Notes under the pieces: model-generated
The model's input: the letters and a program-made list of their open reading frames with translations, nothing else
Database searches by the model: none
Told to the model about the DNA's origin: nothing
Program-made: the position numbers and the translations under genes
Virus record (IMG/VR): IMGVR_UViG_3300020424_000002
Location: 64,001 to 128,000 of that record
DNA: 64,000 nt
Direction: 5' to 3' (one strand)
Origin: a virus
Shown here: in pieces, positions 1 to 64,000 of the stretch
How the letters are laid out: each line of letters begins with the position of its first letter
Position numbering within the stretch: position 1 is the first letter of the stretch

Positions 1-616
1 ATGCTTCTTTTAGTTGTGGACATTTACCTTCAACTGCTTCTTCTAATTCTTTTTCTAGGTTGTGGAAATTATCACCTACTTTTACTGCAACTGGGCCTGA
101 TACTTGTTCATCTGTTAGATATGCAAAGACATCAAATTTGTTTTTAGGGTCATCAAAGTATAAATCTAATTGATATTCTATCTCACCAGCATATTCATTT
201 GCTTTGTTTAGAATTCTTTCTTGAATAGAGATAACTGGTTTCTTTTTCTTTTCTTCGTCTTTGATTGCTTTGAGAGAATCTATGTCTTTGATACATTTAT
301 CGACATGTTTTTCTATGAATGCAGTTGTAGATGGATTTAGTAAATCCCCTTCGAACATACAAGGAACTGACCTAGTTTGCATTCTTGCAAGGGCAGCTGC
401 AGTTCTAGGGACATACTTAAGTCTCTTAACTCCTTTGATATATTTGTCTTCATAGTCCCTATCAGACATCCATGTTGATAACCATTCACCACATGATTTA
501 TTATCACTCATGTAGTTGTACCAATTCATGCATCTTCCTTTGTCTCTTTCGTCTTCTGCATGAGGTTCTACACCATAATAGATTTCATCAAGAGATTTTT
601 GTTTTCTCTTACTCAT
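1..616 (-). CDS. Hypothetical phage protein, truncated by the window edge
   Basis: Manual translation from ATG at 616: MSKRKQKSLDEIYYGVEPH...WYNY...SIQERILNKANEYAGEIE..., open to position 1. Confidence 0.75.
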   Translation of the reverse strand, partial: MSKRKQKSLDEIYYGVEPHAEDERDKGRCMNWYNYMSDNKSCGEWLSTWMSDRDYEDKYIKGVKRLKYVPRTAAALARMQTRSVPCMFEGDLLNPSTTAFIEKHVDKCIKDIDSLKAIKDEEKKKKPVISIQERILNKANEYAGEIEYQLDLYFDDPKNKFDVFAYLTDEQVSGPVAVKVGDNFHNLEKELEEAVEGKCPQLKEA

Positions 617-642
617 GTTAATTACTTATAAAAAACAAATTT

Positions 643-873
643 TTAAGTATTATCTCCCTCAGTATAAGTAGTTCTCTGTTTATCAAACTGACCTTTACCT
701 GTAAGTGGTTGTTTCTGAAAAGGAAACGCATCTTCTCTTCTCTCAGGCAAGTTATCTATGTGATTTTTAATTCTTTTTCTTTTCTTCTCCTCTGCAATTA
801 TGATTGTAGTTCCAATTGCAAAAATTCCAGAAGCAAGAAGTAAAAGAACTTTTAGTACTATTTCCCAATCCAT
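643..873 (-). CDS. Small membrane-anchored hypothetical protein
   Basis: N-terminal hydrophobic helix followed by a basic stretch. Confidence 0.65.
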   Translation of the reverse strand: MDWEIVLKVLLLLASGIFAIGTTIIIAEEKKRKRIKNHIDNLPERREDAFPFQKQPLTGKGQFDKQRTTYTEGDNT

Positions 874-1181
874 TCTATATCCTCTTTTGGTATTACTTGA
901 TATGCACCTTTGTTGTACGCTGGTGCAACTGTAAACTTTTTAGACTCTTCTAACTTCCAACTGTTATCTACATTCTTTGTTGGTCTTGCATTGACACCTA
1001 AAGAAGGATACTTCTTCCTATGGTCTTCTGATGCTCTTATCCTGTCTAATTCAGATTGACTTGGTTTTAACTTTTTGTATGACATAGTATGACACTTTTT
1101 CTTCGTAGAAAGACTCTTGGTCTTTCTTTTACGACCTGTCATGTCATACCTTAAACTGTTTCCTAAATTTATTGTACCCAT
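858..1181 (-). CDS. Basic hypothetical protein of T4-like phages
   Basis: C-terminal VAPAYNKGAYQVI motif recalled from myovirus hypotheticals; overlaps both neighbours. Confidence 0.65.
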   Translation of the reverse strand: MGTINLGNSLRYDMTGRKRKTKSLSTKKKCHTMSYKKLKPSQSELDRIRASEDHRKKYPSLGVNARPTKNVDNSWKLEESKKFTVAPAYNKGAYQVIPKEDIEWIGK

Positions 1182-1567
1182 AATGTAATCAAGTTCCTTA
1201 GTAAGAAAAACAATCCTACTGCATTTAACATAATCAATGCTCTATCTTTCCATGCAATAGAGACACCTACCCAACCACTGATACCAATGATTGATAAAAT
1301 CAAATCTACATTTTGTAATTCTGGAATCCCACGAATTGACATTGCACCTAATATAAATGCAGAAGATATCCACTTAAGATACCAATCCCATGTATACTTT
1401 GGTGTTGCAGATTTAAATATCCTAGTAGAGTTTTTTAACTCTTCTTGAGTAAACTTACTAGACTGTTTCTTTGCTTTTTCTTTGAGACTCAGCAATCTGT
1501 TTTTTAAGTTCTTTTTCAAAATCTTTCCACTCCTTAAGTGTTTTGAATTCACTTTGGTATTTACCAT
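1169..1567 (-). CDS. Small multi-TM membrane protein (DUF6552-like)
   Basis: Three hydrophobic segments; KW.SS...W.DRALI.LN motif. Confidence 0.6.
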   Translation of the reverse strand: MVNTKVNSKHLRSGKILKKNLKNRLLSLKEKAKKQSSKFTQEELKNSTRIFKSATPKYTWDWYLKWISSAFILGAMSIRGIPELQNVDLILSIIGISGWVGVSIAWKDRALIMLNAVGLFFLLRNLITLWVQ

Positions 1568-1600
1568 ATATTTTTAATCTTTGTTGTTGTTGAGGTTGAC

Positions 1601-1762
1601 TCATCTTCCTTGTCCTCTATATTTTTTATAAGACCTTTTCTTATGTTTATTCATGTGAGACATAGAAATTTTAGTTCTACGACTCCTACCGCCTGTACCC
1701 TGTGATGTACATTTTCTTACACTTACATGTGTAGTTGTAAATCCTCTAGTCTTTACTGCCAT
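1601..1762 (-). CDS. Small very basic protein (53 aa; not in ORF track)
   Basis: MAVKTRGF...SQGTGG...NKHKKRSYKKYRGQGR; GGAG SD upstream. Confidence 0.75.
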   Translation of the reverse strand: MAVKTRGFTTTHVSVRKCTSQGTGGRSRRTKISMSHMNKHKKRSYKKYRGQGR

Positions 1763-1787
1763 TATACTCCTGTTCTATCTCTCCAGA

Positions 1788-1912
1788 AAAAAGTGAAGTG
1801 ACAACGATGATGGGGAAGGAGAGAGTAAACCCAATCACCAGCACCTTTAGGGGTTTTATATGAGAATCAGACTCAGACCCAATATACAACTGCCATGAGT
1901 TGTCACTTCGAA
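1788..1912 (-). ncRNA. Candidate structured RNA closed by an 11-bp stem
   Basis: GAAGTGACAAC (1795-1805) / GTTGTCACTTC (1899-1909) inverted repeat, internal hairpins, U-tract after the stem. Confidence 0.45.
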
Positions 1913-1917
1913 ACTGT

Positions 1918-2121
1918 TTACCTTGGTTCTAAAATAGAATTGTTCACTGCTTGTAATCTCTGCCAGTCTTTAAACTCTTTGTAAGACCTTAGTCCTTCTG
2001 GTGCAGAATAGATAGCTTGAACTTCATCGAAATAAGGATGTGAGTCATCACACTTGTAACCCATATCATTGATTTCTTTTATCCTAATATCTTTCCAAGA
2101 TTGTTTGTTTTCATTTGTCAT
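1918..2121 (-). CDS. Hypothetical protein
   Basis: ORF directly downstream of an RGGTACA promoter. Confidence 0.65.
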   Translation of the reverse strand: MTNENKQSWKDIRIKEINDMGYKCDDSHPYFDEVQAIYSAPEGLRSYKEFKDWQRLQAVNNSILEPR

Positions 2122-2127
2122 ATTTGT

Positions 2128-2157
2128 ATTCTACTATAAGTTGTACCTATCTGTCAA
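2128..2157 (-). promoter_or_regulatory. Class A promoter (18-bp spacer, RGGTACA box)
   Basis: TTGACA-gatAGGTACAacttatag-TAGAAT. Confidence 0.8.
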
Positions 2158-2543
2158 TACCCAATTCTCTCTGTGATTTTTTCATGGAGACCAAACTCAA
2201 GTTTTTTTGCCTCTCGTTCACTAGGATATCGACCCTCTAAAAATTGTTTACAATGTACCATTTCATGTGCAAGAGTTTGATACATATCATCATCCTCTTT
2301 GGTTAGTTCTATAGTGACAGACTCTTTATCACCATAACAATAACCTATTGCATAATCATAGTCTTTTGGAAACTTGTTGTAAAGAAGAACCTCTATATCT
2401 GCATCAATAATTTTTAATTGTCGACATGCTTCTACAACATAATTGTAGATAAGTTGTTCATCTTCTATTCTTATGCGACCCCCTCTAGGGCCTGAAATTG
2501 TAACCTCAATCATTCCAATTGTACTCTGGTGTGACTTGTCCAT
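2154..2543 (-). CDS. Putative zinc metallopeptidase (HExxH); true start probably ~2513
   Basis: TLAHEMVHCKQF...E motif. Confidence 0.65.
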   Translation of the reverse strand: MDKSHQSTIGMIEVTISGPRGGRIRIEDEQLIYNYVVEACRQLKIIDADIEVLLYNKFPKDYDYAIGYCYGDKESVTIELTKEDDDMYQTLAHEMVHCKQFLEGRYPSEREAKKLEFGLHEKITERIGY

Positions 2544-2892
2544 TTACAATTTCTTGTATGAAATCGACAGCTTCATATGAATTACCACCAATGTGCCAGT
2601 CATATTCACCTATTGGAGTACTACCACCAGTTTTCCAATTGTAAACTGTTGCTTTAATATATTCAAAGTCTTTATCACCCCATTGGTCTGTAAAATAAAC
2701 TTTACCATCAATAACCCATTCAGTTTGGGTTTTTTCATATGGGTCTCCTGTAGAAAAAGTTGGTTTACCAAAAAGATTTTCTAATGTACTATATGTTGCA
2801 TTAACTGTTCCTTGCAAACTAGTACCACTTACTAGACTAAAATCATTTGCAACTTCATATTCAATATTTTCTGATAAGATATCTATTAACAT
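2506..2892 (-). CDS. Hypothetical protein
   Basis: ORF in a tightly overlapping operon. Confidence 0.7.
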   Translation of the reverse strand: MLIDILSENIEYEVANDFSLVSGTSLQGTVNATYSTLENLFGKPTFSTGDPYEKTQTEWVIDGKVYFTDQWGDKDFEYIKATVYNWKTGGSTPIGEYDWHIGGNSYEAVDFIQEIVNGQVTPEYNWND

Positions 2893-3092
2893 ACTGCTAA
2901 CTCCTCAAATTGTTCATTTACTACTAATTCTTTTGCATACTCCACAAAATCTCCACCACCTTCTTTACCAGTGAATTGAGATAAAAGTTTCACACCACCT
3001 TCACTTAAAAGTGATGCAAGTTCTTGAAGAGTTTTACCTTCTAACTCTTCGTAAAGGTTTTCTTTGATTACTGTATTTGTATTATTTGACAT
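2886..3092 (-). CDS. Acidic hypothetical protein
   Basis: AAGGAG SD; first gene after a class A promoter. Confidence 0.7.
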   Translation of the reverse strand: MSNNTNTVIKENLYEELEGKTLQELASLLSEGGVKLLSQFTGKEGGGDFVEYAKELVVNEQFEELAVC

Positions 3093-3114
3093 ATTACTCC
3101 TTTATTACAAAAGT

Positions 3115-3144
3115 ATTATATCAAAAGATGTACCCACCTGTCAA
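3115..3144 (-). promoter_or_regulatory. Class A promoter
   Basis: TTGACA-ggtGGGTACAtcttttga-TATAAT. Confidence 0.85.
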
Positions 3145-3145
3145 A

Positions 3146-3221
3146 TGGTGGAGCTGATAGGAATCGAACCTACGACCTTCTGGATGCAAACCAGACGCTC
3201 TCCCAACTGAGCTACAGCCCC
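3146..3221 (-). tRNA. tRNA-Ala (UGC)
   Basis: GGGGCTGTAGCTCAGTTGGGAGAGC...TCTGG-TTTGCAT-CCAGA...GTTCGATTC...CTCCACCA; G3:U70 identity pair; encoded CCA. Confidence 0.97.
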
Positions 3222-3820
3222 TCACTATATTTGAAATTGATATCACTATGATGTTGCTCATCTGCTCTGACCTTTTTGATTAGGTCTGAAAGCTTTGCAC
3301 TTTTTTTCATCCCATAGTATTCTATTGCAAGTTGTGGTGCTGGGATGTTTTCTACTTCACCACTTTCTACCATCTTAAGGTATTCTGTATATGACTTTAC
3401 TGCTTCTTCTTCGAAGTAATGTATCATTCTATGTGCAGTCTTGGGGAAGAACACATACAGTATAAAATAAAATATCCAAAAGATTGCCTGTGCAAATAAC
3501 ACTAACCATCTTTCAAATACATTTGGTTTGGTAATTTCTATGAAAAACATAAGATGCATTCTTTCATTCTCTGCCTCTGCAAGAAGTTCTCTTATCATAG
3601 GGCCATACCCTGTTTTCATTTGTCTAAGACTTGTTAGGTGCATCCACATACCAGCAACCATGCCAGGCACACCAGCAACTGTTTCTAGGACAACTGCACG
3701 ATGTCCATACCTCTTTGCAAAAAATGTATCTGCAACAAAACGAAAGAACTTCGTCATTGACATTGCAAACCAATCTGATACTTTATTCATCCTTATGCAT
3801 TTTAATGAATGCCTCTGCAT
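3212..3820 (-). CDS. aox: Alternative oxidase (ubiquinol oxidase); start probably ~3790
   Basis: All four diiron motifs: LETVAGVPGM, EAENERMHL, FEEEA.SY, RADE.HH. Confidence 0.93.
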   Translation of the reverse strand: MQRHSLKCIRMNKVSDWFAMSMTKFFRFVADTFFAKRYGHRAVVLETVAGVPGMVAGMWMHLTSLRQMKTGYGPMIRELLAEAENERMHLMFFIEITKPNVFERWLVLFAQAIFWIFYFILYVFFPKTAHRMIHYFEEEAVKSYTEYLKMVESGEVENIPAPQLAIEYYGMKKSAKLSDLIKKVRADEQHHSDINFKYSEGL

Positions 3821-4118
3821 CTATAACCACTAATGGTTTATGATGATTCTTTTTAATTACGACTATGGGTTCATAGTCCCCAGAATTCTCTAGTGCTTGC
3901 TTGTACGACTCCCAGACATTGACTCGTTCTTGATTTTTACATTCAATTGAGTAAGGAAATTTCTTCCTTGCAGCTCTTGCCATAATGAGGTCTTCACCAG
4001 AAGCACCCATAGACCTACTTTCAACATCTTCTTCATGTATTTCTAATTCCTCAATGAGTCTCTCACGAGTCCATTTTTGTAAATTTCTTCCCTTTGCCTT
4101 AGCAGATTGTACCTTCAT
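3783..4118 (-). CDS. PD-(D/E)xK nuclease, Hjc-like Holliday junction resolvase
   Basis: KAKGR...GEDL...SIECKNQE. Confidence 0.7.
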   Translation of the reverse strand: MKVQSAKAKGRNLQKWTRERLIEELEIHEEDVESRSMGASGEDLIMARAARKKFPYSIECKNQERVNVWESYKQALENSGDYEPIVVIKKNHHKPLVVIDAEAFIKMHKDE

Positions 4119-4329
4119 TCACTTTTTCCCATGATATAATTGTGTCCCACTCAATGTCATCCCACTTTGAGTTTTCAACATCCCAAACTACAACTTTATT
4201 ACTTTGTACACTTTGTTTTGCTGAATGTCCTTTATAAACTCCAGTTATATTCCTACCAGAGTTTAAAGAACGAAAATCTATTTTAACTTTAGATGTTTTT
4301 AATGCATCTAATATTACCTGTCTATTCAT
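4099..4329 (-). CDS. Small SH3/WYL-like protein
   Basis: IDFRS.NSGR...VWDVE...W pattern. Confidence 0.55.
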   Translation of the reverse strand: MNRQVILDALKTSKVKIDFRSLNSGRNITGVYKGHSAKQSVQSNKVVVWDVENSKWDDIEWDTIISWEKVNEGTIC

Positions 4330-4495
4330 CGAAGTCTAACTCCTCGTTCATATCAAAATCATCTTCTATTTTTAATTCTGAACCACAAAATGGACAAAAT
4401 TTAACTTCATATCCATCACCCAACTCATGTTCTATATCACCTTCTGCACCACACTCTAAACAATAAAACGACTCCACAAAATCTGGGTCTTGCAT
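4322..4495 (-). CDS. Acidic zinc-ribbon protein (57 aa; not in ORF track)
   Basis: CLECG...CPFCG with acidic tail; GGAG SD. Confidence 0.75.
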   Translation of the reverse strand: MQDPDFVESFYCLECGAEGDIEHELGDGYEVKFCPFCGSELKIEDDFDMNEELDFDE

Positions 4496-4507
4496 AATTG
4501 ATTCTCC

Positions 4508-4732
4508 TTATTTTTGATTATGCCATGCATATAACTGGTCATAACCACCGATGTTTTCACCTTCTACTCTTATCTGAGGGAAGGTTCTTGCGCCTGGAAA
4601 TTGTTCAAATAACTCTTCCCTAGTAAAGTCTACATCTAATTGTTTGTAGACAAATTCGTATCCTTCTCGTTCACAAAGTTGTTTTGCTTTATCACAATAA
4701 GGACATACTGGTTTTCCATATATCTCTATCAC
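4508..4732 (-). CDS. nrdC: Glutaredoxin
   Basis: CPYC, TFPQI, IGGY motifs. Confidence 0.93.
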   Translation of the reverse strand: MIEIYGKPVCPYCDKAKQLCEREGYEFVYKQLDVDFTREELFEQFPGARTFPQIRVEGENIGGYDQLYAWHNQK

Positions 4733-5172
4733 TTCATAGTCTCCTGTATAAATTCACCTAATAGTTCTATATCACTATCTGACAACATTGCAGCTTGTCC
4801 CCACATTGTGGATGACATTGCACCTACTGTTTCTCTGTTTTTGTAAGAAGTAAGTCTTCCTATAATATAATCTGAACTTTGACCTGCTAATCTAGGGAAT
4901 GTTGCAATACCTTGTCCTTCATTTCCATGACAAGCTGCACATCCAGCCCATAATCCTCTAATAGATGAAAATGGGTCACCAGCATCTGCAAGTTGTTTTG
5001 CCTGTAGTTGTTCTACTACTGAACCATGTGTTCTTACATATTCTTCATAACACTCACCTGTGCATGTATGAGCACTCTGATAACCTGTATATTCTAAGTT
5101 AGGGTATATCATTGTAGAAAAAAATATTCCAAATGCAAATACACCTACCAAAACCATTCCTAATTCTCTCAT
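4729..5172 (-). CDS. Membrane-anchored monoheme cytochrome c (c553/c4-like)
   Basis: N-terminal TM; CAACHG; PRLAGQ...Y; distal Met ligand. Confidence 0.88.
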   Translation of the reverse strand: MRELGMVLVGVFAFGIFFSTMIYPNLEYTGYQSAHTCTGECYEEYVRTHGSVVEQLQAKQLADAGDPFSSIRGLWAGCAACHGNEGQGIATFPRLAGQSSDYIIGRLTSYKNRETVGAMSSTMWGQAAMLSDSDIELLGEFIQETMK

Positions 5173-6290
5173 AATTTAAATCCCTCAAATGTATTTTCTT
5201 TTATGTCTTGTTTAATACCACCGATAACATAAGATTCAATCTCTGTCTCCTGTGGTGCATTCTGTTGTCCTCTAGATGATAACCAGTGTTGTGTCCATGG
5301 TAATGGATTAGTTCTACTTGAGATATCATATATAGGGTTCAAACCAATTGCACGAAGTCGTCTATTTGCAATATACTCTACATATTGACTTAACAATGCA
5401 GTTGATAATCCTAACATACTACCATATTTAAATAGGTATTCTGCCCAATCTTTTTCTTCTGTAACTGCATCTTCATACATTTTGTAAACATCTGGTTCAC
5501 AATCTTTCATAACTTTTAACATTACTTTATCTTTTTCTTCTTTTTGATAACATTTTAAAATGTGTTGTGATATTGCAAGATGTTGTGCTTCGTCTCTTGC
5601 AATCAGACTAATAATCTTTGCAGAACCTTCCATCTTTTTCATTTCTCCAAATGCAAAAGTACATGCAAATGATACAAAGAAACGAATACCTTCAAGTATG
5701 TTAATACTAATTAGTGCAAGATATAATCTTTTCTTAAGTTCATATTCATCTTTTTCGTATCCTAAACTATATCTCTGTGCATAGTCTATGAACTCATCAT
5801 ATCTTTTTGTGACTGATTCTGCTCTTGCAATAATCTTTTCGTCATCTAGAATCGTATCAAATACCTTTGATGGGTCTGAATACAAATTCTTTATCATGTA
5901 AGTGTAGGAACGACTATGGATAGTTTCCATAAAGTCCCATGCAATGATACATCCTTCTAACTCTGGAAGAGTACAGAAAGGTAACAATGCAGTAGCAGGG
6001 CCTCTACCTTGAACTGAATCTAAAAGTGTTTGATACTTTAGATTACTAGTAAAGATATGTTTATGTGCTTTACTTAGTTCATTGTAGTCGTTCCTATCTT
6101 TTTGAAGAGAAACTTCTTCTGGTCTCCAGAAATACCCAAGTTGTCTTTGTGTTAATTTGTCGAAAATCGGATATTTAAAATCGTCATATCGTTGGGTATT
6201 AAGTTCCTCTCCAAAGAAAATTGGATTCTTTAAAAAATTTACTTTGTTTCTATTAAATACTTTACTCATATTTTTCGTATCCTTTACCAC
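5169..6290 (-). CDS. nrdB: Ribonucleotide reductase class Ia beta subunit
   Basis: FWRPEE, ETIHSRSY, EGIRF, RDEAQH, APQETE.SY. Confidence 0.97.
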   Translation of the reverse strand: MVKDTKNMSKVFNRNKVNFLKNPIFFGEELNTQRYDDFKYPIFDKLTQRQLGYFWRPEEVSLQKDRNDYNELSKAHKHIFTSNLKYQTLLDSVQGRGPATALLPFCTLPELEGCIIAWDFMETIHSRSYTYMIKNLYSDPSKVFDTILDDEKIIARAESVTKRYDEFIDYAQRYSLGYEKDEYELKKRLYLALISINILEGIRFFVSFACTFAFGEMKKMEGSAKIISLIARDEAQHLAISQHILKCYQKEEKDKVMLKVMKDCEPDVYKMYEDAVTEEKDWAEYLFKYGSMLGLSTALLSQYVEYIANRRLRAIGLNPIYDISSRTNPLPWTQHWLSSRGQQNAPQETEIESYVIGGIKQDIKENTFEGFKL

Positions 6291-7272
6291 ATGGTTTACC
6301 TGTGATAGGGTCTGTTAATGCAGAATTTCCATATGTCCAATATGTTTCTGCACTTTGTATTGCATCATTTGCCTTATTCCATTCTCTACTTGCCTTACTA
6401 CCTACTCCATGATATATTGATGGTCTACCATCATATTTTAATATAGGAAAGTCTCTATGCATTGGCCCATCTTTATGCAAATAATGTATAAAAATTTGTC
6501 TTGCACTATCTCCAGCAAGTCTTTCTCTCCAATGTATTACATTACTTCCTTGATAAAATAATGCATCGCCTGGTTCTAGATTTACTGGTATACAGTTTTC
6601 TCTCTCATCAAAAGGACTTCCCATTGTTAAATCCCATGATGTGGTATTATCCATTCCACAATAATTCATATCATTACGAACCCATATTGTCCATGGTTTA
6701 TTATCATCGGTATCATATGATATAGGAAAAGTTGCACTAAATTCACATGATGGTCTATCAGTATGACTTAGTAACCTTGAATGTCTGTCATAAGTTCTTC
6801 CATATGAATATGTTGGAACTAATCGAACACCAAATAAGTCTTCAATTTTCTTTTGATACATTAAAAGAATTGTTTCTCCATAATTTGGAAAAGGCATTCC
6901 TTTACTAACCCATGTATCTAATCCTTTACCTTTATCATCAAAGTTTTCTGAAATAATATGTTCTTCACGATAATATTGTTTTCGTTGTTCTTGGAACTTA
7001 AACATATGTTCAGTCCAATTAATGTGAGACTGACTAAAGAAGTCTCTTGCAACAAAAAATCTATTCTTTGCAAACGAATAACCTTCCTTGGTTATTTCTG
7101 GTGCATCCTCTGGATGGTCTGTCTCTGGGTTGAAGATTTTATTTCTTCCTTCAACTGATAGATTATAGTTTCTTAAAATTCTTTCTTGAATTTGTTTTAC
7201 ACTTTCAAGATGTTGTTCTTTTCTTTGTTGTTTTTCTTCTTTACTTACTCTTGCAAATTCTAAATGGCGCAT
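6262..7272 (-). CDS. 2OG-Fe(II) oxygenase between nrdA and nrdB
   Basis: PTYSY.R.Y, HTDRPSCE, GDA..Y.G...HWRE. Confidence 0.8.
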   Translation of the reverse strand: MRHLEFARVSKEEKQQRKEQHLESVKQIQERILRNYNLSVEGRNKIFNPETDHPEDAPEITKEGYSFAKNRFFVARDFFSQSHINWTEHMFKFQEQRKQYYREEHIISENFDDKGKGLDTWVSKGMPFPNYGETILLMYQKKIEDLFGVRLVPTYSYGRTYDRHSRLLSHTDRPSCEFSATFPISYDTDDNKPWTIWVRNDMNYCGMDNTTSWDLTMGSPFDERENCIPVNLEPGDALFYQGSNVIHWRERLAGDSARQIFIHYLHKDGPMHRDFPILKYDGRPSIYHGVGSKASREWNKANDAIQSAETYWTYGNSALTDPITGKPCGKGYEKYE

Positions 7273-9560
7273 GCGTCACATTCCTCATCATCTAATTCTT
7301 CCTGTACTGGAAGTGGTTCGTCTTTTACTTCGACAACCTCATCTGTCTTCATATCATATGTATTTTGGTAATAAGAAGTCTTCCATCCATATTTATAAGT
7401 TTTAAGAAGGTCTGTTGCCATCTCAGAGATAGGAACTTCGTTATTTTCATAGTTTTCTGGGTTATAAGACCAGTTACCACTAATACCTTGGTCAAAGAAT
7501 TTCTGCATAACAGAAACTACTTTGATATATCCATCATTGTCTTGCATATCCCATAATAATGTATAGAAGTTCTGCAACATTTGATATGATGGAACAACCT
7601 GTTTTAGAGGCCCTTTCTTAGACTTTTTAATAGTAATATAGTCTCTAGGTGGTTCTATACCATTTGTCTCGTTAGAAACGACGCTAGAGGACTCTGAGGG
7701 CATCTGTGCAGACAATGTACTATGTCTTAGTCCAAAACTCTCTATTGACTTTCTTAATTTATCCCAGTTTTCTTTATACACTGGTTTTGCAATTTCGTCA
7801 ACATCTTTTTTATATGTATCAATAGGTAGTTTACCTTCTGCATATTTTGTTCTATCAAACCACTCACATTTACCTTTTTCTTTTGCAAGTTTGTTTGATG
7901 CTTTCAATAAGTTATATTGGAAACTTTCTGTAAGTTCATGCACTAATTTATGTGCTTTTGCATCACCATATTTAACTTTGTTCTTTGCAAGAAAATGTGC
8001 AAGTCCAATGTATCCAATCCCTAAACTTCTTCTTGCCTTTGTTGATATTTCTGCAGCTTTTACTGGATATCTTTGATAATCAATTAGTTCATCTAATCCA
8101 CGAACTGATAATTGACATAATTCTGGTAGTTCTTCTAGTTTAATTGCACCTACATTGATTGCAGATAGTATACAAAGTGCAATCTCACCTTCTTCATCAT
8201 CTGGATGACTTATAGGTGTTGTTGGTAAAGTAATTTCTTGACATAAGTTGCTCATGTTCACTTTGTCAAGAAAACTACTATGACTATTACTATGGTCTAT
8301 ATTCATAATATAGATTCTTCCTGTTTCTGCTCTTTCTTTGAGCATATCCATAAACAGTATTCTTGCACTTACTTTCTTTTTAGGGATAGAATAAGCTCTC
8401 TCGTACTTTTCGTATAGTTCATCAAACTTATCTGTGCCAAATGCATCGTACAAATCAGGCACATCGTGAGGAGAAAACAAAGTGATATCCTCGTCTTTAA
8501 TAAATCTTTCATAAAATAATTTAGATAACTGAATCGAATAGTCTAACTTTCTGACTCTATTGTCTTCTGTTCCTTTGTTATTTTTGAGGACAATAATGTC
8601 TTCAATCTCTTGATGCCAGATTGGGAAATGGACAGTAGCTGACCCACCCCTAACACCATTTTGTGTACAACATCTGACTGTTGATTCAAATTTCTTGAGG
8701 AAAGGTATAACTCCTGTGTGCTGTACTTCTCCACCACGAATTTTAGAGTTGATTCCACGAATCCTACCAGCATTAATACCAATTCCAGCCCTCTGTGCAA
8801 CATACCTACCGATAGCCATATCACTAGAAAAAATACTTGGCAAAGTGTCATCACTGTCCACCAAAACACAACTAGCAAACTGTCGAAGAGGAGTTCTAAC
8901 CCCCGCCATAACTGGGGTTGGTATGTTGATTTTAAATTGACTAATCGCGTCATAATATCTTTTAACATAATTTAACCTCGTTTCTTTAGGGTAGTCCTTA
9001 AATAGAACTGCACTAATCAAAATGTACATAAACTGTGGAGACTCATACAGTTTACCAGTTGACCTGTCCTGTACAAGATATTTATCCACTACCTGTCGAA
9101 GACCTGCGTATGCAAACATCAAGTCTCGATTATGATTCAGATATGAGTTTAATTTACTCCATTCATCATCGTCATAATAACCTATCAATTCTTTGTCATA
9201 AACACCTAGTTCTATATTTCTTTCTACTATCTCTTTTAATGGTGGATATATTTTACTATCTTTCCATTTGGTATTAAAGACATCTTTACGAATTGCAAAC
9301 AATAATAATCTTGCAGCTACATATTGATAATTTGGTGTATCCAATGATATCAAATCAGATGCAGATTTTATTAATGTGTCTTGAATCTCTTGAGTTGTGA
9401 CTCCATCATAAAAAGATAAGTTTGCACTCATTTCAACCTGTGATGCAGAAACCCCATTGATACCATCACATGCAGCTTCTACCATTTTATGAATTTTATC
9501 TAAATTTAAATTTTCTTTTGACCCATCCCTCTTTACTATACTAAGTCCATTACCATTCAC
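7260..9560 (-). CDS. nrdA: Ribonucleotide reductase class Ia alpha subunit
   Basis: ATP cone (VKRDG), SCV, SNLCQE, KTSYY, C-terminal CDAC; no intein or intron evident. Confidence 0.98.
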   Translation of the reverse strand: MNGNGLSIVKRDGSKENLNLDKIHKMVEAACDGINGVSASQVEMSANLSFYDGVTTQEIQDTLIKSASDLISLDTPNYQYVAARLLLFAIRKDVFNTKWKDSKIYPPLKEIVERNIELGVYDKELIGYYDDDEWSKLNSYLNHNRDLMFAYAGLRQVVDKYLVQDRSTGKLYESPQFMYILISAVLFKDYPKETRLNYVKRYYDAISQFKINIPTPVMAGVRTPLRQFASCVLVDSDDTLPSIFSSDMAIGRYVAQRAGIGINAGRIRGINSKIRGGEVQHTGVIPFLKKFESTVRCCTQNGVRGGSATVHFPIWHQEIEDIIVLKNNKGTEDNRVRKLDYSIQLSKLFYERFIKDEDITLFSPHDVPDLYDAFGTDKFDELYEKYERAYSIPKKKVSARILFMDMLKERAETGRIYIMNIDHSNSHSSFLDKVNMSNLCQEITLPTTPISHPDDEEGEIALCILSAINVGAIKLEELPELCQLSVRGLDELIDYQRYPVKAAEISTKARRSLGIGYIGLAHFLAKNKVKYGDAKAHKLVHELTESFQYNLLKASNKLAKEKGKCEWFDRTKYAEGKLPIDTYKKDVDEIAKPVYKENWDKLRKSIESFGLRHSTLSAQMPSESSSVVSNETNGIEPPRDYITIKKSKKGPLKQVVPSYQMLQNFYTLLWDMQDNDGYIKVVSVMQKFFDQGISGNWSYNPENYENNEVPISEMATDLLKTYKYGWKTSYYQNTYDMKTDEVVEVKDEPLPVQEELDDEECDACAI

Positions 9561-10552
9561 TATACTTTACTCCAGTTATTAATCACAAGATTTAATGATA
9601 AACCTTGTTGTGTATTCTCTTTTATCACATCAATGATGTCTGGTATCCGATTGAGTACCATATCATTAATATCTTTTTCTTTTATTGTCTCAGGCCATAC
9701 ACAAACTTTGTATCCAAGCTCTGACATTTTTCTCATCTTCTTGATGATTTCCTTATTCCTTGGTTCATTATCAAAGACAAGAGTTGAATTACTCTTGGAT
9801 ATTTCGTTTGTTACCTTGGAGAAGTCTGAACCTGCGACTGCAATGCAGTTGTCCAGAAATAAAGAGTCAATTGGCCCTTCAACAACATAAAGAGGTTGGT
9901 TGAAATCAACTTTGTCGAGATTGAAAATAAGTGGTTTTTCTTCATCGAATCGTAGTGTTAAATATCTCAGTTGTGAATCATTTAATGCTCTACCTGTGAC
10001 TCCTATGAGATTTTTTTGTCTATCATAGAAGGGTAAAACAAGTCTTGGGTCATTTCCTAAAACTCTCTTATTATACTTATAATTTATTGAACTTAGACTT
10101 TGTGCAGACTCAACAAAGTAAAAATCATCCCACCACTTCTTTGGTATTTCTCTTCTAGTTAGATAGTCAACACATAACTGACTTTCAGTTGCCCTAGGAT
10201 ATTTACCAAGTGGGTTCTCTTTAAACTTTGGTGGTTCAAAAGTAAAGTTCTGTTGTGCAACTGGTCTGGTATCATTCTTCTTACCGAATCTTTCCATGAC
10301 CCATTGTTTATACAACATTTCATCGTGGTCTTTGAGAAAAATACCTATATTGGTTGAATGACCACAATTGTGACATTTATAGACATAGGTATCCTTATGT
10401 TGAAAGTGATATCCTCTTGCTTTTAACTGGTTCTTGGAACTGTCTCCACAATATGGACATGAATGGTTAAGAACTTTATCGTCCTTCCATTTCACATTAC
10501 GAAATTTAGGGGATACCAATTTAAGGTATTTTTTATCAATCCACAAAGACAT
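9560..10552 (-). CDS. gp61: DNA primase (T4 gp61-like)
   Basis: CPYCGDS...CHNC zinc finger; EGPIDS and DNEPRN TOPRIM; KDIND. Confidence 0.95.
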   Translation of the reverse strand: MSLWIDKKYLKLVSPKFRNVKWKDDKVLNHSCPYCGDSSKNQLKARGYHFQHKDTYVYKCHNCGHSTNIGIFLKDHDEMLYKQWVMERFGKKNDTRPVAQQNFTFEPPKFKENPLGKYPRATESQLCVDYLTRREIPKKWWDDFYFVESAQSLSSINYKYNKRVLGNDPRLVLPFYDRQKNLIGVTGRALNDSQLRYLTLRFDEEKPLIFNLDKVDFNQPLYVVEGPIDSLFLDNCIAVAGSDFSKVTNEISKSNSTLVFDNEPRNKEIIKKMRKMSELGYKVCVWPETIKEKDINDMVLNRIPDIIDVIKENTQQGLSLNLVINNWSKV

Positions 10553-10558
10553 ATACCT

Positions 10559-10586
10559 ATAATACTATATAATTGGTATTTGTCAA
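10559..10586 (-). promoter_or_regulatory. Class B promoter (16-bp spacer) for primase
   Basis: TTGACA-aataccaattatatag-TATTAT. Confidence 0.6.
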
Positions 10587-10627
10587 GGTAATAATCCCTC
10601 TCTCTTGGGATTACTTAGACATTGGTT

Positions 10628-11158
10628 TTAATTTTTCTTGATAACTGCAGCTTGACCCTGTGAGGTAGAACCATCTGGGTTCTTGATGGTGACATTTCTG
10701 TAGTAAACTACCACTTCTTGTACTTCACGAATGTATCTTCGTAGTTCTTGCATGTTGTATGCAAGGAGTTCATAATCACTGACCGAGAATGCAACAAAGA
10801 CGATATCACCATTGTTCATCTTCTTCATATCATCCATAAATCTATCGAGATATGTGTAATCTTCTGGCCAATCTGGATTTTCTTTACCCAAATCACATAC
10901 CCATTTACCATCTACTTTGGTTCTAGGTCTTTTACCTTCTTCATTTTTGATACATGGATTTGCAATCTTGGCTTCAGATACCACATAAAACCTAGGTTCT
11001 TTCAAATCAATGTTCCTAGGCATTGTTGGTTGTAATATATCTATTTCTAATGGTTTGGATACGATATCTACTTTCTTAGTCCCAAAACTAGCACAACTAG
11101 TTGTTAGGATTAATATCAGCGGAAGGGTCGTCCAAAGAATCCAGTTCTTTACTGTCAT
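10628..11158 (-). CDS. Lipoprotein, probable o-spanin
   Basis: Signal peptide with lipobox (LTTS-C); overlaps upstream TM coiled-coil gene. Confidence 0.6.
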   Translation of the reverse strand: MTVKNWILWTTLPLILILTTSCASFGTKKVDIVSKPLEIDILQPTMPRNIDLKEPRFYVVSEAKIANPCIKNEEGKRPRTKVDGKWVCDLGKENPDWPEDYTYLDRFMDDMKKMNNGDIVFVAFSVSDYELLAYNMQELRRYIREVQEVVVYYRNVTIKNPDGSTSQGQAAVIKKN

Positions 11159-11492
11159 TTTCTATACTCTCAAAAACTTGTGCAGTACCATCGTTGATTC
11201 TTTTTTCAATCATTCCTGGCTTTGCAATTGCAAGTTGGTTTAAATTATGTCTTCTAAAAATGTCTAGATATTGATTCATTTCTTCTTCAATCTGAGCATT
11301 TTTTTGCATCATTTGTTGTAAGGATTTACCTTGTAATTCAAATGATTCTTTCATTGCAGTCATGGCTGCTTGTTGTTCCTCAACTGCACCTTCAAGTGCA
11401 AGGTTGTTTGCAGTTAATGTTTGGTTTTGATTATAAAGATAAAAGGTTGCAAGACCTAATATCAATATAATACCCATGAACATTTGATTCAT
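11097..11492 (-). CDS. Probable i-spanin
   Basis: N-terminal TM followed by a long coiled coil; adjacent to a lipoprotein. Confidence 0.6.
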   Translation of the reverse strand: MNQMFMGIILILGLATFYLYNQNQTLTANNLALEGAVEEQQAAMTAMKESFELQGKSLQQMMQKNAQIEEEMNQYLDIFRRHNLNQLAIAKPGMIEKRINDGTAQVFESIENDSKELDSLDDPSADINPNN

Positions 11493-11710
11493 TATGAATA
11501 TTCCTCAATGTATTTTTTTACATCACCTACAGTAATTAGATTATCTGTATCCTCATCTGGTATTTCCATATCAAATTCTTTTTCAAATAACATTACAAGT
11601 TCTACTGTATGTAAAGAATCTGCACCTAAATCTTCCATGATTTTACTGTCATCATTTATTGTTGATGCATCTATATGTAAATGGTCTGCAATTAATTGTT
11701 CTACTGACAT
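11492..11710 (-). CDS. acpP: Acyl carrier protein
   Basis: DLGADSLHTVELVM.FE.EF...IPDE; Ppant Ser motif. Confidence 0.92.
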   Translation of the reverse strand: MSVEQLIADHLHIDASTINDDSKIMEDLGADSLHTVELVMLFEKEFDMEIPDEDTDNLITVGDVKKYIEEYS

Positions 11711-11711
11711 T

Positions 11712-12062
11712 TTATAACTCCTTTATTATATAGTTCAGTCCAGCTGCACTTCTATATTCTACAACCTCATCATCTTCGGTTGTAAACTTTAAATGTTTTT
11801 CTTTCTGTACTGAAATCTTTTTCACTATATAACTTTTATCATCTGCATCACCCCATTCTTTGTTGAATGATACTGTCACTTCATATCTTGTTCTGAATAA
11901 GTCTATAAACCACCAAAATGCAAACTTAATCCATTCCCAAATTTTAATTATCCACTTTCGCACTTGCTCTCCACTGATAACATGACCAATATCTTGCTTT
12001 CCATTTAGGGCCAGGGTCTGAACAATTATGTCTTGCTCTAAATGACTTTCTTCGTTCTGCAT
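11712..12062 (-). CDS. Hypothetical protein (true start probably near 11960)
   Basis: Trp-rich amphipathic N-terminal part, beta-rich C-terminus. Confidence 0.55.
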   Translation of the reverse strand: MQNEESHLEQDIIVQTLALNGKQDIGHVISGEQVRKWIIKIWEWIKFAFWWFIDLFRTRYEVTVSFNKEWGDADDKSYIVKKISVQKEKHLKFTTEDDEVVEYRSAAGLNYIIKEL

Positions 12063-13038
12063 TATCTCTGTTTATACCCATGTTAGGGTCTCCAAAACGA
12101 ACCACTACGACTTTTCCTTTCTCATTCTTTACATAGACCTTAAACTTCTTGTTAGGGTTCTCAGAAGTCCTTATAGGGTCGTTTAGTGTAACTTTCTTAC
12201 CTTGATACTCTGCTTCTGTAATTACATGGTCATAATATCCTAAACATTCTGCACAACATTCTTCTTGAGCTCTTTTGATTTGGTCTGCTGTAGGAGCTCC
12301 TTTTTCACCCTTTTTCCTCATCTTCTCACCAGAACCAGCTTTAATTCTTGCCTTTTTCTTTCTGATATTGTCCCAGAGACCTTCGTCTAATTCATCATCA
12401 CCTAATTTTAAAAACATTCTATTTTTAATTTGTTTTTTATCGGATGCAGTCATTCCTGCTTGTTTTGCAAGAGAGTTGATAAATGCAAGACCATCTTTTT
12501 CATTTGCTTTGTATCTCCTACCCATTTCTTTCTTAAGACCATTTGCAATTATGTCAAGAACATGAGATACATTTGTCACTATCCTACCATCTGTCATAAG
12601 TCTTGCCTCATTTACAGACTGTAGTGAACCTTTTAAAACAACTTTTTTCTTTTCTTTTTCTTTGTTTTTTACAAGAGGTGGATGTTCGTCTTCGTCACCA
12701 GCAACAATCATACCTATTTGATTTATTAAAGATGTAACTACTGGTGTGGGTAATTGTGATAATTGTTGCATCACATCTTTAGATAGACCTTTTACATTTT
12801 TTAGTTTCTTTTTCCAAGAAGAGATTGCAGTCATATCTTTTTTTCTTGATTCATTCATTGACTGACCAGGCGTATCATCCATATACCTTTTCAAAAGTTC
12901 TGGTGTTCCTACTTCTCTATAACCAGAGTCTTCTTTCTTTTTCTTTTTACGAACAATAGGTTTATCAGTAGAAACTGCAGCTCCAGTTGAGTTTACTGGT
13001 GCGTCTTCGAACATTTCTTTAAACCTTTTTATTTTCAT
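11944..13038 (-). CDS. Modular basic protein, putative capsid-internal polyprotein (C-terminal DUF6321-like)
   Basis: MKIKRFKEMFE leader; modules separated by xNE/LDE/ITE; KVYV...RFGD...RKSFRARH.C...YWSC. Confidence 0.65.
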   Translation of the reverse strand: MKIKRFKEMFEDAPVNSTGAAVSTDKPIVRKKKKKEDSGYREVGTPELLKRYMDDTPGQSMNESRKKDMTAISSWKKKLKNVKGLSKDVMQQLSQLPTPVVTSLINQIGMIVAGDEDEHPPLVKNKEKEKKKVVLKGSLQSVNEARLMTDGRIVTNVSHVLDIIANGLKKEMGRRYKANEKDGLAFINSLAKQAGMTASDKKQIKNRMFLKLGDDELDEGLWDNIRKKKARIKAGSGEKMRKKGEKGAPTADQIKRAQEECCAECLGYYDHVITEAEYQGKKVTLNDPIRTSENPNKKFKVYVKNEKGKVVVVRFGDPNMGINRDNAERRKSFRARHNCSDPGPKWKARYWSCYQWRASAKVDN

Positions 13039-14126
13039 GCTACCTCTTCTAATGGTTTACTTAATTCTTCCCATGATGTTTCGTAGTCTGATTCTGCATC
13101 AATCCATTGTGAAACACCTAACTGTTCATATTTAGGTAAAAGTCTATCTGGAAGTAGTCCAATCTTCTTAAGATTAGGCATGACTCTGTTAAATAATAGA
13201 TATTGAAATTGTGAACTTAATGTATTTTCTTTAGACCATTCGTCTGTATATTCTAAATCAAATCCCCATTTTTCCCAAACTTCATATTGTTTAAATCTAT
13301 TTCTCATAACAGTACATGCTTCCAAACAAAAATCTTCTCTTTCTATTCTTTCTTTTTCTGTTAGTGTTGTAACAAAACTTGTTAAATAATTTACACCAAA
13401 TGTTACATGTCTTGCTTCATCACGAATTACAAGTCCTAACAATCTTTTAAATACTGGGTCTTGAGTAGTATCTCTTATAGTATTAAAGATTGCAAGTGCA
13501 AGTCCTTCTATGATAATTTGCATTCCTATGAATTTAAAATCCCACCTTGGGTCTGTGAGTATCTTATCTAGTAATGCTTTTAAATTTTTTCCAATAGGCA
13601 TAATTCTACCTATTCTAGTTTGTAAATATTTGTTAAATGCTTCTACATGTCTTGCCTCATCAAAGGTCTGAGAAGCTGCATATAGTTTTGCATTGAATGT
13701 TGGAGCACAACTTGTAAGTTGAGATGCAACTAGTAATGCACCTTGTTCACCATGCATAAGTTGACTTATAGTCCAATCTTGACTATCCTTAATAAACTGA
13801 CATCTATCTTCATAGGATAACTTTGCATAATCTTTATGGTTTTTCCATTGGTCATCCATAAACTTAAAACCTTCATCACTAAATTCTGGATAAGGAATAC
13901 TCCAATCTACATCCTTTTCTACATTCCATTCTAACTCTTTACCAAGTTCATATAATTTTTTTATACGATTATCTTGTACTTTGTAATCCCAGTTATAACA
14001 ACCAGTTAAAGGTGTGTTAAATATTTCTATCACATCTTCTGGATTTATTTCTTGTTCTACTGGATAGTTTGCACCTTCAAATAGTTTGTCTTCTAAAGGT
14101 GGATTGTCTACTTTAGATATTTTCAT
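13035..14126 (-). CDS. Ferritin-like diiron oxygenase (AurF/desaturase-like)
   Basis: HGEQGA, DEARH, IEGLA, DEARH paired ExxH motifs. Confidence 0.8.
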   Translation of the reverse strand: MKISKVDNPPLEDKLFEGANYPVEQEINPEDVIEIFNTPLTGCYNWDYKVQDNRIKKLYELGKELEWNVEKDVDWSIPYPEFSDEGFKFMDDQWKNHKDYAKLSYEDRCQFIKDSQDWTISQLMHGEQGALLVASQLTSCAPTFNAKLYAASQTFDEARHVEAFNKYLQTRIGRIMPIGKNLKALLDKILTDPRWDFKFIGMQIIIEGLALAIFNTIRDTTQDPVFKRLLGLVIRDEARHVTFGVNYLTSFVTTLTEKERIEREDFCLEACTVMRNRFKQYEVWEKWGFDLEYTDEWSKENTLSSQFQYLLFNRVMPNLKKIGLLPDRLLPKYEQLGVSQWIDAESDYETSWEELSKPLEEVA

Positions 14127-14707
14127 TTTACATCGTGTCCTGTTATTAACATTGATTGGTCTTTACTGTAGTTATATACACGATATATATCTACACCCAT
14201 GACATTATCAGTTTTACCTAAGATTTGTACTCGGTCTCCTCTAGTACCAATACAATCTTCTTCGTTCCAAACTGATTGTCGTAATTCGTAGTCTTTTCCT
14301 TTTACCAAATTATTTTTATTATCATGTCCTTCTAAAAGGTCAAGTGTTAAATCATTTTCTTTTAAATATGTGTAGAACGATTCTTCTAGATATTTTCCAT
14401 CTATTTCAAAATGTTCTTTGAGAAGTGCTAACGATGCAGCGTAAGATGCAAGTCTTGTCCTACCAAATGGTAGAAGTTCTAAGACTCTTTTTAAATTAAA
14501 TACTAACCTGTGTAGTAATGTGAATGAATTTTTTTCTTCTGAGGTTTTAGGTTTTTTGGTTTTTATTCTTTTACCATTATCATCAATGAGACCGAACTTA
14601 TATGCATCCATCTCACTCCACTTTCTGGTCATCATTTTTAGAATACGAAATACAATGACTGTATCAACTACATTCATTGCACCTTCTTTTAACTGTACCT
14701 GTGTCAT
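14123..14707 (-). CDS. Conserved T4-like hypothetical protein
   Basis: DAYKFGLID..G...LHRLVFNLKR...LASYAA.L.LLKE. Confidence 0.65.
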   Translation of the reverse strand: MTQVQLKEGAMNVVDTVIVFRILKMMTRKWSEMDAYKFGLIDDNGKRIKTKKPKTSEEKNSFTLLHRLVFNLKRVLELLPFGRTRLASYAASLALLKEHFEIDGKYLEESFYTYLKENDLTLDLLEGHDNKNNLVKGKDYELRQSVWNEEDCIGTRGDRVQILGKTDNVMGVDIYRVYNYSKDQSMLITGHDVK

Positions 14708-15072
14708 AATTCTCTTAATACCCCTGCTACTTCCATATCTATTGGTATTTCAGTCTTCCAATCTTCTGTCACATAGTCCATATAGATTAAACAAGTTTTG
14801 AGTACAGGCCAGTACTCTTGGTCTATTTTGAATTCTAACATTTTTATTGTATTTTCGAATCCAAAAATATTGAAAATGACAATGAGATGATTAAGAATTA
14901 ATCTTTCTCTGAGTTCACCATTTTTATAATATCTTCGTAGTAATCTTTTTAAATACCTAAACCTACGAAGGTCTTCCATGAACTCTTCCATCGATGTGCA
15001 TTGAGGGTTATCATAACACTGCATTGCAAACATCGTGAAGTTCTCATCTGTTAAATTTTCAAATAATTTCAT
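14704..15072 (-). CDS. Conserved T4-like hypothetical protein
   Basis: YDNPQC...EF.EDL.RF.Y.KRL...ERLILNH motif. Confidence 0.7.
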   Translation of the reverse strand: MKLFENLTDENFTMFAMQCYDNPQCTSMEEFMEDLRRFRYLKRLLRRYYKNGELRERLILNHLIVIFNIFGFENTIKMLEFKIDQEYWPVLKTCLIYMDYVTEDWKTEIPIDMEVAGVLREL

Positions 15073-15121
15073 AATTTATATCCTAGTATTATACTAGTAT
15101 ATAGGTGAATTATAAGAAAGT

Positions 15122-15568
15122 TTACTTAATGTTTGCAACTACTTTAAACATCTTGTTAGGAAGTCTTTCGTATTCAACATGCATTTTAAGTTCTGGGCCT
15201 TTTGATGAAATGAAGTCGTCATCTAAGTCGTTACCTTCTTCATCTTTACCCATTCTACCACCATATTGAGTGATAGGTAAGTCCATTGAACCAGAATCAG
15301 ATACATCTTCATCTATGATTGTGTCAAATTCTATTCCAACTTGTTCTACTTTTCTGTATAATTGTTCTAAAGCAGCTTGAACTGTAATGTGTTCTCTATC
15401 TGCAATGTCACCTATCCAAGTATTTAATCTAGACAAAACTTTTGAATCAGATGCAAATAGGTGTAAATCCTCTGTAGGTACTCGACCTGTAACATCTTTG
15501 TTTAGTCTGTATCCACCATTTGCACCTGTATCATATGCTTCACTAATGTATTTCTTGAATGATTTCAT
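15122..15568 (-). CDS. Putative capsid-internal protein
   Basis: MKSFKKYISEA leader resembling the T4 capsid-targeting sequence. Confidence 0.6.
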   Translation of the reverse strand: MKSFKKYISEAYDTGANGGYRLNKDVTGRVPTEDLHLFASDSKVLSRLNTWIGDIADREHITVQAALEQLYRKVEQVGIEFDTIIDEDVSDSGSMDLPITQYGGRMGKDEEGNDLDDDFISSKGPELKMHVEYERLPNKMFKVVANIK

Positions 15569-15580
15569 AATAATTTCCTA

Positions 15581-16150
15581 TTATGCAGCTACTGTAATTG
15601 TACCCGCTGCAGTTCCTATTGAAGCTGCACTTGTAATTGTTGCATTACCACCCTCTGCTCTATCAACGATAGTTCCACTGTTAAGTGCTAGTGGGTTTGC
15701 ACCGAAACTTAATATATCACCTGCGTTTGTAGCTGCATTGTTAGCTCCAATTGCAAGAGAGAATGTAAGTTTGTTGGTTGATGAACCACTTGCATATGCA
15801 AGTAAGTGTGGCCCTCTTCCAGAACCAGAACCTTGGTTTCCATTAGTTACTGATAATGTAGGTGTTCCACCAGAAGTATTAACTGTTACTTTTTCATTAA
15901 AAGTTACTGTTGCTGATAATGTACCACCATCTGATTTATCAAATGCTGTTGATACCCAATCAATACTTGTTATGTCTGCTTGACCGATAGAAGTTGCAAG
16001 TTCTCCAATTGCACAGAGAACCTCTTCTGGATGATTGTCAGACTTCTTAAATATCCAGCCTCTTGCATCTGCAAAGACCAATTTCTTTTGTGCAGCTGTC
16101 AACCACTTTGGTTTGGCTTCGTCTGCATCTGAATTACCCCATAAAGACAT
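15581..16150 (-). CDS. Virion structural protein, Ig-like beta domain
   Basis: MSLWG start; S/T/G-rich; VTFNEKV.V..GTP.L...Y.SGS.T..LTF; late promoter upstream. Confidence 0.65.
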   Translation of the reverse strand: MSLWGNSDADEAKPKWLTAAQKKLVFADARGWIFKKSDNHPEEVLCAIGELATSIGQADITSIDWVSTAFDKSDGGTLSATVTFNEKVTVNTSGGTPTLSVTNGNQGSGSGRGPHLLAYASGSSTNKLTFSLAIGANNAATNAGDILSFGANPLALNSGTIVDRAEGGNATITSAASIGTAAGTITVAA

Positions 16151-16206
16151 AATTATCTCCTCATTTGTTAGTTCTCTGACTGAAAACTTTTTTGTTTATA
16201 CTCTTG

Positions 16207-16214
16207 TATTTATA
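16207..16214 (-). promoter_or_regulatory. T4-type late promoter
   Basis: TATAAATA. Confidence 0.75.
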
Positions 16215-16226
16215 ACTTTTGATATC

Positions 16227-17447
16227 TCAATCACCCCAATATGCTTTAAAATCCGATTCTTTTTCTACTTCATTTACAAAGTCCATATTGATTTCATCTT
16301 CAAAAACCACTACAACACCATTAGCACTGAAATTATGTGGGTTTACAATATATTTATCTTCAATAATTTCTATGTTTGTAGGATGTGGAAGACCATATTT
16401 TTCATGTAAATGCACTGGATATTCTTTACCATTTTGTAAAACTAACTTAGGAAATTTCTTACCGACAAAACAATCACCTATCTTCTGAGGATTGTTTCTA
16501 AATGCATCTAAGTATTCGTTACCACCTAAAAGTAATGGAAAAGTATTTTGTACATATGGTCTACAATTATTTTCTAAGAAATATAATTCACCATCTTCTC
16601 CTAACATCTGAGTAATACTACCTTCATATGTACCACCCAGTTTAGCAGCTGCATTTAAATAATCTACTACATTATCCCTAACCTGTTTATCTATTTCTGG
16701 TGTGAGTTGTTCTATAATTGTATTAGTAAACCATGCAGTAGGGCCTTCCCCAGCAATTTGTTTTGATTTTGACTCATCACAATGTTCTGAAAATGTAAAT
16801 GACCATTTTCCTTCTGACATAATGTAAGATATGTTTGTTTCATATCCTTTAATACGCTCCTCACAAAAATATTTCATTTTAATTGGAATACCTAATAGGA
16901 CTCCAATTGGTGTTTTTTCAAGTATTTTTTTATCTTGGACAACTGTTGAAGAATTCCAAAACTCAGATGGTTTTAAAATAAACTGATTAGGTAATGGTTC
17001 TGTATTTAACTCTCTGTGGTCTTCACCTGTTTGTAGAGTTTTAGGTACTTTCATACCACACTTTTCTGCAAACATTTTTCCAAATTGTTTTTCTGTTTCT
17101 AATTTTATTGATGTTTCATTTGCAGATATGATATCAATTCCAAAATCTTTTTTATGTATAATACTATTAAAAGTAGGCCAAGTGTTTATGATTAAATCAA
17201 TTTTATATTTTTCTATTACTTGTTCTAATTTATCTAAATGTGTTAGTGGTAAGTTGTTACTGAGTTCAGTATAATTGTCTGGATTTGTAAAAACACGATA
17301 TTCAATGTCTGATATTGAATTTATGTTGAGTGTTTTTAAATAATTTGGACTTCCTGTTTGAGTAGTATATACTGTGTGACCATCTTCAACTAATTTTACT
17401 TGCCATTGAAGATTATGATACTCCATTTCTGTAAATAATATATTCAT
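16227..17447 (-). CDS. ATP-grasp enzyme (PurD/GARS-like fold)
   Basis: LE..K.FGK.F....G..VP, ILKP, EE.I.G.E, YFLENNCR. Confidence 0.65.
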   Translation of the reverse strand: MNILFTEMEYHNLQWQVKLVEDGHTVYTTQTGSPNYLKTLNINSISDIEYRVFTNPDNYTELSNNLPLTHLDKLEQVIEKYKIDLIINTWPTFNSIIHKKDFGIDIISANETSIKLETEKQFGKMFAEKCGMKVPKTLQTGEDHRELNTEPLPNQFILKPSEFWNSSTVVQDKKILEKTPIGVLLGIPIKMKYFCEERIKGYETNISYIMSEGKWSFTFSEHCDESKSKQIAGEGPTAWFTNTIIEQLTPEIDKQVRDNVVDYLNAAAKLGGTYEGSITQMLGEDGELYFLENNCRPYVQNTFPLLLGGNEYLDAFRNNPQKIGDCFVGKKFPKLVLQNGKEYPVHLHEKYGLPHPTNIEIIEDKYIVNPHNFSANGVVVVFEDEINMDFVNEVEKESDFKAYWGD

Positions 17448-17465
17448 AATATAGATATGTAGGTG

Positions 17466-18458
17466 TTATGCCATACTTCTTTTTATTGCACCCAGAGCTT
17501 TCATAAAAGATTGTTTGTTCTTCCCTAATAATTTGATTAGTTGTACTCTCATTTGTGGTTTTACTCTATCTAGTGCCATGTTAATTATTTTTGCATTTTT
17601 TTGGGTTACCTTAATTGTTTTACCATCGTCTAGTTTTACATCACTACCAGTTCTTAAATCCTCTGCACCTTTAAGTTGTACTTGAAGATTTTGGTCTGGG
17701 TCATTTGCACGAGGGCCTAACTTTTTAACTCTATCCCTTTGTTGAATAAAGTCTTTAATATTTTGTGAGATATCTTTATCTGGTTCAAAATCTGTATACT
17801 TACCAGCACCGACTGCTTGTGCAAACTTTTTACTTGGTGTTGATGACCCTTTTGCAAAGTTTACTATTTTATTCATTGCATCTTTAAAGTCTTTTGCTTT
17901 ATTTGCAATGTCTCTTATTTTATTATTTGCAGCTGGACTGTTTGCACCAAAGTCATGAAATGCACGAGCTTCATATGCAAGAACTTCTCCATACATTTTT
18001 TGATAGTCTTTAGTATACTTAGACTTACGCATAGGTTCTTTTCTTGCTTTTTTATCGCCTGGTGCATCTTTATATGCAGATGGGTCTGAATCAGATTTTT
18101 CTTTTCCTCTTTGGAAATGTGCATCTCTTTTGGACTTAGTAGATTTTTTGAGACCTTTAAAATACTTTGCTGGTTGAGTTCCTTTTTTATCTTTGATATC
18201 TTTGTCTTGAGGTTCTCTTTCCTCATCTCTGAGACGAGGTTCAGTCCTGTTATACTTTTGTGTAACTATTGAAAGATTTGACTTATCGTTATTCATAGGA
18301 TTACCATCTTTATGATGCACATCTTTACCAACAATACCTTTGGTATCTTTTAGTTGTCTTCGTGCATGATTTCTACCAGCTCTTCTTTTTTTCTGTTCTG
18401 GTTTAGAATGGTAGTTTTCGTATTCTTTTTTGTAGTTCCTTTCTTTGAAAGTCTCCAT
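17466..18458 (-). CDS. Modular protein with N-terminal HNH-like nuclease domain
   Basis: RNYKKEY...RR..RN.ARR...KDVHHKDGNP.NN..SNL.....NR; METFKE leader. Confidence 0.65.
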   Translation of the reverse strand: METFKERNYKKEYENYHSKPEQKKRRAGRNHARRQLKDTKGIVGKDVHHKDGNPMNNDKSNLSIVTQKYNRTEPRLRDEEREPQDKDIKDKKGTQPAKYFKGLKKSTKSKRDAHFQRGKEKSDSDPSAYKDAPGDKKARKEPMRKSKYTKDYQKMYGEVLAYEARAFHDFGANSPAANNKIRDIANKAKDFKDAMNKIVNFAKGSSTPSKKFAQAVGAGKYTDFEPDKDISQNIKDFIQQRDRVKKLGPRANDPDQNLQVQLKGAEDLRTGSDVKLDDGKTIKVTQKNAKIINMALDRVKPQMRVQLIKLLGKNKQSFMKALGAIKRSMA

Positions 18459-18467
18459 GACGACTCC

Positions 18468-21065
18468 TTAGAATGAACTTATAACATCTTTGTGATTTGA
18501 ATACTTACTTGATGATTGTCTCATGAGATTATCATAGATTTGACCTCTGGTTCTCATTAATCCATCTGGCATGTGACCGAGTGCTTTGTGAGTCATCATA
18601 ATACCTTTTAATGCATCTAGTCCTTTTTTATCACCAAGAAGTTTTGCAAGATGCATTAATGAACCAGTGTGGTCATTTCTATCTGTCATTTTTTTAATCT
18701 TGTTGATATCTGCAGCTGACATTTCTTTTTTCTCTACAAGTTCTTCGATACCTTCTTTGATATCTTCTATCTTCTGATGCCACTCTACCATCTCATCTGT
18801 ACCTTCTTTATAGAAGATTGCTTTCTTAGTCACTGGGTCTAATCCCATGTACTTACCTTTGAGAGAAGGCATCTTAACACCAATGTCTCTTAACATTGCA
18901 ACCATCTTATGAAGTCTTTCCCAGTTTGCTGGTGGATGTTTTTGTTTCCAGATTTGACCCATTAATTTGTCAATACTTTTCTCTGGGTCTTTTTCATCAA
19001 ATGGTAGTTTAGTCATCTTTGCCATCATCTTACCAAATGTTTTAAGTTTAACAACATTTGCTGGTGATAGGTTTTCAATCACTACATGATGACCTGTAAA
19101 TTCTTTTGATTCGTTTGCATGTCTAAGTGCAAGTTTAACTGCTGGATTCTTAGATAATCCTCTTTTAAGTTTTTCTATTTCTTTGATTGCATAGTTAGTT
19201 GCACCACTTAAATCAAGTGCAAGTTCAATTGCTTTCTTAACTGTTTTATCTCTTGCAGCTGCTTTTTGTTTTGGATTGTCTCTGTAATATTTGTTTATTT
19301 CTTGACCTGTAAGTTTAGATTTACCCATCTTAGATAGTGGGTCTAACTTACCATCTTTGACTCTTTCATCTATTTTCTTACCATCTTTATCATACTTACC
19401 AGACTTTTTCTTTGCAATTGCAATTGCAGCTTGTTGTGCAAAGTTTTTACCTTTACCTTCTGATACTTCTTCTCGTATTTTTTCCATACCTTTTGGATTT
19501 TTAGTCACTATATCTCTCTGAGATAATATTTTTATTAAATCTTTGACCTCATCTGGTGCAATCATAAAACTTTCATTTCTAAATCTAATAGAATACATTG
19601 TATTCGGTGCTGGAAAGACAAGATTTATTGAGAATTTACCAGATTTTTTTAATCTAGGCATCGGTAGTGATGTTTTCATTGCTTCCTCAAGTTCTTCACT
19701 TACTGCTTTTTCTAAATCATCTGCTTGTTTTGCATGTTTCTTACTTGCTTTCTTCAACATAGTGACAATCTTTTTCACTACTGGTTTGTCGTCATTATCG
19801 AGTTCTTCTGGTAAAGGTTTTACACCTTGTTGTTTGAACATCTTCATCAAGGCATTGTTAGTTGCAAGTTTGATTTTGTTATCTTTACCCATTGCAACCA
19901 TAGTATTTTTAAATCCTTGAGGATTTTGTTTTTGCATTGCCATTGCAACTTTAACACCAGTCATGTTAAGAAGTTTTGCAACACCATACTGGAACATTTT
20001 ATCACCACCAGTTTTAAATAGTTTGTCAATCATTTCACCAGCAGATGCTTCTACTAGTTCAAAATCTTCTTTTTGCATTGCGAGTTTAGTGTTAAGAGTT
20101 CCAATCATCTTAAGGATTGTATCTCTTGCATCTAAAACTTTTTTGTAATCTTTGTTATGAACTGTATTCTTAAGTTCTTTATCACCCATGTTTGCAATCT
20201 TCTGATAAGCTTTTAAGACACTCTGCATGTCTTTAGAAACCTTTTTCATTGCCTCGACTTCTTGTCTCTTGACTTCATCTAAAGATTCTTTTCTATACTG
20301 TCTCATTAATGAATCTATTTGTTTTTGGATTCTATGATATTCATCACTGTCATACTTGACATCCATCTTTTTATTTCTAAGATTACTGATTCTATCTTTA
20401 ACTGAATCAGGCATAGTTGTTAGTGCTTCTAACATATTGTCATCTGGATGTATGACATGTGCAAGGTCTTTATCGTGATTTAGATTACCTTTTTTCTTCT
20501 TGACTATAAATGCATTTACTCTTGCCATTCCCCACTGCTGTGGAGTAGTTCCTGGCCTGTGTCCTGTTTTCCATGCAGCCATTCCACGATTGTAAACTTT
20601 TCTTAATGTTCCTACTGAGATACCAGATTTTTTAGCTTTAGCTGCAAGACCTTTAGATTCATCTAAATCATTATCTTCCATCATCTTCATAAGAGGTTTA
20701 TCTTTTTGGATGTCTTTCATTAAGTTGTCAATATCTTTGTCATTACCCTTGAAGTTTACATTATTATCATCTACAAATTTACCTTTGGATTGTGTACCAA
20801 ATGTTATTTTAACTTTTGGATGTTTTTTTGCATACTTACTGATTAATGCCTGTTGAATTTTTTTCTTGTTTTTCATTGGTACAGACATCATACCATCTTC
20901 TTCAAGATAATCTAACCAATCATTGATTTCTTCGTCACGAACATCTTCGATGAGAGAGTCAATTAACTCCTCATTTAAGATATCTTCATTTGGTGTTGCA
21001 TACATTTCTCTGTATGCATCTGCAACAGATGACAGAGTTTTTCTGTTTCTCATGTAGTTTGACAT
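18468..21065 (-). CDS. Large modular Lys-rich protein, putative internal-head polyprotein
   Basis: ~10 short basic modules separated by (L/I/V)xE sites; includes VYNRGMAAW...QWGMARVN module. Confidence 0.65.
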   Translation of the reverse strand: MSNYMRNRKTLSSVADAYREMYATPNEDILNEELIDSLIEDVRDEEINDWLDYLEEDGMMSVPMKNKKKIQQALISKYAKKHPKVKITFGTQSKGKFVDDNNVNFKGNDKDIDNLMKDIQKDKPLMKMMEDNDLDESKGLAAKAKKSGISVGTLRKVYNRGMAAWKTGHRPGTTPQQWGMARVNAFIVKKKKGNLNHDKDLAHVIHPDDNMLEALTTMPDSVKDRISNLRNKKMDVKYDSDEYHRIQKQIDSLMRQYRKESLDEVKRQEVEAMKKVSKDMQSVLKAYQKIANMGDKELKNTVHNKDYKKVLDARDTILKMIGTLNTKLAMQKEDFELVEASAGEMIDKLFKTGGDKMFQYGVAKLLNMTGVKVAMAMQKQNPQGFKNTMVAMGKDNKIKLATNNALMKMFKQQGVKPLPEELDNDDKPVVKKIVTMLKKASKKHAKQADDLEKAVSEELEEAMKTSLPMPRLKKSGKFSINLVFPAPNTMYSIRFRNESFMIAPDEVKDLIKILSQRDIVTKNPKGMEKIREEVSEGKGKNFAQQAAIAIAKKKSGKYDKDGKKIDERVKDGKLDPLSKMGKSKLTGQEINKYYRDNPKQKAAARDKTVKKAIELALDLSGATNYAIKEIEKLKRGLSKNPAVKLALRHANESKEFTGHHVVIENLSPANVVKLKTFGKMMAKMTKLPFDEKDPEKSIDKLMGQIWKQKHPPANWERLHKMVAMLRDIGVKMPSLKGKYMGLDPVTKKAIFYKEGTDEMVEWHQKIEDIKEGIEELVEKKEMSAADINKIKKMTDRNDHTGSLMHLAKLLGDKKGLDALKGIMMTHKALGHMPDGLMRTRGQIYDNLMRQSSSKYSNHKDVISSF

Positions 21066-21758
21066 TTACTTTCCAGCTTTTCTATTATTGTATATTAAAG
21101 ATTTTTCCTTAACATATCCTAACCTTCTTAAGGTTTCTTTAAATGATTTACTTCTTGCATCATATTTAATCTCAGATGCATCTTCGTTTTTACCGATTGC
21201 TTTTGAGATTGCTTTTCTTTTCTTATGCAAGAATTTATCAGATGAATCAACATCACCATCATTGTCGATGTCTTTGTCTTTTCTATCTTTAAACTTTTTC
21301 TTAACTGCTTTTTTGTCTACTTTATCAAGTCCTTCACCATCATCTGATTTATCATTAGATGCATCTTCTGTATTACAATGACTTGCCTTTAGGTCTTTTT
21401 TGAGTTTTTTCTTTCCATCCTCAGAACCCATATCAGCCATTTCACCGACTGTACAAGGATACTCTTTACCAGCAAACATAAAGGTTTTATCACCATTTTT
21501 CTTTGCTTGTCTTGCAGCTGCAATGAATGACCTTTTGTCATCATTTACTGCTTTTCTAAGTTCTTGTAGTTCTTTATTGAACGATTCTGCAACTTCTGGT
21601 TTGTCCTGTAAAGGATATCCCATAAGTTCTGCTTGTTGTGCAAAACGAGATTTTGCTGGTTGTCCAGAATTAAGGACTTCTGAGACCGCATCAGCAACAG
21701 ATTTAGTTACTTTATCAGTCCCACTGTTGAATTTTAATCTATCTTTTATATCTGACAT
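21066..21758 (-). CDS. Charged putative prohead core/internal protein
   Basis: DKDIDNDGDVDSSDKFLH EF-hand-like motif; late promoter upstream. Confidence 0.55.
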   Translation of the reverse strand: MSDIKDRLKFNSGTDKVTKSVADAVSEVLNSGQPAKSRFAQQAELMGYPLQDKPEVAESFNKELQELRKAVNDDKRSFIAAARQAKKNGDKTFMFAGKEYPCTVGEMADMGSEDGKKKLKKDLKASHCNTEDASNDKSDDGEGLDKVDKKAVKKKFKDRKDKDIDNDGDVDSSDKFLHKKRKAISKAIGKNEDASEIKYDARSKSFKETLRRLGYVKEKSLIYNNRKAGK

Positions 21759-21786
21759 TGTGGTCTCCTATTAATGTTTCCTCTAG

Positions 21787-21794
21787 TATTTATA
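21787..21794 (-). promoter_or_regulatory. T4-type late promoter
   Basis: TATAAATA. Confidence 0.75.
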
Positions 21795-21798
21795 TATA

Positions 21799-23220
21799 TC
21801 ACTTCTTCGACTGTGATTGTCTAAACTTTTTAAGTCGTTCTACTTCACCTTTTTTAACTTTAGGGAAGAGTTTTTTACTTAATTTTGCAATTGCACTCTT
21901 CTTTTTATCTAATTTTTTACCGATTGCAATTCTAGCACCCATTGAAAGTTCACTTGCAGCCTTACCACCAGACATTTTTTTAAATAAAATTGCTCTTGCA
22001 GTCTTCATTGCTTTTGTTTTCAATTGGTCATTAGTCTTCATTCTTTTCTTTTTACGAGCTTTAGTTCTTGCAATCTTCTGTGCAAGTCGTCTCATTCTCA
22101 TACCAATTGCCCTTCTTTGTTGCATATTAAGTACTTCTAACTGTAATTGTCTTGTTAATTCACTAGTAAATTTACCTTCTGCAACCTTATGTTGTTTCTT
22201 TGCCATGTTCATTGCTGTCCCATGCATTACTTCTTTTGCTTTATCACCATACTCTTTTTCAAAGTAATCTTTCTTTTTCTTTAAATCTTTGTAAATCTTT
22301 TCTTTCGTAGCCATAACTGCATCGGATACTTCGTTTGTATCAGTCGGATTTGTACTTCTATTTTTAAGTCTAGTTAATCTTCTTCTATCTGCATCCATTT
22401 CTCTGTCATGTTTAATTTTTAATTGTTCTTTTTCTCTAGATTGTTTGTCTTTTAGGTTATCTGTAGTTTCATCTTCATTGAATAATCTTTTTTCCATATC
22501 TACTGGATGTTCATAGGAAGCTGCAAGTGCAACATTTTTCATAGGTTTCATGGTCAATGCAGATTTCCATGCAGTTGCCATTTTGTTTGAAGGGAAAGAT
22601 TTTACGAATGCTCTAAGTCTAGGGAAAATTTTAGTGGTGTTTTTATCCAAATCATTCATATCACCATCATTATCTACAATAAAAAAGTTTTGTCTACCAA
22701 ATGTAGCTTGTAGTTTACCCATGTTTTTTCTGACTGTTGCATGATTGCTTTGTACTATATTGTCTGGGATACTTCTTTCTCGTTGTCTATTTCTATCTAA
22801 TGCAGTTTCTAATGAAGTATTTACGAATACCATTGCAGTTTCGTATCCTAAATCTTGAAGGAGTTTTCTTTGTTTTACGATATTTTTTACATCTCTTGCA
22901 GTTGAATCAATAACAAGTCCTAACCGACCTTTAATATACATTTCTTGTCGTTTACCAGTGATTGCTTTTGCATGAACACGAATTGCATCTCTTTGTTCTT
23001 CTTCACTCTCTGGCATTTTAAGTGAAAGACCTGCTTTCTTAAGACCCATTTCAAATGATTGGTCTGAGTTTACTGGTCGTAAACCCATAGAACCGAACCC
23101 TAATTTTTTAGCTGCAAGTGATTTACCACTGCCTGGGCCACCTGCCATAAAGACAGCCTTAAATACGCCTGGGTCGTTAATTCCTTCGTTAAGCGAGTCG
23201 TATGTATTTTCCAATATCAT
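21799..23220 (-). CDS. Zeta-toxin/AAA_33-like P-loop kinase fused to basic modules
   Basis: KAVFMAGGPGSGKS, VNSD, VIDST, ALDRN..RER. Confidence 0.75.
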   Translation of the reverse strand: MILENTYDSLNEGINDPGVFKAVFMAGGPGSGKSLAAKKLGFGSMGLRPVNSDQSFEMGLKKAGLSLKMPESEEEQRDAIRVHAKAITGKRQEMYIKGRLGLVIDSTARDVKNIVKQRKLLQDLGYETAMVFVNTSLETALDRNRQRERSIPDNIVQSNHATVRKNMGKLQATFGRQNFFIVDNDGDMNDLDKNTTKIFPRLRAFVKSFPSNKMATAWKSALTMKPMKNVALAASYEHPVDMEKRLFNEDETTDNLKDKQSREKEQLKIKHDREMDADRRRLTRLKNRSTNPTDTNEVSDAVMATKEKIYKDLKKKKDYFEKEYGDKAKEVMHGTAMNMAKKQHKVAEGKFTSELTRQLQLEVLNMQQRRAIGMRMRRLAQKIARTKARKKKRMKTNDQLKTKAMKTARAILFKKMSGGKAASELSMGARIAIGKKLDKKKSAIAKLSKKLFPKVKKGEVERLKKFRQSQSKK

Positions 23221-23845
23221 CTGTTATGTACTCTGGTATATGATGGAATTCTTCTCGAATTGCCATTCCTTTTCTTACTGCTTTATACAGTTGTTTTCCT
23301 TGTCTAAAAGTTCTTGGTAATGATTTAACAAATGTTTTTTCATCACCATCGAAAGCCATTGCTCTCATCTTAGATGCAGACATACCAGATATGTCATCTG
23401 CATCTGGGTCTCTTTCACCTGCTGATACCAATTCGATACTTTTAAAGTTATAGAAACCATGTCTACCTTTCACACCATTGTACTTTGTGAGTAGACTCTC
23501 AAATTCTCTTAGTCTATCTGAACCAGCAACCATCTTTACACTTCTGTATCCTTGGTTATACAAGTCAACCACCACATCAAATACTGTTCTAGAATTAGAT
23601 GTAGAAACTGTTACTTTTGCTGGTCTAAACAAGAGTTTCATGAACTTTGTTTTGGTTCTATAATCTAGTGGATTCTTCTTTGGGTCTTGACTATGACTTG
23701 TATAGATGAATCCATCATCCGAACCAGCAACCTGTTTCACTTTCATTGCAAGTTTGAGATGTCCAGCAGTTGGTGGATTAAACCTACCGAATGCAAACAC
23801 AGCAGTTTGTGAATTTATCTCAACAATGTCTTTGAAACTTTTCAT
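23189..23845 (-). CDS. Cytidylyl/nucleotidyltransferase (HIGH family)
   Basis: FGRFNPPTAGH, KNPL, AGSDR, MSASKMR. Confidence 0.85.
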   Translation of the reverse strand: MKSFKDIVEINSQTAVFAFGRFNPPTAGHLKLAMKVKQVAGSDDGFIYTSHSQDPKKNPLDYRTKTKFMKLLFRPAKVTVSTSNSRTVFDVVVDLYNQGYRSVKMVAGSDRLREFESLLTKYNGVKGRHGFYNFKSIELVSAGERDPDADDISGMSASKMRAMAFDGDEKTFVKSLPRTFRQGKQLYKAVRKGMAIREEFHHIPEYITDDIGKYIRLA

Positions 23846-23853
23846 GTAAGTAT

Positions 23854-25041
23854 TTATGTTTTTACAAATTTCTGTTCGTTGATTTTAAGTGCATCATAAT
23901 CCATTTGCACATATTCTCTACATACATCCCACCACTCTTTTAAGTCTTCATCTTCTTGTAGTTCTTCTATAACTCTTTGTCTAATTTCTGGTGTGACATT
24001 CATATGAGTATGGGCATACATGCTGTGAGATTGTTTTTGGTGAAACTTAACCTTAACTTCATCATCAATAAATCCTAAATCTATTAATGTATCAATTGCA
24101 CCAGCTGTCTTTTTCAAAGATTCTTCTGATGGATGTAGAAAACCTAGTCCACTTTGTGTATAGTCTATGTCGTGTTTATAGTGTACAAGATTATCGTAAA
24201 TGTCATACATTGATTTACCATTCCACAATGGTCTTGATAATACGAAAGTATGATTCATTTGTTGTCCTTCTAATCCACCTATTAGTAATCTTTCTGGTGG
24301 ACAAAAATATATTATTCTTTTTGCAGAATTGTAATATCTTTCCCATCCTTCTTCTGTATCTGCATCTAAATCATATATCCATGGACAAGACATACCATTA
24401 TCCATTTCAGTTATAAGACCAGATATAAATCTTTCCCAAGGGTCACGAACAAGTAAATACGATGTCCAATCGTTGAAAAAATTTAATTCTTGAAATGGTG
24501 GAGTCAGTTCTGAATCACGACCTTCACCATAATTTTTAGGAGTAGCTTTCATTCCATAATCCCATGGACAGTTATCACCAAAAAATTCTTTTGCTTCTTT
24601 CGAACCCCTCTTAATAATTTTTGAATATGCAGTAAGAGGATTCAAACTCCCATCAGGAGCCTGTTTCCAGTGTTCTGGAATATTTTCATAACCATGCATT
24701 ACAACTCTTTTGTTAGGTTGATACATATCTGTAACAAATTGCAGATATTCTTCATCTGATAACCAAGTTCTTGGATTACGATTTTGGTCTTCAATCCAAA
24801 CCCAGTCATCATCAAACATTTCGTTTTGTGCGTTTAGATAAAAACGAATTGAGGAATGTCCTACTTTACGAGGACATGTAAGTATTACTTTTCTTTTTTT
24901 AGATATGAATGTGGGATGACATCTTTCCCAACATGTTTCACCATCAAAATGTGCATTAACAGTAAAAGTTTGTTTTCCAACTGTTATTTGAACTTCATTA
25001 TTTTCATTAAATGAAGCAAAAGATTTCAAAGAATCTGACAT
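23854..25041 (-). CDS. Sulfotransferase family protein
   Basis: PRKVGHSS (5'-PSB) and VRDPWERFISG (3'-PB) motifs. Confidence 0.75.
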   Translation of the reverse strand: MSDSLKSFASFNENNEVQITVGKQTFTVNAHFDGETCWERCHPTFISKKRKVILTCPRKVGHSSIRFYLNAQNEMFDDDWVWIEDQNRNPRTWLSDEEYLQFVTDMYQPNKRVVMHGYENIPEHWKQAPDGSLNPLTAYSKIIKRGSKEAKEFFGDNCPWDYGMKATPKNYGEGRDSELTPPFQELNFFNDWTSYLLVRDPWERFISGLITEMDNGMSCPWIYDLDADTEEGWERYYNSAKRIIYFCPPERLLIGGLEGQQMNHTFVLSRPLWNGKSMYDIYDNLVHYKHDIDYTQSGLGFLHPSEESLKKTAGAIDTLIDLGFIDDEVKVKFHQKQSHSMYAHTHMNVTPEIRQRVIEELQEDEDLKEWWDVCREYVQMDYDALKINEQKFVKT

Positions 25042-25057
25042 AATATAACTCCATAAT

Positions 25058-26269
25058 TTATTTGTCCCAGTCTTTTTGTACTGTAAAGTTATTTAGTGAG
25101 AACTCCATTCGGTCTACTAACTTCACTGCACCACCAAGATTATTGTCAATTGCAACAAAACCCTCTGGTGCAACGACATCAAAACCATTATCTTTTTTTA
25201 CAAACAATTGTGTTAATTGTTTTGCTTTATTTACTTTAGTAAGTATCTTAATCTTTGCATAGTTTATCAATGCTTGAAACTCTACTAAAGTTTTAAGTAA
25301 TGTTAAATGTTTTCTAATTTGTGTAAGATGTATGTTTTTGTTTTTCTCTGCTGTCTTTTTTGCAGATGTAACTTTGAGTTTATCTATTTGTGCATCAAAC
25401 TTTTCCTCTACAAATTTAAAATAACCATCTGCATGATTCTTATAGTTTAATCGTAAAAAGTTTGTTCCTTCTCTTACTTTACTATTGTGATATGTTTTGT
25501 AACTCATGCCTGGCTTCATCTCTGATTGATGTTTTAAGAATGAATCTAGTGATGGTTTTCTTATCTTCTGAAAAACCTTACCTGTTCTGGACATCAATCT
25601 GGTTATTTCTGCACTGTCTTTTTGCGTAAAGGTTGCAGTTCCAGATACATCATTGTAGGATGCATCATCCATCCAGACCTTACTTGTTTTTTTAAGACCA
25701 GATATGTTTGCACCAAATGATGCAGTTAAATCTGATAATGAATCTCCTGTATAAGTTGTATGAAATACAATACCCACATTTGCTCTTCTCATAGTAGATG
25801 CAAGTTTAGATGTAGAAGGTACTGCATACATGATTGTATTTGGTTGAAAGGTTTCATACGATTCACCATTGATATCTTTCTTTTCTAGGTCACCTTTTGT
25901 AAACATCAAGTCACCTTGAAGTATATCTTTAATACCGATATCTTTCAGATTGTTATAACATGCTTTGAATTTTTCTGCAAGTTGTCCAGATAAATCTGCA
26001 TTTATCTCTGCAATTGATGTGTAGTATTTTGGTGTTTTGTTAAATAAACTTTTCTTTGCAACAAAGAATTTACCTGTCTCTGGGTCATTACCACAAAAGA
26101 TAGCAGGAGCTCCATCCCATTTTACAGTGACATTAACACTTCTCTTACTTCCAGACATCAACATGTCACGAAGTGACCTTATAAAGTTTATAGATGCACG
26201 ACCACCATCAATACCATTATTGAATATTTCGTCTTCTATATGTTCTAAATGTACATTAGGACTTGGCAT
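25058..26269 (-). CDS. DUF6267-like protein, ligase-type nucleotidyltransferase fold
   Basis: HLEHIED, TVKWDGAPA (KxDG), QGDLMF, PEGFV, KLVDR.EFS. Confidence 0.7.
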   Translation of the reverse strand: MPSPNVHLEHIEDEIFNNGIDGGRASINFIRSLRDMLMSGSKRSVNVTVKWDGAPAIFCGNDPETGKFFVAKKSLFNKTPKYYTSIAEINADLSGQLAEKFKACYNNLKDIGIKDILQGDLMFTKGDLEKKDINGESYETFQPNTIMYAVPSTSKLASTMRRANVGIVFHTTYTGDSLSDLTASFGANISGLKKTSKVWMDDASYNDVSGTATFTQKDSAEITRLMSRTGKVFQKIRKPSLDSFLKHQSEMKPGMSYKTYHNSKVREGTNFLRLNYKNHADGYFKFVEEKFDAQIDKLKVTSAKKTAEKNKNIHLTQIRKHLTLLKTLVEFQALINYAKIKILTKVNKAKQLTQLFVKKDNGFDVVAPEGFVAIDNNLGGAVKLVDRMEFSLNNFTVQKDWDK

Positions 26270-26588
26270 TTCTTTCCTTCGTTTTCTTTTTCATCTTGTT
26301 TATGTATGCACGATAGACAGCTGCCTGTGCATTCTTACCCATCTCTCTTGCTCTTTGTTCCATTGCAATTGCAGCTTGTATTTTATGTGCATGAGATTTA
26401 CCAGAATTTTTAATCTTAGTGACACTTGCTTTTGCATCATCAACTGTTGCAAATTTTAATCCATGAATAGTTCCTTTAGGATTTTCATCTGTATATAAAT
26501 CAGAATGTTTTTTAGAGTTTGCAGGCTGACCTTTCTTTCTAGGTATCCTAGGATTCTTTTGTTCTATAAATTGTTTGAAAGAAATCAT
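26256..26588 (-). CDS. Basic putative internal protein
   Basis: MISFKQFIE leader; DLYTDENPKGTI.GL.F...MEQRA. Confidence 0.6.
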   Translation of the reverse strand: MISFKQFIEQKNPRIPRKKGQPANSKKHSDLYTDENPKGTIHGLKFATVDDAKASVTKIKNSGKSHAHKIQAAIAMEQRAREMGKNAQAAVYRAYINKMKKKTKERNAKS

Positions 26589-27310
26589 TTGTTTCTTACA
26601 TTTCCTATTGCATCTGTATATGCAAGTGTTAAAGGTAGTAAGTCTTTAATAGGTAAATCTATTTCTAATGCAGTTACTTGTATAGCTGGGTCAACCAATA
26701 CAGCAGATAAGAATCTGTGGTGACCATCTATAATTCTGTCATCTTTAGATACTACATAAAAATTATTCTTAGATGCAGAAAAATCTTTAGTCCCTTTTGC
26801 ACCAAACTTAGATACATTCTTAATTGACTTGTCAAAATATATTTGACTTTGAATAGGTTTTAGTTTTCCTACTGCAATCTTTTTAATTCTAACATTTACT
26901 TTGTCATCGTCTTTATCACCATCATTCTTTGCAAGACCACCACTTACCCATTTTTTTCCTGTCTCTTTGTCTAGTCCTTGAGGAAATGGGTCATCTGGAA
27001 CTTCGTTCTTTGCAAAGGGTCTTGCAATATCAATTGCACCTGCTTTTAATCTTCTTTGTAATAGTTTGATATCTCTGTTATCGATTACAGGCATATCTTT
27101 TCTTTGTGCAAATCCCATCCTTGCAAGTTTTTTTGCAAGTTTATAGTTTCTATCGAAGTTAGGAATCTCTTTATCTATATCAAATCCTTTCTTATCAAAA
27201 AGTTTTTTTGCATATTCATATGCTTTCTTCTCATCTGTTTTGATAAGTTCCATCTTACCAGCTTCTGCACCGCCTTTACCTTCTGCTATGTATCTTCTAA
27301 AACTTTTCAT
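26585..27310 (-). CDS. ParB/Srx-like domain protein
   Basis: R.DMPVI, LKPIQSQI, IIDGHHR; MKSFRRYIAE leader. Confidence 0.75.
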   Translation of the reverse strand: MKSFRRYIAEGKGGAEAGKMELIKTDEKKAYEYAKKLFDKKGFDIDKEIPNFDRNYKLAKKLARMGFAQRKDMPVIDNRDIKLLQRRLKAGAIDIARPFAKNEVPDDPFPQGLDKETGKKWVSGGLAKNDGDKDDDKVNVRIKKIAVGKLKPIQSQIYFDKSIKNVSKFGAKGTKDFSASKNNFYVVSKDDRIIDGHHRFLSAVLVDPAIQVTALEIDLPIKDLLPLTLAYTDAIGNVRNK

Positions 27311-27318
27311 ATCTTTTC

Positions 27319-29427
27319 CTATACTAATGGGAATGATTTTGCAGATGATGTTATTTTAACAGTTTGAACTTGTAATCCAAAAAAGTTTAACAATGCATTG
27401 AACATTCCTTTTCCTAAATTTTTAATTTTTTTAAATACTGCTTTAACTCTTTTCATAATTGCATTTAAAATTTTCTTTGCTTGATTCTTTATTGCAGAAC
27501 CCACATCTTTAACCTTTTGTACTAATCTACTAAACATTTGAAACTCATCTAATTGTTCTACTGCACCTTCATGTAAAAGTTGCATACCCATTCTTTCTTT
27601 TTGTAATTCTTCTTTTACAATTTGTTTAAAGTTTACTTTACCACTTCTCATGGAGAGATAAGGTTTAGAACCACCACCACCTGTTTTAAATGATACATAG
27701 AACTTGTTTGTTTGTGCAAGAACTTTTGCATCCGATGGTTTGTTCATAGGAAGATGTTTAGTAATTGTTCCATTATCTGCATTAAACTCTACCAATTCAT
27801 TTGCAACTGCAAGTGGTTCTGCAAATTTTCCTATTCCAGTTGCAGCTTCAAAGCAGAAGAATTGTTTGAAATCTAAACTTTCAAATAAAGAATCCATTTC
27901 AGCAGTTAGTTCTTTTGCAGTAAATTGTAAGTTTTCCATTTGTTCTATACTTTTCTTTTGTGCTGGTGTTAAAGGTTTACCACTATCTCTAAGTTTTTCT
28001 AATGCACCTATAGTTCCTTTTTCATTCATTTCACCCATTTTCTTTTCTAAACTATCAATAACACTCTTAACTTGTCTAGGTGAATTTTCTCCCATCATTG
28101 ACATTGCAGACTCAAATGTTGATATTGTTTCTTCTTTTTTACCAGACATTAACTGTGAACCACCAGCTTTCTTTAGAGATATTTTTCTTTTTCTTTTATT
28201 ACCAAGTAAATCTGTTTTAGGTGTTTTGTTTTTACCTTTCCATTTTGGATTTAATTTTGCAGTTGAACTTCCAAACTGTTCTAGTTCAGTTATTCCTAGT
28301 TTCTTTTTGAATGTTTTTCCAAGTTTAATTGCATCCTCTCCATAGTTTGCCCAAAACTTTTCTGCTCTGTCCCACTCTGCACCTTCTTGTTTATCATTGA
28401 CTGCAACTGCAATTAGAGCTTCCCAATCTTCTCCTGCTGGTGTTGGGTTTCCATCTGGTAATCTAGTAAAGTAAGAACCATAAGAACTTGAAGTACCAGC
28501 AAGTGTTATTGATTTACCATCTGGTGCTTTTAGTTGTTTTCTTGCATCACCTGTTCCTATATCTACTGGCAAATCTTTATCATCTTCAACTTCAAACACA
28601 TCACCAGACTTATATCCTAATGAATTTAATTTACCCCATTTACCATTGTATAAAAATTGAAATCCTGTTTTATACTTTCCTTGCATTATAGATGCTTCAT
28701 TTAAATCTGAAATACCTTCAAAGTGTAGTTTAGTTTCTTTTATACCAGACTTTTCTTTGTAGTGATTATAGAATGCACCAGCAAGTTGATGACCAAACTC
28801 TGTATCCGAAGGATAGTGAACTCCAGCAATCTGTCTAGAATTACCTATATCGTCACCTATTCTTTTGATGTTACCTTTATGTTCAAATGGTACTCTGTCT
28901 GCAAGATACAAACTTACAAACCTACCTTCGGTTGCATGTCCAGAAGGATATGCTGGTGTCTCTGCTGTTTTTAGTGGATAAACATTGAAGTTTGCTTGAC
29001 GAAAGAATGTAAGAACTTTCGACAGTTTTTGTGGTCTTGGTCTGTTGTAATGTATCTTAAGTTGTAGAACAATAGGTGCAAGTTGGTCTTTTAATTTTAT
29101 AACATCTTCCAAATCTTTCATTGGTAAATCATGTTCTTTGTAATAATTCTTAAATGGTTTCATCAACTTTTGGTCAACTAAGTCCATAAATTCTCTTGCA
29201 TCATTACGATAAACTTCGTAAGATTGTAATATTTTAAGTTCTTGTTTTGTTGCTACAGAAGAATTTTTGTAAGGATGATACTCTACCCACTGTTGAACTG
29301 GGAAATCTTTAAACACTCCTCTGTCTGCATTTAACTGTTTTTTTCTCTTGGGAGACATAGGCATGTTATGACCTAGATTGTCTACTGAGGAGTTGTCTTC
29401 TTTTAGGTGTTCGTAAAATGTTTGCAT
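27319..29427 (-). CDS. PAP2 phosphatase/haloperoxidase fused to a PD-(D/E)xK-like nuclease domain
   Basis: K..YNRPRP, YPSGH, SR..AGVHYPSD; C-terminal TPKTD...ISLKK; start reassigned to MQTFYEHLKE after late promoter. Confidence 0.75.
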   Translation of the reverse strand: MQTFYEHLKEDNSSVDNLGHNMPMSPKRKKQLNADRGVFKDFPVQQWVEYHPYKNSSVATKQELKILQSYEVYRNDAREFMDLVDQKLMKPFKNYYKEHDLPMKDLEDVIKLKDQLAPIVLQLKIHYNRPRPQKLSKVLTFFRQANFNVYPLKTAETPAYPSGHATEGRFVSLYLADRVPFEHKGNIKRIGDDIGNSRQIAGVHYPSDTEFGHQLAGAFYNHYKEKSGIKETKLHFEGISDLNEASIMQGKYKTGFQFLYNGKWGKLNSLGYKSGDVFEVEDDKDLPVDIGTGDARKQLKAPDGKSITLAGTSSSYGSYFTRLPDGNPTPAGEDWEALIAVAVNDKQEGAEWDRAEKFWANYGEDAIKLGKTFKKKLGITELEQFGSSTAKLNPKWKGKNKTPKTDLLGNKRKRKISLKKAGGSQLMSGKKEETISTFESAMSMMGENSPRQVKSVIDSLEKKMGEMNEKGTIGALEKLRDSGKPLTPAQKKSIEQMENLQFTAKELTAEMDSLFESLDFKQFFCFEAATGIGKFAEPLAVANELVEFNADNGTITKHLPMNKPSDAKVLAQTNKFYVSFKTGGGGSKPYLSMRSGKVNFKQIVKEELQKERMGMQLLHEGAVEQLDEFQMFSRLVQKVKDVGSAIKNQAKKILNAIMKRVKAVFKKIKNLGKGMFNALLNFFGLQVQTVKITSSAKSFPLV

Positions 29428-29441
29428 AATACTATTTATGC

Positions 29442-29473
29442 AAATAAAAAAGGGAACAATGGCCATTGTTCCC
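29442..29473 (-). terminator. Intrinsic terminator
   Basis: GGGAACAAT-GGCC-ATTGTTCCC followed by TTTTTATTT; CATAAATA late promoter just downstream (29433-29440). Confidence 0.85.
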
Positions 29474-29553
29474 TTAGTAGCAATTTACTCTGTTAGTTAT
29501 ATGTGAATGTTTTCCTAACTTGTTCCGAGCGGAAGGACGCCAATCGACTCTAT

Positions 29554-29700
29554 CTACTGCCCTACGATTTCACTGGACTCATTTCTTTGTTTTTCTTTTT
29601 CCCAATCTTCCCAATCATGTGGTGTTCCAGCATTAGGTCTGGAATTAGATTTTGCTCTTTCCCATGCTTGTTTTTCTAATGTTCTAGGAAAATCTTTCAT
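29554..29700 (-). CDS. Small hypothetical protein (48 aa; not in ORF track)
   Basis: MKDFPRTLEKQAW...PHDWEDW; ATGA overlap with upstream gene. Confidence 0.55.
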   Translation of the reverse strand: MKDFPRTLEKQAWERAKSNSRPNAGTPHDWEDWEKEKQRNESSEIVGQ

Positions 29701-29954
29701 TTCTTTAATCTATGTTGTTTTAAAAGATTGTCGTATTCTTCAATTTGGTTTTGAAGTTTTATTTGTTTGTCTTCGTTTACTTTGAGTTTTCTTAAGTGTA
29801 TAAGTTCTTTCTTCAAAGTAACTTTTCTTTGAAGAATATCAACTGTTGCATTACTACTTAAAGTACCAAGTTTGTTCCCATTATCAGACATATTATAATT
29901 ATTCCTATCAAAATGTATCGATTTCTCCTTACTCTTTGACGATACTGTAACCAT
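29697..29954 (-). CDS. Hypothetical coiled-coil protein
   Basis: ORF; CATAAATA upstream (30024-30031). Confidence 0.55.
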   Translation of the reverse strand: MVTVSSKSKEKSIHFDRNNYNMSDNGNKLGTLSSNATVDILQRKVTLKKELIHLRKLKVNEDKQIKLQNQIEEYDNLLKQHRLKK

Positions 29955-30026
29955 GGTAAAAAATCTTCACCAATTTTTGGTATATAATCCTTAAACTCTG
30001 AGTTAGGAAATATATCCTTAAAGTAT

Positions 30027-30563
30027 TTATGCATTTTTAGATTCTCCTTTTACCAATTTTAATACGCTTCTCATTTTTTTAAGTTCTTCAATAGTGTGTT
30101 TTGCAGACTTATGTAAGATACCAATTCCACCAGCATTCTCCCATGCTTCTATGTTTTTTGGTCTGTCGTCAATTAAAACATTACCTTTTTGTGCAAAAAC
30201 AGCCTTTTGAGTACCACTATAAGTGCATGTAACTACAACATAAGGGTCTACATACTGTTTAATCCACTCGTTTTTATCATAAACTACAATGTTTCTATTG
30301 ATTGCACCAGCAGCTGTAAGTATTTCCCAAGGTAATCCAGTATGTTTTACATACCCAATCAACTCATGATAATCAACCATTGGTGGTAAATTTCTAAATA
30401 ATCTTTTGTTTGTTAGTTCTTCTTTTCTCTCATCATACTCAGAATGACCATAATCATCGGAAGTTAATGGTCTACCTAACATATCACTGACACCAGCAAG
30501 GAAATCAACAAGGACTCCATCCATGTCAATAAAAATTCTTTTTGGTGCTACTTTATTCTCCAT
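30027..30563 (-). CDS. HAD 5'(3')-deoxyribonucleotidase
   Basis: IDMDGVLVDF, ILTA, K..W, LIDDR..N...W...GGIGI. Confidence 0.88.
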   Translation of the reverse strand: MENKVAPKRIFIDMDGVLVDFLAGVSDMLGRPLTSDDYGHSEYDERKEELTNKRLFRNLPPMVDYHELIGYVKHTGLPWEILTAAGAINRNIVVYDKNEWIKQYVDPYVVVTCTYSGTQKAVFAQKGNVLIDDRPKNIEAWENAGGIGILHKSAKHTIEELKKMRSVLKLVKGESKNA

Positions 30564-30762
30564 GTAATGCTCTCCAGTCTGCTGGAGTATATCCAGTCAT
30601 GATAAACTCCCTCTCATCATCATTAAGGTTAGGGAAGATATCTTGAATTAATCTCCTCTCTTCAGCAGGTGCATTCCACTCTGCAATTTGTTCTTGACTA
30701 ATGTCAAGATACATCTTGTTAACATTACCTGTTAGGGGACTAATTCTTGTTACTTCTACCAT
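30553..30762 (-). CDS. Hypothetical protein
   Basis: LIQ..FP.L...EREFI.TG motif; AAGGAG SD. Confidence 0.7.
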   Translation of the reverse strand: MVEVTRISPLTGNVNKMYLDISQEQIAEWNAPAEERRLIQDIFPNLNDDEREFIMTGYTPADWRALHGE

Positions 30763-30785
30763 ATTTACTCCTTTACTATGTACAT

Positions 30786-30815
30786 AGTATACAATTTTAT
30801 GTACCTATGTGTCAA
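30786..30815 (-). promoter_or_regulatory. Class A promoter
   Basis: TTGACA-catAGGTACAtaaaattg-TATACT. Confidence 0.85.
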
Positions 30816-30816
30816 A

Positions 30817-31164
30817 TTACCTTAAATAGTCTGGGCCGTATATTCTCATTGAGTTAGGGTCAATTCTATATCCATCAAAAAGGTTTCCTCTTGGTGCATT
30901 CAAAGCTGGTGTTTTCCATCCAGCAGATTTGAGAATATCACCTTCTCTAAAAGTGATTCCACTTGGTTTAGACCATTCCTTTTTGTTAATAAAACCCCAT
31001 ACTGAACGATGGTCACCATGTTCACAATTGATTATACGAATGTATTTTGGGCCAACTGAATAATCAAAAGATACTTTATCTCTACTGTGTTCCCATCTTT
31101 CATGCATTGCTTTTGTCAAACACTCACATAACCTTTCTACTTTTTCTTTTAACTCTGGACTCAT
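30817..31164 (-). CDS. Conserved phage hypothetical protein
   Basis: G.KY.RI...SVWGFI...GDILK.AGWK.PA...RGN. Confidence 0.7.
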   Translation of the reverse strand: MSPELKEKVERLCECLTKAMHERWEHSRDKVSFDYSVGPKYIRIINCEHGDHRSVWGFINKKEWSKPSGITFREGDILKSAGWKTPALNAPRGNLFDGYRIDPNSMRIYGPDYLR

Positions 31165-31469
31165 TATGCAATCTCCCTATCATATTCAAAACCTTCTTTC
31201 ATCCAATCGACTAAAGTACCTTTCATACTCCATGCATTGTAATCACCAGTACATTTAATTCCTATACCATATGAATCAAAAACTAACTTGTAGTATTTGT
31301 TTCCATCAATCATATCGTAACCATCTTTTCCACTTAACCAATATGCATCATATTGACCTTTAACTGGAACTAAATTTATATTACATTTTTTACGAAGAAA
31401 ATTTACAACTTTATCAACTGAAATTTTTCCTTCTTTACTTAATATTAGTTTTGCATTACCTAATTTCAT
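31164..31469 (-). CDS. Hypothetical protein
   Basis: GAGG SD; follows a class A promoter. Confidence 0.65.
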   Translation of the reverse strand: MKLGNAKLILSKEGKISVDKVVNFLRKKCNINLVPVKGQYDAYWLSGKDGYDMIDGNKYYKLVFDSYGIGIKCTGDYNAWSMKGTLVDWMKEGFEYDREIA

Positions 31470-31493
31470 TTATACCTCACAATTTATACATAT

Positions 31494-31523
31494 ATTATAC
31501 TAAAATGTGTACCCTAGTGTAAA
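31494..31523 (-). promoter_or_regulatory. Class A promoter
   Basis: TTTACA-ctaGGGTACAcattttag-TATAAT. Confidence 0.85.
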
Positions 31524-31735
31524 GGTCTTTCGTCACCATTTACAAAGATGGATACTAAGTCATAATTTCCAATGATGTCAATACCTATACGATATCTGAC
31601 ACTTTGACACATTAAATCCCAACTTGCATCAATATCAGATTTATCAAGTGCAAGTTGCATTTCTTTCGAATTGAGAGGGATGTTGATGAGACGAAAGTCT
31701 CCACCCCTTTGTTGTATTACTATCCCATTTTTCAT
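31514..31735 (-). CDS. Hypothetical protein (start reassigned to MKNGIV)
   Basis: Track start lies within the promoter; ATG ~6 nt after the -10 suggests a leaderless mRNA. Confidence 0.6.
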   Translation of the reverse strand: MKNGIVIQQRGGDFRLINIPLNSKEMQLALDKSDIDASWDLMCQSVRYRIGIDIIGNYDLVSIFVNGDERPLH

Positions 31736-31741
31736 ACTTAT

Positions 31742-31771
31742 ATTATATGAAAAAATGTACCTATGTGTCAA
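31742..31771 (-). promoter_or_regulatory. Class A promoter
   Basis: TTGACA-catAGGTACAttttttca-TATAAT. Confidence 0.85.
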
Positions 31772-32517
31772 TCCCAGTGTGGTGGTTGATTTTCAAAATC
31801 GTGATGAATATTACCAGCTATACAATATCTATCTGTTTTAACTGTTACTGGTTTTACTTGATGAAAACAGTATGCTGGAAAGACTACTAATTGTCCTGTA
31901 TGTGGTGGAATGCTAAGCATGGTTTTCCCCCATTGATGTGTTTTTTCTTGCACATGGTCTGCACACATAGATAAATCCATTTCTATACTACCATCTGGGA
32001 AAGTGCATATTTCTAATGGTTGTGCAATTTCTGGATTTTCAATATATGGATAATAGGTAAAACTTACCAATGCTGGTTCATGAGAATGTGCTGGTGTTAC
32101 ATCGTTTACATTATATTCCATACCCCACACCTGTGAAAATACTGGTAAAAAATCTTTGATTTGTGTCATAAAATTATTCGTAATTTCATATCCAATCCAG
32201 TCTAAAAGGTGTTGCATATGTGAACTATCAAAAGATTTCCAACCTGTGAATTTGGAAACACCAGCATTTATTGTATCGTGGACACCTTGTCCTTTTCCAT
32301 CCATGTCAAGAATGTAATTTACAAGGTGATGATTGATGTCCATAATTTGTTGAGGAGCATCAGTTGTATAGACCTTGGTATTAGTTGATAGGTCTGGTAT
32401 GAAGTTATATGTCCCATCCATCGGTTTTTTCTCCAGAGATTCTCTGGCCAGATTCACTTTTATCAAATGCAGGCCCAGAGTCATGTAATTCTTCTGTTGC
32501 AGACTGTTCACAATCAT
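31768..32517 (-). CDS. 2OG-Fe(II) oxygenase (true start probably ~32424)
   Basis: W...Y, HSH, SF.YY, G.LVVFP...H.V, R..IAGN. Confidence 0.75.
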   Translation of the reverse strand: MIVNSLQQKNYMTLGLHLIKVNLARESLEKKPMDGTYNFIPDLSTNTKVYTTDAPQQIMDINHHLVNYILDMDGKGQGVHDTINAGVSKFTGWKSFDSSHMQHLLDWIGYEITNNFMTQIKDFLPVFSQVWGMEYNVNDVTPAHSHEPALVSFTYYPYIENPEIAQPLEICTFPDGSIEMDLSMCADHVQEKTHQWGKTMLSIPPHTGQLVVFPAYCFHQVKPVTVKTDRYCIAGNIHHDFENQPPHWD

Positions 32518-33790
32518 ACAACTTCATTCTTGCTCTGTCTACACCTATGATGAATCTTCTGAAATAAGTTGGGTCATTATATCTATTCTTCAATTGTTTG
32601 ACCATGATTTGGTCAAGTTCTTCTAGTTCTTCTGTAGATATTAATGCAACCATTAAGTCAGCAGTTGCTGGTAAACCAAATGATTCGGATGTATCTTCAA
32701 GTCCTATATCTGTAGATGTAAATCCTTGTCTGTTAGTTTGTGTTGCAGTGACAATTGGTAGTTTGAATTCAACTGCAAGTCCTCTCATTTCCTCTGCAAT
32801 ACTCTTAACCATCGTATAAGAGTTTACACTTGAGTTTGCTCTCATTCTTGCAGATGCACAAATGTTTAGATAATCAACATAAATGATATCTGGAATAAAG
32901 TCTTTTTTAAGATTAAGTTCTTGTAGTAAATGTCTAAAATGTCCTGTATGTGCAGACGCAGTAGGATATTCTTTAACGATTAGTTTACCTGTTGTCTTAT
33001 CACGAATAGATTTAACTTTCTTATCATACATATCTTTTGGTAAATTAGAAAGTTCTTGAATAGGTAAGTTCATTAGATTTGCATCGATTCTTTCTGCAAT
33101 CTTTTCTTCACTCATTTCCATGGATATATAAAGTACATTCTTACCCATCATAAGATTGTTGGCTGCACAATGACACATGAATAATGATTTACCAACACCT
33201 GTTCCAGCCATAACAACATTCAAAGTTTTATTTGGTAAACCACCCTTTGTAATCTTGTTCATCATTTCAAGGTCGAATGGTAGTTTGTCTTCTACAGTGT
33301 TGTAGGATATAAATCTATCATCTGCATCCTCGATAAAATCATGACCAATGTGTTGGTCAAAAGAAACTGACAATGCATCTTTTAGAATATCTGGAATCTC
33401 ACCCTTTTCTCTTTTGGATGATTTATCAATAATCTGAATACTTTCCATAACTGCATTATAGATTGCTCTATCTTTACACCACTTCTCAGTTTCATCTACA
33501 AGAAAATCATGTGGTGTTTCTTCACTATTTTCTTTACATGCATTGATTATGTTTTGTGCATTCTTAATCTCTTCATCATTATGACCAGACAAATCATTTA
33601 GTTGAATATTCAAAGCTTCATGAGTAGGACACTCATTATACTTCATAAAGTATTCAGTGATTTGTTTATATACTAATCTTTCTGACCTATCTGTAAAATA
33701 GTCTTCCTCTAGATATGGAAGGACTTTTCTTGTAAAATTATCAGATGTAAAAAGATTTTTTAATATTGATTCTTCAATTCTATTCTGCAA
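32405..33790 (-). CDS. gp41: Replicative helicase (T4 gp41-like)
   Basis: [44 protein letters not shown]. Confidence 0.96.
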
Positions 33791-34832
33791 TTACTTCACC
33801 TGTTTCTGTATCAATAACTTCTTCTCTACCATACTTAAACTCTTTTTTTGCACACTCGTTGAGTTGTGTTAAGACTTCTTCTGTAAAGTATTTCTCTGGA
33901 TTATTATTAATAGTTTTACCGAACTGAGTTGTACCATCTGGAAGTTCAATTCTTGTTGATGTCTGTTTAAAGATACCATACTTTAGTGCTAAGTCAAGTA
34001 AACCATAGTATCTATCAAGACCTTTGTCATATGTTAACCTAACATCAACCATTTTGTTTTCCACTGTAAGTCTTGATTTATGATTCTTACAATGAATAAT
34101 ATTACCAATAATCTCTGTTCCATCTTTTTCTTTTTTCTTAGATAGATAAATGATTGAAGAGGCTGCATACTTCAATCCACTACCACCACCCATTTCTTTT
34201 TGTGGGAACATAGAACCAATCACATCATAGGTATGGTTCGTTACTATCATCGGTATTCCTACTTTACCAAGTTTCAAAGTTAACACTCTGAATGTACCCT
34301 TGATAACTTGTGCCTTGGTCATGTCTCTAACATTTTTACCAGACCCAATATCTTCTGTTTCTTTGATTGTAGATAACATACCTAGTGAATCAAGAACAAA
34401 GAAAAGTTTCTCATCACCTTTCTTTCCTTTCTCAAATCCATCGATAATGTTTACAGCTTGAGTTCTAAACTCTTCAATAGTTGTCACTGGAACAAGAAGT
34501 ATTCGACTTGTATCAATACCTCTTTCCTCTAACATTTCTTGAGTCAATGCAGATTCAGACTCAAAGTAAACGACATTACCCTCTGGGTTGTCTTCTAAAA
34601 ACTTTTGTACCATTCCTAATGCAAAGAATGTTTTACCTGTTGCAGACTCACCTGCTAATGCAGTTATCTTATTAGATGGGATACCACGATAGATATCACC
34701 ACTTACTAATGCATTAAAAATATAAGAACCTGTATCGATATAACCATCAACATCACCTGCTACGATTCCATCGGATACAACTCCTGCTAACTCATTACCA
34801 CTTGCTTTTGCAAGGTCTTTTAATAAATCCAT
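33780..34832 (-). CDS. uvsX: UvsX RecA-like recombinase
   Basis: [24 protein letters not shown]. Confidence 0.96.
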
Positions 34833-34857
34833 AATATATTCCTCGACTTGTTATACT

Positions 34858-34885
34858 ATTATACTATCAATCTCTATTCTGTCAA
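34858..34885 (-). promoter_or_regulatory. Class B promoter (16-bp spacer) for uvsX-gp41
   Basis: TTGACA-gaatagagattgatag-TATAAT. Confidence 0.75.
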
Positions 34886-37362
34886 CTGAAAAAATTTTCT
34901 AGGGATGATACTGGTTCAGTTGACCACCCTATTTTTTCAAGTATTAGTTTTAGAGGTTCAATGAATGATTTGTCAAATTGCAAATCATAATCTATGTAAG
35001 GATGAAGTTCAAACTCTCTAGGTAAAGTATTGATAAATCCTATGACATTCTCTTTGATTGGATTTGGTATTTTTAAATATAAAAACTTCATATGTTCTCC
35101 ACTTGAAATGCTTTCATATTTCATTCCTATATCTTTTTTACCCAGATAATGATTATATAATAAAGATGCTCTGACATGCATAGGTGTAGATTTTTTGTAT
35201 ATGGTTACTGCATTTTCATATTCATTAATACCATTAACTCTTCTAGGGAATGCAATATCATTTGGTTCTAATCCTTTAAATTCTTTTCTTGCATCATCTA
35301 CAAATTCATGTACAAGTTTTTCATCACCTTTCATGACAACCTTCAATGCATCCTCTAGTTTATCACGAACCCATGCTGGTGTTGACGACTTTGCAGTTTC
35401 AATACCCATCATTTTAAGTTTAGGTTCGTGCAGTCTTACACCTTCATTATCATGTACATTGAGAATGTATCTTTTCTTTGCAGTCCAGATTGCTTTGTCA
35501 GCAATTACTTCACGACCCATGACCATCTTGTTTTGATATGCATTTGTATAATCTGCAAGCTCTTGATAACATTTATTAATAACATCTTGCATTTTACCCT
35601 TTGCAACTTGGTCAAGAAAATCTATAGGGTTTTTTGGTTGAACACTCTTGATTAGTTCATCAAATCTTACATAAATTGAATCTGTATCAATTGCAACAAC
35701 ATAATCATCTTCTGTATTTAAAATGGTATTTAAGTACTTGTTAACAGCCTTTTCGACCCATTTAATTGCTAGTTGACCACTACTTGTTACTGCTTCTGCA
35801 TTTGATAACTCAAAGTATCTAAACCACTCATTACCAATTGCACCATAGGCACTGTTCAAAGAAATCTTACGAACCATCTGGTTGTTATATGCAATTGCAA
35901 TCTTTCTGTTCAATTCTTGTTTTAGTTTAGGGTCATCTGTAGACTCAAACTCTTTCTGGTGTTCAATCATCTTATTCTTCCACAACACCCTTTCATCATA
36001 TAAGTTTTCTAGAATCTCTGGAAGAAATCCTTGTTTTCTTTTACTAAATCTTGCACCATTTGGTGTAGTTGCATAATGACTTTGTATGTCCAGTTCTTTG
36101 TCTAACATTTTATCAACTGATAAACTCATATCAGAAGATTCTACAGCAGTTTCTGGGCTGATATTGTATTGCATAATTAAATGTGGATATAGACTATTTA
36201 AGTCAAAAGATACTACCCACTCATGCATTCCTACTTGAGGTTCTTTAACATATGCACCCATGAACTTTTGTTTTTTGGGTTGTCCAGTTCTAGATGGTGG
36301 AACAATAATGTTCTGTTGTCTTAAACGATTGAAGATTAAAATATCCCAGTATCTTACTTGTCTGAATGCATCAAGATAATTACACTTTGCAGAATATGAC
36401 ATTGCAAGTAGTAATCCCATTAATCCTAGTTTATCTTCAAGTTCCTCTACCAAAGTCACATCACGAACATTATACTCTAGAAACTTTTGATAATCTTTTC
36501 TATAGAATAGATGCATTGCACCAAACTCTTCGTAATTGATTTTACCTTTACCAAGTTCTATCTGACAAATGTTTTCTAGTTTGTAACTATCTCGTCTTTT
36601 AAAAGTAAACTTTTGATAAAGTTGTAAGTAATCTACAACTTCAATACCTGTTAGTGTATATGCTTGTTGTTTCTTATTGAATGTATCCCACTCACGAACT
36701 GTGGTTATATTCCATGGAGATAGTTGGTCTGCAATTGTAGAACCAAATAACTTGTTGATTCTATTATAAAGATAAGTGATATCAAACTGGTCAACATTCC
36801 AACCAGTTATAATGTCTGGATAATTTTTTTTGTATTCTTCTAGGAAAGTTTTAAGAAGTTGTTTTTCATTTCGACAATGAAAGTATTTTATCGTTGGGTC
36901 ATTGTGTTCCCATACTTGTGTTCCGAACACATACTTGGTATCTTGTCCAAAAAACTTATATGTAATTGCATTAATTTCTTCTGCAGCTTCTGTAGGTTCT
37001 GGAAATCCATCTTCACACTCACACTCAATATCAAGATTCATAATACGAATGTGTCTCATCATCCATTCAATTTCTTGAGGGAAATACTCTGCAATATAAG
37101 CGTAAGGATGTCTTTCTATTCCATGAATATCGAACCCTTCTACATCTTTCCATTTCTCACGAAACTGTCTTGCTTGTGCAATGGAAGTAAATTTTTTGGG
37201 TTCTAGGTTTTTACCTTTGATACTTCTGAATGAAGAATCTTTATTTGTTGGAACATAGAAAGTAGGTTTGTATTGTACTTGTTTTTGAATATACTCCCCA
37301 TCCTTGAACTCACGAACAAGGATTAGGTTTCTATGTTGATAAACATTTGTGTAAAAGTGCAT
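34882..37362 (-). CDS. gp43: Family B DNA polymerase (T4 gp43-like)
   Basis: DIE exonuclease motif, FDLNSLYP, K.SLNSAYG, DTDS. Confidence 0.98.
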   Translation of the reverse strand: MHFYTNVYQHRNLILVREFKDGEYIQKQVQYKPTFYVPTNKDSSFRSIKGKNLEPKKFTSIAQARQFREKWKDVEGFDIHGIERHPYAYIAEYFPQEIEWMMRHIRIMNLDIECECEDGFPEPTEAAEEINAITYKFFGQDTKYVFGTQVWEHNDPTIKYFHCRNEKQLLKTFLEEYKKNYPDIITGWNVDQFDITYLYNRINKLFGSTIADQLSPWNITTVREWDTFNKKQQAYTLTGIEVVDYLQLYQKFTFKRRDSYKLENICQIELGKGKINYEEFGAMHLFYRKDYQKFLEYNVRDVTLVEELEDKLGLMGLLLAMSYSAKCNYLDAFRQVRYWDILIFNRLRQQNIIVPPSRTGQPKKQKFMGAYVKEPQVGMHEWVVSFDLNSLYPHLIMQYNISPETAVESSDMSLSVDKMLDKELDIQSHYATTPNGARFSKRKQGFLPEILENLYDERVLWKNKMIEHQKEFESTDDPKLKQELNRKIAIAYNNQMVRKISLNSAYGAIGNEWFRYFELSNAEAVTSSGQLAIKWVEKAVNKYLNTILNTEDDYVVAIDTDSIYVRFDELIKSVQPKNPIDFLDQVAKGKMQDVINKCYQELADYTNAYQNKMVMGREVIADKAIWTAKKRYILNVHDNEGVRLHEPKLKMMGIETAKSSTPAWVRDKLEDALKVVMKGDEKLVHEFVDDARKEFKGLEPNDIAFPRRVNGINEYENAVTIYKKSTPMHVRASLLYNHYLGKKDIGMKYESISSGEHMKFLYLKIPNPIKENVIGFINTLPREFELHPYIDYDLQFDKSFIEPLKLILEKIGWSTEPVSSLENFFS

Positions 37363-37383
37363 ATATCTAGTATACTACTAGTT

Positions 37384-37614
37384 TTAGTTTTCGTCAATCT
37401 GAATTGAGTTGTGGTCATTGAAATGTTTTTTCAATGTATTGATATTGTCTTCAGCCTCAGATATTTTTTGTATTTGAGAATGAATTGCATCGATAACATC
37501 TGGATGTTCTCCGATACCAGCTGGGTTATGTAAATAGATATCTACATTTGCTTTTGCCTCTGCAATATGTCCTTTATACTTTTGATATAATGCTTGTACT
37601 ATTGGGTCTTTCAT
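37384..37614 (-). CDS. Conserved hypothetical protein
   Basis: ANV..YL.NPAGIGEHPD motif. Confidence 0.7.
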   Translation of the reverse strand: MKDPIVQALYQKYKGHIAEAKANVDIYLHNPAGIGEHPDVIDAIHSQIQKISEAEDNINTLKKHFNDHNSIQIDEN

Positions 37615-37913
37615 TATGTTACTATTTGTGGGGTTGGTGGTGTAATTACTCCACCTGTTATTGATTCGTATTGATTACGAAGTTTTTGTTCTGGTTCTGC
37701 TGTAAAAACAATATTTTTATAGTTAACCATAATCTCCTCATTGTCTGCCATTGCACCATAAGGAACTAACTGTATGTTAAATCCTTTCTCAGTTTGAGAC
37801 ATGAGTATACCTAAAGGTTTCTTTAGTTTAACCTCTGTATCATATTTTGAGTTTTCTATAAACTCTGATACGAGTTCTTCACCTGTAACTAATTTCAAAT
37901 ATTTTATATTCAT
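37614..37913 (-). CDS. Small Sm-like T4-type protein
   Basis: LKL.TGEE.V...P...P....QY...G.I..P. Confidence 0.65.
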   Translation of the reverse strand: MNIKYLKLVTGEELVSEFIENSKYDTEVKLKKPLGILMSQTEKGFNIQLVPYGAMADNEEIMVNYKNIVFTAEPEQKLRNQYESITGGVITPPTPQIVT

Positions 37914-38446
37914 ACTTCCTCTAACATTGTCATCAATCGTTCTGCACGATTAGTGACTTGGTTGTACCATCTAGAATCTCTTCCTTCTACTGCAGCTTGT
38001 TTCCAATCATTTCTTTCGATTGCAGCTTTGAAGTTTTTAAATTTAGATAGTCTTGTCATACCCATGTTAAAGGTCATATTAACTAAAACTCTTTGAACCT
38101 CATCTGGATAATTTTCTAAATCTGGATAAAGTTTTCCACATTCTTCTACATGTTCTGCATAGTCATGTTCCCATACTTCATCCACTCTTTCTTGGGACAC
38201 TGGTGTCCCTACTGGTTGACCTTTCTCTGGGTCATCATCTTTTACTAGATGTCCTATTCCAAAGGTTGCATAACCTAAATGGTCGTTATAAATCTCATAT
38301 ACAACACCTTCGTCTCGTATAATTTCTTCTTTTAGTTTACTTGGATTCTTGATGTTCATCTTTGAGTAACTCCACGGCTTTATCACCTTGTTCTTTAAGC
38401 AGTTCAATAAGAATATCACCCATGATTTGATTGAATCCCTTATCAT
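37910..38446 (-). CDS. T4-type lysozyme (GH24); true start probably ~38358
   Basis: DEG..EIY.DHLG..TFGIGHL; NM.FNMG; SRWY.Q..NRA.RL. Confidence 0.9.
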   Translation of the reverse strand: MIRDSIKSWVIFLLNCLKNKVIKPWSYSKMNIKNPSKLKEEIIRDEGVVYEIYNDHLGYATFGIGHLVKDDDPEKGQPVGTPVSQERVDEVWEHDYAEHVEECGKLYPDLENYPDEVQRVLVNMTFNMGMTRLSKFKNFKAAIERNDWKQAAVEGRDSRWYNQVTNRAERLMTMLEEV

Positions 38447-38648
38447 CTGATATGGTTTCTTTCATTGAGTCTGGACACTTACGAACTGCTCTAGTAAAAT
38501 TAATTGTTGGTGGTTCATCATCTTCTACTGGTAGAAATTGAACTTCACCATAGGTATATATGACTCCTTCATATTTACCCTCAGTAATTTCTATACCATT
38601 CTCACCATCTTTTGCATTGACGACAAGTTTGTATTTTGGTACAGACAT
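38337..38648 (-). CDS. Hypothetical protein
   Basis: I.EG.Y.GV.Y.YG.V...F...GDIL pattern. Confidence 0.65.
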   Translation of the reverse strand: MSVPKYKLVVNAKDGENGIEITEGKYEGVIYTYGEVQFLPVEDDEPPTINFTRAVRKCPDSMKETISDDKGFNQIMGDILIELLKEQGDKAVELLKDEHQESK

Positions 38649-38908
38649 TACTGTGCTTTGTAAACTTGGTTTACGATTTTAGATTTAACTTCTCTAGAGT
38701 TAACCTTAACACCAAGTTCATTTCCTTTTTCAACCAATTGTGCTTTGGTAAGTGCAGTTAGTCTTGCTTTAGAGAGTTTCGCTGGTTTTGTTTCTACTAC
38801 TGGTGGTTCACCAACGATATTATCTGCTTGTTTAATACCTTGATAAACAATACCAATAACAATACCTAGGACACCAAGTCCTATTATATAATCAACAATA
38901 TTTTCCAT
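38648..38908 (-). CDS. Membrane-anchored protein with Rho-N/HeH-like C-terminus
   Basis: N-terminal TM; LTKAQLVE.G.ELGV......K..IV. Confidence 0.6.
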   Translation of the reverse strand: MENIVDYIIGLGVLGIVIGIVYQGIKQADNIVGEPPVVETKPAKLSKARLTALTKAQLVEKGNELGVKVNSREVKSKIVNQVYKAQ

Positions 38909-39459
38909 TATTTATCCTCGTCTTCATTATTAATAAAATTCAAACCAAAGTGGGTTTTTACTTCTTCTAAAAACACCTCTGGTTTACTCTTTTCGTATGG
39001 GTCTGTTTGACAATTATCTTGTAGATTAGGTTCAATGTTCATTATTTCGACTGTTCCATCGGAAACTAACATTGCATATCTCCAAGACCTTAACCCAAAA
39101 CCTAGATTTTCTTTTTTAACAAGAAGACCTAGTTGTCTTGCAAGTTCTCCATTACCATCTGGTAAAGGTTTTACTTTCTCGATACCTTGTTGTTCGAACC
39201 ATGCATTCATAACGAATGTATCGTTTACAGATGTGCAGTAAACTTCGTCAACACCAGATTCTATGAACTGGTCATACATTTCTTCGAAGGTAGGTAATTG
39301 GAAGGTTGAACATGTTGGTGTAAATGCGCCAGGCAATCCAAACACCACGATAGTCTTATCTTCCATTAGACTATCTAAACTGACCTCATCCCAGTCACCA
39401 TCCTTTCTCATTTGAAATCGGACATCGTGAAGGTCATTTAAATTTCCTTTATTTAACAT
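38908..39459 (-). CDS. Peroxiredoxin (Prx5 type)
   Basis: PGAFTPTCS, SVND.FVM.AW, DGNG, RSWRY. Confidence 0.93.
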   Translation of the reverse strand: MLNKGNLNDLHDVRFQMRKDGDWDEVSLDSLMEDKTIVVFGLPGAFTPTCSTFQLPTFEEMYDQFIESGVDEVYCTSVNDTFVMNAWFEQQGIEKVKPLPDGNGELARQLGLLVKKENLGFGLRSWRYAMLVSDGTVEIMNIEPNLQDNCQTDPYEKSKPEVFLEEVKTHFGLNFINNEDEDK

Positions 39460-39477
39460 AATATAATCCTATAAAAA

Positions 39478-39521
39478 TATTTATACTATATTTAGTATAC
39501 CACGAGACTGGGATGTGTCAA
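39478..39521 (-). promoter_or_regulatory. Class B promoter plus late promoter for peroxiredoxin
   Basis: TTGACA-N16-TATACT (39494-39521) and TATAAATA (39478-39485). Confidence 0.7.
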
Positions 39522-39532
39522 CCTTTTATTTA

Positions 39533-40027
39533 CTAAAATCCTCTACCATGTTCTGTTAAGAACTCTTTAGGTAATTTCTTAGTTCCAATAGAAACCTTTC
39601 TAGGTTTCTTTTCTTCTGGAATAATTTTAGTAATAGGAATACCAAGAATACCATCTTGTATAGATGCAGAACCAACTTCTACATCATCTGCAAGAATAAA
39701 TTTTCTTGACCATTTCCTAGCTGCAATACCAGTATGAACTGCATGACCATTTCCAACTCTTTCTGGATTTGGATTCTCTTTATCACCAACGACTTTTAGT
39801 TCATTTTCTTGAACTGTAATGTCGATATGGTCTTTACCGAATCCAGCACATGCAATCTCGATAACGAAGTGTTCGTCATCAATTTTTGTGATATTATAAG
39901 GTGGGTATGATTGACTATTGTTTCTTTGAACATCATCTATTCTTCGAAAGAAGTCATCCACACCAATTGAGAATGGACTTGTCAGTCTTAACATTTCCTG
40001 TAAGTCCAGCGTAGATAATTTTACCAT
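39533..40027 (-). CDS. Small heat shock protein (IbpA/Hsp20)
   Basis: SYPPYNI, IEIACAGF, GIA.R...F.L, A...DG.L. Confidence 0.95.
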   Translation of the reverse strand: MVKLSTLDLQEMLRLTSPFSIGVDDFFRRIDDVQRNNSQSYPPYNITKIDDEHFVIEIACAGFGKDHIDITVQENELKVVGDKENPNPERVGNGHAVHTGIAARKWSRKFILADDVEVGSASIQDGILGIPITKIIPEEKKPRKVSIGTKKLPKEFLTEHGRGF

Positions 40028-40032
40028 TTTTG

Positions 40033-40086
40033 CCTCCTGTATTTAGCAAGGTTAAATTGTATTTGGAATCTCCCAATGAGCATTCC
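40033..40086 (-). promoter_or_regulatory. ROSE-like RNA thermometer
   Basis: CCUU-G-CU / AGGAGG hairpin occluding the SD, plus a 5' hairpin GGAAU..CUC/GAG..AUUCC. Confidence 0.75.
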
Positions 40087-40095
40087 TATTAATAT

Positions 40096-40123
40096 ATATA
40101 AGGATTAATCTTTAGATTTCAAG
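40096..40123 (-). promoter_or_regulatory. sigma32 (RpoH)-like promoter
   Basis: CTTGAAA-N13-CCTTATAT upstream of hsp20. Confidence 0.6.
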
Positions 40124-40281
40124 TATTTTTCAACAATTTCTTTAATTTTATCTAATTTATACCATAAACTAGAGTAAACTTCTATTTTATTGTCTGGATA
40201 TTCTACAATATATCGTTTATATCCAAATATCCTCTCTGAGAAGATTCTGACATCTCCATAACTTTCTTCTAATAATCTCAT
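40105..40281 (-). CDS. Small hypothetical protein (58 aa; not in ORF track)
   Basis: MRLLEESYGDVRIFSER...; class B promoter 40290-40317 upstream. Confidence 0.6.
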   Translation of the reverse strand: MRLLEESYGDVRIFSERIFGYKRYIVEYPDNKIEVYSSLWYKLDKIKEIVEKYLKSKD

Positions 40282-40351
40282 ATATATCCATTATCTCATA
40301 AAACTTGTATTTGTCAACTAAAAGTTAAAGAGTATTATATCACTTTTGATA

Positions 40352-42205
40352 TTAAGTGGGATTCGTTTCCAGTGGTGTGTAAATTCGAACTTTTTCTGAT
40401 TTTCCTTTAACGAGGATTTTATCGATTTCCTTGAATGCTCTTGATGGACATAAGTGATAAGTTCGTTCCGATAACAACAAGTCAACCCCATCATAATTTC
40501 TTGTTTGTCCTTCGAGTCTAGCACCCAAGTTGACTGCATCTCCGATGACTGAATAGTCAAATCTAATTTCTGAACCCATGTTTCCGACAATACATTCTCC
40601 TGTGCTGATGCCAATGCCGACATTAATAGGAGGCAGGTTGAGAGGAGAAAGCTCTTCATTAAGTTTCTGTGTTGCATCTAATACTTCCAATGCAGATTTA
40701 ACTGCTAATTCAGCATGGTCTTTGCAATCAAGAGGTGCATTCCAGAATGCCATGATGCAGTCGCCCATGTATTTATCTATTGTTCCTTTATTATTTATTA
40801 TGATTTTAGTTTGAACATCTAAGAACCTATTGATAAGTTTTACTAATCCTTCTGGGTCATCTTTGTTTTTATAAGCTTCACTAATGGGAGTAAACCCACA
40901 TATGTCCATGAACATGAAAGTCATTTCTTTTCTTTCACCACCAAGTTTTAATAACTCTGGGTTATTAGCAAGTTTGTCGACCATCTCTGGTGATAAGTAT
41001 TTTTTAAATTGTCCTTTAATTTGTTCCTTTAGCTTGTAGGTTACAAAGTATTTGTTGAAAGATGCGTGTCCAAAGACTACAATTCCTGTAAGTGCAGAAT
41101 ACAATGCATCAAATAGTATTAGATATTCTATCCATAACCAGTATGACATCCCAACTGAAAGTCCTATTGTACCGATTGATAATATACCAGATAGATATGT
41201 TGGAAGTTGATATACCATCAACAATACCAAAAGACCCAGACCGATAACCAGAATTATTTCTACAAAGTCCAGAAGAAAATTGTTCTGGATAGTTTCACCA
41301 GATATGACAGTTTGTAGTAAGTTAGCTTGTACTTCATGAGGATACATGACACCATATGGAGTAGAAACTGGATTATTAAATCCTTCTGCTGTCATCCCCC
41401 AGATAAGTATTTTATTCTGGTATGATTCATTTAGTTCAGATGCACTTACTCTATCAAAGTCATTCCAGTATGTAATCATAACATCTGCTGTGGATGTAGT
41501 TTCTATAGGTGGTTGTCTACCCATTCGTATCCATTCGATACCTACTTCTGGTGTTACTCTGGTTTGATAATTAGGTTGGTCATAGAATGCACGAAGAGTT
41601 TCAAGTGCAACCGATGGATATATCTGGTCATTTGCAGATACGATAAGTGGTGCAGACCGAACAGTTCCATCAAAGTTTGGTGTATCTGGTAAAGGTGGTG
41701 TTGTCACTGTCACTCCTACACCATAAGTGTTATCTTGTAGTAGTTTGATTGGTGCAGACATTCCAGAAAAGTCCCAGATAACATCTCCGATATTTCCACC
41801 ACCGAATACCGATGTTCTTACATAAGGTGCAGAACCAGTGTCCTTTTGACTTGTTGGAGCTGCAGATAAGATACTTAATCTGTTTACCAGACCAGTTGCA
41901 AATTCTACATCTCCACCAAATCTATCTGGTTGATTGAATACTTGAGTAAATACATGAGTATTGGTATGATGATTTTCTAACATAATATCTGAATAGATAT
42001 TACGAGGCCATGGATATTGACCATACTTGTCTAATGATTTTTCATCAATATCTACAAGTACAATGTTGTCTATGTGTTGAGATTCTTTTTGTTGATGTAA
42101 TACATCAAAGTAAGACCACTTGATATTATCTATTAGATATGGTGACCATATCTTTAAACCTACTAACACTCCAAGTGTAAGTAGAACAGTTTTCCAATTA
42201 TACAT
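40352..42205 (-). CDS. CHASE2-domain class III adenylate/guanylate cyclase
   Basis: IVLVDIDE.SL...GQYPWPR; 3 TMs; F.DI.GFT, DKYMGDCIMAFW, GIGI.TG...VGNMG, GDAVNLGARLEG. Confidence 0.93.
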   Translation of the reverse strand: MYNWKTVLLTLGVLVGLKIWSPYLIDNIKWSYFDVLHQQKESQHIDNIVLVDIDEKSLDKYGQYPWPRNIYSDIMLENHHTNTHVFTQVFNQPDRFGGDVEFATGLVNRLSILSAAPTSQKDTGSAPYVRTSVFGGGNIGDVIWDFSGMSAPIKLLQDNTYGVGVTVTTPPLPDTPNFDGTVRSAPLIVSANDQIYPSVALETLRAFYDQPNYQTRVTPEVGIEWIRMGRQPPIETTSTADVMITYWNDFDRVSASELNESYQNKILIWGMTAEGFNNPVSTPYGVMYPHEVQANLLQTVISGETIQNNFLLDFVEIILVIGLGLLVLLMVYQLPTYLSGILSIGTIGLSVGMSYWLWIEYLILFDALYSALTGIVVFGHASFNKYFVTYKLKEQIKGQFKKYLSPEMVDKLANNPELLKLGGERKEMTFMFMDICGFTPISEAYKNKDDPEGLVKLINRFLDVQTKIIINNKGTIDKYMGDCIMAFWNAPLDCKDHAELAVKSALEVLDATQKLNEELSPLNLPPINVGIGISTGECIVGNMGSEIRFDYSVIGDAVNLGARLEGQTRNYDGVDLLLSERTYHLCPSRAFKEIDKILVKGKSEKVRIYTPLETNPT

Positions 42206-42413
42206 TTAATTCTTTTTCTAGTTCTACTATATAGTCTTTCATATCAGTCATCCATTCTTTAAGCCTACGATATTGTTTATCATGAAAGTCTTTGTAGTGT
42301 TTATCGGTTGATAGGATTGACATCTTTTGATGATAATCCATAGTTTTGAGTACCAAAGATATTGCATCTTGGTAAGGCATCCTTACTATAGTTGAAAATT
42401 CTCTTTTTGACAC
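42198..42413 (-). CDS. Hypothetical protein
   Basis: ORF in operon with SD. Confidence 0.6.
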   Translation of the reverse strand: MSKREFSTIVRMPYQDAISLVLKTMDYHQKMSILSTDKHYKDFHDKQYRRLKEWMTDMKDYIVELEKELNV

Positions 42414-42425
42414 TCAAAAGAACTC

Positions 42426-43142
42426 CTAGTTTCCTTGGGTAACATTTACATTACAACCACCAGATGTGTAGCAATAATTAGTTATACTATATGACTTACT
42501 ATTCCAACCATTTTGTATTACACTAATATCAGTTGGTTCTGTTCCTCTTAGAATGACACTCATATAATGGTCTCCACTATTTGTTTGTCGAAGGTCAACT
42601 TCATTGTAATCGTTGTAAATATCTAAATTGATATATTGACTTCCACCTTCTCTTTGGACTGTGTATATATCATTGTTATCACCTTCAAGATGCAACCAAT
42701 ATTCATGACCAGAAGAATTACTATTTGTTCTTTGTGTCATTAAAACTTGGTTATTATCACCTGTAATATTAATATGTGCAAAGGTATCACCATATTCTGC
42801 ATAGTCTCTATTAAAGTTTCCATTAGTTCCTACTTGATATCCTTGACCAAGTTTTAAAGTATTTCCATCTCCCCAAAGTCTTCGAAGTTCTATAGTGTTT
42901 GGTTGTGTTTTATTACCTCTATCTCTAGCTTGTTTTATAATAATAGTATTATCACTACCATCTATTCCTTCTGATGATGTCCATTGTTTTACAACATTAT
43001 TATATCCAATTTGAGTTATATCAAGTTCAAAGTTATCACCTTCTTGTTTGATTGTAATTTCATTATCGTCTGCAAATACTGGATTACAAAATCCTACAAA
43101 ACTAATTAGACTGATTAATAATAATTTGTGAATCATCTCCAT
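42426..43142 (-). CDS. Secreted curlin-like (CsgA/CsgB-like) repeat protein
   Basis: Signal peptide; N.I.I.Q.G..N repeats. Confidence 0.7.
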   Translation of the reverse strand: MEMIHKLLLISLISFVGFCNPVFADDNEITIKQEGDNFELDITQIGYNNVVKQWTSSEGIDGSDNTIIIKQARDRGNKTQPNTIELRRLWGDGNTLKLGQGYQVGTNGNFNRDYAEYGDTFAHINITGDNNQVLMTQRTNSNSSGHEYWLHLEGDNNDIYTVQREGGSQYINLDIYNDYNEVDLRQTNSGDHYMSVILRGTEPTDISVIQNGWNSKSYSITNYCYTSGGCNVNVTQGN

Positions 43143-44244
43143 CTCCTATGAGGATTACTCCCTCATACCCTTCTACTATTGTTTGTAGATATACATTTGA
43201 ACCACTATCAAATGCAATCTCAATAACACCATTTACATCTCTAAAGAAAATTAACTTTTCATCTTCGATAAAGACATTGTATTGTGAACCTTGGTTTAAC
43301 CCTAATGTTGCACCTTCTACTTTAAATTGTCCTATGTTAGTACTACCACCTTCTGTTGATGCACCTCTTATTTTCTTATCTAGTTCTTCTATAACATCAA
43401 GAACATCTACAAGTAAATCTACATTTAATGCATCAATATCTAATGCAGAATATTCTAGGTCTCCTTCTGTTTCTTTGAGTTCATCTTTTTCTAACTCATT
43501 AAACTCTAGAAAATCTACATCTAAAATTCCTTGGTCATCATTCATGTCATCTGCAGCTTGTTCTTCTACTGCAATTCTGACTTCCTGTGGTGGATTGACA
43601 ATAAACATATTATCAATCATTGAAGGTGTAATGTTCTGAATCGTTACTGCAACTGTTGGTGGTGACTCATAGGATGACACCATAGTTGCTTGATAAGGTT
43701 GATTCAGTATTCTTTCTCCACCTTCATTTGTTACCACTATTTCTCCAGATGCATTTCCATCATCATCTGGTAGCAAAACTACAAGTGACCTACCAAGCTC
43801 ATCAATTGTAGTTGTAAAATCTGTTCCATTTATAGCAATCTGTGCTGTAGGTGTGGATACCTGTATGTTTGCTTTCTTAATCTTCTTCCCAGTTCCACTT
43901 GCAAACCTTGCTGTCCCTTGTGCCATTCTAATTGCCATCTTGGACTTACTTGGGTCTGGGTCATAATAAACTTCATCAATGTACACTCTAGTATGTTCAG
44001 TCAATGCAAGTTCTTCTTCGTCTAAGAACTCTATCAACATACGACCATTTACTGTTGCAGCTTCATCATATAAATTGATATCTGAACCGACATCATTAGG
44101 TAAGGTTTCATTATTTCTAATAATACCACCTACACCTGTGGACTCTACAATATCTCCGATGGAGTCTGCATAAACAGACCCCATGAAGATAAATGCACTA
44201 ACTATCGTTAGATGAATCTTTTTGATTAATTTGAATTGTCGCAT
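43102..44244 (-). CDS. FecR-domain protein
   Basis: T..G...I.F.D...L.L.E.T...ID, G.ARF.SG, V.TPTA.I.I.GTDF. Confidence 0.85.
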   Translation of the reverse strand: MRQFKLIKKIHLTIVSAFIFMGSVYADSIGDIVESTGVGGIIRNNETLPNDVGSDINLYDEAATVNGRMLIEFLDEEELALTEHTRVYIDEVYYDPDPSKSKMAIRMAQGTARFASGTGKKIKKANIQVSTPTAQIAINGTDFTTTIDELGRSLVVLLPDDDGNASGEIVVTNEGGERILNQPYQATMVSSYESPPTVAVTIQNITPSMIDNMFIVNPPQEVRIAVEEQAADDMNDDQGILDVDFLEFNELEKDELKETEGDLEYSALDIDALNVDLLVDVLDVIEELDKKIRGASTEGGSTNIGQFKVEGATLGLNQGSQYNVFIEDEKLIFFRDVNGVIEIAFDSGSNVYLQTIVEGYEGVILIGDGDDSQIIINQSN

Positions 44245-44938
44245 TGTCAGAATCTATATCCATAACGATTTTTGCATCTGGACTTGCACATGAATTACCA
44301 GCACCAGAAACACATGTTCCAGATACTTGGTTAATATCAATGTCCCCACCATCACCTGTATAATCTACAGTCTGTGTATGAGCTCCATCCTTCATTAATA
44401 CATTTAGATTGTTACTGTCCCCAGTAATTTCCCAATTAAATGTATTATCATCTGATTCAAAGTCTAAATCAAAGACATTTGAATTACCTAAAATCGTCAT
44501 ATCCAAATCCAATCTTTCGGCACTAAACTGGTAACCTTGGTCTAAATCCCAAGTATTACTATCACCTGTAACTGTGATATCATATACTGAATCGTCAGCA
44601 GACCCAGTATCACCTATATTCCAATCAAAAACATTGGAATCACCTGTGAATGATAAATCAAAATCCGATGTATCGGCAACTAGTGGCCCATACAACTTGT
44701 TTGAATTACCAATCATGTCGATATCTATAGTTAAAGTAGTACCAGTAATAACCATTTTGTCATCGAAAGCAGATGTTTGTGATATCTTGTTTCCAAATCC
44801 AACTTGGTCAATGTAAAGAGTTAGTGTATCTCCTTCTTGGTCTATTCTTATTTCATTATCATCAGTTGCTTGTGCGAAAAGAATATTAGTCGACAATAGG
44901 GTTACTAACCCCAAACTAAAAAATAGTTTTTTATTCAT
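44198..44938 (-). CDS. Secreted curlin-like beta-solenoid protein
   Basis: Signal peptide; DNEI.IDQ.G and repeated (I/F).GDSN units. Confidence 0.7.
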   Translation of the reverse strand: MNKKLFFSLGLVTLLSTNILFAQATDDNEIRIDQEGDTLTLYIDQVGFGNKISQTSAFDDKMVITGTTLTIDIDMIGNSNKLYGPLVADTSDFDLSFTGDSNVFDWNIGDTGSADDSVYDITVTGDSNTWDLDQGYQFSAERLDLDMTILGNSNVFDLDFESDDNTFNWEITGDSNNLNVLMKDGAHTQTVDYTGDGGDIDINQVSGTCVSGAGNSCASPDAKIVMDIDSDNATIQINQKDSSNDS

Positions 44939-44947
44939 TTCGTACTC

Positions 44948-45877
44948 CTATTCGAGGTCGTGTTTATCGTTTTTCCCATCACTATTATGGGGATGACGAT
45001 GGTCTCCCTCTATAATCCAAAAACCTCTATCGTGTCCTTGGTAAATTAATTCCAACACTCCTGCCTCAATAGCAGCTCGTGTTGCATATGTCACCGACTC
45101 ATTATTACCCACTCCATCCTCTATCTCAACTAGTTGTGTTCCTTCCTCGATAAATCGGAAGACATCACCACCAGAACCATAACTTAATATGGTTTTACGA
45201 CTTTGGACATTCAATAATACTTCACCTGTCAGAACTGAAACAGCTCTAATACTAACAGTTACAGCATCTTGTCGATACTGTTTACTAAACCCAATACCAA
45301 GTGTCCTTGCGCCTCGACCACCTGTTTTAAGATTAGTATCATAACCAATGATTCCACCTTCTATTATCATCCCTGCGAATAGAAGTGGTGCAATACCATT
45401 GGATTCTTCACCCTTTGCCTCTGCCCATTCTTGACGAGCAGAACGAATGATTTGTCTTTCTCTTACTAAATGGTCTAGTCCTGTTCTTTCAACAACTCTA
45501 AACCATGTACCCCCACCAGCAGTTTTAAGTGCATCTACTAACATTGCATTTGCACCTTGAGTTACAGCAGTTGAAAAAGATGCATACTGGTCTAATTGTT
45601 TTCTTTGACCAGTTAAATCTTGGAATTGATAAACTGCAACTATTGGTTTTTCTTTTGCTGGTGGTAAATTTAAAAGTTCAATATATGCAGGCAATCTTAC
45701 TACTGTAGGATATTCTACACAAATGTATTTTCTTGATAGTTGTTTTTTAACACCTGTATAAAGGTCTTTTGAGAAACCTTCATTCCATCTTGAACAGTCC
45801 TGTGGGTTCTCACTCCATTGAGGGAACGATGCACACCCACTAAGAACCGAAAGTGTTAATATAAGAAACCATTTCAT
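44948..45877 (-). CDS. csgG: Curli secretion channel CsgG
   Basis: Lipobox LSGC; VAVY.F.D.TGQ.K, FSTAVTQG, WF.VVER.GL..L..ERQIIR. Confidence 0.93.
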   Translation of the reverse strand: MKWFLILTLSVLSGCASFPQWSENPQDCSRWNEGFSKDLYTGVKKQLSRKYICVEYPTVVRLPAYIELLNLPPAKEKPIVAVYQFQDLTGQRKQLDQYASFSTAVTQGANAMLVDALKTAGGGTWFRVVERTGLDHLVRERQIIRSARQEWAEAKGEESNGIAPLLFAGMIIEGGIIGYDTNLKTGGRGARTLGIGFSKQYRQDAVTVSIRAVSVLTGEVLLNVQSRKTILSYGSGGDVFRFIEEGTQLVEIEDGVGNNESVTYATRAAIEAGVLELIYQGHDRGFWIIEGDHRHPHNSDGKNDKHDLE

Positions 45878-46410
45878 TAACCGCCTCCATCACCATCACC
45901 ACTACCATCATCACCAAAGTAACCTGTACCGATTGGTATTTCGATAACTGTGGTTGAACCTTCTTGGTCGACAATAGTCATTCTGATGAACTCTGTCCCA
46001 TCTTCGTTAGTAATAACTTCGTATGTTACTGTAGAACCTTCTAATACAAATGACCCAAACCTTACTGGATTGTCGTTAGAGAACATTGACTCTACTAACT
46101 GTTTTGCCATCTGAGCATAGATACGGCTTTCTAAGTTTCTAATAAATTTTGCAAGCGTTGTGTTATCTGCTTCTCTTTCTGCAGCTTTTCTAGCTGCTTC
46201 CAGAGCATCTTCTATTTGTTTCTTACGCGAGAACTCTTGATTCTCAATTGTGAGATAGTGGGCTCCAGTTCCAATTCCACTGAAGCTTGGATTTTTAAAT
46301 CCGAATTTAATTTCATCTGCATGTGCTGGAGTTATTGCAAGGATTGAGAGTAAGAATATCCCAATCAACGCAGATACTTCTAGTTTATCTTTAATCCTTT
46401 CTTTGTTCAC
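45877..46410 (-). CDS. csgF: Curli assembly factor CsgF
   Basis: Signal peptide; F.FKNPSF.G; LESRIYAQ...L; T.IEIP; adjacent to csgG. Confidence 0.8.
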   Translation of the reverse strand: MNKERIKDKLEVSALIGIFLLSILAITPAHADEIKFGFKNPSFSGIGTGAHYLTIENQEFSRKKQIEDALEAARKAAEREADNTTLAKFIRNLESRIYAQMAKQLVESMFSNDNPVRFGSFVLEGSTVTYEVITNEDGTEFIRMTIVDQEGSTTVIEIPIGTGYFGDDGSGDGDGGG

Positions 46411-46696
46411 TTTTTAATTTCTCCAATTCCTCTTCTTCCTCATGTTCTTCTATGAATTTCTGACGCTCACGATATTCTAGAACTACATTAATTTTCTGTT
46501 GCAGTCTAATCATATCTTGGTCAAGCATTCTTAACTGGTCAGTAAGTTTGATACTTGATGCAAACATACGACCTAATGAGGGTTTTACTTCGTCAGTTAT
46601 AAACTTCCATGTGTAATAGATAAAATATCCCATCCCCAATGCCATTGCGACTGGGAATCCGAACTCTGCAATTATCTTTATAATGTTTTCCATCAA
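46391..46696 (-). CDS. Small membrane protein
   Basis: GFPVAMA.G.GYFIY TM then coiled coil (RMLDQDMIRL). Confidence 0.7.
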   Translation of the reverse strand: MMENIIKIIAEFGFPVAMALGMGYFIYYTWKFITDEVKPSLGRMFASSIKLTDQLRMLDQDMIRLQQKINVVLEYRERQKFIEEHEEEEELEKLKSEQRKD

Positions 46697-46986
46697 TCTC
46701 TTCTTGCATCAATTTCTCCATCCTCTATAAAGTTTTCAGCTCTTGCAACCCTATCTATAGGTGGTGTTAGTTCTAATGCACTACTAACTAACAAATCAAT
46801 TTTCAATATGTCATTATTCATAACTTTTGCACGAGTCTCCAACATATTGATAATATTTTCAGTACTTTTAATCTGTGAAATAACAGAGTCGAATATGTAC
46901 TTCATACTTAAAAATATGAAGAATGCCATGACAAGGGCACCAAAAATAGGTACACCCACTTCACTTAAAAAATCTAATATAGACAT
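46693..46986 (-). CDS. Small membrane protein, paralog-like to the downstream gene
   Basis: GVPI.GAL...FFIF TM; R...MNND...ID; C-terminal DARRD. Confidence 0.7.
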   Translation of the reverse strand: MSILDFLSEVGVPIFGALVMAFFIFLSMKYIFDSVISQIKSTENIINMLETRAKVMNNDILKIDLLVSSALELTPPIDRVARAENFIEDGEIDARRD

Positions 46987-47005
46987 AATCTCTCCTGTTC
47001 GTAAG

Positions 47006-47013
47006 TATTTATA
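47006..47013 (-). promoter_or_regulatory. T4-type late promoter heading the curli-cyclase operon
   Basis: TATAAATA followed by AGGAG SD. Confidence 0.8.
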
Positions 47014-47025
47014 ATAGGAGAGGTC

Positions 47026-47406
47026 TTAAACTGGGTTAAAAGTCATAGAAACACCACATCCACATGATGCAGTGACATTTGGATTGTTAAATATGAACTC
47101 TTCACCTAATCCAGTTTTTGTAAAGTCTAAAACTAAATTATCTAGAAAAGGTCTAGAGTTATTATCGATGTGAATAGAGAATTTACCAAAATCCATTACT
47201 TGGTCAGAAGGTTCATTGGTGGTATTGAAATCGAATATGTATTCATACCCATTGCAACCACCACCAGTGATACCTAATCTGATTTCAGAAAAACCTCGTT
47301 CCTCTGTTTTCTTAACTAATTGTAAGATTGCAGAGTCAGTTAACTCAATGTTAACTGTCGGCTTTGAATATGCGATAGGCTCCATAGACCAGTCCTGCCC
47401 AAGCAA
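47026..47406 (-). CDS. iscA: A-type Fe-S carrier (IscA/HesB)
   Basis: RLG..GGGCNGYEY, F.NPN...CGCG.S. Confidence 0.92.
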   Translation of the reverse strand: MLGQDWSMEPIAYSKPTVNIELTDSAILQLVKKTEERGFSEIRLGITGGGCNGYEYIFDFNTTNEPSDQVMDFGKFSIHIDNNSRPFLDNLVLDFTKTGLGEEFIFNNPNVTASCGCGVSMTFNPV

Positions 47407-47530
47407 GATACTTGACTATTGGTGCAAGTAATATTGCTCCTAATGATATTCCGACTATGACAGCACCATCCAAAGATGATAACTCCCCTAGTCTCCCTTT
47501 AATGTATTCTTTAATGAAATTGATATCCAT
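47351..47530 (-). CDS. Small two-TM membrane protein (59 aa; not in ORF track)
   Basis: MDINFIKEY...DGAVIVGISLGAILLAPIVKYLAWAGLVYGAY; GGAG SD. Confidence 0.65.
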   Translation of the reverse strand: MDINFIKEYIKGRLGELSSLDGAVIVGISLGAILLAPIVKYLAWAGLVYGAYRIFKADS

Positions 47531-47542
47531 TTATAATACTCC

Positions 47543-47782
47543 CTATTTGAACTCAGATACTTCACCAGCTTCATCCCTAGTTACTATATTAACTAGTCCC
47601 AACTTCTGTCGTCTAATCAACTCATTCTTTACTTTTTGTCTGAGTTTTGGTTTTGTGTTATCATTATTATAACATTCTAACAACTCATTTATTGATTGAG
47701 TTTTCATATAGTAGTGAGTAGTGGTAACTTTTTTGCTACCTCTTTGCACTACTGATTGAGTTGGTTTATATTTAACTGGCAT
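47543..47782 (-). CDS. Hypothetical protein (start reassigned to MPVKY)
   Basis: TATAAATA at 47791-47798 immediately upstream. Confidence 0.65.
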   Translation of the reverse strand: MPVKYKPTQSVVQRGSKKVTTTHYYMKTQSINELLECYNNDNTKPKLRQKVKNELIRRQKLGLVNIVTRDEAGEVSEFK

Positions 47783-47808
47783 AGTATCTGTATTTATAAT
47801 AATTGAAA

Positions 47809-47849
47809 TGTGTCTTAATTGTGACAAATGTGTGACAATTATGTGACTA
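47809..47849 (-). promoter_or_regulatory. Pho-box-like 11-bp direct repeat array
   Basis: GTCACA at 47842, 47831 and 47820, plus degenerate GACACA at 47809 (minus strand). Confidence 0.6.
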
Positions 47850-47858
47850 AATATATGT

Positions 47859-48020
47859 ATGAATATAATTAATGTACTTATATTATTATCTTTACCATTT
47901 GGAATCGTTGGATGGTATCTGTTATTGAGTGACCCTACAGATAATAGGTCAATATGGAAAAAATTTCATTCATTAATGAAATCTGGTAGACTTAATAAAA
48001 TTGTCAAAAAAATTACTTAG
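47859..48020 (+). CDS. Small membrane protein, apparently the only plus-strand gene
   Basis: MNIINVLILLSLPFGIVGWYLLL...; fills an otherwise empty gap; CTAAATA just upstream. Confidence 0.5.
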   Translation: MNIINVLILLSLPFGIVGWYLLLSDPTDNRSIWKKFHSLMKSGRLNKIVKKIT

Positions 48021-48237
48021 AATTAACTTTCTTATATAAATCGTCTAGGTCTTCTTCTAGTGCTTTTATACGCTCTTCTAAAAGTGGATGTTTCTCAAAC
48101 CACTTCTTTTCTTGTTTGATAATATCAATACCTATCTTTTTTTCTAACCACTTATCAAGTTTCAGAACTTTTGGATGATTTTTAACATATGGTATTTTCA
48201 GAAGTATTCTGAACAATGTCATTACTATTCTAAACAT
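48013..48237 (-). CDS. Hypothetical protein
   Basis: Coupled to regA. Confidence 0.6.
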   Translation of the reverse strand: MFRIVMTLFRILLKIPYVKNHPKVLKLDKWLEKKIGIDIIKQEKKWFEKHPLLEERIKALEEDLDDLYKKVNSK

Positions 48238-48635
48238 TACTTGTTAACTACTCCGATGTTGTACTTTGGAACTAAATCCCATTCGTTTTTCTCCCTATGT
48301 GGAAGAACTTTAATCTGACTCATTGGTGCAATTGGGTCTTGATGATTATTAGATATAACTTTGAGTAATCCCCATTCTTCTAGAAGTTTTGCAATAGCAT
48401 TTCTTCTACCGATATCAGATTCGACAAAAGAACTATCTTTACCATCAAGTAAAAACAATTCTTTAAAGTGGACAAGGTAGTATTTACCTCGTTTGTGTAA
48501 TATGTGGCAAGATTGGTAAAGTATTTTTTCTTTACGAGATGCAACTCCTATACGAGTTAATGTTTCTTTTACTTTTAGAAAATCATCCTGTTGTTTCAAC
48601 TCTACCTCTACCATATTGGAGAGGTCATAGCTCAT
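48237..48635 (-). CDS. regA: Translational repressor RegA
   Basis: DFLKVKETLTRIGVAS, LYQSCHILHK.G.YY.VHFKELF. Confidence 0.96.
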   Translation of the reverse strand: MSYDLSNMVEVELKQQDDFLKVKETLTRIGVASRKEKILYQSCHILHKRGKYYLVHFKELFLLDGKDSSFVESDIGRRNAIAKLLEEWGLLKVISNNHQDPIAPMSQIKVLPHREKNEWDLVPKYNIGVVNK

Positions 48636-49012
48636 TACTTTCTCCCACCTGTTTTCATTCTCTCTTTCATAATTCCTATTTCCTTTGCAGTAAGAATCTT
48701 GTAATATTCTTCTGCTTTACTCATAGAACAGTCATAATAAGTTTGGATGACTTTCATATCTTCCAACACTCTAGGTTTGTTCCATTTTGCAAACCTTTTT
48801 CTTTTTCTTAAAGTATTTAGGAAATAATGGAATTGTAGAGACGAATCTAGGTGCTTTCTAGAGTTCATTTCGTTAACATACATGATGCAATCTTGATGAT
48901 AAGACAAAGATTTATTAGTAAGAAATGGTGAATATGACCTTTCTGCAATATCATCCACCATGATATCTTTCTTGGAAAAGGTTATTGCAGTTACAAAATC
49001 AAAGGGATTCAT
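48635..49012 (-). CDS. gp62: Clamp loader small subunit
   Basis: Y.PF..N..LS...D....NEMN; RKRKRF.KW.K; KTGG; upstream of regA. Confidence 0.9.
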   Translation of the reverse strand: MNPFDFVTAITFSKKDIMVDDIAERSYSPFLTNKSLSYHQDCIMYVNEMNSRKHLDSSLQFHYFLNTLRKRKRFAKWNKPRVLEDMKVIQTYYDCSMSKAEEYYKILTAKEIGIMKERMKTGGRK

Positions 49013-49529
49013 ATATTCTATACTCTAAATTTCTTCTATCTTCGTTTGAATTATTTTTTATTACTTCTATTTTACCCATAAGATTCATATTCGTCAAGAT
49101 ATTATTTATCTGACTTCTTCTACCTTTTAACCAGACTTCGGACTGGGTATCTCCTCGGTCTTTGTGTCTCTGGTGTTCTATATCAGAATCACAAGTGAGA
49201 ACATAAACAGTTGCATCATAGTTATCAACTAACCATTCAATGTCTTGTCCTCTAAAATATCTATCCCCCTCAATTAGAATGTGTTTATATTTGGGTTGAA
49301 CCATAGTTATAAATTCTCTAAATTGTGGTATAGAACCATGGGATAGTTTATCAGTACCACCAAAAGTTTCTCCTTCTGGATACTGGCCAAGAACTAATAT
49401 ATCATCATGTTCTTGACACTTGAACAATGGCATAGGTTCTATTAGTTTTGGTTTAGGTAAATGAGAAAGCAACCCTCTCATGAGGGTTGACTTTCCACTA
49501 CATGGTATTCCACCAATTAAAGTTATCAT
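48999..49529 (-). CDS. P-loop kinase of the type linked to DNA base hypermodification
   Basis: GGIPCSGKST; LG.Y....FGGTD.LS; EGDR; R...RG..Q...W. Confidence 0.7.
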   Translation of the reverse strand: MITLIGGIPCSGKSTLMRGLLSHLPKPKLIEPMPLFKCQEHDDILVLGQYPEGETFGGTDKLSHGSIPQFREFITMVQPKYKHILIEGDRYFRGQDIEWLVDNYDATVYVLTCDSDIEHQRHKDRGDTQSEVWLKGRRSQINNILTNMNLMGKIEVIKNNSNEDRRNLEYRIYESL

Positions 49530-50515
49530 CCTATAGATTTACCATTTACATCTACTAGAATATCTTCTTTAGATAATCCATGATTTAATGTATCCTTAGT
49601 TGTTATTTGTCCTAAGAATCCACCAAATTCAAAGATATCATGATACTCTTCAGCAAGATGTTGTTTTATCCAATGAATTGTATATTCATATTTTTTTAAC
49701 CAAGCTTTTCTTTGATTTTTAATTCTTGCTGGGTCAACATTTAAAATAAAACCAAAGATTTGAACAGGCACTTGATAACTGTCATATAAGTCAATCATTT
49801 GTTTTATTTTTGAACCAAAGTCACCATCTGACCTTGCAAAACCAATCTGTCCTAAGTCGAGAACATATCCTTTAGCAGGAAAATCATTTTCTTCTAGAAT
49901 TTGATTTGCAATGTTTTGGTCAATATCTTTAACAAAATCATAAGAAGAAAAGTTTTTTCTAAACTTTTTAAAGATTGCAGTTCTTTGTGCTTTTGATTTA
50001 GAAGGTGCTATTCTATCTAAGAAGTCTTTAAGATAAGCATCATCATTCCTTTCACAACATCCTTGTATTACAAGTTGTTTTAAAGCTTGTGCATAATCTC
50101 TATCATCATTATCTTCTGCAATATCATGATACTCATTTGAAAGTATTCCATGTGCAATAGATTCTGCTGGATTGTCATACCGAACTACATCAACAATTAC
50201 TTTAGGTTGATTTAGTTCTTCATAACATTGTCTTCTATTGAACCCTGCTTTTAAATACAGATTATCATCCAGACCCAATTCACAAACCATTACTGGTTTA
50301 GTGTAATCATATCTATGTGATATTGAGTCTTTTAGTTTGTTTACATTAGTTCTTACAGTATCAAATACACGAGGTTGTAAAGAATTATTATCTTTATCCT
50401 TGTATATAATATCTGAAAGTTTTACTAATCTTCTATCGATGTATTGCACACCGACACCATAGTTGGGTTTGAAACCCTTCTTAGACCTTTCGAGGTCAAA
50501 GTTTATATTTCTCAT
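49526..50515 (-). CDS. ParB-like N-terminal domain protein
   Basis: Q.R......V..L..SI...PV.V.......L.AGFNR. Confidence 0.5.
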   Translation of the reverse strand: MRNINFDLERSKKGFKPNYGVGVQYIDRRLVKLSDIIYKDKDNNSLQPRVFDTVRTNVNKLKDSISHRYDYTKPVMVCELGLDDNLYLKAGFNRRQCYEELNQPKVIVDVVRYDNPAESIAHGILSNEYHDIAEDNDDRDYAQALKQLVIQGCCERNDDAYLKDFLDRIAPSKSKAQRTAIFKKFRKNFSSYDFVKDIDQNIANQILEENDFPAKGYVLDLGQIGFARSDGDFGSKIKQMIDLYDSYQVPVQIFGFILNVDPARIKNQRKAWLKKYEYTIHWIKQHLAEEYHDIFEFGGFLGQITTKDTLNHGLSKEDILVDVNGKSIG

Positions 50516-50608
50516 TTGTATTTCCTCATACTAGAAATGTTTATAATATGTTTAAAAATGTTCTCGTCTAATTGCGTTAGTTTAATTCTTAAACTCCAAT
50601 AAAAGTAT

Positions 50609-51613
50609 TTAGGAAAGAAAAGATTCTAAACTTCCCTTTTCTTCATACTTACTTGCATGTGGCCCAATAGGTTTTTCTGATTTACCAGCTTGTCCTTTAG
50701 TTGCAACATGTTCATCACAATACGCAACACACGACAATCTAACTCCATCACCTGTTATTGGAGTAACCCCATGTAATTCATTTGAGTCTGCAATCAAAAC
50801 ATCACCATCGTCAGCTTCAATTGCAATCCCATATCTTGGGAAACATAGATATGCACCCCCAAAATTACCGATTCGAAAAACACACATTGTGGTTAATCCG
50901 AATTCTAAATCCTTTCCATCAAGATGTGCAGACATCTTTGCAGTGCCTTCACTTGAGTATCTATTTGCAGATAAAGCTGTAATTGGAGCTCCACCTATTT
51001 GATATTGTTTTTCAATACATTCATCTGCAAAGTTTCTTTGTAGTTTCCATACTTCTGGAACACCTTTCTTTAATGCTTTTTCATTTTCAATTGCAATATT
51101 TTTTAGTATTTCATACTTAGGTTTGTTTGCTTTCTTTTCCATCCAACCACTTGCACCAATCATTCCAGTGAATCTACCTCTTTTATATCCTATTAGTACA
51201 GAATGTATTGCATTTGCAGATGCAATTCTATTAAACTCACCATTCTTTTTAAGTGGGTAATATGAGTTTGGTGTCCTTAAGACATAATCTTTACCTTCTA
51301 TCAATCCTCGTTTTTTCATTTCCTCTGGGTCAATAGGCCCAGCTGCATTTGCTCTCATGGTTGATACATCATCTATAGAATATAGAGTATCTTTTACTTG
51401 TTGATATATATCACCAGTATATGCATTCTTTACAATACATGCAAGAATAGGTTTATCAAATAATGAACCACTTGGTTTATATACTTTTATGATATCATCT
51501 TTAACTCCAATAGAAGATACAACAGTATCGTAAGAGGTTTCATCCAACCACTTACCATTCCATTTATCGAATGTTTCTTTAAATCCTAAGTCTTTGTTTG
51601 CAGTAATTTCCAT
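50609..51613 (-). CDS. TET/JBP-family 2OG-Fe(II) dioxygenase
   Basis: AHLDGKD (HxD), GG.YL.FP.YG.A.....GDVL..D...HG.TPI, RLS.V.Y; overlaps the C5-MTase gene. Confidence 0.82.
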   Translation of the reverse strand: MEITANKDLGFKETFDKWNGKWLDETSYDTVVSSIGVKDDIIKVYKPSGSLFDKPILACIVKNAYTGDIYQQVKDTLYSIDDVSTMRANAAGPIDPEEMKKRGLIEGKDYVLRTPNSYYPLKKNGEFNRIASANAIHSVLIGYKRGRFTGMIGASGWMEKKANKPKYEILKNIAIENEKALKKGVPEVWKLQRNFADECIEKQYQIGGAPITALSANRYSSEGTAKMSAHLDGKDLEFGLTTMCVFRIGNFGGAYLCFPRYGIAIEADDGDVLIADSNELHGVTPITGDGVRLSCVAYCDEHVATKGQAGKSEKPIGPHASKYEEKGSLESFLS

Positions 51614-52851
51614 GGTTCTAAGATTTGTTTCTTTATCTCCTCTACTATGTAGTACAACTGTAATGGTGCAACCATTAATCCTATTCTTGCACCTTTATCG
51701 TTGTAGTCTCCTGTCATCTTATAATCATTTGGTAATGTCATAAGTCTGACCATTTCTTTTGGTGTGTATATTCTCTTACCACTGTAATGAAAATGATTAC
51801 CACCCATGAACTTTGGTTGACATCCTTGTTCAGTTAAGGAATGTGCTGGAAGATGTTTTGGAACAATTCTTGACATATAGTAAGAATGTTTTTCATCTTC
51901 TGGTTTTAAATGACCATTTTTAATTTGTTCTTGAAACCAAGGTTTAACAATATCATCACCTATTGATATATAAGGTCTGTTACCCATTTGGTCTCTAACA
52001 CCATCTAATCCTTTACATGGCCCACAATGTTTTAAATCTGGGTCTGGATGTTTTTCAAATCCATTTACCCAATGTGATTTTGATGATTCGTTCATTGCAT
52101 CTACAAGATATTCTGCATCTTTAATGTTTTCTTCATCATCTATCAAGTCATCTATGGCTTCACCTATTGATACTCTTCGACTTGTTGGTTCTGGAAACAA
52201 ACCACTAAGACACATAAAGGGTAATCCAATTGCATCTAATACATCATCCCTAACTGCAATAATAAAAACCCTCTCTCTTTTTTGTGGTACTCCATGTTCG
52301 TGTCCTTTAGTAATTTTCCATGTTACTGAGTATCCTATCTTTTCAAAGTCTACAATCATTTTATTAAGATGGTCTCTTGCATAATCCATTGATAGACCTT
52401 TTACATTTTCACATACAATAACTTTAGGCATCATTTCTTCTGCAATTCGTATTTGTTCCCAAGTAAGGTCTTCAATGTTTTGTTGTTTCATTCCATATGC
52501 AACTTTTTCTTGATTCCACCCTTCTCTTTTGGAGCCTGCCATAGAGAAAGGTGGACAAGGTGGTGAACCATCTAAAATGTCTAATTCATATTTTTGAATA
52601 CCTGTCATTTCCATTATACTTTTTCCAGTGACTTCTTTAATATCTTTACATTCATGCACTGTATTAGGAAAATTTGCAAGATAAGTATCAACATGTATTT
52701 GTTGAAACTCATTCATATACTTTACATCACCGCCTGCAAGTTTATATGCACACGATGAACCACCACCGCCTGCAAAAAAAGTAATGTAATCAAACTCTTT
52801 TCTTGCAGAGTTTTTGTGTAAATCATCTAATGTGTATTGAAAATAACTCAT
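51586..52851 (-). CDS. DNA cytosine-C5 methyltransferase
   Basis: FAGGGG, GSPPC, ENVKG, PQKRERVF, motif X (RIG..V.P). Confidence 0.93.
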   Translation of the reverse strand: MSYFQYTLDDLHKNSARKEFDYITFFAGGGGSSCAYKLAGGDVKYMNEFQQIHVDTYLANFPNTVHECKDIKEVTGKSIMEMTGIQKYELDILDGSPPCPPFSMAGSKREGWNQEKVAYGMKQQNIEDLTWEQIRIAEEMMPKVIVCENVKGLSMDYARDHLNKMIVDFEKIGYSVTWKITKGHEHGVPQKRERVFIIAVRDDVLDAIGLPFMCLSGLFPEPTSRRVSIGEAIDDLIDDEENIKDAEYLVDAMNESSKSHWVNGFEKHPDPDLKHCGPCKGLDGVRDQMGNRPYISIGDDIVKPWFQEQIKNGHLKPEDEKHSYYMSRIVPKHLPAHSLTEQGCQPKFMGGNHFHYSGKRIYTPKEMVRLMTLPNDYKMTGDYNDKGARIGLMVAPLQLYYIVEEIKKQILEPWKLLQTKT

Positions 52852-53615
52852 CTTTCATTCATCCATAAATCTGGAAATGGTATTGCTTGATACATTTCTC
52901 CTTCAAGTCCCCATTGAAATTCTATATGTTTTTGTTCAGAAAAATAAATAGATTCTGGAAAAATATCAAATGCAACTGTTACTCTAGGTTTGTCTTCCAT
53001 CCATGGAGACGATGCATGTTGAAATCCACTTGCAGAGTATATTAACATATCATTATAGTCTTGATGCACCACCCACTCACTCTCTGGTTGTTCTGGCCCT
53101 ATTCTATAAGAAGTCGTAGATGGTTCTACATTTGCACAATAGAATCCATGGTAGATATGTGGATGCATATCTTCAATATGTTTATGAAAAGGTATATGGT
53201 CGTATCCTTTATCGTCTTTTCTTTTTGTATAAACATTAAACCATCCATGTATGTAATATGATTCACCAGCTTCTCTTACTTGAGGATTACTATAAAAAAA
53301 TCGATTTAGTTTCCAATAGATATCTGCAAATGGTCTTAAACCAAATGTAAAAGGATTATAGGTATTAAATTTTTGTACTTCTTTTGTATCTAATTCAAAT
53401 TGATGCTCTATTTCTTCTTTAGATAAATCTGCACCTTCTTTAGATGCACGAACATATGCACGAAGATTATTACTAAATTGATTTGGTGTTGCCATCCCAT
53501 CTTCATCATGTGCAAAGTATGGATGATTTTCATTTTCAATACACCAATTAGTAATAAACTCATGGTCTATTTCACAATTTTTTTGTATAAAAAAATCAGA
53601 ACTCTTTAGTTCCAC
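52848..53615 (-). CDS. 2OG-Fe(II) oxygenase-like protein
   Basis: WFN, H.H, HGFY, H...PW...PRVTVAFD. Confidence 0.65.
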   Translation of the reverse strand: MELKSSDFFIQKNCEIDHEFITNWCIENENHPYFAHDEDGMATPNQFSNNLRAYVRASKEGADLSKEEIEHQFELDTKEVQKFNTYNPFTFGLRPFADIYWKLNRFFYSNPQVREAGESYYIHGWFNVYTKRKDDKGYDHIPFHKHIEDMHPHIYHGFYCANVEPSTTSYRIGPEQPESEWVVHQDYNDMLIYSASGFQHASSPWMEDKPRVTVAFDIFPESIYFSEQKHIEFQWGLEGEMYQAIPFPDLWMNER

Positions 53616-53793
53616 TTCTATCCTCGTATTCTAGTTTAACAATAACATGGTCGTTTTTTCTGACACCTTGATTATAAAGGTGTGTATACATTTCATTTGC
53701 ACCTTTTCGTATTCCATTATATTCTCCCCATGAGTATATAGCAAAAAACGAAATGCAAAGAAATATAAATGTAATAGTTATTTCCATCGACAC
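53596..53793 (-). CDS. Small membrane protein
   Basis: N-terminal TM. Confidence 0.55.
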   Translation of the reverse strand: MSMEITITFIFLCISFFAIYSWGEYNGIRKGANEMYTHLYNQGVRKNDHVIVKLEYEDRSGTKEF

Positions 53794-54710
53794 TCCATCA
53801 TTAATTCAGTTAGACAAGCAACGATATTCACTTCTTGGTCAACTACAAATGCAGACTTATAACTGTAATCTGCAATGATAATTACAGCCTGTGGTATACT
53901 TTGTGGTTCTAATACATTGTAAAGTGTATCGTAAATCTTTCTAAATAATTTTACTGGGTCGTTGTCGATATTAGTTGCAACCCATTTTCTCATATCTGTA
54001 AATCTTTTTGCTTTGATATGACCAAGTAATTCTTGGAGACTTTCTTCTGCAATATTAGATAGTATTCCTACATCTATCTTACCACTTACTGCATATCTTT
54101 GTAGTTCATTAATGGTTCTACGAAAGTCTGGAAAATATTTCATAACTAATTCTTGTAGAACTTCGTTATTATATTCCACACCTTCATCGTCAAGAATCAA
54201 CATAAGTCTTGCAAGAAATACAGATGCAAGTCTTGGTCTTTCCTTTGGTGGTATCTTAAAGTCAATAACAGTGCATCTTGAATGCAAAGGTGCAATCAAT
54301 CTGTTTTTATAATTACATGTAAAGATAAATCTACAATTTTTATGAAACTCTTCTATGAATCCACGAAGAGCTGGTTGAGTTGATTGTGGATTAAGATAGT
54401 CAGCCTCATCAAGAATAACTACTTTGTTTCCACCACCAAGTGAAACTGTAGATGCAAAGTTTTTGATTTTGGTTCTTAGAACATCAATACCACTTTCCTC
54501 AGAACCATTGATTAAAATATAATCACAATTGTGCATTTCACATAATGCTTTTGCAATTGTAGTCTTACCTGTACCTGCTGTACCAGTAAGAATCATGTTT
54601 GGTATTTCGTCTTTGATATCAAAGAAAGTTTGTTTGATATCAGCTGGAAGGACACAATCCTCTATTGTTTTTGGTCGATACTTTTCAACCCATAAGAAAT
54701 CTTCATTCAT
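53778..54710 (-). CDS. gp44: Clamp loader large subunit
   Basis: LWVEKYRP, GTGKTT, DEADYL, SRC, PDFRR. Confidence 0.96.
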   Translation of the reverse strand: MNEDFLWVEKYRPKTIEDCVLPADIKQTFFDIKDEIPNMILTGTAGTGKTTIAKALCEMHNCDYILINGSEESGIDVLRTKIKNFASTVSLGGGNKVVILDEADYLNPQSTQPALRGFIEEFHKNCRFIFTCNYKNRLIAPLHSRCTVIDFKIPPKERPRLASVFLARLMLILDDEGVEYNNEVLQELVMKYFPDFRRTINELQRYAVSGKIDVGILSNIAEESLQELLGHIKAKRFTDMRKWVATNIDNDPVKLFRKIYDTLYNVLEPQSIPQAVIIIADYSYKSAFVVDQEVNIVACLTELMMECRWK

Positions 54711-54726
54711 TCACACACCTCATAAT

Positions 54727-54834
54727 AAAAAGAAGACTCATAATCCCACCATTATGAATCGAGTCAATCCCCAAGAGAGAGAACAGATTGACACCCTCAG
54801 ATACCAATGTCTAGTACCTACAAAAGTATTTATC
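54727..54834 (-). ncRNA. Candidate three-hairpin small RNA with late promoter and terminator
   Basis: GATAAATA; hairpins GGTAC/GTATC, GTCAATC/GATTGAC, GATTCATAAT/ATTATGAGTC followed by TTCTTTTT. Confidence 0.5.
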
Positions 54835-55504
54835 ACGAACCGAATGTTGAATCTGGTTCTAGTGCAATAAAATATTCAAGTCCTTTATTCTTTGCAATGA
54901 ATTGTGATAAACCTTTGGATGATACCTTAACAGTATATTCATCCTTTACCACTTTAATGTTTTCCATTTTAAAGTTCATTGAATATGTTTGTCCATCACC
55001 ATCCATGATTACTTCACTGAATTGATTAGTTGATGGATTCTTTTTATCTCTAACAGATAATGATACTACAGTCCCATTACTTTCCAGTACTAAGTCTGGA
55101 AGAGATAACACTGCACTTGCTTTTTGCAACTTAGTTAACAAGTTAGTATCCAAATCAAAAACTACTTCTGGGTTAGGCATAGTAATATCTTTTTCTGGTG
55201 GTGCAATAATCATTGATGCATCTGCATAATTATATGTTGCACTTGCACCATTACCACTAATGTTTACAGATTTTTCACCAAAGTCAAACTCTGCATCATT
55301 ACCTAACAATGAAATAGTTGCAAGAAACTCTGGTAAATCATATACAGAAAACTCACTTGTAAAGTTATCTGATATCGTTGCTTTACCAAAGATATTTTTC
55401 ATCGGTGAAATCGTTTTGATTTCACTTCCTTGTTGTACTGTAATACCATTATTGATACTACTAAAGTTTTGTAAAACTTCTAAAGTACTTTCACTTATTT
55501 TCAT
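54833..55504 (-). CDS. gp45: Sliding clamp
   Basis: MK.S..TL..L.NF..IN, F.VYDL.EFL, Y.IALE. Confidence 0.94.
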   Translation of the reverse strand: MKISESTLEVLQNFSSINNGITVQQGSEIKTISPMKNIFGKATISDNFTSEFSVYDLPEFLATISLLGNDAEFDFGEKSVNISGNGASATYNYADASMIIAPPEKDITMPNPEVVFDLDTNLLTKLQKASAVLSLPDLVLESNGTVVSLSVRDKKNPSTNQFSEVIMDGDGQTYSMNFKMENIKVVKDEYTVKVSSKGLSQFIAKNKGLEYFIALEPDSTFGS

Positions 55505-55513
55505 AATTTACTC

Positions 55514-55807
55514 CTATAAGGCTGCTCTTTTGTCCACTTCTAAATCATGCACATAAAGAGCAAATAGTGCATAGTGTAAAACTTTCATGAGGTCAGCACG
55601 ATTATGTCCTTGTTTCTTTCCATATCTCTGTGCATATTTAAGAATGTTTCCAATACAGAAACCTTCTCCATGACCACCATCTATAATAAATTCTGTTGCT
55701 TGGTATTGATTTTGTGAATAATGTTGGTCGTATGTTTTATTCACATATTCAATTAATTGTGCGATATACTCGTCTTCATTGTATTTGTATTCTATTTTCT
55801 CACTCAT
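55514..55807 (-). CDS. DUF3310-like protein
   Basis: TY..HY, GFC.GN..KY..RYGKK, DL.K..HYA. Confidence 0.75.
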   Translation of the reverse strand: MSEKIEYKYNEDEYIAQLIEYVNKTYDQHYSQNQYQATEFIIDGGHGEGFCIGNILKYAQRYGKKQGHNRADLMKVLHYALFALYVHDLEVDKRAAL

Positions 55808-55813
55808 ATTACT

Positions 55814-55841
55814 ATTATATTACAGAACTCGTATTTGTCAA
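55814..55841 (-). promoter_or_regulatory. Class B promoter for the clamp operon
   Basis: TTGACA-aatacgagttctgtaa-TATAAT. Confidence 0.75.
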
Positions 55842-55993
55842 CCAAACTTAGCTCCACTGTTAACATCATCTTTCTTTTTCTCTCTAAAAGTAAAGAACCT
55901 TTTAAATCCACCACTTAATCCCCAAACAGTAAATAGATAAACTAAAGTTAGTATACCTATTATTTGTAAGATTGCTTCAATCCATTCTACCAT
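55838..55993 (-). CDS. Small membrane protein (51 aa; not in ORF track)
   Basis: MVEWIEAILQIIGILTLVYLFTVWGL... Confidence 0.55.
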   Translation of the reverse strand: MVEWIEAILQIIGILTLVYLFTVWGLSGGFKRFFTFREKKKDDVNSGAKFG

Positions 55994-56289
55994 TTGTCTA
56001 AGTTAACTCCTCTAGTATTGAATGTTCCCATTGTTCTACATTCTCTATAATCAAATGGAACACTTACACTATATGGGTCTGATATTCCAGTACCTACCCA
56101 CTCAGCAGTATTGTAAATTGTAGATGGGTTTACATGGTCTAGATATTTGTCAACCCACATATCATTCTTTTCACACCAGTCTTCAATCTCTTCATATGTT
56201 CCATATACAAGTGTACCCATTTTGTATTCACTACCATCTGCATGAAGTACCCTTGCAATTTCTTGATGTGTTATACAGTTTGATGTCAT
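55987..56289 (-). CDS. Hypothetical protein
   Basis: ORF with ATGA coupling. Confidence 0.6.
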   Translation of the reverse strand: MTSNCITHQEIARVLHADGSEYKMGTLVYGTYEEIEDWCEKNDMWVDKYLDHVNPSTIYNTAEWVGTGISDPYSVSVPFDYRECRTMGTFNTRGVNLDKW

Positions 56290-56822
56290 TTGTAAAATAT
56301 GTGTTCGTTAATTATTACAGTTTCATTTAGTGAATCTGCCCAGTATGGATTTACATATATCGAATGATAATGTGTTGCACCCTCTGTAATGTCTCCATAT
56401 GCACCTTGTAAGATATCCCTTGCAAGAGTTAAACATTGTACCCAAGTTTTTGAATCCTCTGGGTCGTCTGACTTACCATCACAAAACCAACTAAACTGAC
56501 ATTGATTTCTGATAGGCATCATATTACCTTTCCAGTTTTCTCTCCACTTTGCTTGGTAAACAACACCACAAATATCAGATGGATAATTCATGTGTTGAGT
56601 CCTATTAATAACCACTTGGGAAACTGCAATCTTACCAGCCTTTGGTTGATTACCAGCTTCAAAGTACATGTTCTGTGCAAGACAATATGCATCGTTATTT
56701 TCATCATATGCAAACACTTTGTTAATAAAAAATGATGCAATTATAACTAACATCATTAATCCTATATGAAGTGGAACAAACCACTTAGAATCACTTGACC
56801 AAATTCTCTTTTTCATATCCAC
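56286..56822 (-). CDS. SleB/Hydrolase_2 cell wall hydrolase
   Basis: CLA.N.YFEA, V..NR, P..IC.VV.Q, QFSW, GATHYH...V.P.W. Confidence 0.9.
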   Translation of the reverse strand: MDMKKRIWSSDSKWFVPLHIGLMMLVIIASFFINKVFAYDENNDAYCLAQNMYFEAGNQPKAGKIAVSQVVINRTQHMNYPSDICGVVYQAKWRENWKGNMMPIRNQCQFSWFCDGKSDDPEDSKTWVQCLTLARDILQGAYGDITEGATHYHSIYVNPYWADSLNETVIINEHIFYK

Positions 56823-57040
56823 GAATACCCCATATTTAATAAATCTTTTTGTTCTTCGATTGCTTTATCAATATCTATTTTTTTAACAGATATCATTGCA
56901 CCATTAGTATTAGTCACTTCAACAGAATCATCTTCAATATTAAAAGTTACTGAATGACCTTCATTATGAAGTGTTCCTTTAAACACCATGTTTGGATGTT
57001 CTCTACATTTTAATGTTTCATGGAATTGTTTTTTATTCAT
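56813..57040 (-). CDS. Hypothetical protein
   Basis: GGAG SD. Confidence 0.6.
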   Translation of the reverse strand: MNKKQFHETLKCREHPNMVFKGTLHNEGHSVTFNIEDDSVEVTNTNGAMISVKKIDIDKAIEEQKDLLNMGYSWI

Positions 57041-57145
57041 ATTCTACTCCAAAAACTGGTGGGATGGAGAACAGTTATACAAACAAAAGCTGTAATAAAA
57101 GTGTTCTTTTTTGTAATGGTCGTTCTCCTGTCCCATACCCGAGCC

Positions 57146-57361
57146 TTAGCCCCTATTATTAAAATAATTTCTTATTATGTAAACTCTAGTATATGCAACT
57201 AAAGTAATGATACCTGTAACAACTGTACCGATTAAAAAAGTATTACTCCATGCAAATACATCTATAAAAAGAAACAACAAAAATACATTAAGAGGGTAGT
57301 TTATAATTAAACCAGTTCCTACTGTAGTTGCAGTTTCTTTATGAATTTCTCTGTTAATCAT
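57146..57361 (-). CDS. Small two-TM membrane protein
   Basis: E....V.TG..IN...R.Y..R..F pattern. Confidence 0.65.
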   Translation of the reverse strand: MINREIHKETATTVGTGLIINYPLNVFLLFLFIDVFAWSNTFLIGTVVTGIITLVAYTRVYIIRNYFNNRG

Positions 57362-57642
57362 GCTGTTCCTTTTTGATATGCATCAATTAAATCGTCACCA
57401 GTTTTTCTAATTCCAAAGGTGCAAATTTCTTTACCATTCCTTTCCCTAACAATGAGTCCACTGTTATATTCTGTATCAGTAACATATCCATTCTTTTCAA
57501 TATCTGCTTTTGTTTCAGCAGTTTCATAATACATAGATGTTAGTGAATGTGTATGAACAGATTTAATACCATCTGCCCACTCTTCTGCTTCTAATAAGAT
57601 TCTTTGTCTTTGCACCCTATAATCATATTCACCCATTGTCAA
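57358..57642 (-). CDS. Hypothetical protein
   Basis: Overlapping operon ORF. Confidence 0.6.
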   Translation of the reverse strand: MTMGEYDYRVQRQRILLEAEEWADGIKSVHTHSLTSMYYETAETKADIEKNGYVTDTEYNSGLIVRERNGKEICTFGIRKTGDDLIDAYQKGTA

Positions 57643-57800
57643 AACTCCTTATCCTTGCTGGGATAACTTTATTCCAATTACAATCATCACAAACTCTAGC
57701 ATTGATATCTTCAAGAATTGGTTGTGGATTATTTCCATGACCCTCATATGACCCTGTGCATAAAGCACAAGGTCGAGGAGAACTAGATGACTCTAGTGAG
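57629..57800 (-). CDS. Small Zn-binding protein (start uncertain, downstream of track start)
   Basis: CALC...GNNP.P......CDDCN...VIPAR. Confidence 0.6.
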
Positions 57801-57803
57801 GTC

Positions 57804-58982
57804 TTAGATTGTAAAGTCATCTTTGACATTCTCCTCTTCAAACTTTTCAAAGTGTTCTTCTTGAACATTGACTCCTTCATCAACCTTAGTGTAAAGGTCA
57901 AGGAAGGATGCTTTGGTGTCTTCATCGAATCTTGCAAGACACACCTCAATGGACTTCAACTTGTCGTTGAACATTGAGTATGCTTTTGCAATGTGAACTA
58001 ATCTTCTAGTTGATATCACTTCATCAACTGCACCTTCGTAGAAGGACTTTCTAATGACATCTGCCCAGTCAACAAGTTTGTTTGCAAACTCATCATCGTT
58101 GACACCAAGGATTGCAAAGTCACCTTTGACAATTTTCTTCTCAGTAGTCACTGGTGGATATTCTTGTTCAAGACATATTGCAAACCTTTCAAGGAATGCT
58201 TCGTTCAAGATGTTAGTTCCAATGAATCTACCATCCTCAGAACCTTTACCTTTAGTGTTTGCAGTTGCAACCACTGTGAACCCATCTGCTGGTTTTACAA
58301 ACTCACCAGTTTTCTTGATTAAGTAACCACCACCTTCTAGGATGGATTGTAAACACATAATCTTGTTTGATGCAAGGTCAACCTCATCAAGAAGTAACAC
58401 TGCACCTTTTCTCATTGCTTTAAGAACAGGGCCTTCTTTGAAAACAATGTTACCATTGATTAGAGTATTTGAACCAATCAAATCATCCTCATCTGTCTCG
58501 ATGGTGATGTTAACTCTGAATAACTCCTTCTTGAGTTTTGCACAAATTTGTTCGACCATCAAAGTCTTACCATTACCACTGAGACCAGTAATAAACACTG
58601 GAAAGAAAACTCCAGATTTAAGAATTGACTTAAGGTCTTTGAAGTGACCAAAAGGAACATAGTTATCCATCACTGTAGGAATAACTGAAATATTCTCATC
58701 GAGAACATTCACACCAACAGTAGATGTTGGAACTGGAACTGTCTCAACAGTTTGAACAGCTTGCACTGGAGCTGGTTGAGTATAATTCTCTGGAACTACA
58801 GATTCAATGGAATATGTACCATAACCTGCTTTGAATTGTGGATTTCTAAATAACCACGATGGTTTAGGAATACCTGCTGTAGCACAGATTTTCTTTACTG
58901 TGGATTTTGAAAACTCCACTTGATTAGGAAACTGTTCTGCAGCTGCATCAAGAAACCTATAATGATTTGCATTTAAATTCAT
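57804..58982 (-). CDS. MoxR/CobS-like AAA+ ATPase
   Basis: GLSGNGKT, LLDEVD, TANTKG.G, LERF, ISTRRL. Confidence 0.92.
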   Translation of the reverse strand: MNLNANHYRFLDAAAEQFPNQVEFSKSTVKKICATAGIPKPSWLFRNPQFKAGYGTYSIESVVPENYTQPAPVQAVQTVETVPVPTSTVGVNVLDENISVIPTVMDNYVPFGHFKDLKSILKSGVFFPVFITGLSGNGKTLMVEQICAKLKKELFRVNITIETDEDDLIGSNTLINGNIVFKEGPVLKAMRKGAVLLLDEVDLASNKIMCLQSILEGGGYLIKKTGEFVKPADGFTVVATANTKGKGSEDGRFIGTNILNEAFLERFAICLEQEYPPVTTEKKIVKGDFAILGVNDDEFANKLVDWADVIRKSFYEGAVDEVISTRRLVHIAKAYSMFNDKLKSIEVCLARFDEDTKASFLDLYTKVDEGVNVQEEHFEKFEEENVKDDFTI

Positions 58983-59023
58983 AATTTATACCTCACTATT
59001 TTTGAATTTTTTACCATATGTGT

Positions 59024-59053
59024 ATTATACTAAAAAGTGTACCCATCATGCAA
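59024..59053 (-). promoter_or_regulatory. Class A promoter
   Basis: TTGCAT-gatGGGTACActttttag-TATAAT. Confidence 0.8.
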
Positions 59054-61367
59054 CCTTCTTAACGAAGTGTTGAAGAATTTTTCTTTGGGACATTTTGTTG
59101 TTACCCATTCTTTTCATTGCACCCTTCAATGCTTGTTTACTTGCACCAGCTTGTACATCTAAAGTGTCATCTTCTGATACTATACCCATTTTTCTTTTGT
59201 TTAGAATGTAGAACTCTTTGTATCCACTTTTCTCAGTAGTTGGAACTGAGTATCCACCTTCTTTTCTGAATACTTTGTATCCATCTTGTTTTGTATCCCA
59301 GTCTTGATACTCACCACTAAACATGTCAACTGCACTATCGAAGTCTCTGTGAGAGTTCTTACAAATAAAGAACCCAACAGTATCAACACCAGTAGTTTGT
59401 TCAATCCATTTTAGAAGATTATCTGTACCTCTTCTACTACCTTTTTTACAATATGCATAGGTGTTTTTAGTTCTTCTATCGTGGAAGAATTTATCATCAC
59501 TGTATGGAAAACAACCTAGTTGAAAACTTTGACCATCGGTAAGAGTCACAAATTGTAGTTTGTCAATTCCATAGTTGTGTTTGAAATCTGCAATGTAGTC
59601 TCTGATTACCATCAATGAATCGTCAAGTGGTGTGCCACCTAAAGAATAGTCGTAATTTTGACCATAATCTGCTTGGAATCTGTCACCTTTACCAGCACCA
59701 TGGTAGTAATAACTTCTTCCATTACACATTGATTCAAGTTGTGCATTCATAACTACTGCACCCTCAAAGAAATCTTTTTTGTTCATCTTGTCAGAGAATA
59801 ACTCGATAAGTTTGAAGGAAGTCTTAGGATGAAACTTGTATCTATCATATTCTTTTTTTGCAATTAGTTCTCCTAATTCTTGTTCAGCAGCATTATATCC
59901 AGCACCTCTATATGCATCAGTAAATGCATAGACTCTGTGGGGAATACCAACTCTTCTACAGAACATTGTAAGAACTATTGTTTGTTCATAAGTCTCTCTG
60001 ATTACATCGTACATAGACCCAGACCAGTCAACCAACATGATAACACCATGGTTTTTACCATCAGGAATTACAGTTGCTCTTTTGAATATATCATCTTTGA
60101 GTAAATACTGGTGGATTCTTGACATATCAATTTCACCAGTTTTTGCAGACATTGACTTCTTGTATGCATCTGCAGCTTTTCTCATATCAAATTCTTTTGC
60201 CATGTAGTTGATTATGTTCTTATTGAAGTCAAAGAACTTTTGAGTATACTCTCTAGAGTTTGCAAGAGTATCACAATATTCAGATTTTTCTTTTGTAAAT
60301 GAACTAGTAATTTCACTCATCACTCTTTTGTAAGGAAGAACTAAATCTTTGAATTTGATTTCTTTAGAATTGAACTCTATGTAAGCAGGTTCTCTTTCCC
60401 AATTATCCAAATCTTTGTGAAGTTTGTCTTCGTTGTTTCTGAAATTCTTATCAGTGATAGACTCATTAGGTTTGTCTTCTGCATTACCACTTTGACCACC
60501 TTCACCTTCACCACCTTTTAGATTTCTACCTTTTTCTTCTTCACCTTCACCAAGTTCTTCTGATTCGTTCTCACCTTCTGCATCTTCATCGTCAGATTGT
60601 TCACCACCTTTTGTACTATCTTCTTCACCCTTTTCCTCAGACTCTTCTTCTGATTCCATGTCACCACCAATTGAATCTTCTGCATCACCTTCTTGTTCTT
60701 GTTCATCGAAGTCTTGAGGCATTGAATCACCATCACCTTCTGAGGTTTCTACACTTTGTGCAGAAGTATCTGTTTGTGGTTGTAAATCTTCTAACTTAGA
60801 TAACTCATAAAGATAGTCTGCCATCTTGACAACTTTTTCCCAAGTATCCATTTTAGTATCCATCATGGTTACAAGTTTTTGTTCCTCTGGAGAGAACTCA
60901 ACCATAAGTTTGTGACCAATTTTGAAATAAAGATTAATTCTGTCTATGAATGCAAGTTTGTTTACATCATAGTTTTTGACCCCAAAGAAATCAAGGTCGA
61001 CATGTAATTCTTTGTATGCATCGTAGAAGATTCTTCTAAGACCAGCATATTTGTTCTTGATATGTTTTTCTATTCTGATATCTTCTAAAACATTAAGATA
61101 TCCTTTGTAAGTTGCACCTTTTTCACATACTGCATCGTGCCATCCATCAGCTGGAGTAATAAGTGCATGACCAACTTCATGACCCATGAATAAGTCATAT
61201 AGTTGATTAGACATATCGTCTTTAAGAATAGGACAAACTAATTTTCTAGTATCTGGTTCGAAATATGCAGTAGGAACTTTTTTATGTTCTATAATTAAAT
61301 CCTCAGTTGCAAGTAATCTTGCAAGTGAGTCTTTTCTTGTTCTAAGTATTTCTGTATTCGACCTCAT
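59046..61367 (-). CDS. CobT-like protein: N-terminal metallopeptidase, acidic linker, VWA domain
   Basis: HEVGHA, N..ED.RIE, DWSGSM, GTPL, LTDG; start reassigned to MRSN. Confidence 0.88.
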   Translation of the reverse strand: MRSNTEILRTRKDSLARLLATEDLIIEHKKVPTAYFEPDTRKLVCPILKDDMSNQLYDLFMGHEVGHALITPADGWHDAVCEKGATYKGYLNVLEDIRIEKHIKNKYAGLRRIFYDAYKELHVDLDFFGVKNYDVNKLAFIDRINLYFKIGHKLMVEFSPEEQKLVTMMDTKMDTWEKVVKMADYLYELSKLEDLQPQTDTSAQSVETSEGDGDSMPQDFDEQEQEGDAEDSIGGDMESEEESEEKGEEDSTKGGEQSDDEDAEGENESEELGEGEEEKGRNLKGGEGEGGQSGNAEDKPNESITDKNFRNNEDKLHKDLDNWEREPAYIEFNSKEIKFKDLVLPYKRVMSEITSSFTKEKSEYCDTLANSREYTQKFFDFNKNIINYMAKEFDMRKAADAYKKSMSAKTGEIDMSRIHQYLLKDDIFKRATVIPDGKNHGVIMLVDWSGSMYDVIRETYEQTIVLTMFCRRVGIPHRVYAFTDAYRGAGYNAAEQELGELIAKKEYDRYKFHPKTSFKLIELFSDKMNKKDFFEGAVVMNAQLESMCNGRSYYYHGAGKGDRFQADYGQNYDYSLGGTPLDDSLMVIRDYIADFKHNYGIDKLQFVTLTDGQSFQLGCFPYSDDKFFHDRRTKNTYAYCKKGSRRGTDNLLKWIEQTTGVDTVGFFICKNSHRDFDSAVDMFSGEYQDWDTKQDGYKVFRKEGGYSVPTTEKSGYKEFYILNKRKMGIVSEDDTLDVQAGASKQALKGAMKRMGNNKMSQRKILQHFVKKVA

Positions 61368-61373
61368 GTAAGT

Positions 61374-61403
61374 ATTATATGAAAAAATGTACCTATAAGT
61401 CAA
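61374..61403 (-). promoter_or_regulatory. Class A promoter
   Basis: TTGACT-tatAGGTACAttttttca-TATAAT. Confidence 0.85.
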
Positions 61404-61478
61404 TGGCGGTCTCTAGGAGAATCGAACTCCTCTCTCTGCCGTGACAAGGCAGTATTCTTACCGATGAACTAAGAGACC
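61404..61478 (-). tRNA. tRNA-Asp (GUC)
   Basis: GGTCTCT...CTGCC-TTGTCAC-GGCAG...GTTCGATTC...AGAGACC-G-CCA. Confidence 0.95.
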
Positions 61479-61489
61479 ATCATTATTTA

Positions 61490-61770
61490 GTAGAATTATC
61501 TCCATTTGTTCTAGGGTAACACCCTATTCTATCACCGAGTCCTTCTAGTGAGGCCTTACCTCAATTTTATCTAGGTCAATAGGCAGTGACCATAATGTGA
61601 CTTCGTTTTAACCCAATCCCACCACTACTAATGGATTTCATGGAATCATTTCAAACTATGGGGATATCTGCTGGAGTCTTGTCATTTTACAGATTTTAAA
61701 CGATATCCTCACTTCGTTTTTTCTCCTCTCAACCAACCTACCAACACAACGAGGAGTTCAATCACACGAT
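61490..61770 (-). ncRNA. Candidate ~280-nt multi-hairpin ncRNA
   Basis: No ORF; own promoter; at least five hairpins; repeated AAAACGAAGT. Confidence 0.55.
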
Positions 61771-61775
61771 AGAAT

Positions 61776-61805
61776 ATTATATGAAATTATGTACCTATGA
61801 GTCAA
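61776..61805 (-). promoter_or_regulatory. Class A promoter
   Basis: TTGACT-catAGGTACAtaatttca-TATAAT. Confidence 0.85.
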
Positions 61806-62598
61806 TTTTTTCTATATTAAAATAGTTTGCCCACCACTGTCTAACTGGTTCAGATGATGCTGTAGTATTAGTTGTTGATGGGTCTGGATTAGGTATTAAA
61901 TCTCTCCATCCACCTTCTTTATTAGTACCTTGCGTACCATGGGATTGTAGTTCCATTTCTTCTGCTTGAGTTGTATACCATATTGGTGCAGTATACCTAT
62001 CTTCTCTAGTTCCATCTACATTTGCTGGTTTGACACCATGAAAATGTTTCATACTTTCAAATATTACACATGTTCCTTGTTCTGGTTTTAAAACTGTACC
62101 ATCTTCAAAATATGTCTCACCACCTTCAAAGTTGTCGTTAAGATACAAGATAGATGCAAAATCTGTAAATGGAACTACATTAATAACATCCTCTTCATTC
62201 TCCATAAACTCTAAAGGAGTTCCTTTTCTTGTTTCTATTGGAACTTCATATAATGGTTTTGCCATGACATCAATATGCATTTCTTGACCTTTACCAGATG
62301 GCCACCACATAAGTTCTGATTGTTCTGGATATGCTCTTTGACCATAGACTTTCCAGATTTCTGATATTGCTTTGTATTGATATTCTGCAAGGATTCTTTT
62401 GACTTCTAAATTACGAATACTGACCATAGGTATCCTACGACCATTGTATTGTTCAGCTGCATCATCGTGTGTAACTAGATTAAAATTAATCTTGTGATAC
62501 TGTATCAGTTTCTTGCACTGTTCCTTCGTCAGGCAGTTTGGGATTGTTGCGATAATGTTCTCTGGCAATTTGTATAAATTGTTCTCTTGCTCTTGCAT
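61795..62598 (-). CDS. 2OG-Fe(II) oxygenase (prolyl hydroxylase-like)
   Basis: HID, ILYLNDNFEGGET.F, HGV, RYT. Confidence 0.85.
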   Translation of the reverse strand: MQEQENNLYKLPENIIATIPNCLTKEQCKKLIQYHKINFNLVTHDDAAEQYNGRRIPMVSIRNLEVKRILAEYQYKAISEIWKVYGQRAYPEQSELMWWPSGKGQEMHIDVMAKPLYEVPIETRKGTPLEFMENEEDVINVVPFTDFASILYLNDNFEGGETYFEDGTVLKPEQGTCVIFESMKHFHGVKPANVDGTREDRYTAPIWYTTQAEEMELQSHGTQGTNKEGGWRDLIPNPDPSTTNTTASSEPVRQWWANYFNIEKIDS

Positions 62599-63097
62599 AT
62601 TGCTTTTCTCTTTTCTGTTTCTTTTTCATTGCTCTTTCTAATTTTAATCTAGAAAGATAATCTATAAACAGAACACCTTGTAAGTGGTCATACTCATGTT
62701 GAAAACATCTACATGTCATACCACTAAATTCTAATTCTTTTAATTCTCCATGTTCATCTTGCCACCTTGCACGAATCCAACTAGGTCTGGAGATATGTGC
62801 AAAAATTCCATCACAGCCTGGAGTAAGACATCCTTCTTCCATTAATACAGTATCTTCTGATACTTCTAGTATCTCTGGATTTGCAATGAACATAGATTGT
62901 TCTTTGTTTGCACCTTTCATTACAAATACTGAACAGTCATACCCAACTTGATTTGCAGATAATCCTACACCACCATTATCAAACATTTCATCTATTAATT
63001 CATTTCTTAATTCAATAGGGTCTTTAAGTGGTTTATCAAAATCAAAAAATTTTGTTTTAGTTCTTAATAGTGGATGGTCTTTATGTAATAGTTTCAT
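62486..63097 (-). CDS. def: Peptide deformylase
   Basis: GVGLSANQVG, EGCL, QHEYDHL.G. Confidence 0.93.
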   Translation of the reverse strand: MKLLHKDHPLLRTKTKFFDFDKPLKDPIELRNELIDEMFDNGGVGLSANQVGYDCSVFVMKGANKEQSMFIANPEILEVSEDTVLMEEGCLTPGCDGIFAHISRPSWIRARWQDEHGELKELEFSGMTCRCFQHEYDHLQGVLFIDYLSRLKLERAMKKKQKREKQYARAREQFIQIAREHYRNNPKLPDEGTVQETDTVSQD

Positions 63098-63729
63098 GGT
63101 GCAATGTGTCTAAAATTGTTGTTTAAATCTATCCATTCATACCAACCAGTGACAACATATTTAGTTTCACTAATTGGTGGATTTCCTCTATGGATATGTG
63201 TATAGTGTGCAGGCCACACTAAGAAATCACCCTTTTTTGGTGGATATCTTAATTTTTGATTCAAAAATTCTGTTTCTCCACCCTCTTCAATATCATTAAG
63301 ATACAACATCCATGCAAGGACTCTTGTAGAATTACTAGGTGATTGTTCACAATGCCACACATGATATCCTTCGCCTGGTTGAGTTTTTTGTATTTTACAA
63401 TCAATTGCCATTGGTCTATCAAAGCCTGGATACTCTTTCATGTAACATTCTAAGATATCACCATTTATATACTTTAAAAAATCATGAAATTTATCATCAC
63501 CCATTATTTCATCATCTTTACTTGGTACAGCTGGTTGCATATGATTAAAACAAGTAGAGGTGTCAGCTTTTTGCAATTTAGTACCATCATCATTTTCTTG
63601 TCTTGTACCAACTGCTCTTACTGATTCACAAAACTTATAGTAGTTTATAAAGTCTTCTATGTGTTCTGGTTTAAACCAATTTTGAAAATGACCGATGAAA
63701 TCAGTATATTCTACTTTTCGTTCTTCCAT
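63094..63729 (-). CDS. 2OG-Fe(II) oxygenase
   Basis: GYHVWHCE, MLYLND..EGGETEF, WPA..TH.HRGNPP, KY..TGW. Confidence 0.88.
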   Translation of the reverse strand: MEERKVEYTDFIGHFQNWFKPEHIEDFINYYKFCESVRAVGTRQENDDGTKLQKADTSTCFNHMQPAVPSKDDEIMGDDKFHDFLKYINGDILECYMKEYPGFDRPMAIDCKIQKTQPGEGYHVWHCEQSPSNSTRVLAWMLYLNDIEEGGETEFLNQKLRYPPKKGDFLVWPAHYTHIHRGNPPISETKYVVTGWYEWIDLNNNFRHIAP

Positions 63730-64000
63730 ACTTCACTCCAAACCCTATCAAACTTGTTGGGGTCTTCATAATATTCATTCACATTACTCACTGGTTGTGG
63801 TATTTTTCTCGTAACTAATTTATCCATATTAACTTTTTTAGTTGTATCTAATCCTACAGTTTCAATAATAGATTGTGGATTACTAACTAGGTCTTCATAT
63901 GCAATCCATCCATCTGTAACTGGTATTGAATTGATTATGTATCTTTCTATAGATTCTTTGAAGTCTTCTATGTTTTTTCTTATTACTTCAATCCTACCAA
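63711..64000 (-). CDS. 3' end of a probable sulfotransferase-fold protein (partial)
   Basis: Manual translation includes WIAYEDLVSNPQSIIETVGL (YEDL..P motif). Confidence 0.5.
   Translation of the reverse strand, partial: GRIEVIRKNIEDFKESIERYIINSIPVTDGWIAYEDLVSNPQSIIETVGLDTTKKVNMDKLVTRKIPQPVSNVNEYYEDPNKFDRVWSEVWKNEK

Follow-up and report, generated by a model that had tools for sequence, protein, structure and literature searches.

Why do the CCWGG sites of a marine T4-like phage occur only where they overlap a GpC dinucleotide? We addressed this in a 64,000-nucleotide stretch (the window), positions 64,001-128,000 of the 146,136-bp IMG/VR record IMGVR_UViG_3300020424_000002 (G000). The preliminary description of this DNA had proposed that such sites are kept only where the phage's own GpC modification falls inside them, and that the sequence records the specificity of its methyltransferase.

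CCWGG sites and codon choice

The window contains 15 CCWGG sites, each of them with G on the 5' side and/or C on the 3' side. By site count and codon reading, G stood on the left at 4592-4598, 6568-6574, 12010-12016, 18057-18063, 23131-23137, 23167-23173, 62816-62822 (outside called open reading frames [ORFs]), 63373-63379, and 63424-63430. C stood on the right at 11214-11220 (outside called ORFs), 12865-12871 (coding strand ACG CCT GGT), and 20550-20556 (coding strand AGG CCA GGA). Both flanks were present at 3662-3668 (GCCAGGC, Pro-Gly with coding strand GTG CCT GGC), 25508-25514, and 39328-39334. These are the places listed earlier, and the pattern is stronger than had been claimed, with 49 of 49 sites across the whole record reading GCCWGG on one strand.

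Synonymous codons of 171 ORFs were shuffled 1191 times with protein sequence and codon usage kept. Unflanked sites (HCCWGGD) numbered 0 against an expected 51.0 (sd 4.3; shuffle minimum, 39), and flanked sites 49 against an expected 15.6 (sd 2.8; shuffle maximum, 26). The flanked fraction expected was 23% under the shuffle, about 31% from base composition, and about 14-17% from local NCC context (GCC is 6% of NCC and GGC 8% of GGN in G000), so the earlier estimate of about 30% was, if anything, generous. Sites with C on the left or G on the right were absent as well (0 vs 11.9 expected in G000 and 0 vs 16 in the cultured OM43 phage Melnitz); since these flanks give no rescue, the rule is specific to GpC and does not reflect a longer, W-flanked recognition site.

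In-frame Pro-Gly was encoded at 44 of the 45 genic sites in the record, 37 of the 44 (84%) being spelled CCW-GGC, although GGC makes up only 111 of 3179 Gly codons overall (3.5%). A G-ending codon preceded CCW-GGD in 7 of 7 cases in G000, 11 of 11 in its relative G004, and 10 of 10 in its relative G005; in G000, 10% of codons end in G. The proposal that Pro-Gly is written with rare codons thus held, with one of its examples corrected: AAG-CCA-GGA really reads AAG-CCA-GGC. The 4 sites of G000 outside called ORFs all obeyed the rule, and the sufficiency of either flank makes sense only for double-stranded DNA, not for translation. Orthologous Pro-Gly positions were flanked in G004 (20 of 20), G005 (16 of 16), and Melnitz (8 of 8), whereas the conserved positions in pelagiphage HTVC008M, which lacks the gene cassette described below, were unflanked in 12 of 13 cases.

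Other avoided words

Extending the count to 4-6-mers, we found at least 8 words besides CCWGG that were rescued by a 5' G, and when all avoided 4-6-mers were scanned without bias, a left-hand G next to a word beginning with C ranked first in 4 of 4 genomes. H-prefixed and G-prefixed copies, respectively, numbered 0 (209 expected) and 11 (16 expected) for CCGT, 0 (101) and 4 (7) for CCTCC, 3 (194) and 19 (16) for CCTGA, and 2 (71) and 11 (4) for CCTGCA, so that the survivors were G-prefixed in 11 of 11, 4 of 4, 19 of 22, and 11 of 13 cases. CTGAAG had 1 unflanked copy against 64 expected and 12-13 flanked survivors, and CTGCAG had 1 unflanked (27 expected) and 33 flanked (19 expected), or 33 of 34 survivors flanked. 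Unflanked CCGG and CGWCG were absent from G000, with 2 and 3 flanked copies, respectively. The cytosines of GATC (0 vs 388 expected), ACGT (0 vs 213), and GGWCC (0 vs 62) cannot sit in GpC, so no shielding is possible, and no copies were found.

On the coding strand, both CCTCC (1 vs 19 expected) and GGAGG (2 vs 87 expected) were purged, as were both members of the pairs CCTGA/TCAGG and CCGT/ACGG. Depletion below the codon-preserving null and independence of strand are both features of restriction-site avoidance. Flanks forming GCT or GCC rescued sites, whereas an internal GCA rescued none of GTGCAC, CCTGCA, and CTGCAG, and GTGCAC was absent from all 9 cassette genomes compared below. This suggests that GCA is not shielded, although a GCA-insensitive nuclease would look identical. 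As contexts that shield, the sequence footprint favors GCC and GCT, with weaker indications for GCG. The proposal that the genome records methyltransferase specificity is therefore supported for the GC context, is narrowed within it, and extends to more motifs than CCWGG. GGCC, GGSCC, and AGCT, all of which contain GCY, were avoided by HTVC008M and not, or only mildly, by the cassette phages.

Exceptions to the flank rule were 3 TCCTGA, 2 CCTGCA without a 5' G, and 1 CTGAAG. Two further observations count against shielding: some GC-containing words were still depleted (GCAGCA, 5 vs 100 expected; GCTA, 211 vs 517; TAGCTA, 2 vs 17), and in Melnitz, GTCTTC survived only as GGTCTTC (15 of 15), a flank dependence without GpC.

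The methyltransferase/TET cassette

A cassette encoding a C5-methyltransferase, a TET protein, and a P-loop kinase was identified at 48999-53615 of the window, with all its genes on the minus strand. The C5-cytosine DNA methyltransferase (51586-52851; 421 aa), which presumably writes GpC[B] marks, matched PF00145 (E = 3e-49; 168.7 bits) over profile positions 2-324 of 324, and no other DNA methylase was detected in the 146,136-bp record. Its stop is overlapped at 51586-51613 by the ORF of a TET/JBP-type 5-methylpyrimidine dioxygenase (50609-51613; 334 aa; PF12851, 43.7 bits against a cut-off of 34.9). A 329-aa protein (49526-50515) belongs to no Pfam or PHROG family and is conserved only in the closest relatives. 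It is followed by a P-loop nucleotide kinase 3 (48999-49529; PF18751, E = 2.5e-7), a family noted beside phage TETs (PMC8256090); here it is a candidate 5hmC kinase that would tailor the mark further. The island is headed, just after gp44, by a 255-aa protein without a Pfam or PHROG family (unk255; 52848-53615), which is kept in every island variant of the clade and is absent from Melnitz and G011-G015. In G004 and G005, the position of the kinase is taken by TAGT (PF20691), with or without an epimerase. The variable part of the cassette thus consists of kinase, TAGT, or epimerase, and the cassette contains no nuclease gene.

Distribution across related phages

In 9 large genomes with methyltransferase and TET, including Melnitz, unflanked CCWGG numbered 0 against about 464 expected, and the flank rule was absent from HTVC008M and 32 cassette-less relatives. 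Pooled IMG/VR loci gave 3 unflanked and 101 flanked sites when methyltransferase-positive and 155 and 61 in cassette-less relatives (Fisher p = 8e-36). In the lineage with 67% gp44 identity, only the TET-carrying contig G009 showed the rule. Unflanked CCWGG, unflanked CCGG, GGWCC, GTGCAC, and unflanked CCTGCA were always avoided in the 9 genomes, and avoidance of GATC, ACGT, CCGT, CCTCC, CCTGA, CTGAAG, and CTGCAG varied from genome to genome. This core set was identical even though identity drops to 53% for gp44 and 55% for the methyltransferase.

The association has exceptions. In G001+G006 (one phage, 54.7 kb), G007 (47.8 kb), and several shorter contigs, the island holds other genes (including either two glycosyltransferase-like proteins, a DruA-like protein, and a cytidylyltransferase or an N6/N4-methyltransferase-like protein), and neither the C5-methyltransferase nor TET occurs in the available sequence, which is 19-26% complete. 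These contigs nevertheless obey the rule, with 0 unflanked and 7, 7, and 12 flanked sites, and have lineage-specific flanked sites of their own. The methylase of such contigs may lie elsewhere in the genome, as it does in Melnitz. The rule tracks the methyltransferase/TET pair across IMG/VR, with some cassette-less partial contigs of close relatives retaining it.

Probable shielding by GpC modification and alternative explanations

From sequence patterns, the probable explanation (about 75%) is that overlapping sites are shielded by GpC[C/T/G] modification and that every unshielded site has been purged. The phage C5-methyltransferase would methylate GpC cytosines after replication (in GCC, GCT, and probably GCG, not GCA), the adjoining TET would oxidize the methyl group, and the kinase and its 329-aa partner would probably elaborate the oxidized mark further. 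Selection against every targeted word left uncovered would come from site-specific nucleases, most probably restriction enzymes of the host. About 1/8 of all cytosines lie in GpC, so most restriction-type sites would be uncovered and uncovered copies of targeted words removed, mostly through synonymous substitution and, at Pro-Gly, in part through altered protein sequence. Copies with G before the first cytosine on either strand would be tolerated and even serve as an escape spelling, modification of one strand being sufficient, and words that never overlap GpC at a cytosine would be lost altogether. From counts, codon choices, cassette presence, and the cross-genome association, all observed directly, we infer modification at these positions, blocking of cleavage, and host-encoded nucleases. 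The proposal that sites are kept only where GpC modification overlaps them thus gains support from the cassette, the other words, and the relatives, and the pattern suggests that even sparse modification protects phage DNA.

The core is more uniform than would be expected of host restriction systems, which vary between strains. The same shielding could instead operate against a nuclease that is phage-encoded or travels with the cassette and shreds unmodified host DNA, which would oblige the phage genome to lack unshielded targets. This is unlikely, and it is a little less likely still that the invariant core, rather than recording host restriction, lists the targets of a nuclease activity brought or switched on by the phages against host DNA. 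The constancy of the core beside variable avoidance of other words favors a phage nuclease, as does the host of Melnitz, a streamlined OM43 strain. Against it, the cassette lacks a nuclease gene, and the 8 G000 ORFs common to Melnitz and G004/G005 and missing from HTVC008M (two large proteins, the methyltransferase, TET, a 2OG oxygenase, and three small unknowns) include no recognizable nuclease domain. A single nuclease would also need at least 5 unrelated specificities, and HTVC008M, without the cassette, likewise avoids many short words. If the core were the targets of a phage nuclease, GpC marks and the purged genome would together serve for self-recognition. The logic would be that of restriction-modification, except that modification and cleavage have different motifs and the genome sequence bridges the difference.

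It is more doubtful again that the flank rule arises outside the cassette, either from nucleases whose recognition excludes a 5' G or from a protector shared by the clade, such as a host GpC methylase or an unrecognized phage enzyme. Variants without methyltransferase or TET in 48-55 kb keep the rule and still gain flanked sites, and GpC-free flank effects exist (GGTCTTC in Melnitz, WCCGGW in HTVC008M, ACSGT in G004). However, at least 9 unrelated words would need the same excluded -1 base, rescue comes from G on the left or C on the right and never from C on the left or G on the right, and the rule follows methyltransferase/TET across clades and, within the 67% gp44 lineage, into G009 alone. 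Nor does unk255, the sole island gene kept in the variants, fit the part of protector, being absent from the rule-obeying Melnitz and G011-G015. Composition, codon usage, codon-pair preference, or avoidance of Shine-Dalgarno-like words, acting other than at the DNA level, is very improbable as the source of the pattern. Nearly all sites encode one dipeptide in one frame, and GGAGG is a ribosome-binding word; this reading is, however, already contradicted by the shuffle, which never yielded fewer than 39 unflanked sites, by the sites outside ORFs, by the duplex symmetry of the flanks, by the purging of CCTCC along with GGAGG on the coding strand, and by the unflanked spelling in HTVC008M.

Comparison with known systems

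Published TET-coupled methyltransferases methylate and oxidize GpC[C/T], and some GpC[C/T/G] but not GpCA (PMC8256090), in agreement with the GpC context assigned earlier to characterized phage pairs and with the rescuing contexts in G000. In the clusters of Burke et al. 2021 (PMC8256090; bioRxiv 10.1101/2023.12.21.572611), a C5-methyltransferase gene overlaps a Tet_JBP gene and is followed by a tailoring enzyme; G000 likewise has a PF00145 domain, an adjoining same-strand Tet_JBP gene, and a tailoring kinase. A kinase and a 329-aa protein downstream of a 5mC-type pair are not among the pathways characterized there. Those studies expressed metavirome genes in Escherichia coli, considered restriction protection by such sparse marks unlikely, and did not decide between phage and host DNA as the target; our search of both texts found no mention of site avoidance (PMC8256090; bioRxiv 10.1101/2023.12.21.572611).

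The solved structure closest to the window methyltransferase is 8YF3 (E = 3e-68), the GC-motif DNA cytosine C5-carboxymethyltransferase SpCmoX from Synechococcus phage S-B43; nanopore sequencing of phage DNA demonstrated the specificity of SpCmoX (PMC12783734). Because the nearest characterized relatives act at GC (PMC8256090; PMC12783734), we counted them in favor of the GpC reading. The two proteins share the SPPC catalytic motif (GSPPC in both in the 8YF3 alignment), but R350 of SpCmoX, which binds the carboxymethyl group, corresponds to Leu392 in the aligned G-x-M-V motif of the window enzyme, whose neighbors are TET, two unknowns, and the kinase rather than CmoA (Cx-SAM synthase). S-CRM01 carries a 36%-identical enzyme beside a gene annotated as a methyltransferase-domain protein, and its 41 kb showed neither CCWGG avoidance nor the flank rule (30 unflanked, 15 flanked). 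An M.CviPI-like pan-GpC methylase would cover all four GCN contexts; the avoidance of CTGCAG and CCTGCA despite their internal GCA suggests that GCA is left out here, but an insensitive nuclease would leave the same pattern.

Restriction-site avoidance is a classical feature of phage genomes, relaxed where a phage methylase covers the site. G000 resembles this classical case in that short palindromes and type IIS-like words fall far below expectation and methylase-covered sites are spared. It differs in that the methylase motif, a context at the dinucleotide level, overlaps the targets only in part, so that avoidance depends at each site on a single flanking base and extends into codon choice and dipeptide frequency; a limited full-text literature search retrieved no report of such flank-conditional avoidance. 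In cloning, overlapping Dam or Dcm methylation blocks restriction sites, and there, too, protection arises only when the flanking base completes the methylase motif. What is a laboratory nuisance in single plasmids is, in G000, a genome-wide evolutionary rule.

Flank-dependent CCWGG sites in the viral genome

The record, from IMG/VR, of which the window covers bases 64001-128000, has a G+C content of 34%, carries nearly all of its genes on the minus strand, and is a T4-like myovirus by gene content (gp45, gp44, gp62, RegA, and DNA polymerase), with only short nucleotide matches to pelagiphage HTVC008M, OM43 phage Melnitz, and cyanomyoviruses. The preliminary description had noticed that CCWGG always overlaps a GC, and the full count bore this out. 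The window contains exactly 15 CCWGG sites, the same ones that had been noticed, and all 15 were flanked, with G on the 5′ side or C on the 3′ side, as were 49 of 49 in the whole 146,136-bp record, where GCC accounts for 6% of NCC and GGC for 8% of GGN. These counts were compared with a null in which synonymous codons were shuffled within each of 171 called ORFs, retaining proteins and per-gene codon usage (1191 shuffles). Unflanked sites (HCCWGGD) numbered 0 against a mean expectation of 51.0 (sd 4.3, minimum 39) and flanked sites 49 against 15.6 (maximum 26); the unflanked class has thus been removed entirely, and the flanked class stands at three times expectation. The footprint is real and highly significant, and it reaches many motifs and a whole phage clade.

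In-frame Pro-Gly accounted for 44 of the 45 CCWGG sites within ORFs, the remaining two CCWGG frames being nearly empty. The glycine codon GGC makes up 111 of 3179 (3.5%) genome-wide and 37 of 44 (84%) following CCA or CCT, and all seven CCW-GGD pairs were preceded by a G-ending codon, a class comprising 10% of all codons, so the unusual Pro-Gly spelling first described is confirmed. CCW-GGD also followed G-ending codons in the relatives G004 (11/11) and G005 (10/10). Indifference to which side carries the flank belongs to duplex DNA and not to translation. Where a Pro-Gly position of this genome is conserved, phages carrying the C5-methyltransferase (MTase)-TET cassette spelled it in flanked form in 20/20, 16/16, and 8/8 cases; HTVC008M spelled it unflanked in 12 of 13. 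Pro-Gly dipeptides themselves fell 2.4-2.6-fold short of the number predicted from amino-acid frequencies (45 against ~112 here, 44 against ~107 in G004, and 34 against ~88 in G005) and were not rare in HTVC008M (117 against ~104), and protein sequences appear to have been altered by site avoidance. GGSCC reached 4 times expectation in the same three cassette genomes because Gly-Pro is written GGS-CCN.

Other avoided words

The search was extended to other short words. The record had 0 GATC (388 expected), 0 ACGT (213), 0 GGWCC (62), and 0 GTGCAC (16), and CCGT (11/225 observed/expected), CCTCC (4/108), and CCTGA (22/210) were also purged. Asymmetric avoided words were purged from both strands, and words in which no cytosine can be preceded by G had zero copies. 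Survivors were preceded by G in 11/11 cases for CCGT, 4/4 for CCTCC, 19/22 for CCTGA, and 11/13 for CCTGCA, and the rule that avoided words survive only where GpC overlaps their first C, on either strand, was obeyed by 12/13 CTGAAG (with the flank on one strand or the other), 33/34 CTGCAG, 2/2 CCGG, and 3/3 CGWCG; a few survivors in this genome break it. Avoided words prefixed by H stood at 0-4% of shuffle expectation, mostly 2% or less, and those prefixed by G at 0.2-3 times expectation. When every avoided 4-6-mer was scanned for left-base enrichment among its survivors, G before a C-initial word ranked first in all four genomes scanned, so that the pattern first seen at CCWGG generalizes.

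GCC is indicated as a shielding context by CCWGG, CCGT, CCTCC, CCTGA, CCTGCA, and CCGG, and GCT by CTGAAG (on both strands) and CTGCAG. GCG is weakly indicated by CGWCG, flanked in 3/3, 2/2, and 1/1 cases in three genomes and in 0/1 in Melnitz. GTGCAC occurred in no cassette genome, and CTGCAG and CCTGCA, although they contain GCA, were avoided where no G preceded them, which suggests that GCA does not shield; a nuclease indifferent to that position would give the same picture.

TGCA, the sole GpC tetranucleotide that a GCB rule would leave unmodifiable on either strand, occurred at 1.5-1.6 times synonymous-shuffle expectation in cassette phages (this record, G004, G005, and G011-G015), at 1.19 times in Melnitz, and at 0.81 times in HTVC008M, and GCT and GCG contexts were depleted in cassette phages. 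This excess and loss could reflect decay of methylated GpC by 5mC deamination, comparable to vertebrate CpG loss, or selection against modification load.

Relatives with and without the cassette

We collected 80 loci from a gp44 scan and 70 more from an MTase scan and then removed near-identical overlaps. The 55 loci encoding an MTase or a TET (676 kb in all, with MTase identities of 53-99%) contained 3 unflanked and 101 flanked CCWGG sites, against 155 unflanked and 61 flanked in 32 sister-group loci that lack the cassette and in which gp62 adjoins gp44 (287 kb; Fisher p = 8e-36). All three unflanked sites lay in L164:1-4000, along with the only two GGWCC and the only GATC of that contig, and this stretch could stem from a chimeric assembly at the contig end or from recent DNA acquisition.

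Nine large genomes with both MTase and TET were compared (this record, G004, G005, G011-G015, and Melnitz). Pooled, they had 0 unflanked CCWGG against ~464 expected and 376 flanked against ~156. Unflanked CCGG, GGWCC, GTGCAC, and unflanked CCTGCA were absent or nearly so in 9/9. Avoidance of GATC, ACGT, CCGT, CCTCC, CCTGA, CTGAAG, and CTGCAG varied from genome to genome, with survivors G-flanked where the word was avoided; G012, for example, had 42 CTGAAG sites, 0 unflanked against 45 unflanked expected.

No MTase homologue was found in HTVC008M, a pelagiphage whose CCWGG sites were neither avoided nor biased (unflanked, 112 observed and 104 expected; flanked, 24 observed and 26 expected). HTVC008M did avoid GGCC, GGSCC, and AGCT, words containing GCY that cassette phages avoid mildly or not at all. 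Its observed/expected counts were 83/319 for GATC, 108/318 for ACGT, 22/79 for GGCC, 153/422 for AGCT, 1/17 for GGSCC, 0/13 for GTGCAC, and 5/54 for CGWCG, and its surviving CCGG sites were consistent with WCCGGW avoidance. S-CRM01, examined as a more remote phage with a related enzyme, was uninformative, having no TET and not avoiding CCWGG at all.

The contig G009 (L117-L118; also L062), from the otherwise cassette-less gp44-67% group, ends in a gene for a TET homologue (45% identity) that lies upstream of gp44. In contrast to its sister contigs, it contained no GGWCC, and all of its CCWGG sites were flanked (7 flanked, 0 unflanked); its methylase would lie past the contig end.

The cassette and its insertion site

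In T4, gp44 and gp62 adjoin each other. In the window, five genes lie between gp44 (53778-54710) and gp62 (48635-49012): a 255-aa protein and a 329-aa protein, both with nothing in Pfam or PHROGs, a C5-cytosine methyltransferase (PF00145, E = 3e-49), a Tet_JBP dioxygenase (PF12851) whose ORF overlaps that of the MTase, and a P-loop nucleotide kinase 3, assigned by family match. No second DNA methylase (N6/N4, Dam-type; PF01555, PF02086) was found in the record. Comparison of window 48999-53615, L025:11087-16400, L006:3882-6061, L136:12237-13752, and L130:12402-13196 identified the gp44-gp62 gap as a hot spot exchanging DNA-modification modules, with the conserved 255-aa gene always first. The version at window 48999-53615 reads MTase-TET-unknown-kinase and another reads MTase-TET-(epimerase)-TAGT; some close relatives carry two glycosyltransferase-like genes, a DruA-like gene, a cytidylyltransferase, and endonuclease VII, and another relative has a lone 468-aa N6/N4-MTase-like protein. 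Tailoring genes thus vary, with the kinase and 329-aa protein in the window and TAGT with or without epimerase in G004 and G005. Since the footprint is the same despite these differences, shielding probably rests on steps common to all cassettes.

In Melnitz (MZ577097.1), the cassette (L194:4010-8090) directly follows the DNA polymerase gene and encodes homologues of the window MTase (55%), TET (53%; gene 6, a hypothetical protein in the annotation), and P-loop kinase (54%; gene 8). The rule holds in this phage, whose host is OM43 strain H5P1 (Methylophilales sp.). The Melnitz paper mentions the methylase ('type II DNA methylase') solely as possible protection and notes neither TET nor site avoidance. 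Melnitz also had 15 GTCTTC/GAAGAC against 76 expected, with survivors reading GGTCTTC in 15/15 cases; this flank dependence involves no GpC, and the true target is probably a longer word.

Interpretation of the footprint

The best available explanation, to which we give roughly a three-in-four chance, is the one originally proposed: the phage's own GpC modification shields overlapping sites, and unshielded sites have been purged. The rule tracks MTase/TET across loci and is GpC-specific. A longer W-flanked target (WCCWGGW) was ruled out because CCWGG sites with only a C-left or G-right flank do not survive (0 in this genome, where 11.9 were expected, and 0 in Melnitz, where 16 were). A single SSWSS-type target was likewise ruled out, as CCACC, CCACG, CCTCG, and CGACC showed no depletion; the targets are therefore discrete. 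The four sites outside the called ORFs, which also obey the rule, either-flank codon choice, and both-strand purging ruled out Shine-Dalgarno avoidance and codon-pair preference. Our confidence is limited mainly by G001+G006 (one phage, 54.7 kb) and G007 (47.8 kb), contigs 19-26% complete and 81-86% identical to the nearest cassette genomes, in which no C5-MTase or TET was found and which nevertheless obey all the rules, G007 with flanked sites of its own. In such phages, the methylase may be encoded at another locus, or the island may have been exchanged recently; IMG/VR contained no longer contigs with their version of the island.

The agent that sets the avoided words might instead be a nuclease associated with the phages and not host restriction. 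The avoided core is uniform across distant phages, more regular than strain-variable host restriction predicts, but no recognizable nuclease gene was found to travel with the cassette among the compared genomes.

The shielding model leaves some depletions unexplained. GCAGCA/TGCTGC occurred 5 times in the record against ~100 expected (genome positions 24203, 44126, 123887 [window 59887], 135912, and 145419), all five preceded by A, and GCTA (211 against 517) and TAGCTA (2 against 17) were also depleted.

Comparison with known systems

A follow-up to Burke et al. considered genome-wide protection unlikely where modification is post-replicative and confined to GpC, and called the substrate, phage or host DNA, unknown (bioRxiv 10.1101/2023.12.21.572611). 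The genomic footprint suggests that phage DNA carries the marks in vivo, that they help the phage to survive site-specific nucleases, and that the genome has been rewritten to make up for the gaps they leave in coverage, down to rare codons and a 2.5-fold reduction in Pro-Gly. A limited full-text literature search retrieved no report of conditional, flank-dependent site avoidance, which is a new form of restriction-site avoidance bearing directly on the open question of protection by GpC marks. Such a footprint makes the context preference of a methylase readable from sequence alone (here GCB, not GCA), lists the nuclease specificities facing an uncultured phage lineage, and, through the cultured pair of Melnitz and OM43 strain H5P1, is testable at the bench.

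The nearest solved structure to the window MTase is 8YF3, SpCmoX of cyanophage S-B43, a C5-carboxymethyltransferase that acts on phage DNA at GC motifs (PMC12783734). Both enzymes share an SPPC motif, whereas R350 of SpCmoX, which binds the carboxymethyl group, is replaced by Leu392, consistent with a methyl donor and a TET partner. Among phage C5-MTases with a TET partner, methylation occurs at GpC[C/T]; one clade acts on GpC[C/T/G] and not GpCA and another on any GpC, and the TETs share the context preference of their paired MTases (PMC8256090). The rescue contexts found here (GCC, GCT, and, weakly, GCG) match the published 'GpC[C/T/G], not GpCA' class, and the cassette is a further member of this known phage MTase/TET family.

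Follow-up and report, generated by a model that had tools for sequence, protein, structure and literature searches.

The T4-type leader that targets proteins to the capsid, as mapped on IPIII, is 10–19 aa long and combines aromatic residues at positions 4 and 7 with a hydrophobic one at position 8 and Glu at position 10; positions 4 and 7 direct targeting and positions 8 and 10 processing, which is stopped by Asp at position 10 (PMC9026906). The ipII and ipIII products of T4 both begin with MKTYQEFIAE/A (here and below, a slash follows the Glu of a known or candidate site). In the giant phages phiKZ, 201phi2-1 and SPN3US, gp21-like proteases are described as cutting many head-internal proteins at a short motif, just behind its Glu, and some of these proteins have several sites and long propeptides, features that the candidate presented below may share (PMC5694885). 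The "polyvalent" proteins of phages and conjugative elements carry many unrelated domains on one polypeptide, as our candidate does, and for them packaging and delivery with the DNA were predicted and proteolytic release of the domains was proposed (Iyer et al. 2017; PMC5512222).

The candidate lies in a window of 64,000 nucleotides, the whole stretch of DNA analysed here (positions 64,001 to 128,000 of IMG/VR virus record IMGVR_UViG_3300020424_000002), where translation confirmed an ORF of 865 aa. The protein is 15.8% Lys with a net charge of +44, and the pieces predicted from it (31–126 aa) would be small, basic and Lys-rich in the manner of the T4 products. A homologue search returned 910 matches at E<=0.001, and the best 120 of these served for the alignment and for the cassette and joint counts. 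The 120 sequences are collinear and differ from one another by whole cassettes; conserved blocks are strung together with cassettes that may be missing, and at least eight of its blocks turn up independently in relatives. The map is as follows, with percentages referring to the best 120 homologues:

18468..21065, minus strand: proposed cargo polyprotein, Lys-rich and modular, 865 aa
20898..21065, minus strand: residues 1-56, N-terminal block, acidic and conserved, that contains three conserved candidate sites ILNE/, SLIE/ and YL[DE]E/
20658..20897, minus strand: residues 57-136, optional cassette (~45%), a small alpha/beta mini-domain ending in DLDE/
20427..20657, minus strand: residues 137-213, DUF5824 three-helix bundle beginning directly after DLDE/ (Pfam PF19141, E 3e-18)
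20274..20426, minus strand: residues 214-264, variable cassette ending in SLDE/ (alignment)
20049..20273, minus strand: residues 265-339, conserved helical block M3 ending in ELVE/ (alignment)
19806..20048, minus strand: residues 340-420, helical-bundle block M4 ending in LPE/ (83%)
19458..19805, minus strand: residues 421-536, block 427-455 plus a rare cassette (5-17%), ending in VSE/
19365..19457, minus strand: residues 537-567, optional 31-aa basic peptide GKGKNFAQQAAIAIAKKK...KIDE/ (52%)
19110..19364, minus strand: residues 568-652, block M5a, preceded by [ILV]xE/ in 120/120 and ending in ANE/ (alignment)
18732..19109, minus strand: residues 653-778, nearly invariant block with internal candidate sites VIE/ and LVE/ (alignment)
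18471..18731, minus strand: residues 779-865, helical C-terminal domain, confidently modelled (pLDDT ~90)

Elsewhere, block M5a stands behind short leaders (MKFRDISE/, MNIFQE/). Residues 1-56, modelled by AlphaFold2 with a pLDDT below 50, are possibly a long propeptide. By its sequence this acidic block departs from the canonical T4-type targeting leader: in the N-terminus MSNYMRNRKT the aromatic residue at position 4 fits, whereas those of positions 7, 8 and 10 are missing.

The initial annotation had described the protein as about ten basic units separated by named sites, and all ten sites were located: LDE/S at E136, MLE/A at E213, LDE/V at E264, LVE/A at E339, LEE/A at E461, VSE/G at E536, IDE/R at E567, ANE/S at E652, VIE/N at E664 and LVE/K at E778. 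The units that they delimit measure 77, 51, 75, 122, 75, 31, 85, 12, 114 and 87 aa, so the proposed length of roughly 30-100 aa holds for seven of the ten and fails for the remaining three. The motif [LI]xE occurs 14 times, compared with 7.4+-2.5 in 2000 shuffles, and [LIVM]xE 20 times, compared with 13.7+-3.1; this excess over chance is modest (z about 2.6), enrichment over a whole protein being a weak test. The signal is in the placement of the sites, not in the raw motif count. Six of them (E136, E213, E264, E339, E536 and E567) mark the meeting of a conserved block with an optional cassette in the best 120 homologues, and there the P1 Glu is kept in 118/118 sequences at E136, 118/118 at E264, 99/100 at E339, 54/55 at E536 and 120/120 at E567, as well as in 117/117 at E56. 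The apparent split of the E213 column (E 29, D 29, N 1 of 59) is an alignment effect, MLE/A and MLDE/A lying one column apart. At the main joints P3 is L, I, V or M, while P6-P4 and P2 vary (P6-P4 entropy 1.6-2.4 bits at E136, E264 and E567); the distinct P6-P1 hexamers at four joints all fit this rule (17/17, 12/12, 12/12 and 11/11). Whichever cassette comes before, hydrophobic-x-Glu is kept at every testable junction, and the motif falls within +-3 residues of 136/282 distinct gap-junction contexts, against 16% of random positions. Other sites are less informative: E461 is unconserved (6/22), the E420 joint reads QKE in 19/118, and E652, E664 and E778 sit in the nearly invariant block, where the best 120 homologues offer too little variation to compare, and the tally of about ten products, as read from the sequence, leans partly on sites of that block. 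A recombination scar was considered as the origin of the joints and rejected because the hexamers are diverse (17 distinct ones at E136), only the Glu codon being constant in this protein-level comparison.

The same joints could in principle belong to a multi-domain protein of the polyvalent type that is never cut and whose modules act together on one chain, hydrophobic-x-Glu being a habit of linkers or helix caps and not a protease site. Phage proteins that combine 2 to 15 domains are well known, some of them packaged unprocessed according to the survey in PMC5512222, and the C-terminal 300 aa of our protein are present together in all of the best 120 near-length homologues. A passive linker should, however, accept Asp and do without a hydrophobic residue at P3, and over all joints tested Asp was found at P1 once (E536, 1/55), with none at E56, E136, E264, E339 or E567.

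The structure prediction proposed as a check was carried out with AlphaFold2, and the model of the 865-aa protein has no global fold (pTM 0.23): separate confident islands alternate with low-confidence stretches, and nine of the ten named sites (E136, E213, E264, E339, E461, E536, E567, E652 and E664) lie in the latter, E778 being one residue beyond such a stretch. Low pLDDT is no proof of disorder here, because residues 568-664 are nearly invariant yet modelled poorly. In database comparisons of the protein, Pfam identified DUF5824 only, a sequence-profile search against the PDB gave nothing below E 0.04, and Foldseek of the model against the PDB gave no match at E<=0.001, its weak KH-like rows spanning one mini-domain of roughly 70 aa; a protein Atlas search returned unnamed viral clusters only, with scores of at most 0.79.

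The DUF5824 module is matched by Pfam at residues 143-200 with 66.6 bits (cut-off 25). The family comprises 2626 cluster representatives (50% identity) at E<=0.001, and of 599 stretches picked up on viral contigs, 598 were confirmed. In 74 of the 80 best loci the module stands alone behind a leader in an ORF of 75-100 aa, and stand-alone ORFs of 75-91 aa are widespread. In the leader (MISFKQYIEE/A), M1, F4, Y7 and E10 are each at least 90% conserved among 30 aligned copies, and it matches all four mapped positions of the T4 capsid targeting sequence. This leader ends at the same joint motif as the embedded copies, an agreement that a passive linker would not explain. Among 143 representatives at 50% identity, [LIVMF]xE was found within the 16 residues before the module in 105/107 embedded copies, against a background of 22% and in otherwise unrelated contexts, and a motif-bearing leader preceded the module in 35/35 N-terminal copies. 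Pfam lists DUF5824 as a family without a function label; we read it as a cargo module that may travel by itself, led by a targeting sequence, or as part of a polyprotein. A frequent fusion to head proteases was looked for and dismissed, with a peptidase domain in 0/78 relatives scanned. The module itself was modelled well (pLDDT 82.5), and the structure that it matched best was region 2 of a sigma factor (Z 5.8, rmsd 4.2 across 65 residues), but this score is under the tool's own meaningful level for helical bundles, and for that reason no fold is claimed. At E<=0.001 a BFVD search with the module's model recovered only other DUF5824-bearing viral proteins, and its weaker rows, XkdF (E 0.12) and a prohead protease (E 0.93), were not relied on.

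Around the 865-aa gene lie several ORFs of related character:

21066..21758, minus strand: 230-aa Lys-rich ORF, abutting the 865-aa ORF with zero spacer
21786..21794, minus strand: T4-type late-promoter motif TATAAATAC, its 8-nt core ending 28 nt upstream of the ATG of the 230-aa ORF
17466..18458, minus strand: 330-aa ORF, HNH_3 plus Lys-rich part (Pfam, homologue comparison)
21799..23220, minus strand: 473-aa P-loop kinase (AAA_33/Zeta_toxin fold) with a Lys-rich tail and a 12-aa leader ending in SLNE/G
23189..23845, minus strand: 218-aa cytidylyltransferase-like protein starting MKSFKDIVE/I (cyanophage group T4-GC190)
26585..27310, minus strand: 241-aa basic ORF starting MKSFRRYIAE/G, near the T4 MKTYQEFIAE/A
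15122..15568, minus strand: 148-aa ORF starting MKSFKKYISE/A, a T4-like targeting leader
11944..13038, minus strand: 364-aa Lys-rich ORF with PHROG matches at 219-257 and 274-356

The T4 leader pattern is thus carried by the stand-alone DUF5824 relatives and by the ORFs at 26585..27310 and 15122..15568. The 230-aa ORF and the 865-aa protein have a SVADA motif near the N-terminus in common, and in relative P0163 their counterparts are merged in one ORF. The promoter motif TATAAATAC, placed ahead of the operon, also precedes scaffold, portal and tail genes; TATAAATA occurs 23 times on the coding strand genome-wide, which by a rough estimate is about the base-composition expectation and no enrichment; the one informative feature is that it is placed directly ahead of genes. 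The layout of the 865-aa protein had also been ascribed to the ORFs at 11944..13038, 17466..18458 and 21799..23220. They proved equally Lys-rich and have single sites at module boundaries (in the 364-aa ORF, ELDE/G at E219 and VITE/A at E275 coincide with the starts of the two PHROG matches), but the part of the claim that concerned repeated sites did not hold, [LI]xE being unenriched with counts of 2, 0 and 2, respectively.

The module-level homology search, the second check that had been suggested, showed relatives gaining, losing and reordering modules exactly at hydrophobic-x-Glu joints. Block M5a comes before M3 in relatives P0152, P0185 and P0218. The kinase module begins after SLNE/G here, after ILKE/G in gp129 of Pelagibacter phage HTVC008M and after an internal QLDE/G in P0285. 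HTVC008M has the locus at gp126-gp133, and the DUF5824 module of its gp130 comes after EIDE/. Homologues of the 330-aa HNH protein carry a DUF5824 cassette (NFTE/GALEDK...LMNE/) at the place that reads LAYE/ARAFHDF here, the cassette being present in some members of the family and missing in others, and in relatives the modules are fused to enzymes. An invariant module order, which had been set as the outcome that would speak against a polyprotein, was not found among the relatives compared. Gene starts and internal joints are, on this sequence comparison, interchangeable, which is hard to reconcile with joints that are passive linkers, and we regard a protein that stays uncleaved as unlikely.

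A suitable protease is encoded by the phage itself. A Peptidase_S77 (gp21-type) gene was found at G000:C1:140477-140923 (E 1.5e-37, 125 bits against a cut-off of 27), and it adjoins a candidate scaffold gene (genome 138896..140251) for an acidic protein of 451 aa with a net charge of -82. Within the window, the 785-aa ORF at 59046..61403, for which PHROGs give the name "peptidase", was tried as an alternative protease and dropped, as it has no Pfam match. The 865-aa gene has replication and nucleotide-metabolism genes as neighbours, and the head genes are some 55 kb away. Its product might be a prohead core or scaffold-like protein that is packaged and cut, with fragments that only aid assembly or DNA condensation, being either expelled or kept as counter-ions, and that have no role in the host. 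T4 gp22, gp67 and gp68 are reported to be cut into short fragments by gp21 (PMC5694885), and the Lys content of our protein would suit a counter-ion. Those T4 proteins are acidic and encoded next to the protease and portal genes, however, and this phage's own scaffold candidate is likewise acidic and protease-adjacent, whereas the 865-aa protein is basic and far from the protease gene; its modules are folded and conserved, as illustrated by DUF5824, and the joining of modules to enzymes in relatives suggests more than filler. A purely structural role is accordingly given little credence.

The absence of a canonical targeting leader from the 865-aa protein would also suit a polyprotein that stays in the cytoplasm and is cleaved there, outside the capsid, whether by the prohead protease in trans or by a different one, with late-acting products that are left unpackaged; phage proteases have been reported, in a preprint, to activate CBASS immunity by proteolysis (PMC12991175). 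Yet the leaders of the stand-alone modules match the T4 targeting positions and not just the cutting positions, Pfam found no other protease across the window, and the family of the neighbouring cytidylyltransferase, T4-GC190, is marked "YES" for proteomic data in the cyanophage table and reported in S-SM1 virions (PMC3037559). Of the explanations considered, cutting in the cytoplasm seems the most improbable. Syn9 gp184 is a member of T4-GC190 according to the same table (PMC3037559). The N-terminus of this protein reads MKKFSAFLSE/A. Lys-rich proteins yield very short tryptic peptides, and missing proteomic entries for its Lys-rich Syn9 neighbours are for that reason weak evidence against packaging. 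The cyanophage table gives no such entry for Syn9 gp185 (T4-GC715), gp186 (T4-GC933), gp182 and gp183 (PMC3037559).

Module shuffling, the lack of a global fold, the leaders of stand-alone DUF5824 copies and the gp21-type protease gene together support the initial reading of a polyprotein of mini-proteins, and we think it probable that the 865-aa protein is packaged into the capsid and yields about ten small basic proteins through the prohead protease. From these comparisons we infer cleavage, prohead location, packaging, ejection and the "effector" nature of the products. The polyprotein of this pelagimyophage-type T4-like phage would probably be made late in infection and taken into the prohead core, where the phage's gp21-type protease would cut it after hydrophobic-x-Glu. 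The predicted products are an acidic propeptide from the N-terminus, which would be further cut up, together with some eight to ten basic, Lys-rich proteins of 30-125 aa, one of them the DUF5824 three-helix bundle. The basic products would remain beside the DNA in the capsid and most likely exit along with it when the phage infects, like the T4 internal proteins, serving perhaps as DNA counter-ions, in host takeover or in anti-defence.

A broader reading, to which we give slightly less than even chances, is that a conserved cargo locus is common to marine T4-like phages (pelagimyophages, the Methylophilales phage Melnitz and cyanomyophages), and that the module and not the ORF is its functional and evolutionary unit. 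Enzymes (a ligase-like DUF6267 protein, an NMNAT-like cytidylyltransferase, a zeta/PNK-like kinase and an HNH nuclease) and small basic domains by the dozen, DUF5824 among them, would then be cassettes bounded by prohead-protease sites. Each could follow a targeting leader by itself or be joined with others in polyproteins that reach about 1400 aa, and the capsid would deliver a ready-made, fast-evolving protein kit with the DNA. Such a kit would be masked in gene-level annotation by "hypothetical protein" and DUF labels: if cutting occurs at the joints, about ten virion proteins are represented by a single "hypothetical" gene, and capsid cargo would account for an entire conserved locus of myophages that are among the most abundant in the ocean. 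DUF5824, with all its cluster representatives, and its partner modules would gain a function class, the T4 targeting-sequence principle would widen from one leader for one protein to protease-jointed polyproteins, and cleavage sites and gene boundaries would prove interchangeable in evolution. Proteomics gains a search rule, namely peptides that begin after hydrophobic-x-Glu, and the leaders might serve as natural means of loading foreign proteins into T4-type capsids.

A literature search on DUF5824, the capsid targeting sequence and prohead-protease polyproteins returned no description of such a system, and the nearest parallels are those named at the outset. The polyvalent proteins are thought to release their domains through an embedded zincin-like peptidase (PMC5512222), whereas the joints here fit a separate prohead protease, an embedded peptidase domain being absent in a Pfam scan from the 865-aa protein and from 78 DUF5824-bearing relatives; the modules here are also mostly tiny and without assigned function, unlike the domains of polyvalent proteins. 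The giant phages differ in that extra cuts fall mostly in discarded propeptides, leaving one mature product per gene, and in that their motif has a small residue at P3 (AXE, SXE) instead of a hydrophobic one, as described in PMC5694885. No homology was found between the 865-aa protein and the inner-body proteins of phiKZ, 201phi2-1 or SPN3US, and the phage here, with a record of 146 kb, is not a giant. The likeness to T4 is closer, although Pfam and PHROGs detected no sequence similarity between the 865-aa protein and the T4 internal proteins. IPI, IPII, IPIII and Alt have the leader pattern seen here or in relatives as MISFKQYIEE/A, MKTFNDFIVE/G and MKSFRRYIAE/G; the T4 internal proteins are small, basic and Lys-rich (K 12-15%), like the modules here, and are cut after the same hydrophobic-x-Glu motif that is found at the joints; their genes, like the 865-aa gene, are remote from the head genes; and their cargo is described as diverse, with the leader alone conserved (PMC3012670), a likeness to the cargo proposed here. 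Where T4 internal proteins have a 10-aa leader, the 865-aa protein has its acidic 56-aa block, and whereas each T4 gene supplies a single leader, a single cut and a single product, the chain here would carry as many as about ten modules, with internal joints, cassettes exchanged between genes and enzymes joining the set in relatives.

The features needed here, all on the minus strand, are:

11944..13038, minus: ORF with PHROG matches at residues 219–257 and 274–356
17466..18458, minus: 330-aa HNH protein
18468..21065, minus: 865-aa protein, 15.8% lysine, net charge +44
21066..21758, minus: 230-aa Lys-rich ORF
21799..23220, minus: protein with a P-loop kinase and two PHROG matches

The initial annotation had read the 865-aa protein as a polyprotein of small basic modules, and the ten acidic sites that it named were all found where it had placed them. 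The motif [LI]xE occurs 14 times across this protein versus 7.4±2.5 in shuffles, and since this excess is modest, and is absent from the three other ORFs named with it (11944..13038, 17466..18458 and 21799..23220, with 2, 0 and 2 occurrences), the whole-protein count is weak evidence. The signal in the 865-aa protein is where the sites sit, not their number.

A homologue search with this protein returned 910 sequences at E<=0.001, of which the best 120 (550–1373 aa) were used. They are collinear with the query, with whole stretches absent or extra, and their alignment (120 sequences, 1924 columns) resolves conserved blocks and optional cassettes.

Block map of the 865-aa protein from the 120-sequence alignment
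Residues 1–57: conserved block
Residues 58–132: optional cassette, occupancy about 45%
Residues 137–211: conserved block, DUF5824
Residues 214–259: optional cassette between conserved blocks
Residues 263–333: conserved block
Residues 340–420: conserved block, occupancy 83%
Residues 427–455: conserved block, occupancy 71%
Residues 456–565: optional cassette, occupancy 5–52%
Residues 566–865: conserved block, nearly invariant, occupancy 100%

At the borders of blocks and cassettes the three preceding residues are hydrophobic-x-Glu (P3 to P1), irrespective of the sequence upstream.

Conservation at the joints
Before residue 57: P1 Glu in 117/117
Before residue 137: P3 Leu 117, Ile 1; P1 Glu in 118/118
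Before residue 265: P3 Leu 83, Met 23, Ile 12; P1 Glu in 118/118
Before residue 340: P1 Glu in 99/100
Before residue 537: P1 Glu in 54/55
Before residue 568: P3 Ile 47, Leu 43, Val 30; P1 Glu in 120/120

At E136, E264 and E567 the entropy is 1.6–2.4 bits over P6–P4 and 1.0–1.7 bits at P2, with none at P1, and every distinct P6–P1 hexamer fits the rule (17/17, 12/12 and 12/12, respectively). Aspartate at P1 was found at none of five joints and once at the sixth, E536 (1/55). In a motif-blind test, the motif lay within three residues of 136 of the 282 distinct gap-junction contexts, versus 16% of random positions. Other sites are less telling: E461 is conserved in only 6/22 sequences, QKE stands at E420 in 19/118, and E652, E664 and E778 all fall within the invariant block, where there is no variation to judge them by. 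E652 is the end of module M5a (residues 568–652), which also occurs separately in other proteins.

The order of the modules can be changed. In the relatives' protein P0152 the layout is MKFRDISE/ M5a, ANE/, then ELDE/ and module M3 (residues 265–339 of the query; the slash marks a predicted cut), and in P0185 and P0218 it is MN[LI]F[HQ]E/ M5a followed by M3, so that M5a precedes M3 in all three, the reverse of the 865-aa query. Gene starts and internal joints also interchange. The P-loop kinase begins after a 12-aa leader (SLNE/G) in 21799..23220, after an 8-aa leader (ILKE/G) in HTVC008M gp129, and after the internal joint QLDE/G in P0285, where cytidylyltransferase, basic modules, DUF5824 and kinase are strung along 991 aa; in HTVC008M gp130, EIDE/ links a cytidylyltransferase to DUF5824. 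Likewise, P0163 carries the 230-aa-type and 865-aa-type proteins fused in a single ORF. The string SVADA occurs near the N-terminus of both of these adjoining window ORFs (residue 20 of 21066..21758, residue 13 of 18468..21065, minus strand) and in no other ORF of a crude 178-ORF genome set, and may be a second kind of leader common to the two.

The same layout had been claimed for the three other ORFs, and what holds of that claim is that single sites coincide with module borders. In 11944..13038, ELDE/G (E219) and VITE/A (E275) mark the starts of the two PHROG matches, the second of which follows PLEE/A in HTVC008M gp131. The sole AYE/A site of 17466..18458 is the point of a cassette insertion: homologues carry a DUF5824 cassette, NFTE/GALEDK...LMNE/ARAFHDF, where the window protein reads LAYE/ARAFHDF. 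In 21799..23220, KVAE/G (E348) lies between the two PHROG matches. All three are thus part of the one system, which their motif counts alone would not have shown.

The placement was also followed across independent clusters, with the profile of the stand-alone DUF5824 family run on clusters at 50% identity, each represented by a single sequence. This matched 2626 representatives at E<=0.001 and 1387 at E<=1e-10; 143 of the 150 listed were analysed, the other 7 having been found already in prior searches. The motif [LIVMF]xE lies within 16 residues upstream of 105 of the 107 embedded modules, versus 22% of random 16-residue windows, with the Glu tightly placed (in 88/105 it falls 2–4 residues short of the module-side end of these 16), and in the leader of 35/35 N-terminal copies. 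Among the 78 of these 143 representatives with at least 300 aa, a Pfam scan found as partners Zeta_toxin/AAA_33 kinase (3), cytidylyltransferase-like (3), DUF6321, DUF3008 and DUF5661 (4 each), and DUF7230, LysM and IF2_N (1 each), and no peptidase domain.

A search for shorter relatives yielded P0235, a 76-aa ORF on 88 contigs ("complete gene" according to one source), which reads MISFKQYIEE followed by AKGLADKAKKSGIS and terminates where DUF5824 ends; inside the 865-aa protein the module begins SKGLAAKAKKSGIS, directly after DLDE/. When viral contigs were scanned with the stand-alone form, 599 stretches matched, 598 of them confirmed, and the best 80 loci comprised 74 stand-alone ORFs of 75–100 aa and 6 embedded copies, a ratio skewed by the use of the stand-alone form as query. 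M1, F4, Y7 and E10 are each at least 90% conserved in 30 aligned stand-alone copies. The T4 genes ipII and ipIII start MKTYQEFIAE followed by A, and ipI starts MKTFKEF, with ITE directly before A further on. A review of the T4 studies (PMC9026906) ascribes targeting by the T4 10-residue capsid targeting sequence to residues 4 and 7, and its processing to residues 8 and 10, Asp at 10 preventing it. The mapped positions match the residues of the marine leaders and are therefore kept in them. A two-part leader with two motif copies, MINFKKYLEE/KRYSMYDEVDVKE/G, was seen in many stand-alone DUF5824 ORFs (L012, L019 and L029, with some 30 others among L005–L084), and recalls the 19-aa leader of T4 ipI.

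In the window, such starts are found in 26585..27310 (minus; MKSFRRYIAE/G) and in the 148-aa ORF 15122..15568 (minus; MKSFKKYISE/A); the chance expectation for the strict pattern is 0.02 of 178 ORFs, in a crude set from which the 148-aa ORF is absent. The 110-aa basic ORF 26256..26588 (minus) starts MISFKQFIEQ, with Gln at position 10 where Glu is expected, and its product may be targeted yet uncut, or uncut at that place. The N-terminus of the 865-aa protein itself is not a canonical T4-type leader; our guess is that the first 56 residues, a conserved acidic block containing three sites, could be a long propeptide comparable to ones in the head proteins of giant phages (PMC5694885).

An AlphaFold2 model of the 865-aa protein (69-sequence alignment; mean pLDDT 53, pTM 0.23) has confident islands at residues 61–130, 139–197, 220–259, 342–416, 665–730 and 778–865. 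The low-confidence stretches (131–138, 198–217, 260–341, 417–486, 514–664 and 731–777) contain 9/10 candidate sites, and E778 is one residue beyond the last. The model fits beads on a string, low confidence not being proof of disorder. Stand-alone DUF5824 is modelled as a three-helix bundle with a short helix (pLDDT 82.5, pTM 0.72). Sequence-profile, structure and protein Atlas comparisons gave no significant fold or function assignment for the modules.

All long ORFs of the window (bases 64001–128000 of the 146,136-bp record, GC about 33%) lie on the minus strand and include T4-type DNA polymerase, primase, DnaB-like helicase and ribonucleotide reductase genes (PHROG and Pfam matches); by tblastn, Pelagibacter phage HTVC008M, the Methylophilales phage Melnitz group and phage C48C1 come closest among isolates. 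Outside the window, the major capsid protein, an acidic scaffold candidate, a gp21-type prohead protease and the portal follow the T4 gene order. About 25 residues N-terminal of its conserved LVRRSLPNLIAYDICGVQPM stretch the capsid protein has ILSE/D, which, from T4 gp23 biology, we take to be a putative maturation site. Beside the protease, a 122-aa Lys-rich ORF (G000:C1:141176..141544, whole-record coordinates; start MKKFKELVKE/I, targeting-like), in the position of T4 gp67/gp68, probably encodes a prohead core protein.

The late-promoter motif TATAAATAC is placed 28 nt upstream of the 230-aa ORF, to which the 865-aa ORF is joined directly, with no spacer between them, and is also found ahead of the scaffold, portal and several tail genes; by our own estimate its genome-wide frequency is about that expected from base composition, so that only its placement is informative. 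Cyanomyophages have the same gene cluster: in Syn9, gp183 is a DUF6267 homologue, gp184 a cytidylyltransferase starting MKKFSAFLSE/A, and gp186 starts (V)MLTFKQLSE/K. According to a passage in Sullivan et al. 2010 (PMC3037559), the putative cytidylyltransferase T4-GC190 was detected in purified S-SM1 virions, and the supplementary table there lists T4-GC190, with Syn9 gp184 as a member, as 'YES' for proteomic data and Syn9 gp188 as a virion structural protein, with no proteomic entry for gp182, gp183, gp185 or gp186. Syn9 gp188 is the apparent counterpart of 15581..16150, judged, unaligned, from cluster position and a similar N-terminus. Also observed around the cluster were:

13035..14126, minus: 363-aa protein within the Lys-rich cluster, AurF-type di-iron oxygenase match (Pfam E 6e-9)
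15581..16150, minus: 189-aa ORF, PHROG 11617, TATAAATAC 64 nt upstream
25058..26269, minus: 403-aa DUF6267 protein (Pfam E 7e-98) with KWDGAP, resembling the KxDG motif of ligase-type nucleotidyltransferases
27319..29466, minus: 715-aa Lys-rich ORF, 22 [LIVMFA]xE sites, weak PAP2 phosphatase match (E 2.6e-4, below cut-off); may be another modular cargo protein
42426..45877, minus: four consecutive ORFs with signal-peptide-like N-termini

DUF6267 homologues are present in 454 phage records, chiefly those of cyanomyophages; some have a targeting-like leader, MKFNDFITE/QKNTHMTHIEDK, and PHROG 455 holds fusions with cytidylyltransferase. A pelagimyophage curli CsgF/CsgG operon is described, in a passage of PMC7029224, in a region such as 42426..45877.

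The most economical reading is that the joints are putative prohead protease sites, because an invariant Glu with a hydrophobic P3 stands at cassette borders, because the same motif closes a T4-like leader on stand-alone modules, because gene starts interchange with joints, and because the record has a gp21-type protease, a motif for late promoters, and a neighbouring gene whose family has been detected in virions. On this reading the capsid would carry the 865-aa protein as cargo, which the prohead protease would cut into small basic proteins. Against it count the non-canonical N-terminus of the protein and the missing proteomic entries for the Lys-rich neighbours. Our literature search found no description of cassette polyproteins with protease joints in marine phages of the T4 type and no function for DUF5824, and term searches within two pelagimyophage papers gave nothing on this locus. 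What is established, in the relevant passages of the sources, is the targeting sequence and the diverse internal proteins of T4 (PMC3012670, PMC9026906), multi-site processing of giant-phage head proteins (PMC5694885), and polyvalent proteins with embedded peptidases (PMC5512222).

Follow-up and report, generated by a model that had tools for sequence, protein, structure and literature searches.

A methylase, TET dioxygenase and P-loop kinase cassette between the clamp-loader genes of a marine T4-like phage: a candidate route of cytosine modification

The clamp-loader genes gp44 and gp62 of a marine T4-like phage (Melnitz/pelagimyophage-type) are parted by a tightly packed gene cassette. With about even confidence, this is read herein as a mobile module for the post-replicative modification of cytosine that would act in the order methylase, TET and kinase, with a ParB-like protein as accessory. 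The locus lies in a window of 64,000 nucleotides (positions 64,001 to 128,000 of the 146-kb IMG/VR record IMGVR_UViG_3300020424_000002). Going from gp44 to gp62, a 65-aa ORF is followed by a 255-aa protein with a 2OG-oxygenase fold, a DNA cytosine C5-methyltransferase (C5-MT), a Tet_JBP dioxygenase, a 329-aa protein termed X329, and a P-loop kinase (Table 1). An earlier note made from the sequence alone had pointed out this separation of gp44 and gp62 by a modification cassette, and all genes were found on the minus strand at the positions it gave.

That note had presented the pathway as a new candidate, which does not hold: both the gene set and the phosphorylation of 5hmC were already published. 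Burke et al. 2021 (PNAS, PMC8256090) described, in a set of 32 contigs, C5-MT/TET contigs with a P-loop kinase and proposed 5hmC phosphorylation (contigs 49, 76, and 88), giving ParB, clamp-loader A, redoxin, HSP, and lysozyme as neighbors. The clusters of that study (5mYOX clade A/B, marine metaviromes) have in common with the present locus a C5-MT and a TET gene that adjoin in parallel orientation, with a small P-loop kinase after them, the marine T4-like hosts, the proposed 5hmC phosphorylation, and, when related loci are included, the same set of neighbors. In contrast to them, there is no AADT-like gene here, the helper is not a ParB recognized by Pfam, and there is an additional 2OG oxygenase ahead of the methylase. 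Hence, the idea of a kinase acting on TET-made 5hmC is not new, and the present locus adds to a published cassette type. What is added is the family placement of the kinase, a Leu/Arg split among the methylases, the association of X329, three genome sites of the cassette, and a genome without glycosyltransferase or amino-acid:DNA transferase. Biochemical work on this cassette type is limited to pairs of methylase and TET encoded on other contigs, and the role of the kinase is that of a candidate.

Table 1 Features of the cassette and its surroundings (positions within the window)
Feature	Position	Strand	Basis or remark
Candidate sigma-70-type promoter TTGACA-16-TATAAT	55814..55841	-	12/12 consensus positions; consensus match only
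gp45	54833..55504	-	PF09116
gp44, clamp-loader large subunit, upstream border of insertion	53778..54710	-	Gp44_lid E 2.6e-16, AAA E 1.8e-15
65-aa ORF, hydrophobic N terminus, no family	53596..53793	-	conserved only with cassette at gp44|gp62
255-aa 2OG-Fe(II) oxygenase-fold protein	52848..53615	-	no Pfam match; AF2 model
DNA cytosine C5-methyltransferase	51586..52851	-	PF00145 E 2.9e-49
Tet_JBP (TET/JBP, 5mYOX) dioxygenase	50609..51613	-	PF12851 E 2.2e-11, 43.7 bits versus cut-off 34.9
X329, 329-aa divergent ParB/sulfiredoxin-fold protein	49526..50515	-	no Pfam match; AF2 model
176-aa P-loop kinase	48999..49529	-	PF18751 E 2.5e-7, 30.8 bits versus cut-off 27
gp62, clamp-loader small subunit, downstream border of insertion	48635..49012	-	PF16790 E 6.9e-12; phrog_225 E 9.5e-37

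The genes are interlocked from one border of the insertion to the other. The stop of gp44 overlaps the 65-aa ORF by 16 nt, and the subsequent overlaps amount to 20 nt (65-aa ORF and 255-aa protein), 4 nt (255-aa protein and C5-MT), 28 nt (C5-MT and Tet_JBP), 4 nt (X329 stop and kinase start), and 14 nt (kinase stop and gp62), leaving a sole gap of 93 nt before X329. The gene calls, motifs, and overlaps taken together are indicative of a single translationally coupled unit. The gene of RegA follows gp62, and the sigma-70-type match, located upstream of the run DUF3310–gp45–gp44–cassette–gp62–regA, is likely the early promoter of this whole run, judging by its consensus. Independent contigs from Tara, ENA, and Logan carry the cassette arrangement in identical or almost identical form, and it is thus not an assembly artifact.

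Among related phages, one of which is Melnitz, a cultured phage of OM43, the cassette occupies three different genome sites, as is expected of a self-contained module. It is inserted between gp44 and gp62 here, between redoxin and lysozyme genes in contigs L014 and L047 (a site that is empty in the present genome). In Melnitz and contig L036, its place is downstream of the polymerase. The DUF3310-like gene beside gp45, which had been suggested as a possible further member, remains next to gp45 in Melnitz and three IMG/VR contigs whose cassette sits elsewhere; hence, it is not part of the cassette.

[quoted passage not shown] The Tet_JBP protein contains the 2OG/Fe(II) triad (H230-L-D232 and H281) as well as the 2OG-binding Arg (R292) and is 53% identical to its counterpart in Melnitz. 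The two frames are parallel and adjacent, well within the distance of at most five genes used by Burke et al., and TET adjoins C5-MT in all 17 related loci that have a TET gene, as it does in Melnitz and contig L009. Phage pairs of this kind make 5mC and then 5hmC at GpC (Burke 2021, PMC8256090), and by analogy with these relatives the pair described here probably has the same specificity. The palindromes of the genome give a divided picture. By observed/expected ratio, the five GpC-containing 4-mer palindromes rank first to fifth among all 16, and the genome contains neither GATC nor ACGT. This 4-mer pattern fits a protection of GpC, whereas the 6-mer palindromes show no such protection, the GpC-containing GTGCAC being observed 0 times versus 34 expected.

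The C5-MT has the motifs FAGGG (residue 26), PC (98–99), ENV (148), and QKRER (190), with an SPPC-type catalytic motif (DGSPPCP, Cys99). Its nearest solved relative is the carboxymethyltransferase SpCmoX (8yf3; E 2.8e-68), although the target-recognition region, residues 258–349, is unalignable with it. The CmoX/CmoA/CmoY 5-carboxymethylcytosine system of Synechococcus phage S-B43 shares the SPPC motif, the marine T4-like phage background, and a ParB-type neighbor with the present locus; likewise, genes of the X329 family adjoin true CmoX-type genes in type III loci. In CmoX, however, Arg350 binds the carboxyl of Cx-SAM (Yang et al. 2025, Nat Commun, PMC12783734), and this residue is aligned opposite Leu392 of the C5-MT. 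Among 33 related genes, Leu occupies the position in 22 of the 22 homologs linked to TET or the kinase, and Arg in 11 of 11 members of the type III clade. Ten of these 11 Arg loci show a ligase and/or a CmoA-like gene in the contig DNA covered, but a phmmer search of the present six-frame genome with the CmoA-like and ligase genes of type III loci gave no match; TET and the kinase take the place of CmoA and the amide ligase. An identity of the C5-MT with CmoX was therefore rejected, and on its sequence the enzyme is placed in a sister clade of CmoX.

The kinase carries GIPCSGKS at residue 7, FGGTD at residue 56, and EGDR at residue 87, the motifs named in the earlier note. The proposed comparison with base-modification kinases had a mixed outcome. 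[quoted passage not shown] Both proteins also match phrog_800 (kinase, E 4e-12; M6 gp54, 2e-39). On the other hand, the kinase has no match to the 5-HMUDK family PF18748 (HMUDK_HMUD1) at E ≤ 0.01, only to PF18751 (30.8 bits) and AAA_18, whereas M6 gp54 itself matches PF18748 at 7.7e-18. By these profile comparisons, the kinase is a remote homolog of M6 gp54 in a sister Pfam family. The two resemble each other in being small P-loop kinases of similar length set in base-modification clusters; they differ in that the genome described here lacks a dUMP hydroxymethylase, AADT, and PLP/radical-SAM partners. The presumed substrate differs as well, since the commercial 5-HMUDK, the sole one tested, is specific for 5hmU and has no activity on 5hmC (PMC6457204).

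Genes that could finish the modification were looked for in the whole genome. Glycos_transf_1, Glycos_transf_2, ADDT, HMUDK_hel, and thymidylate-synthase families have no match anywhere in the 146-kb record, which extends to the full genome the earlier remark that the window holds no glycosyltransferase, and they are likewise missing among the precomputed Pfam matches of near-identical contigs, which cover about 42–146 kb. For the partners of a 5-HMUDK, namely an amino-acid:DNA transferase (ADDT/HMUDK_hel) and a pyrimidine hydroxymethylase, the genome gave no match to PF18724, PF18723, or PF00303 and no phmmer match to M6 gp51 or gp55. In the kinase-based pathways known to us, the kinase always has a transferase as its partner, and the present genome lacks one. 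With neither an amino-acid:DNA transferase nor a glycosyltransferase in the genome, the phosphate would be the final group or would be swapped by an unrecognized activity.

X329 had been called ParB-like although no Pfam model recognizes it, and this call is supported by structure prediction. Its AF2 model (pLDDT 92.3) consists of an N-domain (about 20–125), a helical region (115–189), and an α/β C-domain (199–329) without clear match. Foldseek returned Noc, ParB, PadC, KorB, and Srx at a probability of 1.0, and VIA-align gave Z scores of 10.1 (pNOB8 ParB-N) and 9.7 (Srx), with a further Z of 8.8; Atlas and BFVD place X329 with ParB_N and ParB/Sulfiredoxin clusters. Hence, the N-domain is modeled as a ParB/sulfiredoxin fold. 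A profile search of the PDB reached ParB/Noc at E 0.005–0.013 only, and none of 37 X329-family members matches the Pfam ParB models (including PF02195) at E ≤ 0.01. Compared with the CTP-binding and hydrolysis residues of ParB (box I QxR, GERR, and box III Asn), the conserved residues are QPR (47–49), GFNR (91–94, with R94), and N127. The setting resembles that of the ParB-dependent phage T-dioxygenase 5mYOX176 and its cognate activator ParB176 (O'Toole et al. 2026, PNAS, PMC13229309), where a ParB-fold protein is likewise found beside a 5mYOX and a P-loop kinase in the cluster. Compared with that system, X329 retains part of the NTP-binding motifs of ParB (QPR, GxxR, and Asn), whereas the Glu of GERR is replaced by Phe92, and the C-domain is a structured α/β domain instead of a short dimerization domain after a disordered linker.

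Within the preferred reading, the cassette would be transcribed from the early promoter, probably together with the clamp-loader genes. The C5-MT would methylate cytosines of finished phage DNA with SAM, probably at GpC, as its family and motifs suggest. The overlapping TET would then oxidize 5mC to 5hmC, which is consistent with the strict gene coupling and with published assays of related phage pairs. In a third, hypothetical step, the P-loop kinase might produce 5-(phosphoryloxymethyl)cytosine by phosphorylating the new hydroxymethyl group within DNA. X329 may serve as a DNA-bound accessory of the modifying enzymes, as a clamp or targeting factor; its family tracks C5-methyl- and carboxymethyltransferases as well as the kinase and not TET specifically. 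The 255-aa oxygenase would be an optional extra. The route C to 5mC to 5hmC to 5-phosphomethyl-C is still the most economical reading, its kinase step being hypothetical.

It is unlikely that the cassette instead ends at an oxidized methylcytosine (5hmC or 5fC/5caC) without any phosphorylated base in DNA, and that the kinase has some other substrate, which might be a free (hydroxymethyl-)deoxynucleotide, the end of a polynucleotide, or a different small molecule. PF18751 is described generically as "P-loop nucleotide kinase" and is not the curated 5-HMUDK family; the homologs encoded by mycobacteriophages and microbacteriophages are situated at the ends of the genome, a long way from any TET; and the lack of a downstream transferase fits this as well. 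Moreover, at eight related loci, some of them fragmentary, the kinase occurs without TET in the contig DNA covered, one being a 27-kb contig with the order C5-MT(Leu)–X329–kinase. Against it, of the 24 loci carrying both X329 and the kinase, 21 have the kinase immediately after X329, and the kinase accompanies the C5-MT/TET core to all three genome sites. The match to the DNA-acting M6 gp54 includes the substrate region, and similarity to nucleotide-kinase families is sub-threshold only (AAA_18 of Pfam; thymidylate-kinase phrog_761, E 2.5e-4).

A specificity of the kinase for 5hmU, as in the tested 5-HMUDK, would be accommodated if TET were a ParB-dependent thymine (or dual) dioxygenase activated by X329, the kinase a true 5hmU DNA kinase, and the methylase an independent anti-restriction enzyme. 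ParB-dependent T-dioxygenases are linked with P-loop kinases and can oxidize both T and 5mC (O'Toole 2026, PMC13229309), and a ParB-fold gene comes next after TET here. We nevertheless regard this as distinctly improbable. The T-dioxygenase clades have no adjacent C5-MT (PMC13229309), whereas TET adjoins C5-MT in every TET locus described here, unlike what is expected if X329 were the cognate partner of a C5-MT-less clade C1 enzyme; AADT and GATase, the usual cluster partners, are absent, and the X329 family lies outside the Pfam ParB model used for annotation in those studies. In addition, X329-family genes are present in a complete 236-kb phage genome without Tet_JBP and in TET-less CmoX clusters, which argues against a TET-specific activator. 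Very unlikely, finally, is a "methylase" that transfers a non-methyl group from a SAM analog, with TET and the kinase acting on the product. The kinship with a carboxymethyltransferase speaks for it, as does the invariant Leu at the cofactor-contacting position, a residue that differs from both the canonical Asn and the Arg of CmoX. Yet a hydrophobic Leu suits a methyl better than a charged group, C5-MTs paired with phage TETs make plain 5mC (Burke 2021, PMC8256090), and neither a CmoA-like synthase nor any other gene for making a cofactor is present in the genome.

The two genes next to gp44 are more restricted in their occurrence. The 255-aa protein, noted before as a 2OG oxygenase, shows this fold in its AF2 model (pLDDT 73), with Foldseek PDB matches to ThoJ, SnoN, 3bvc, and 2rg4 (E about 4e-5 to 3e-4, TM by target ≤0.60), of which 3bvc and 2rg4 are PF13759-type structures. 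It has no match in Pfam, including PF13759, at E ≤ 0.01, and an Atlas feature gives a lead to PF13759 only; on its model, it is a divergent relative of PF13759 (2OG-FeII_Oxy_5). The gene occurs in some lineages of the cassette only, being absent from the cassettes at other sites and from contigs L041 and L061, and can thus be no more than an optional component. H144, H146, H200, and R211 are invariant in its 19 homologs, in keeping with the His/His(Glu)...His and Arg set of the double-stranded beta-helix fold. Homologs of the 65-aa ORF occur in contigs L011, L012, L020, and L021, and the variant-B contig has a 65-aa gene in the corresponding position.

The window, bases 64001-128000 of a 146,136-bp IMG/VR record, has a G+C content of 33% and carries almost every gene on the minus strand. 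The positions of gp45, gp44, gp62, and RegA proposed in the earlier note agree with the Pfam and PHROG scans, and the genes enclosed by gp44 and gp62 are compiled in the table. Junctions across this run overlap by 16, 20, 4, 28, 4, and 14 nt; the single gap of 93 nt lies 5' of X329, the 329-residue protein of the cassette. A putative sigma-70 promoter (55841-55814), matching the consensus at 12/12 positions, is located upstream of DUF3310-gp45, and no credible terminator interrupts the run. The DUF3310 gene, suggested earlier as a further cassette member, is ruled out as such because it remains beside gp45 in genomes where the cassette sits at other sites. Independent contigs from Tara, ENA, NCBI, and Logan carry the identical gene arrangement; a megablast of the region gave no match.

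Genes of the gp44-gp62 run, in order of transcription, and of the variant cassette L009
Feature	Position	Strand	Remarks
gp44	53778-54710	-	upstream border
65-aa ORF	between gp44 and gp62	-	first in row
255-aa protein	52848-53615	-	after 65-aa ORF
C5 cytosine methyltransferase (C5-MT)	51586-52851	-	PF00145, E 2.9e-49
Tet_JBP dioxygenase (TET)	50609-51613	-	PF12851, above curated cut-off
X329, 329 aa	49526-50515	-	without Pfam match
P-loop kinase, 176 aa	48999-49529	-	PF18751, above cut-off
gp62	48635-49012	-	downstream border
L009 cassette (ENA ERZ27251063 k141_136457)	L009:106-5847		between gp44 and gp62: 2OG oxygenase, C5-MT, TET, choline-kinase/APH-like protein, cytidylyltransferase (PF01467), 424-aa protein without family

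The window is another member of a published type of C5-MT/TET/P-loop-kinase cluster. Metaviromes were screened for C5-MT/TET pairs by Burke et al. 2021 (PMC8256090), who describe a P-loop kinase "similar to that from PhiW-14, SP10, Vi1 and M6", list ParB, clamp-loader A, redoxin, HSP, and lysozyme as neighbors, propose a kinase step on TET-made 5hmC for contigs 49, 76, and 88, and report TET88 to be active on GpC 5mC. The related loci L014 and L047 contain exactly the same neighbor genes as these clusters. Both the cluster type and the phosphorylation hypothesis were already published in 2021; the hypermodification cassette of the earlier note is confirmed in its genes, including the Tet_JBP and kinase families for which it had advised searches (PF12851 and PF18751), its interpretation is supported in part, and its novelty is not. 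O'Toole et al. [quoted passage not shown] The window TET, in contrast, abuts one. The methylation and oxidation steps are strongly indicated, whereas phosphorylation and the nature of the end product are hypothetical.

The closest solved relative of the methylase is SpCmoX (8yf3, E 2.8e-68), the cytosine C5-carboxymethyltransferase of Synechococcus phage S-B43. CmoX is recognized by its SPPC motif together with Arg350, the residue binding the carboxyl group of Cx-SAM (PMC12783734). The window enzyme contains SPPC, with Leu392 aligned opposite Arg350. This position is occupied by Leu in 22/22 homologs next to TET and/or kinase and by Arg in all 11 homologs of the type III clade (X329 beside CmoX-type genes), 10 of which have an Asn-synthase/QueC-like ligase and/or a Methyltransf_25 (CmoA-like) gene visible in the available sequence. 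Neither a CmoA-like nor a ligase gene was found in the window genome by phmmer searches of its six-frame translation. Because of Leu392, the Leu/Arg split, and the missing accessory genes, an identity as CmoX is rejected, and the enzyme is regarded as a CmoX sister, most simply a SAM-using methylase. The Leu/Arg switch offers a one-residue marker for methyl- versus carboxymethyl-transferring phage enzymes. In IMG/VR contigs L026-L033, L037, L039, L040, L057, and L060, an X329-family gene is followed by an Asn-synthase/QueC-like PP-loop enzyme, a CmoX-type transferase (with the Cx-SAM Arg), and a Methyltransf_25 (CmoA-like) gene; these are 5-carboxymethylcytosine clusters of T4-like marine phages and have the same ParB-like companion.

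Aligned by hhalign, a profile built from eight cassette kinases finds M6 gp54 with a probability of 94% (E 1e-7, 122 columns), the match spanning P-loop, FGGTD region, and EG motif. [quoted passage not shown] Both proteins fall into phrog_800, whose label "terminase small subunit" is wrong, and they split at family level into PF18748 (M6 gp54) and PF18751 (window kinase). Commercial 5-HMUDK does not phosphorylate 5hmC (PMC6457204). Given this inactivity and the family split, a 5hmC kinase would represent a new specificity in a sister family. Searches of the kinase and of TET against PDB sequences with phmmer returned nothing useful. In PHROG and GenBank annotations, kinases of the 5-HMUDK type, M6 gp54 and Cr30 gp114 among them, commonly go under "terminase small subunit" or "adenylate kinase"; this propagated misannotation conceals such pathways. 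In the cultured T4-like Caulobacter phage Cr30 (L073, NC_025422 49000-63000), the stretch downstream of gp44-gp62-regA encodes a TET-like protein (annotated as SNF2 repair protein), a cysteine-dioxygenase-like protein, an inositol-1-phosphate synthase, a cassette-kinase homolog (annotated as terminase small subunit), and a nucleotidyltransferase. No C5-MT is among the annotations shown for this stretch, which may encode a thymine modification pathway.

X329 belongs to a solely marine-phage family, for which an exhaustive HMMER search returned 51 cluster representatives. The N-terminal part of its AF2 model (pLDDT 92) resembles ParB, Noc, PadC, KorB, and sulfiredoxin (Foldseek probability 1.0; VIA-align Z 10.1, 9.7, and 8.8), and its profile reaches ParB/Noc among PDB sequences at E 0.005-0.013, with GFNR aligned to GERR. 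Conservation extends to the box I QPR of ParB, the second GERR Arg, and an Asn akin to that of box III, and the GERR Glu is replaced by Phe. The Pfam ParB model matches 0/37 family members. Full-length matches in BFVD are uncharacterized or "ParB/Sulfiredoxin" proteins of cultured T4-like cyanophages; tblastn against cultured phages gave no match, phmmer against PDB sequences nothing useful, and the C-terminal domain (199-329) no PDB match above Z 5. In two close relatives (L020:7001-7411 and L021:6875-8363), only a 136-aa N-terminal ORF is left of X329, and the next ORF (268 aa or 332 aa) is unrelated and has no Pfam family; the C-terminal half of X329 is here replaced or disrupted.

The genomic context of X329 was surveyed in 49 distinct loci, each with an X329-family gene. 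A C5-MT-type gene occurs in the flank of 34 of these, TET in 17 (all abutting C5-MT), and the kinase in 24, in 21 of them directly after X329. Eight of the 49 loci contain the kinase without TET in the available sequence, all on fragmentary contigs, and these constitute the chief objection to reading the kinase as acting on 5hmC. Type II phages with C5-MT-X329-kinase (contig IMGVR_UViG_3300025685_000019 and relatives), which may lack TET, are represented by one 27-kb contig and one 40-kb metagenome contig. Relatives of X329 also adjoin CmoX clusters, two Dam-type methylases and an N6/N4 methylase (L046), a 424-aa protein shared with the L009-type variant, and, in a complete 236-kb genome lacking Tet_JBP, a DruA-like protein. 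Because of these other settings, a function as TET-specific activator is rejected at the family level; within the window's own cassette, X329 could nonetheless act with TET. From this context, X329 is therefore considered a general companion of DNA-modifying enzymes, especially C5-(carboxy)methyltransferases and the kinase, its family being common to methyl- and carboxymethyl-transferring systems. In L051-L054 (such as L052, located in a complete 235,812-bp IMG/VR genome without Tet_JBP), the order upstream of gp45 is peptide deformylase, DruA-like protein (PF14236, E 4e-19), X329-family gene, and a weakly GT-like 272-aa protein, meaning that a Druantia-type domain adjoins a ParB-like modification helper in phage.

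The C5-MT-TET core occupies three sites in related genomes: between gp44 and gp62 (window, L011-13, L020-21, L041/61, and L009), between redoxin and lysozyme upstream of the polymerase (L014-19 and L047-49), and downstream of the polymerase (L036 and the cultured OM43 phage Melnitz). In L014 and L047, the second site reads HSP20-redoxin-C5-MT-TET-X329-kinase-lysozyme. The window genome has no cassette there: HSP20, redoxin, lysozyme, and DUF6561 (39533-40027 to 37384) are followed by the DNA polymerase (34882-37362). Hence, the cassette has moved among sites inside the replication module. The genes 3' of TET differ as well, being X329 and kinase in the window, an unrelated 427-aa protein and kinase in Melnitz, and a choline-kinase/APH-like protein (HGDASIDN motif; PF01633 at E 0.0024), a cytidylyltransferase, and the 424-aa protein in L009. 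The 427-aa and 424-aa proteins show no similarity to X329, one another, or any PDB sequence. Judged from its genes, the L009 cassette looks like an activated-sugar or phospho-alcohol route to 5hmC; its gene order is akin to that of the contig 53 heptose pathway (bioRxiv 10.1101/2023.12.21.572611).

Six-frame searches of the whole record revealed no homolog of thymidylate synthase, GT1, GT2, ADDT, or HMUDK_hel, and none of these is among the precomputed Pfam matches on near-identical contigs (about 42-146 kb), the first 42 kb (structural module) being covered by six-frame searches alone. The absence of a glycosyltransferase noted earlier for the window, where a search of the remaining genome was recommended, thereby extends to GT1 and GT2 in all 146,136 bp. 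Unnamed proteins could hide a transferase. In a further reading, judged rather unlikely, the absence of any transferase in the genome makes the kinase product the end point, so that virion DNA would carry 5-(phosphoryloxymethyl)cytosine at methylase sites, and the Pfam-invisible ParB-like protein would be a DNA-loading factor common to this and the carboxymethylcytosine system. If true, the base would be natural, negatively charged, and so far unreported, and its maker the first DNA kinase specific for 5hmC. A real kinase step would also help to understand anti-restriction among the ocean's most abundant phage-host systems and provide an enzyme tool to tag 5hmC. The question is made testable by Melnitz, which is in culture and has the methylase-TET-kinase core.

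Across the whole genome, GATC (0 found, 545 expected), ACGT (0, 120), GGTACC (0, 22), and GTGCAC (0, 34) are absent, CCGG is found twice, and GGCC is 2.9-fold over-represented. The absences point to strong restriction-site avoidance beside enzymatic modification. The five GpC-containing 4-mer palindromes have the top five observed/expected ratios of 16 (Mann-Whitney p 0.001), whereas 6-mer palindromes show no GpC trend (p 0.91), several GpC-containing ones being avoided. A putative protection of GpC, as read from site avoidance, is half supported, by the 4-mers but not the 6-mers.

The AF2 model of the 255-aa protein (pLDDT 73) matches 2OG-Fe(II) oxygenases in Foldseek, including the PF13759-type structures 3bvc and 2rg4, and His144, His146, His200, and Arg211 are invariant among 19 homologs. 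Neither tblastn against cultured phages (no match) nor phmmer against PDB sequences (nothing useful) added relatives. Together with the 65-aa ORF, this oxygenase is confined to some lineages with the cassette between gp44 and gp62. Since the genome holds at least four 2OG-FeII_Oxy_3 and at least three 2OG-FeII_Oxy_5 genes outside the cassette (e.g., window 63094-63729, and 70104-70778), it belongs to a large group of paralog-like genes that marine T4-like phages typically carry. An AurF-type di-iron N-oxygenase gene is located at window 13035-14126, and a PP-binding (acyl-carrier) gene is listed for the same stretch on a near-identical contig.
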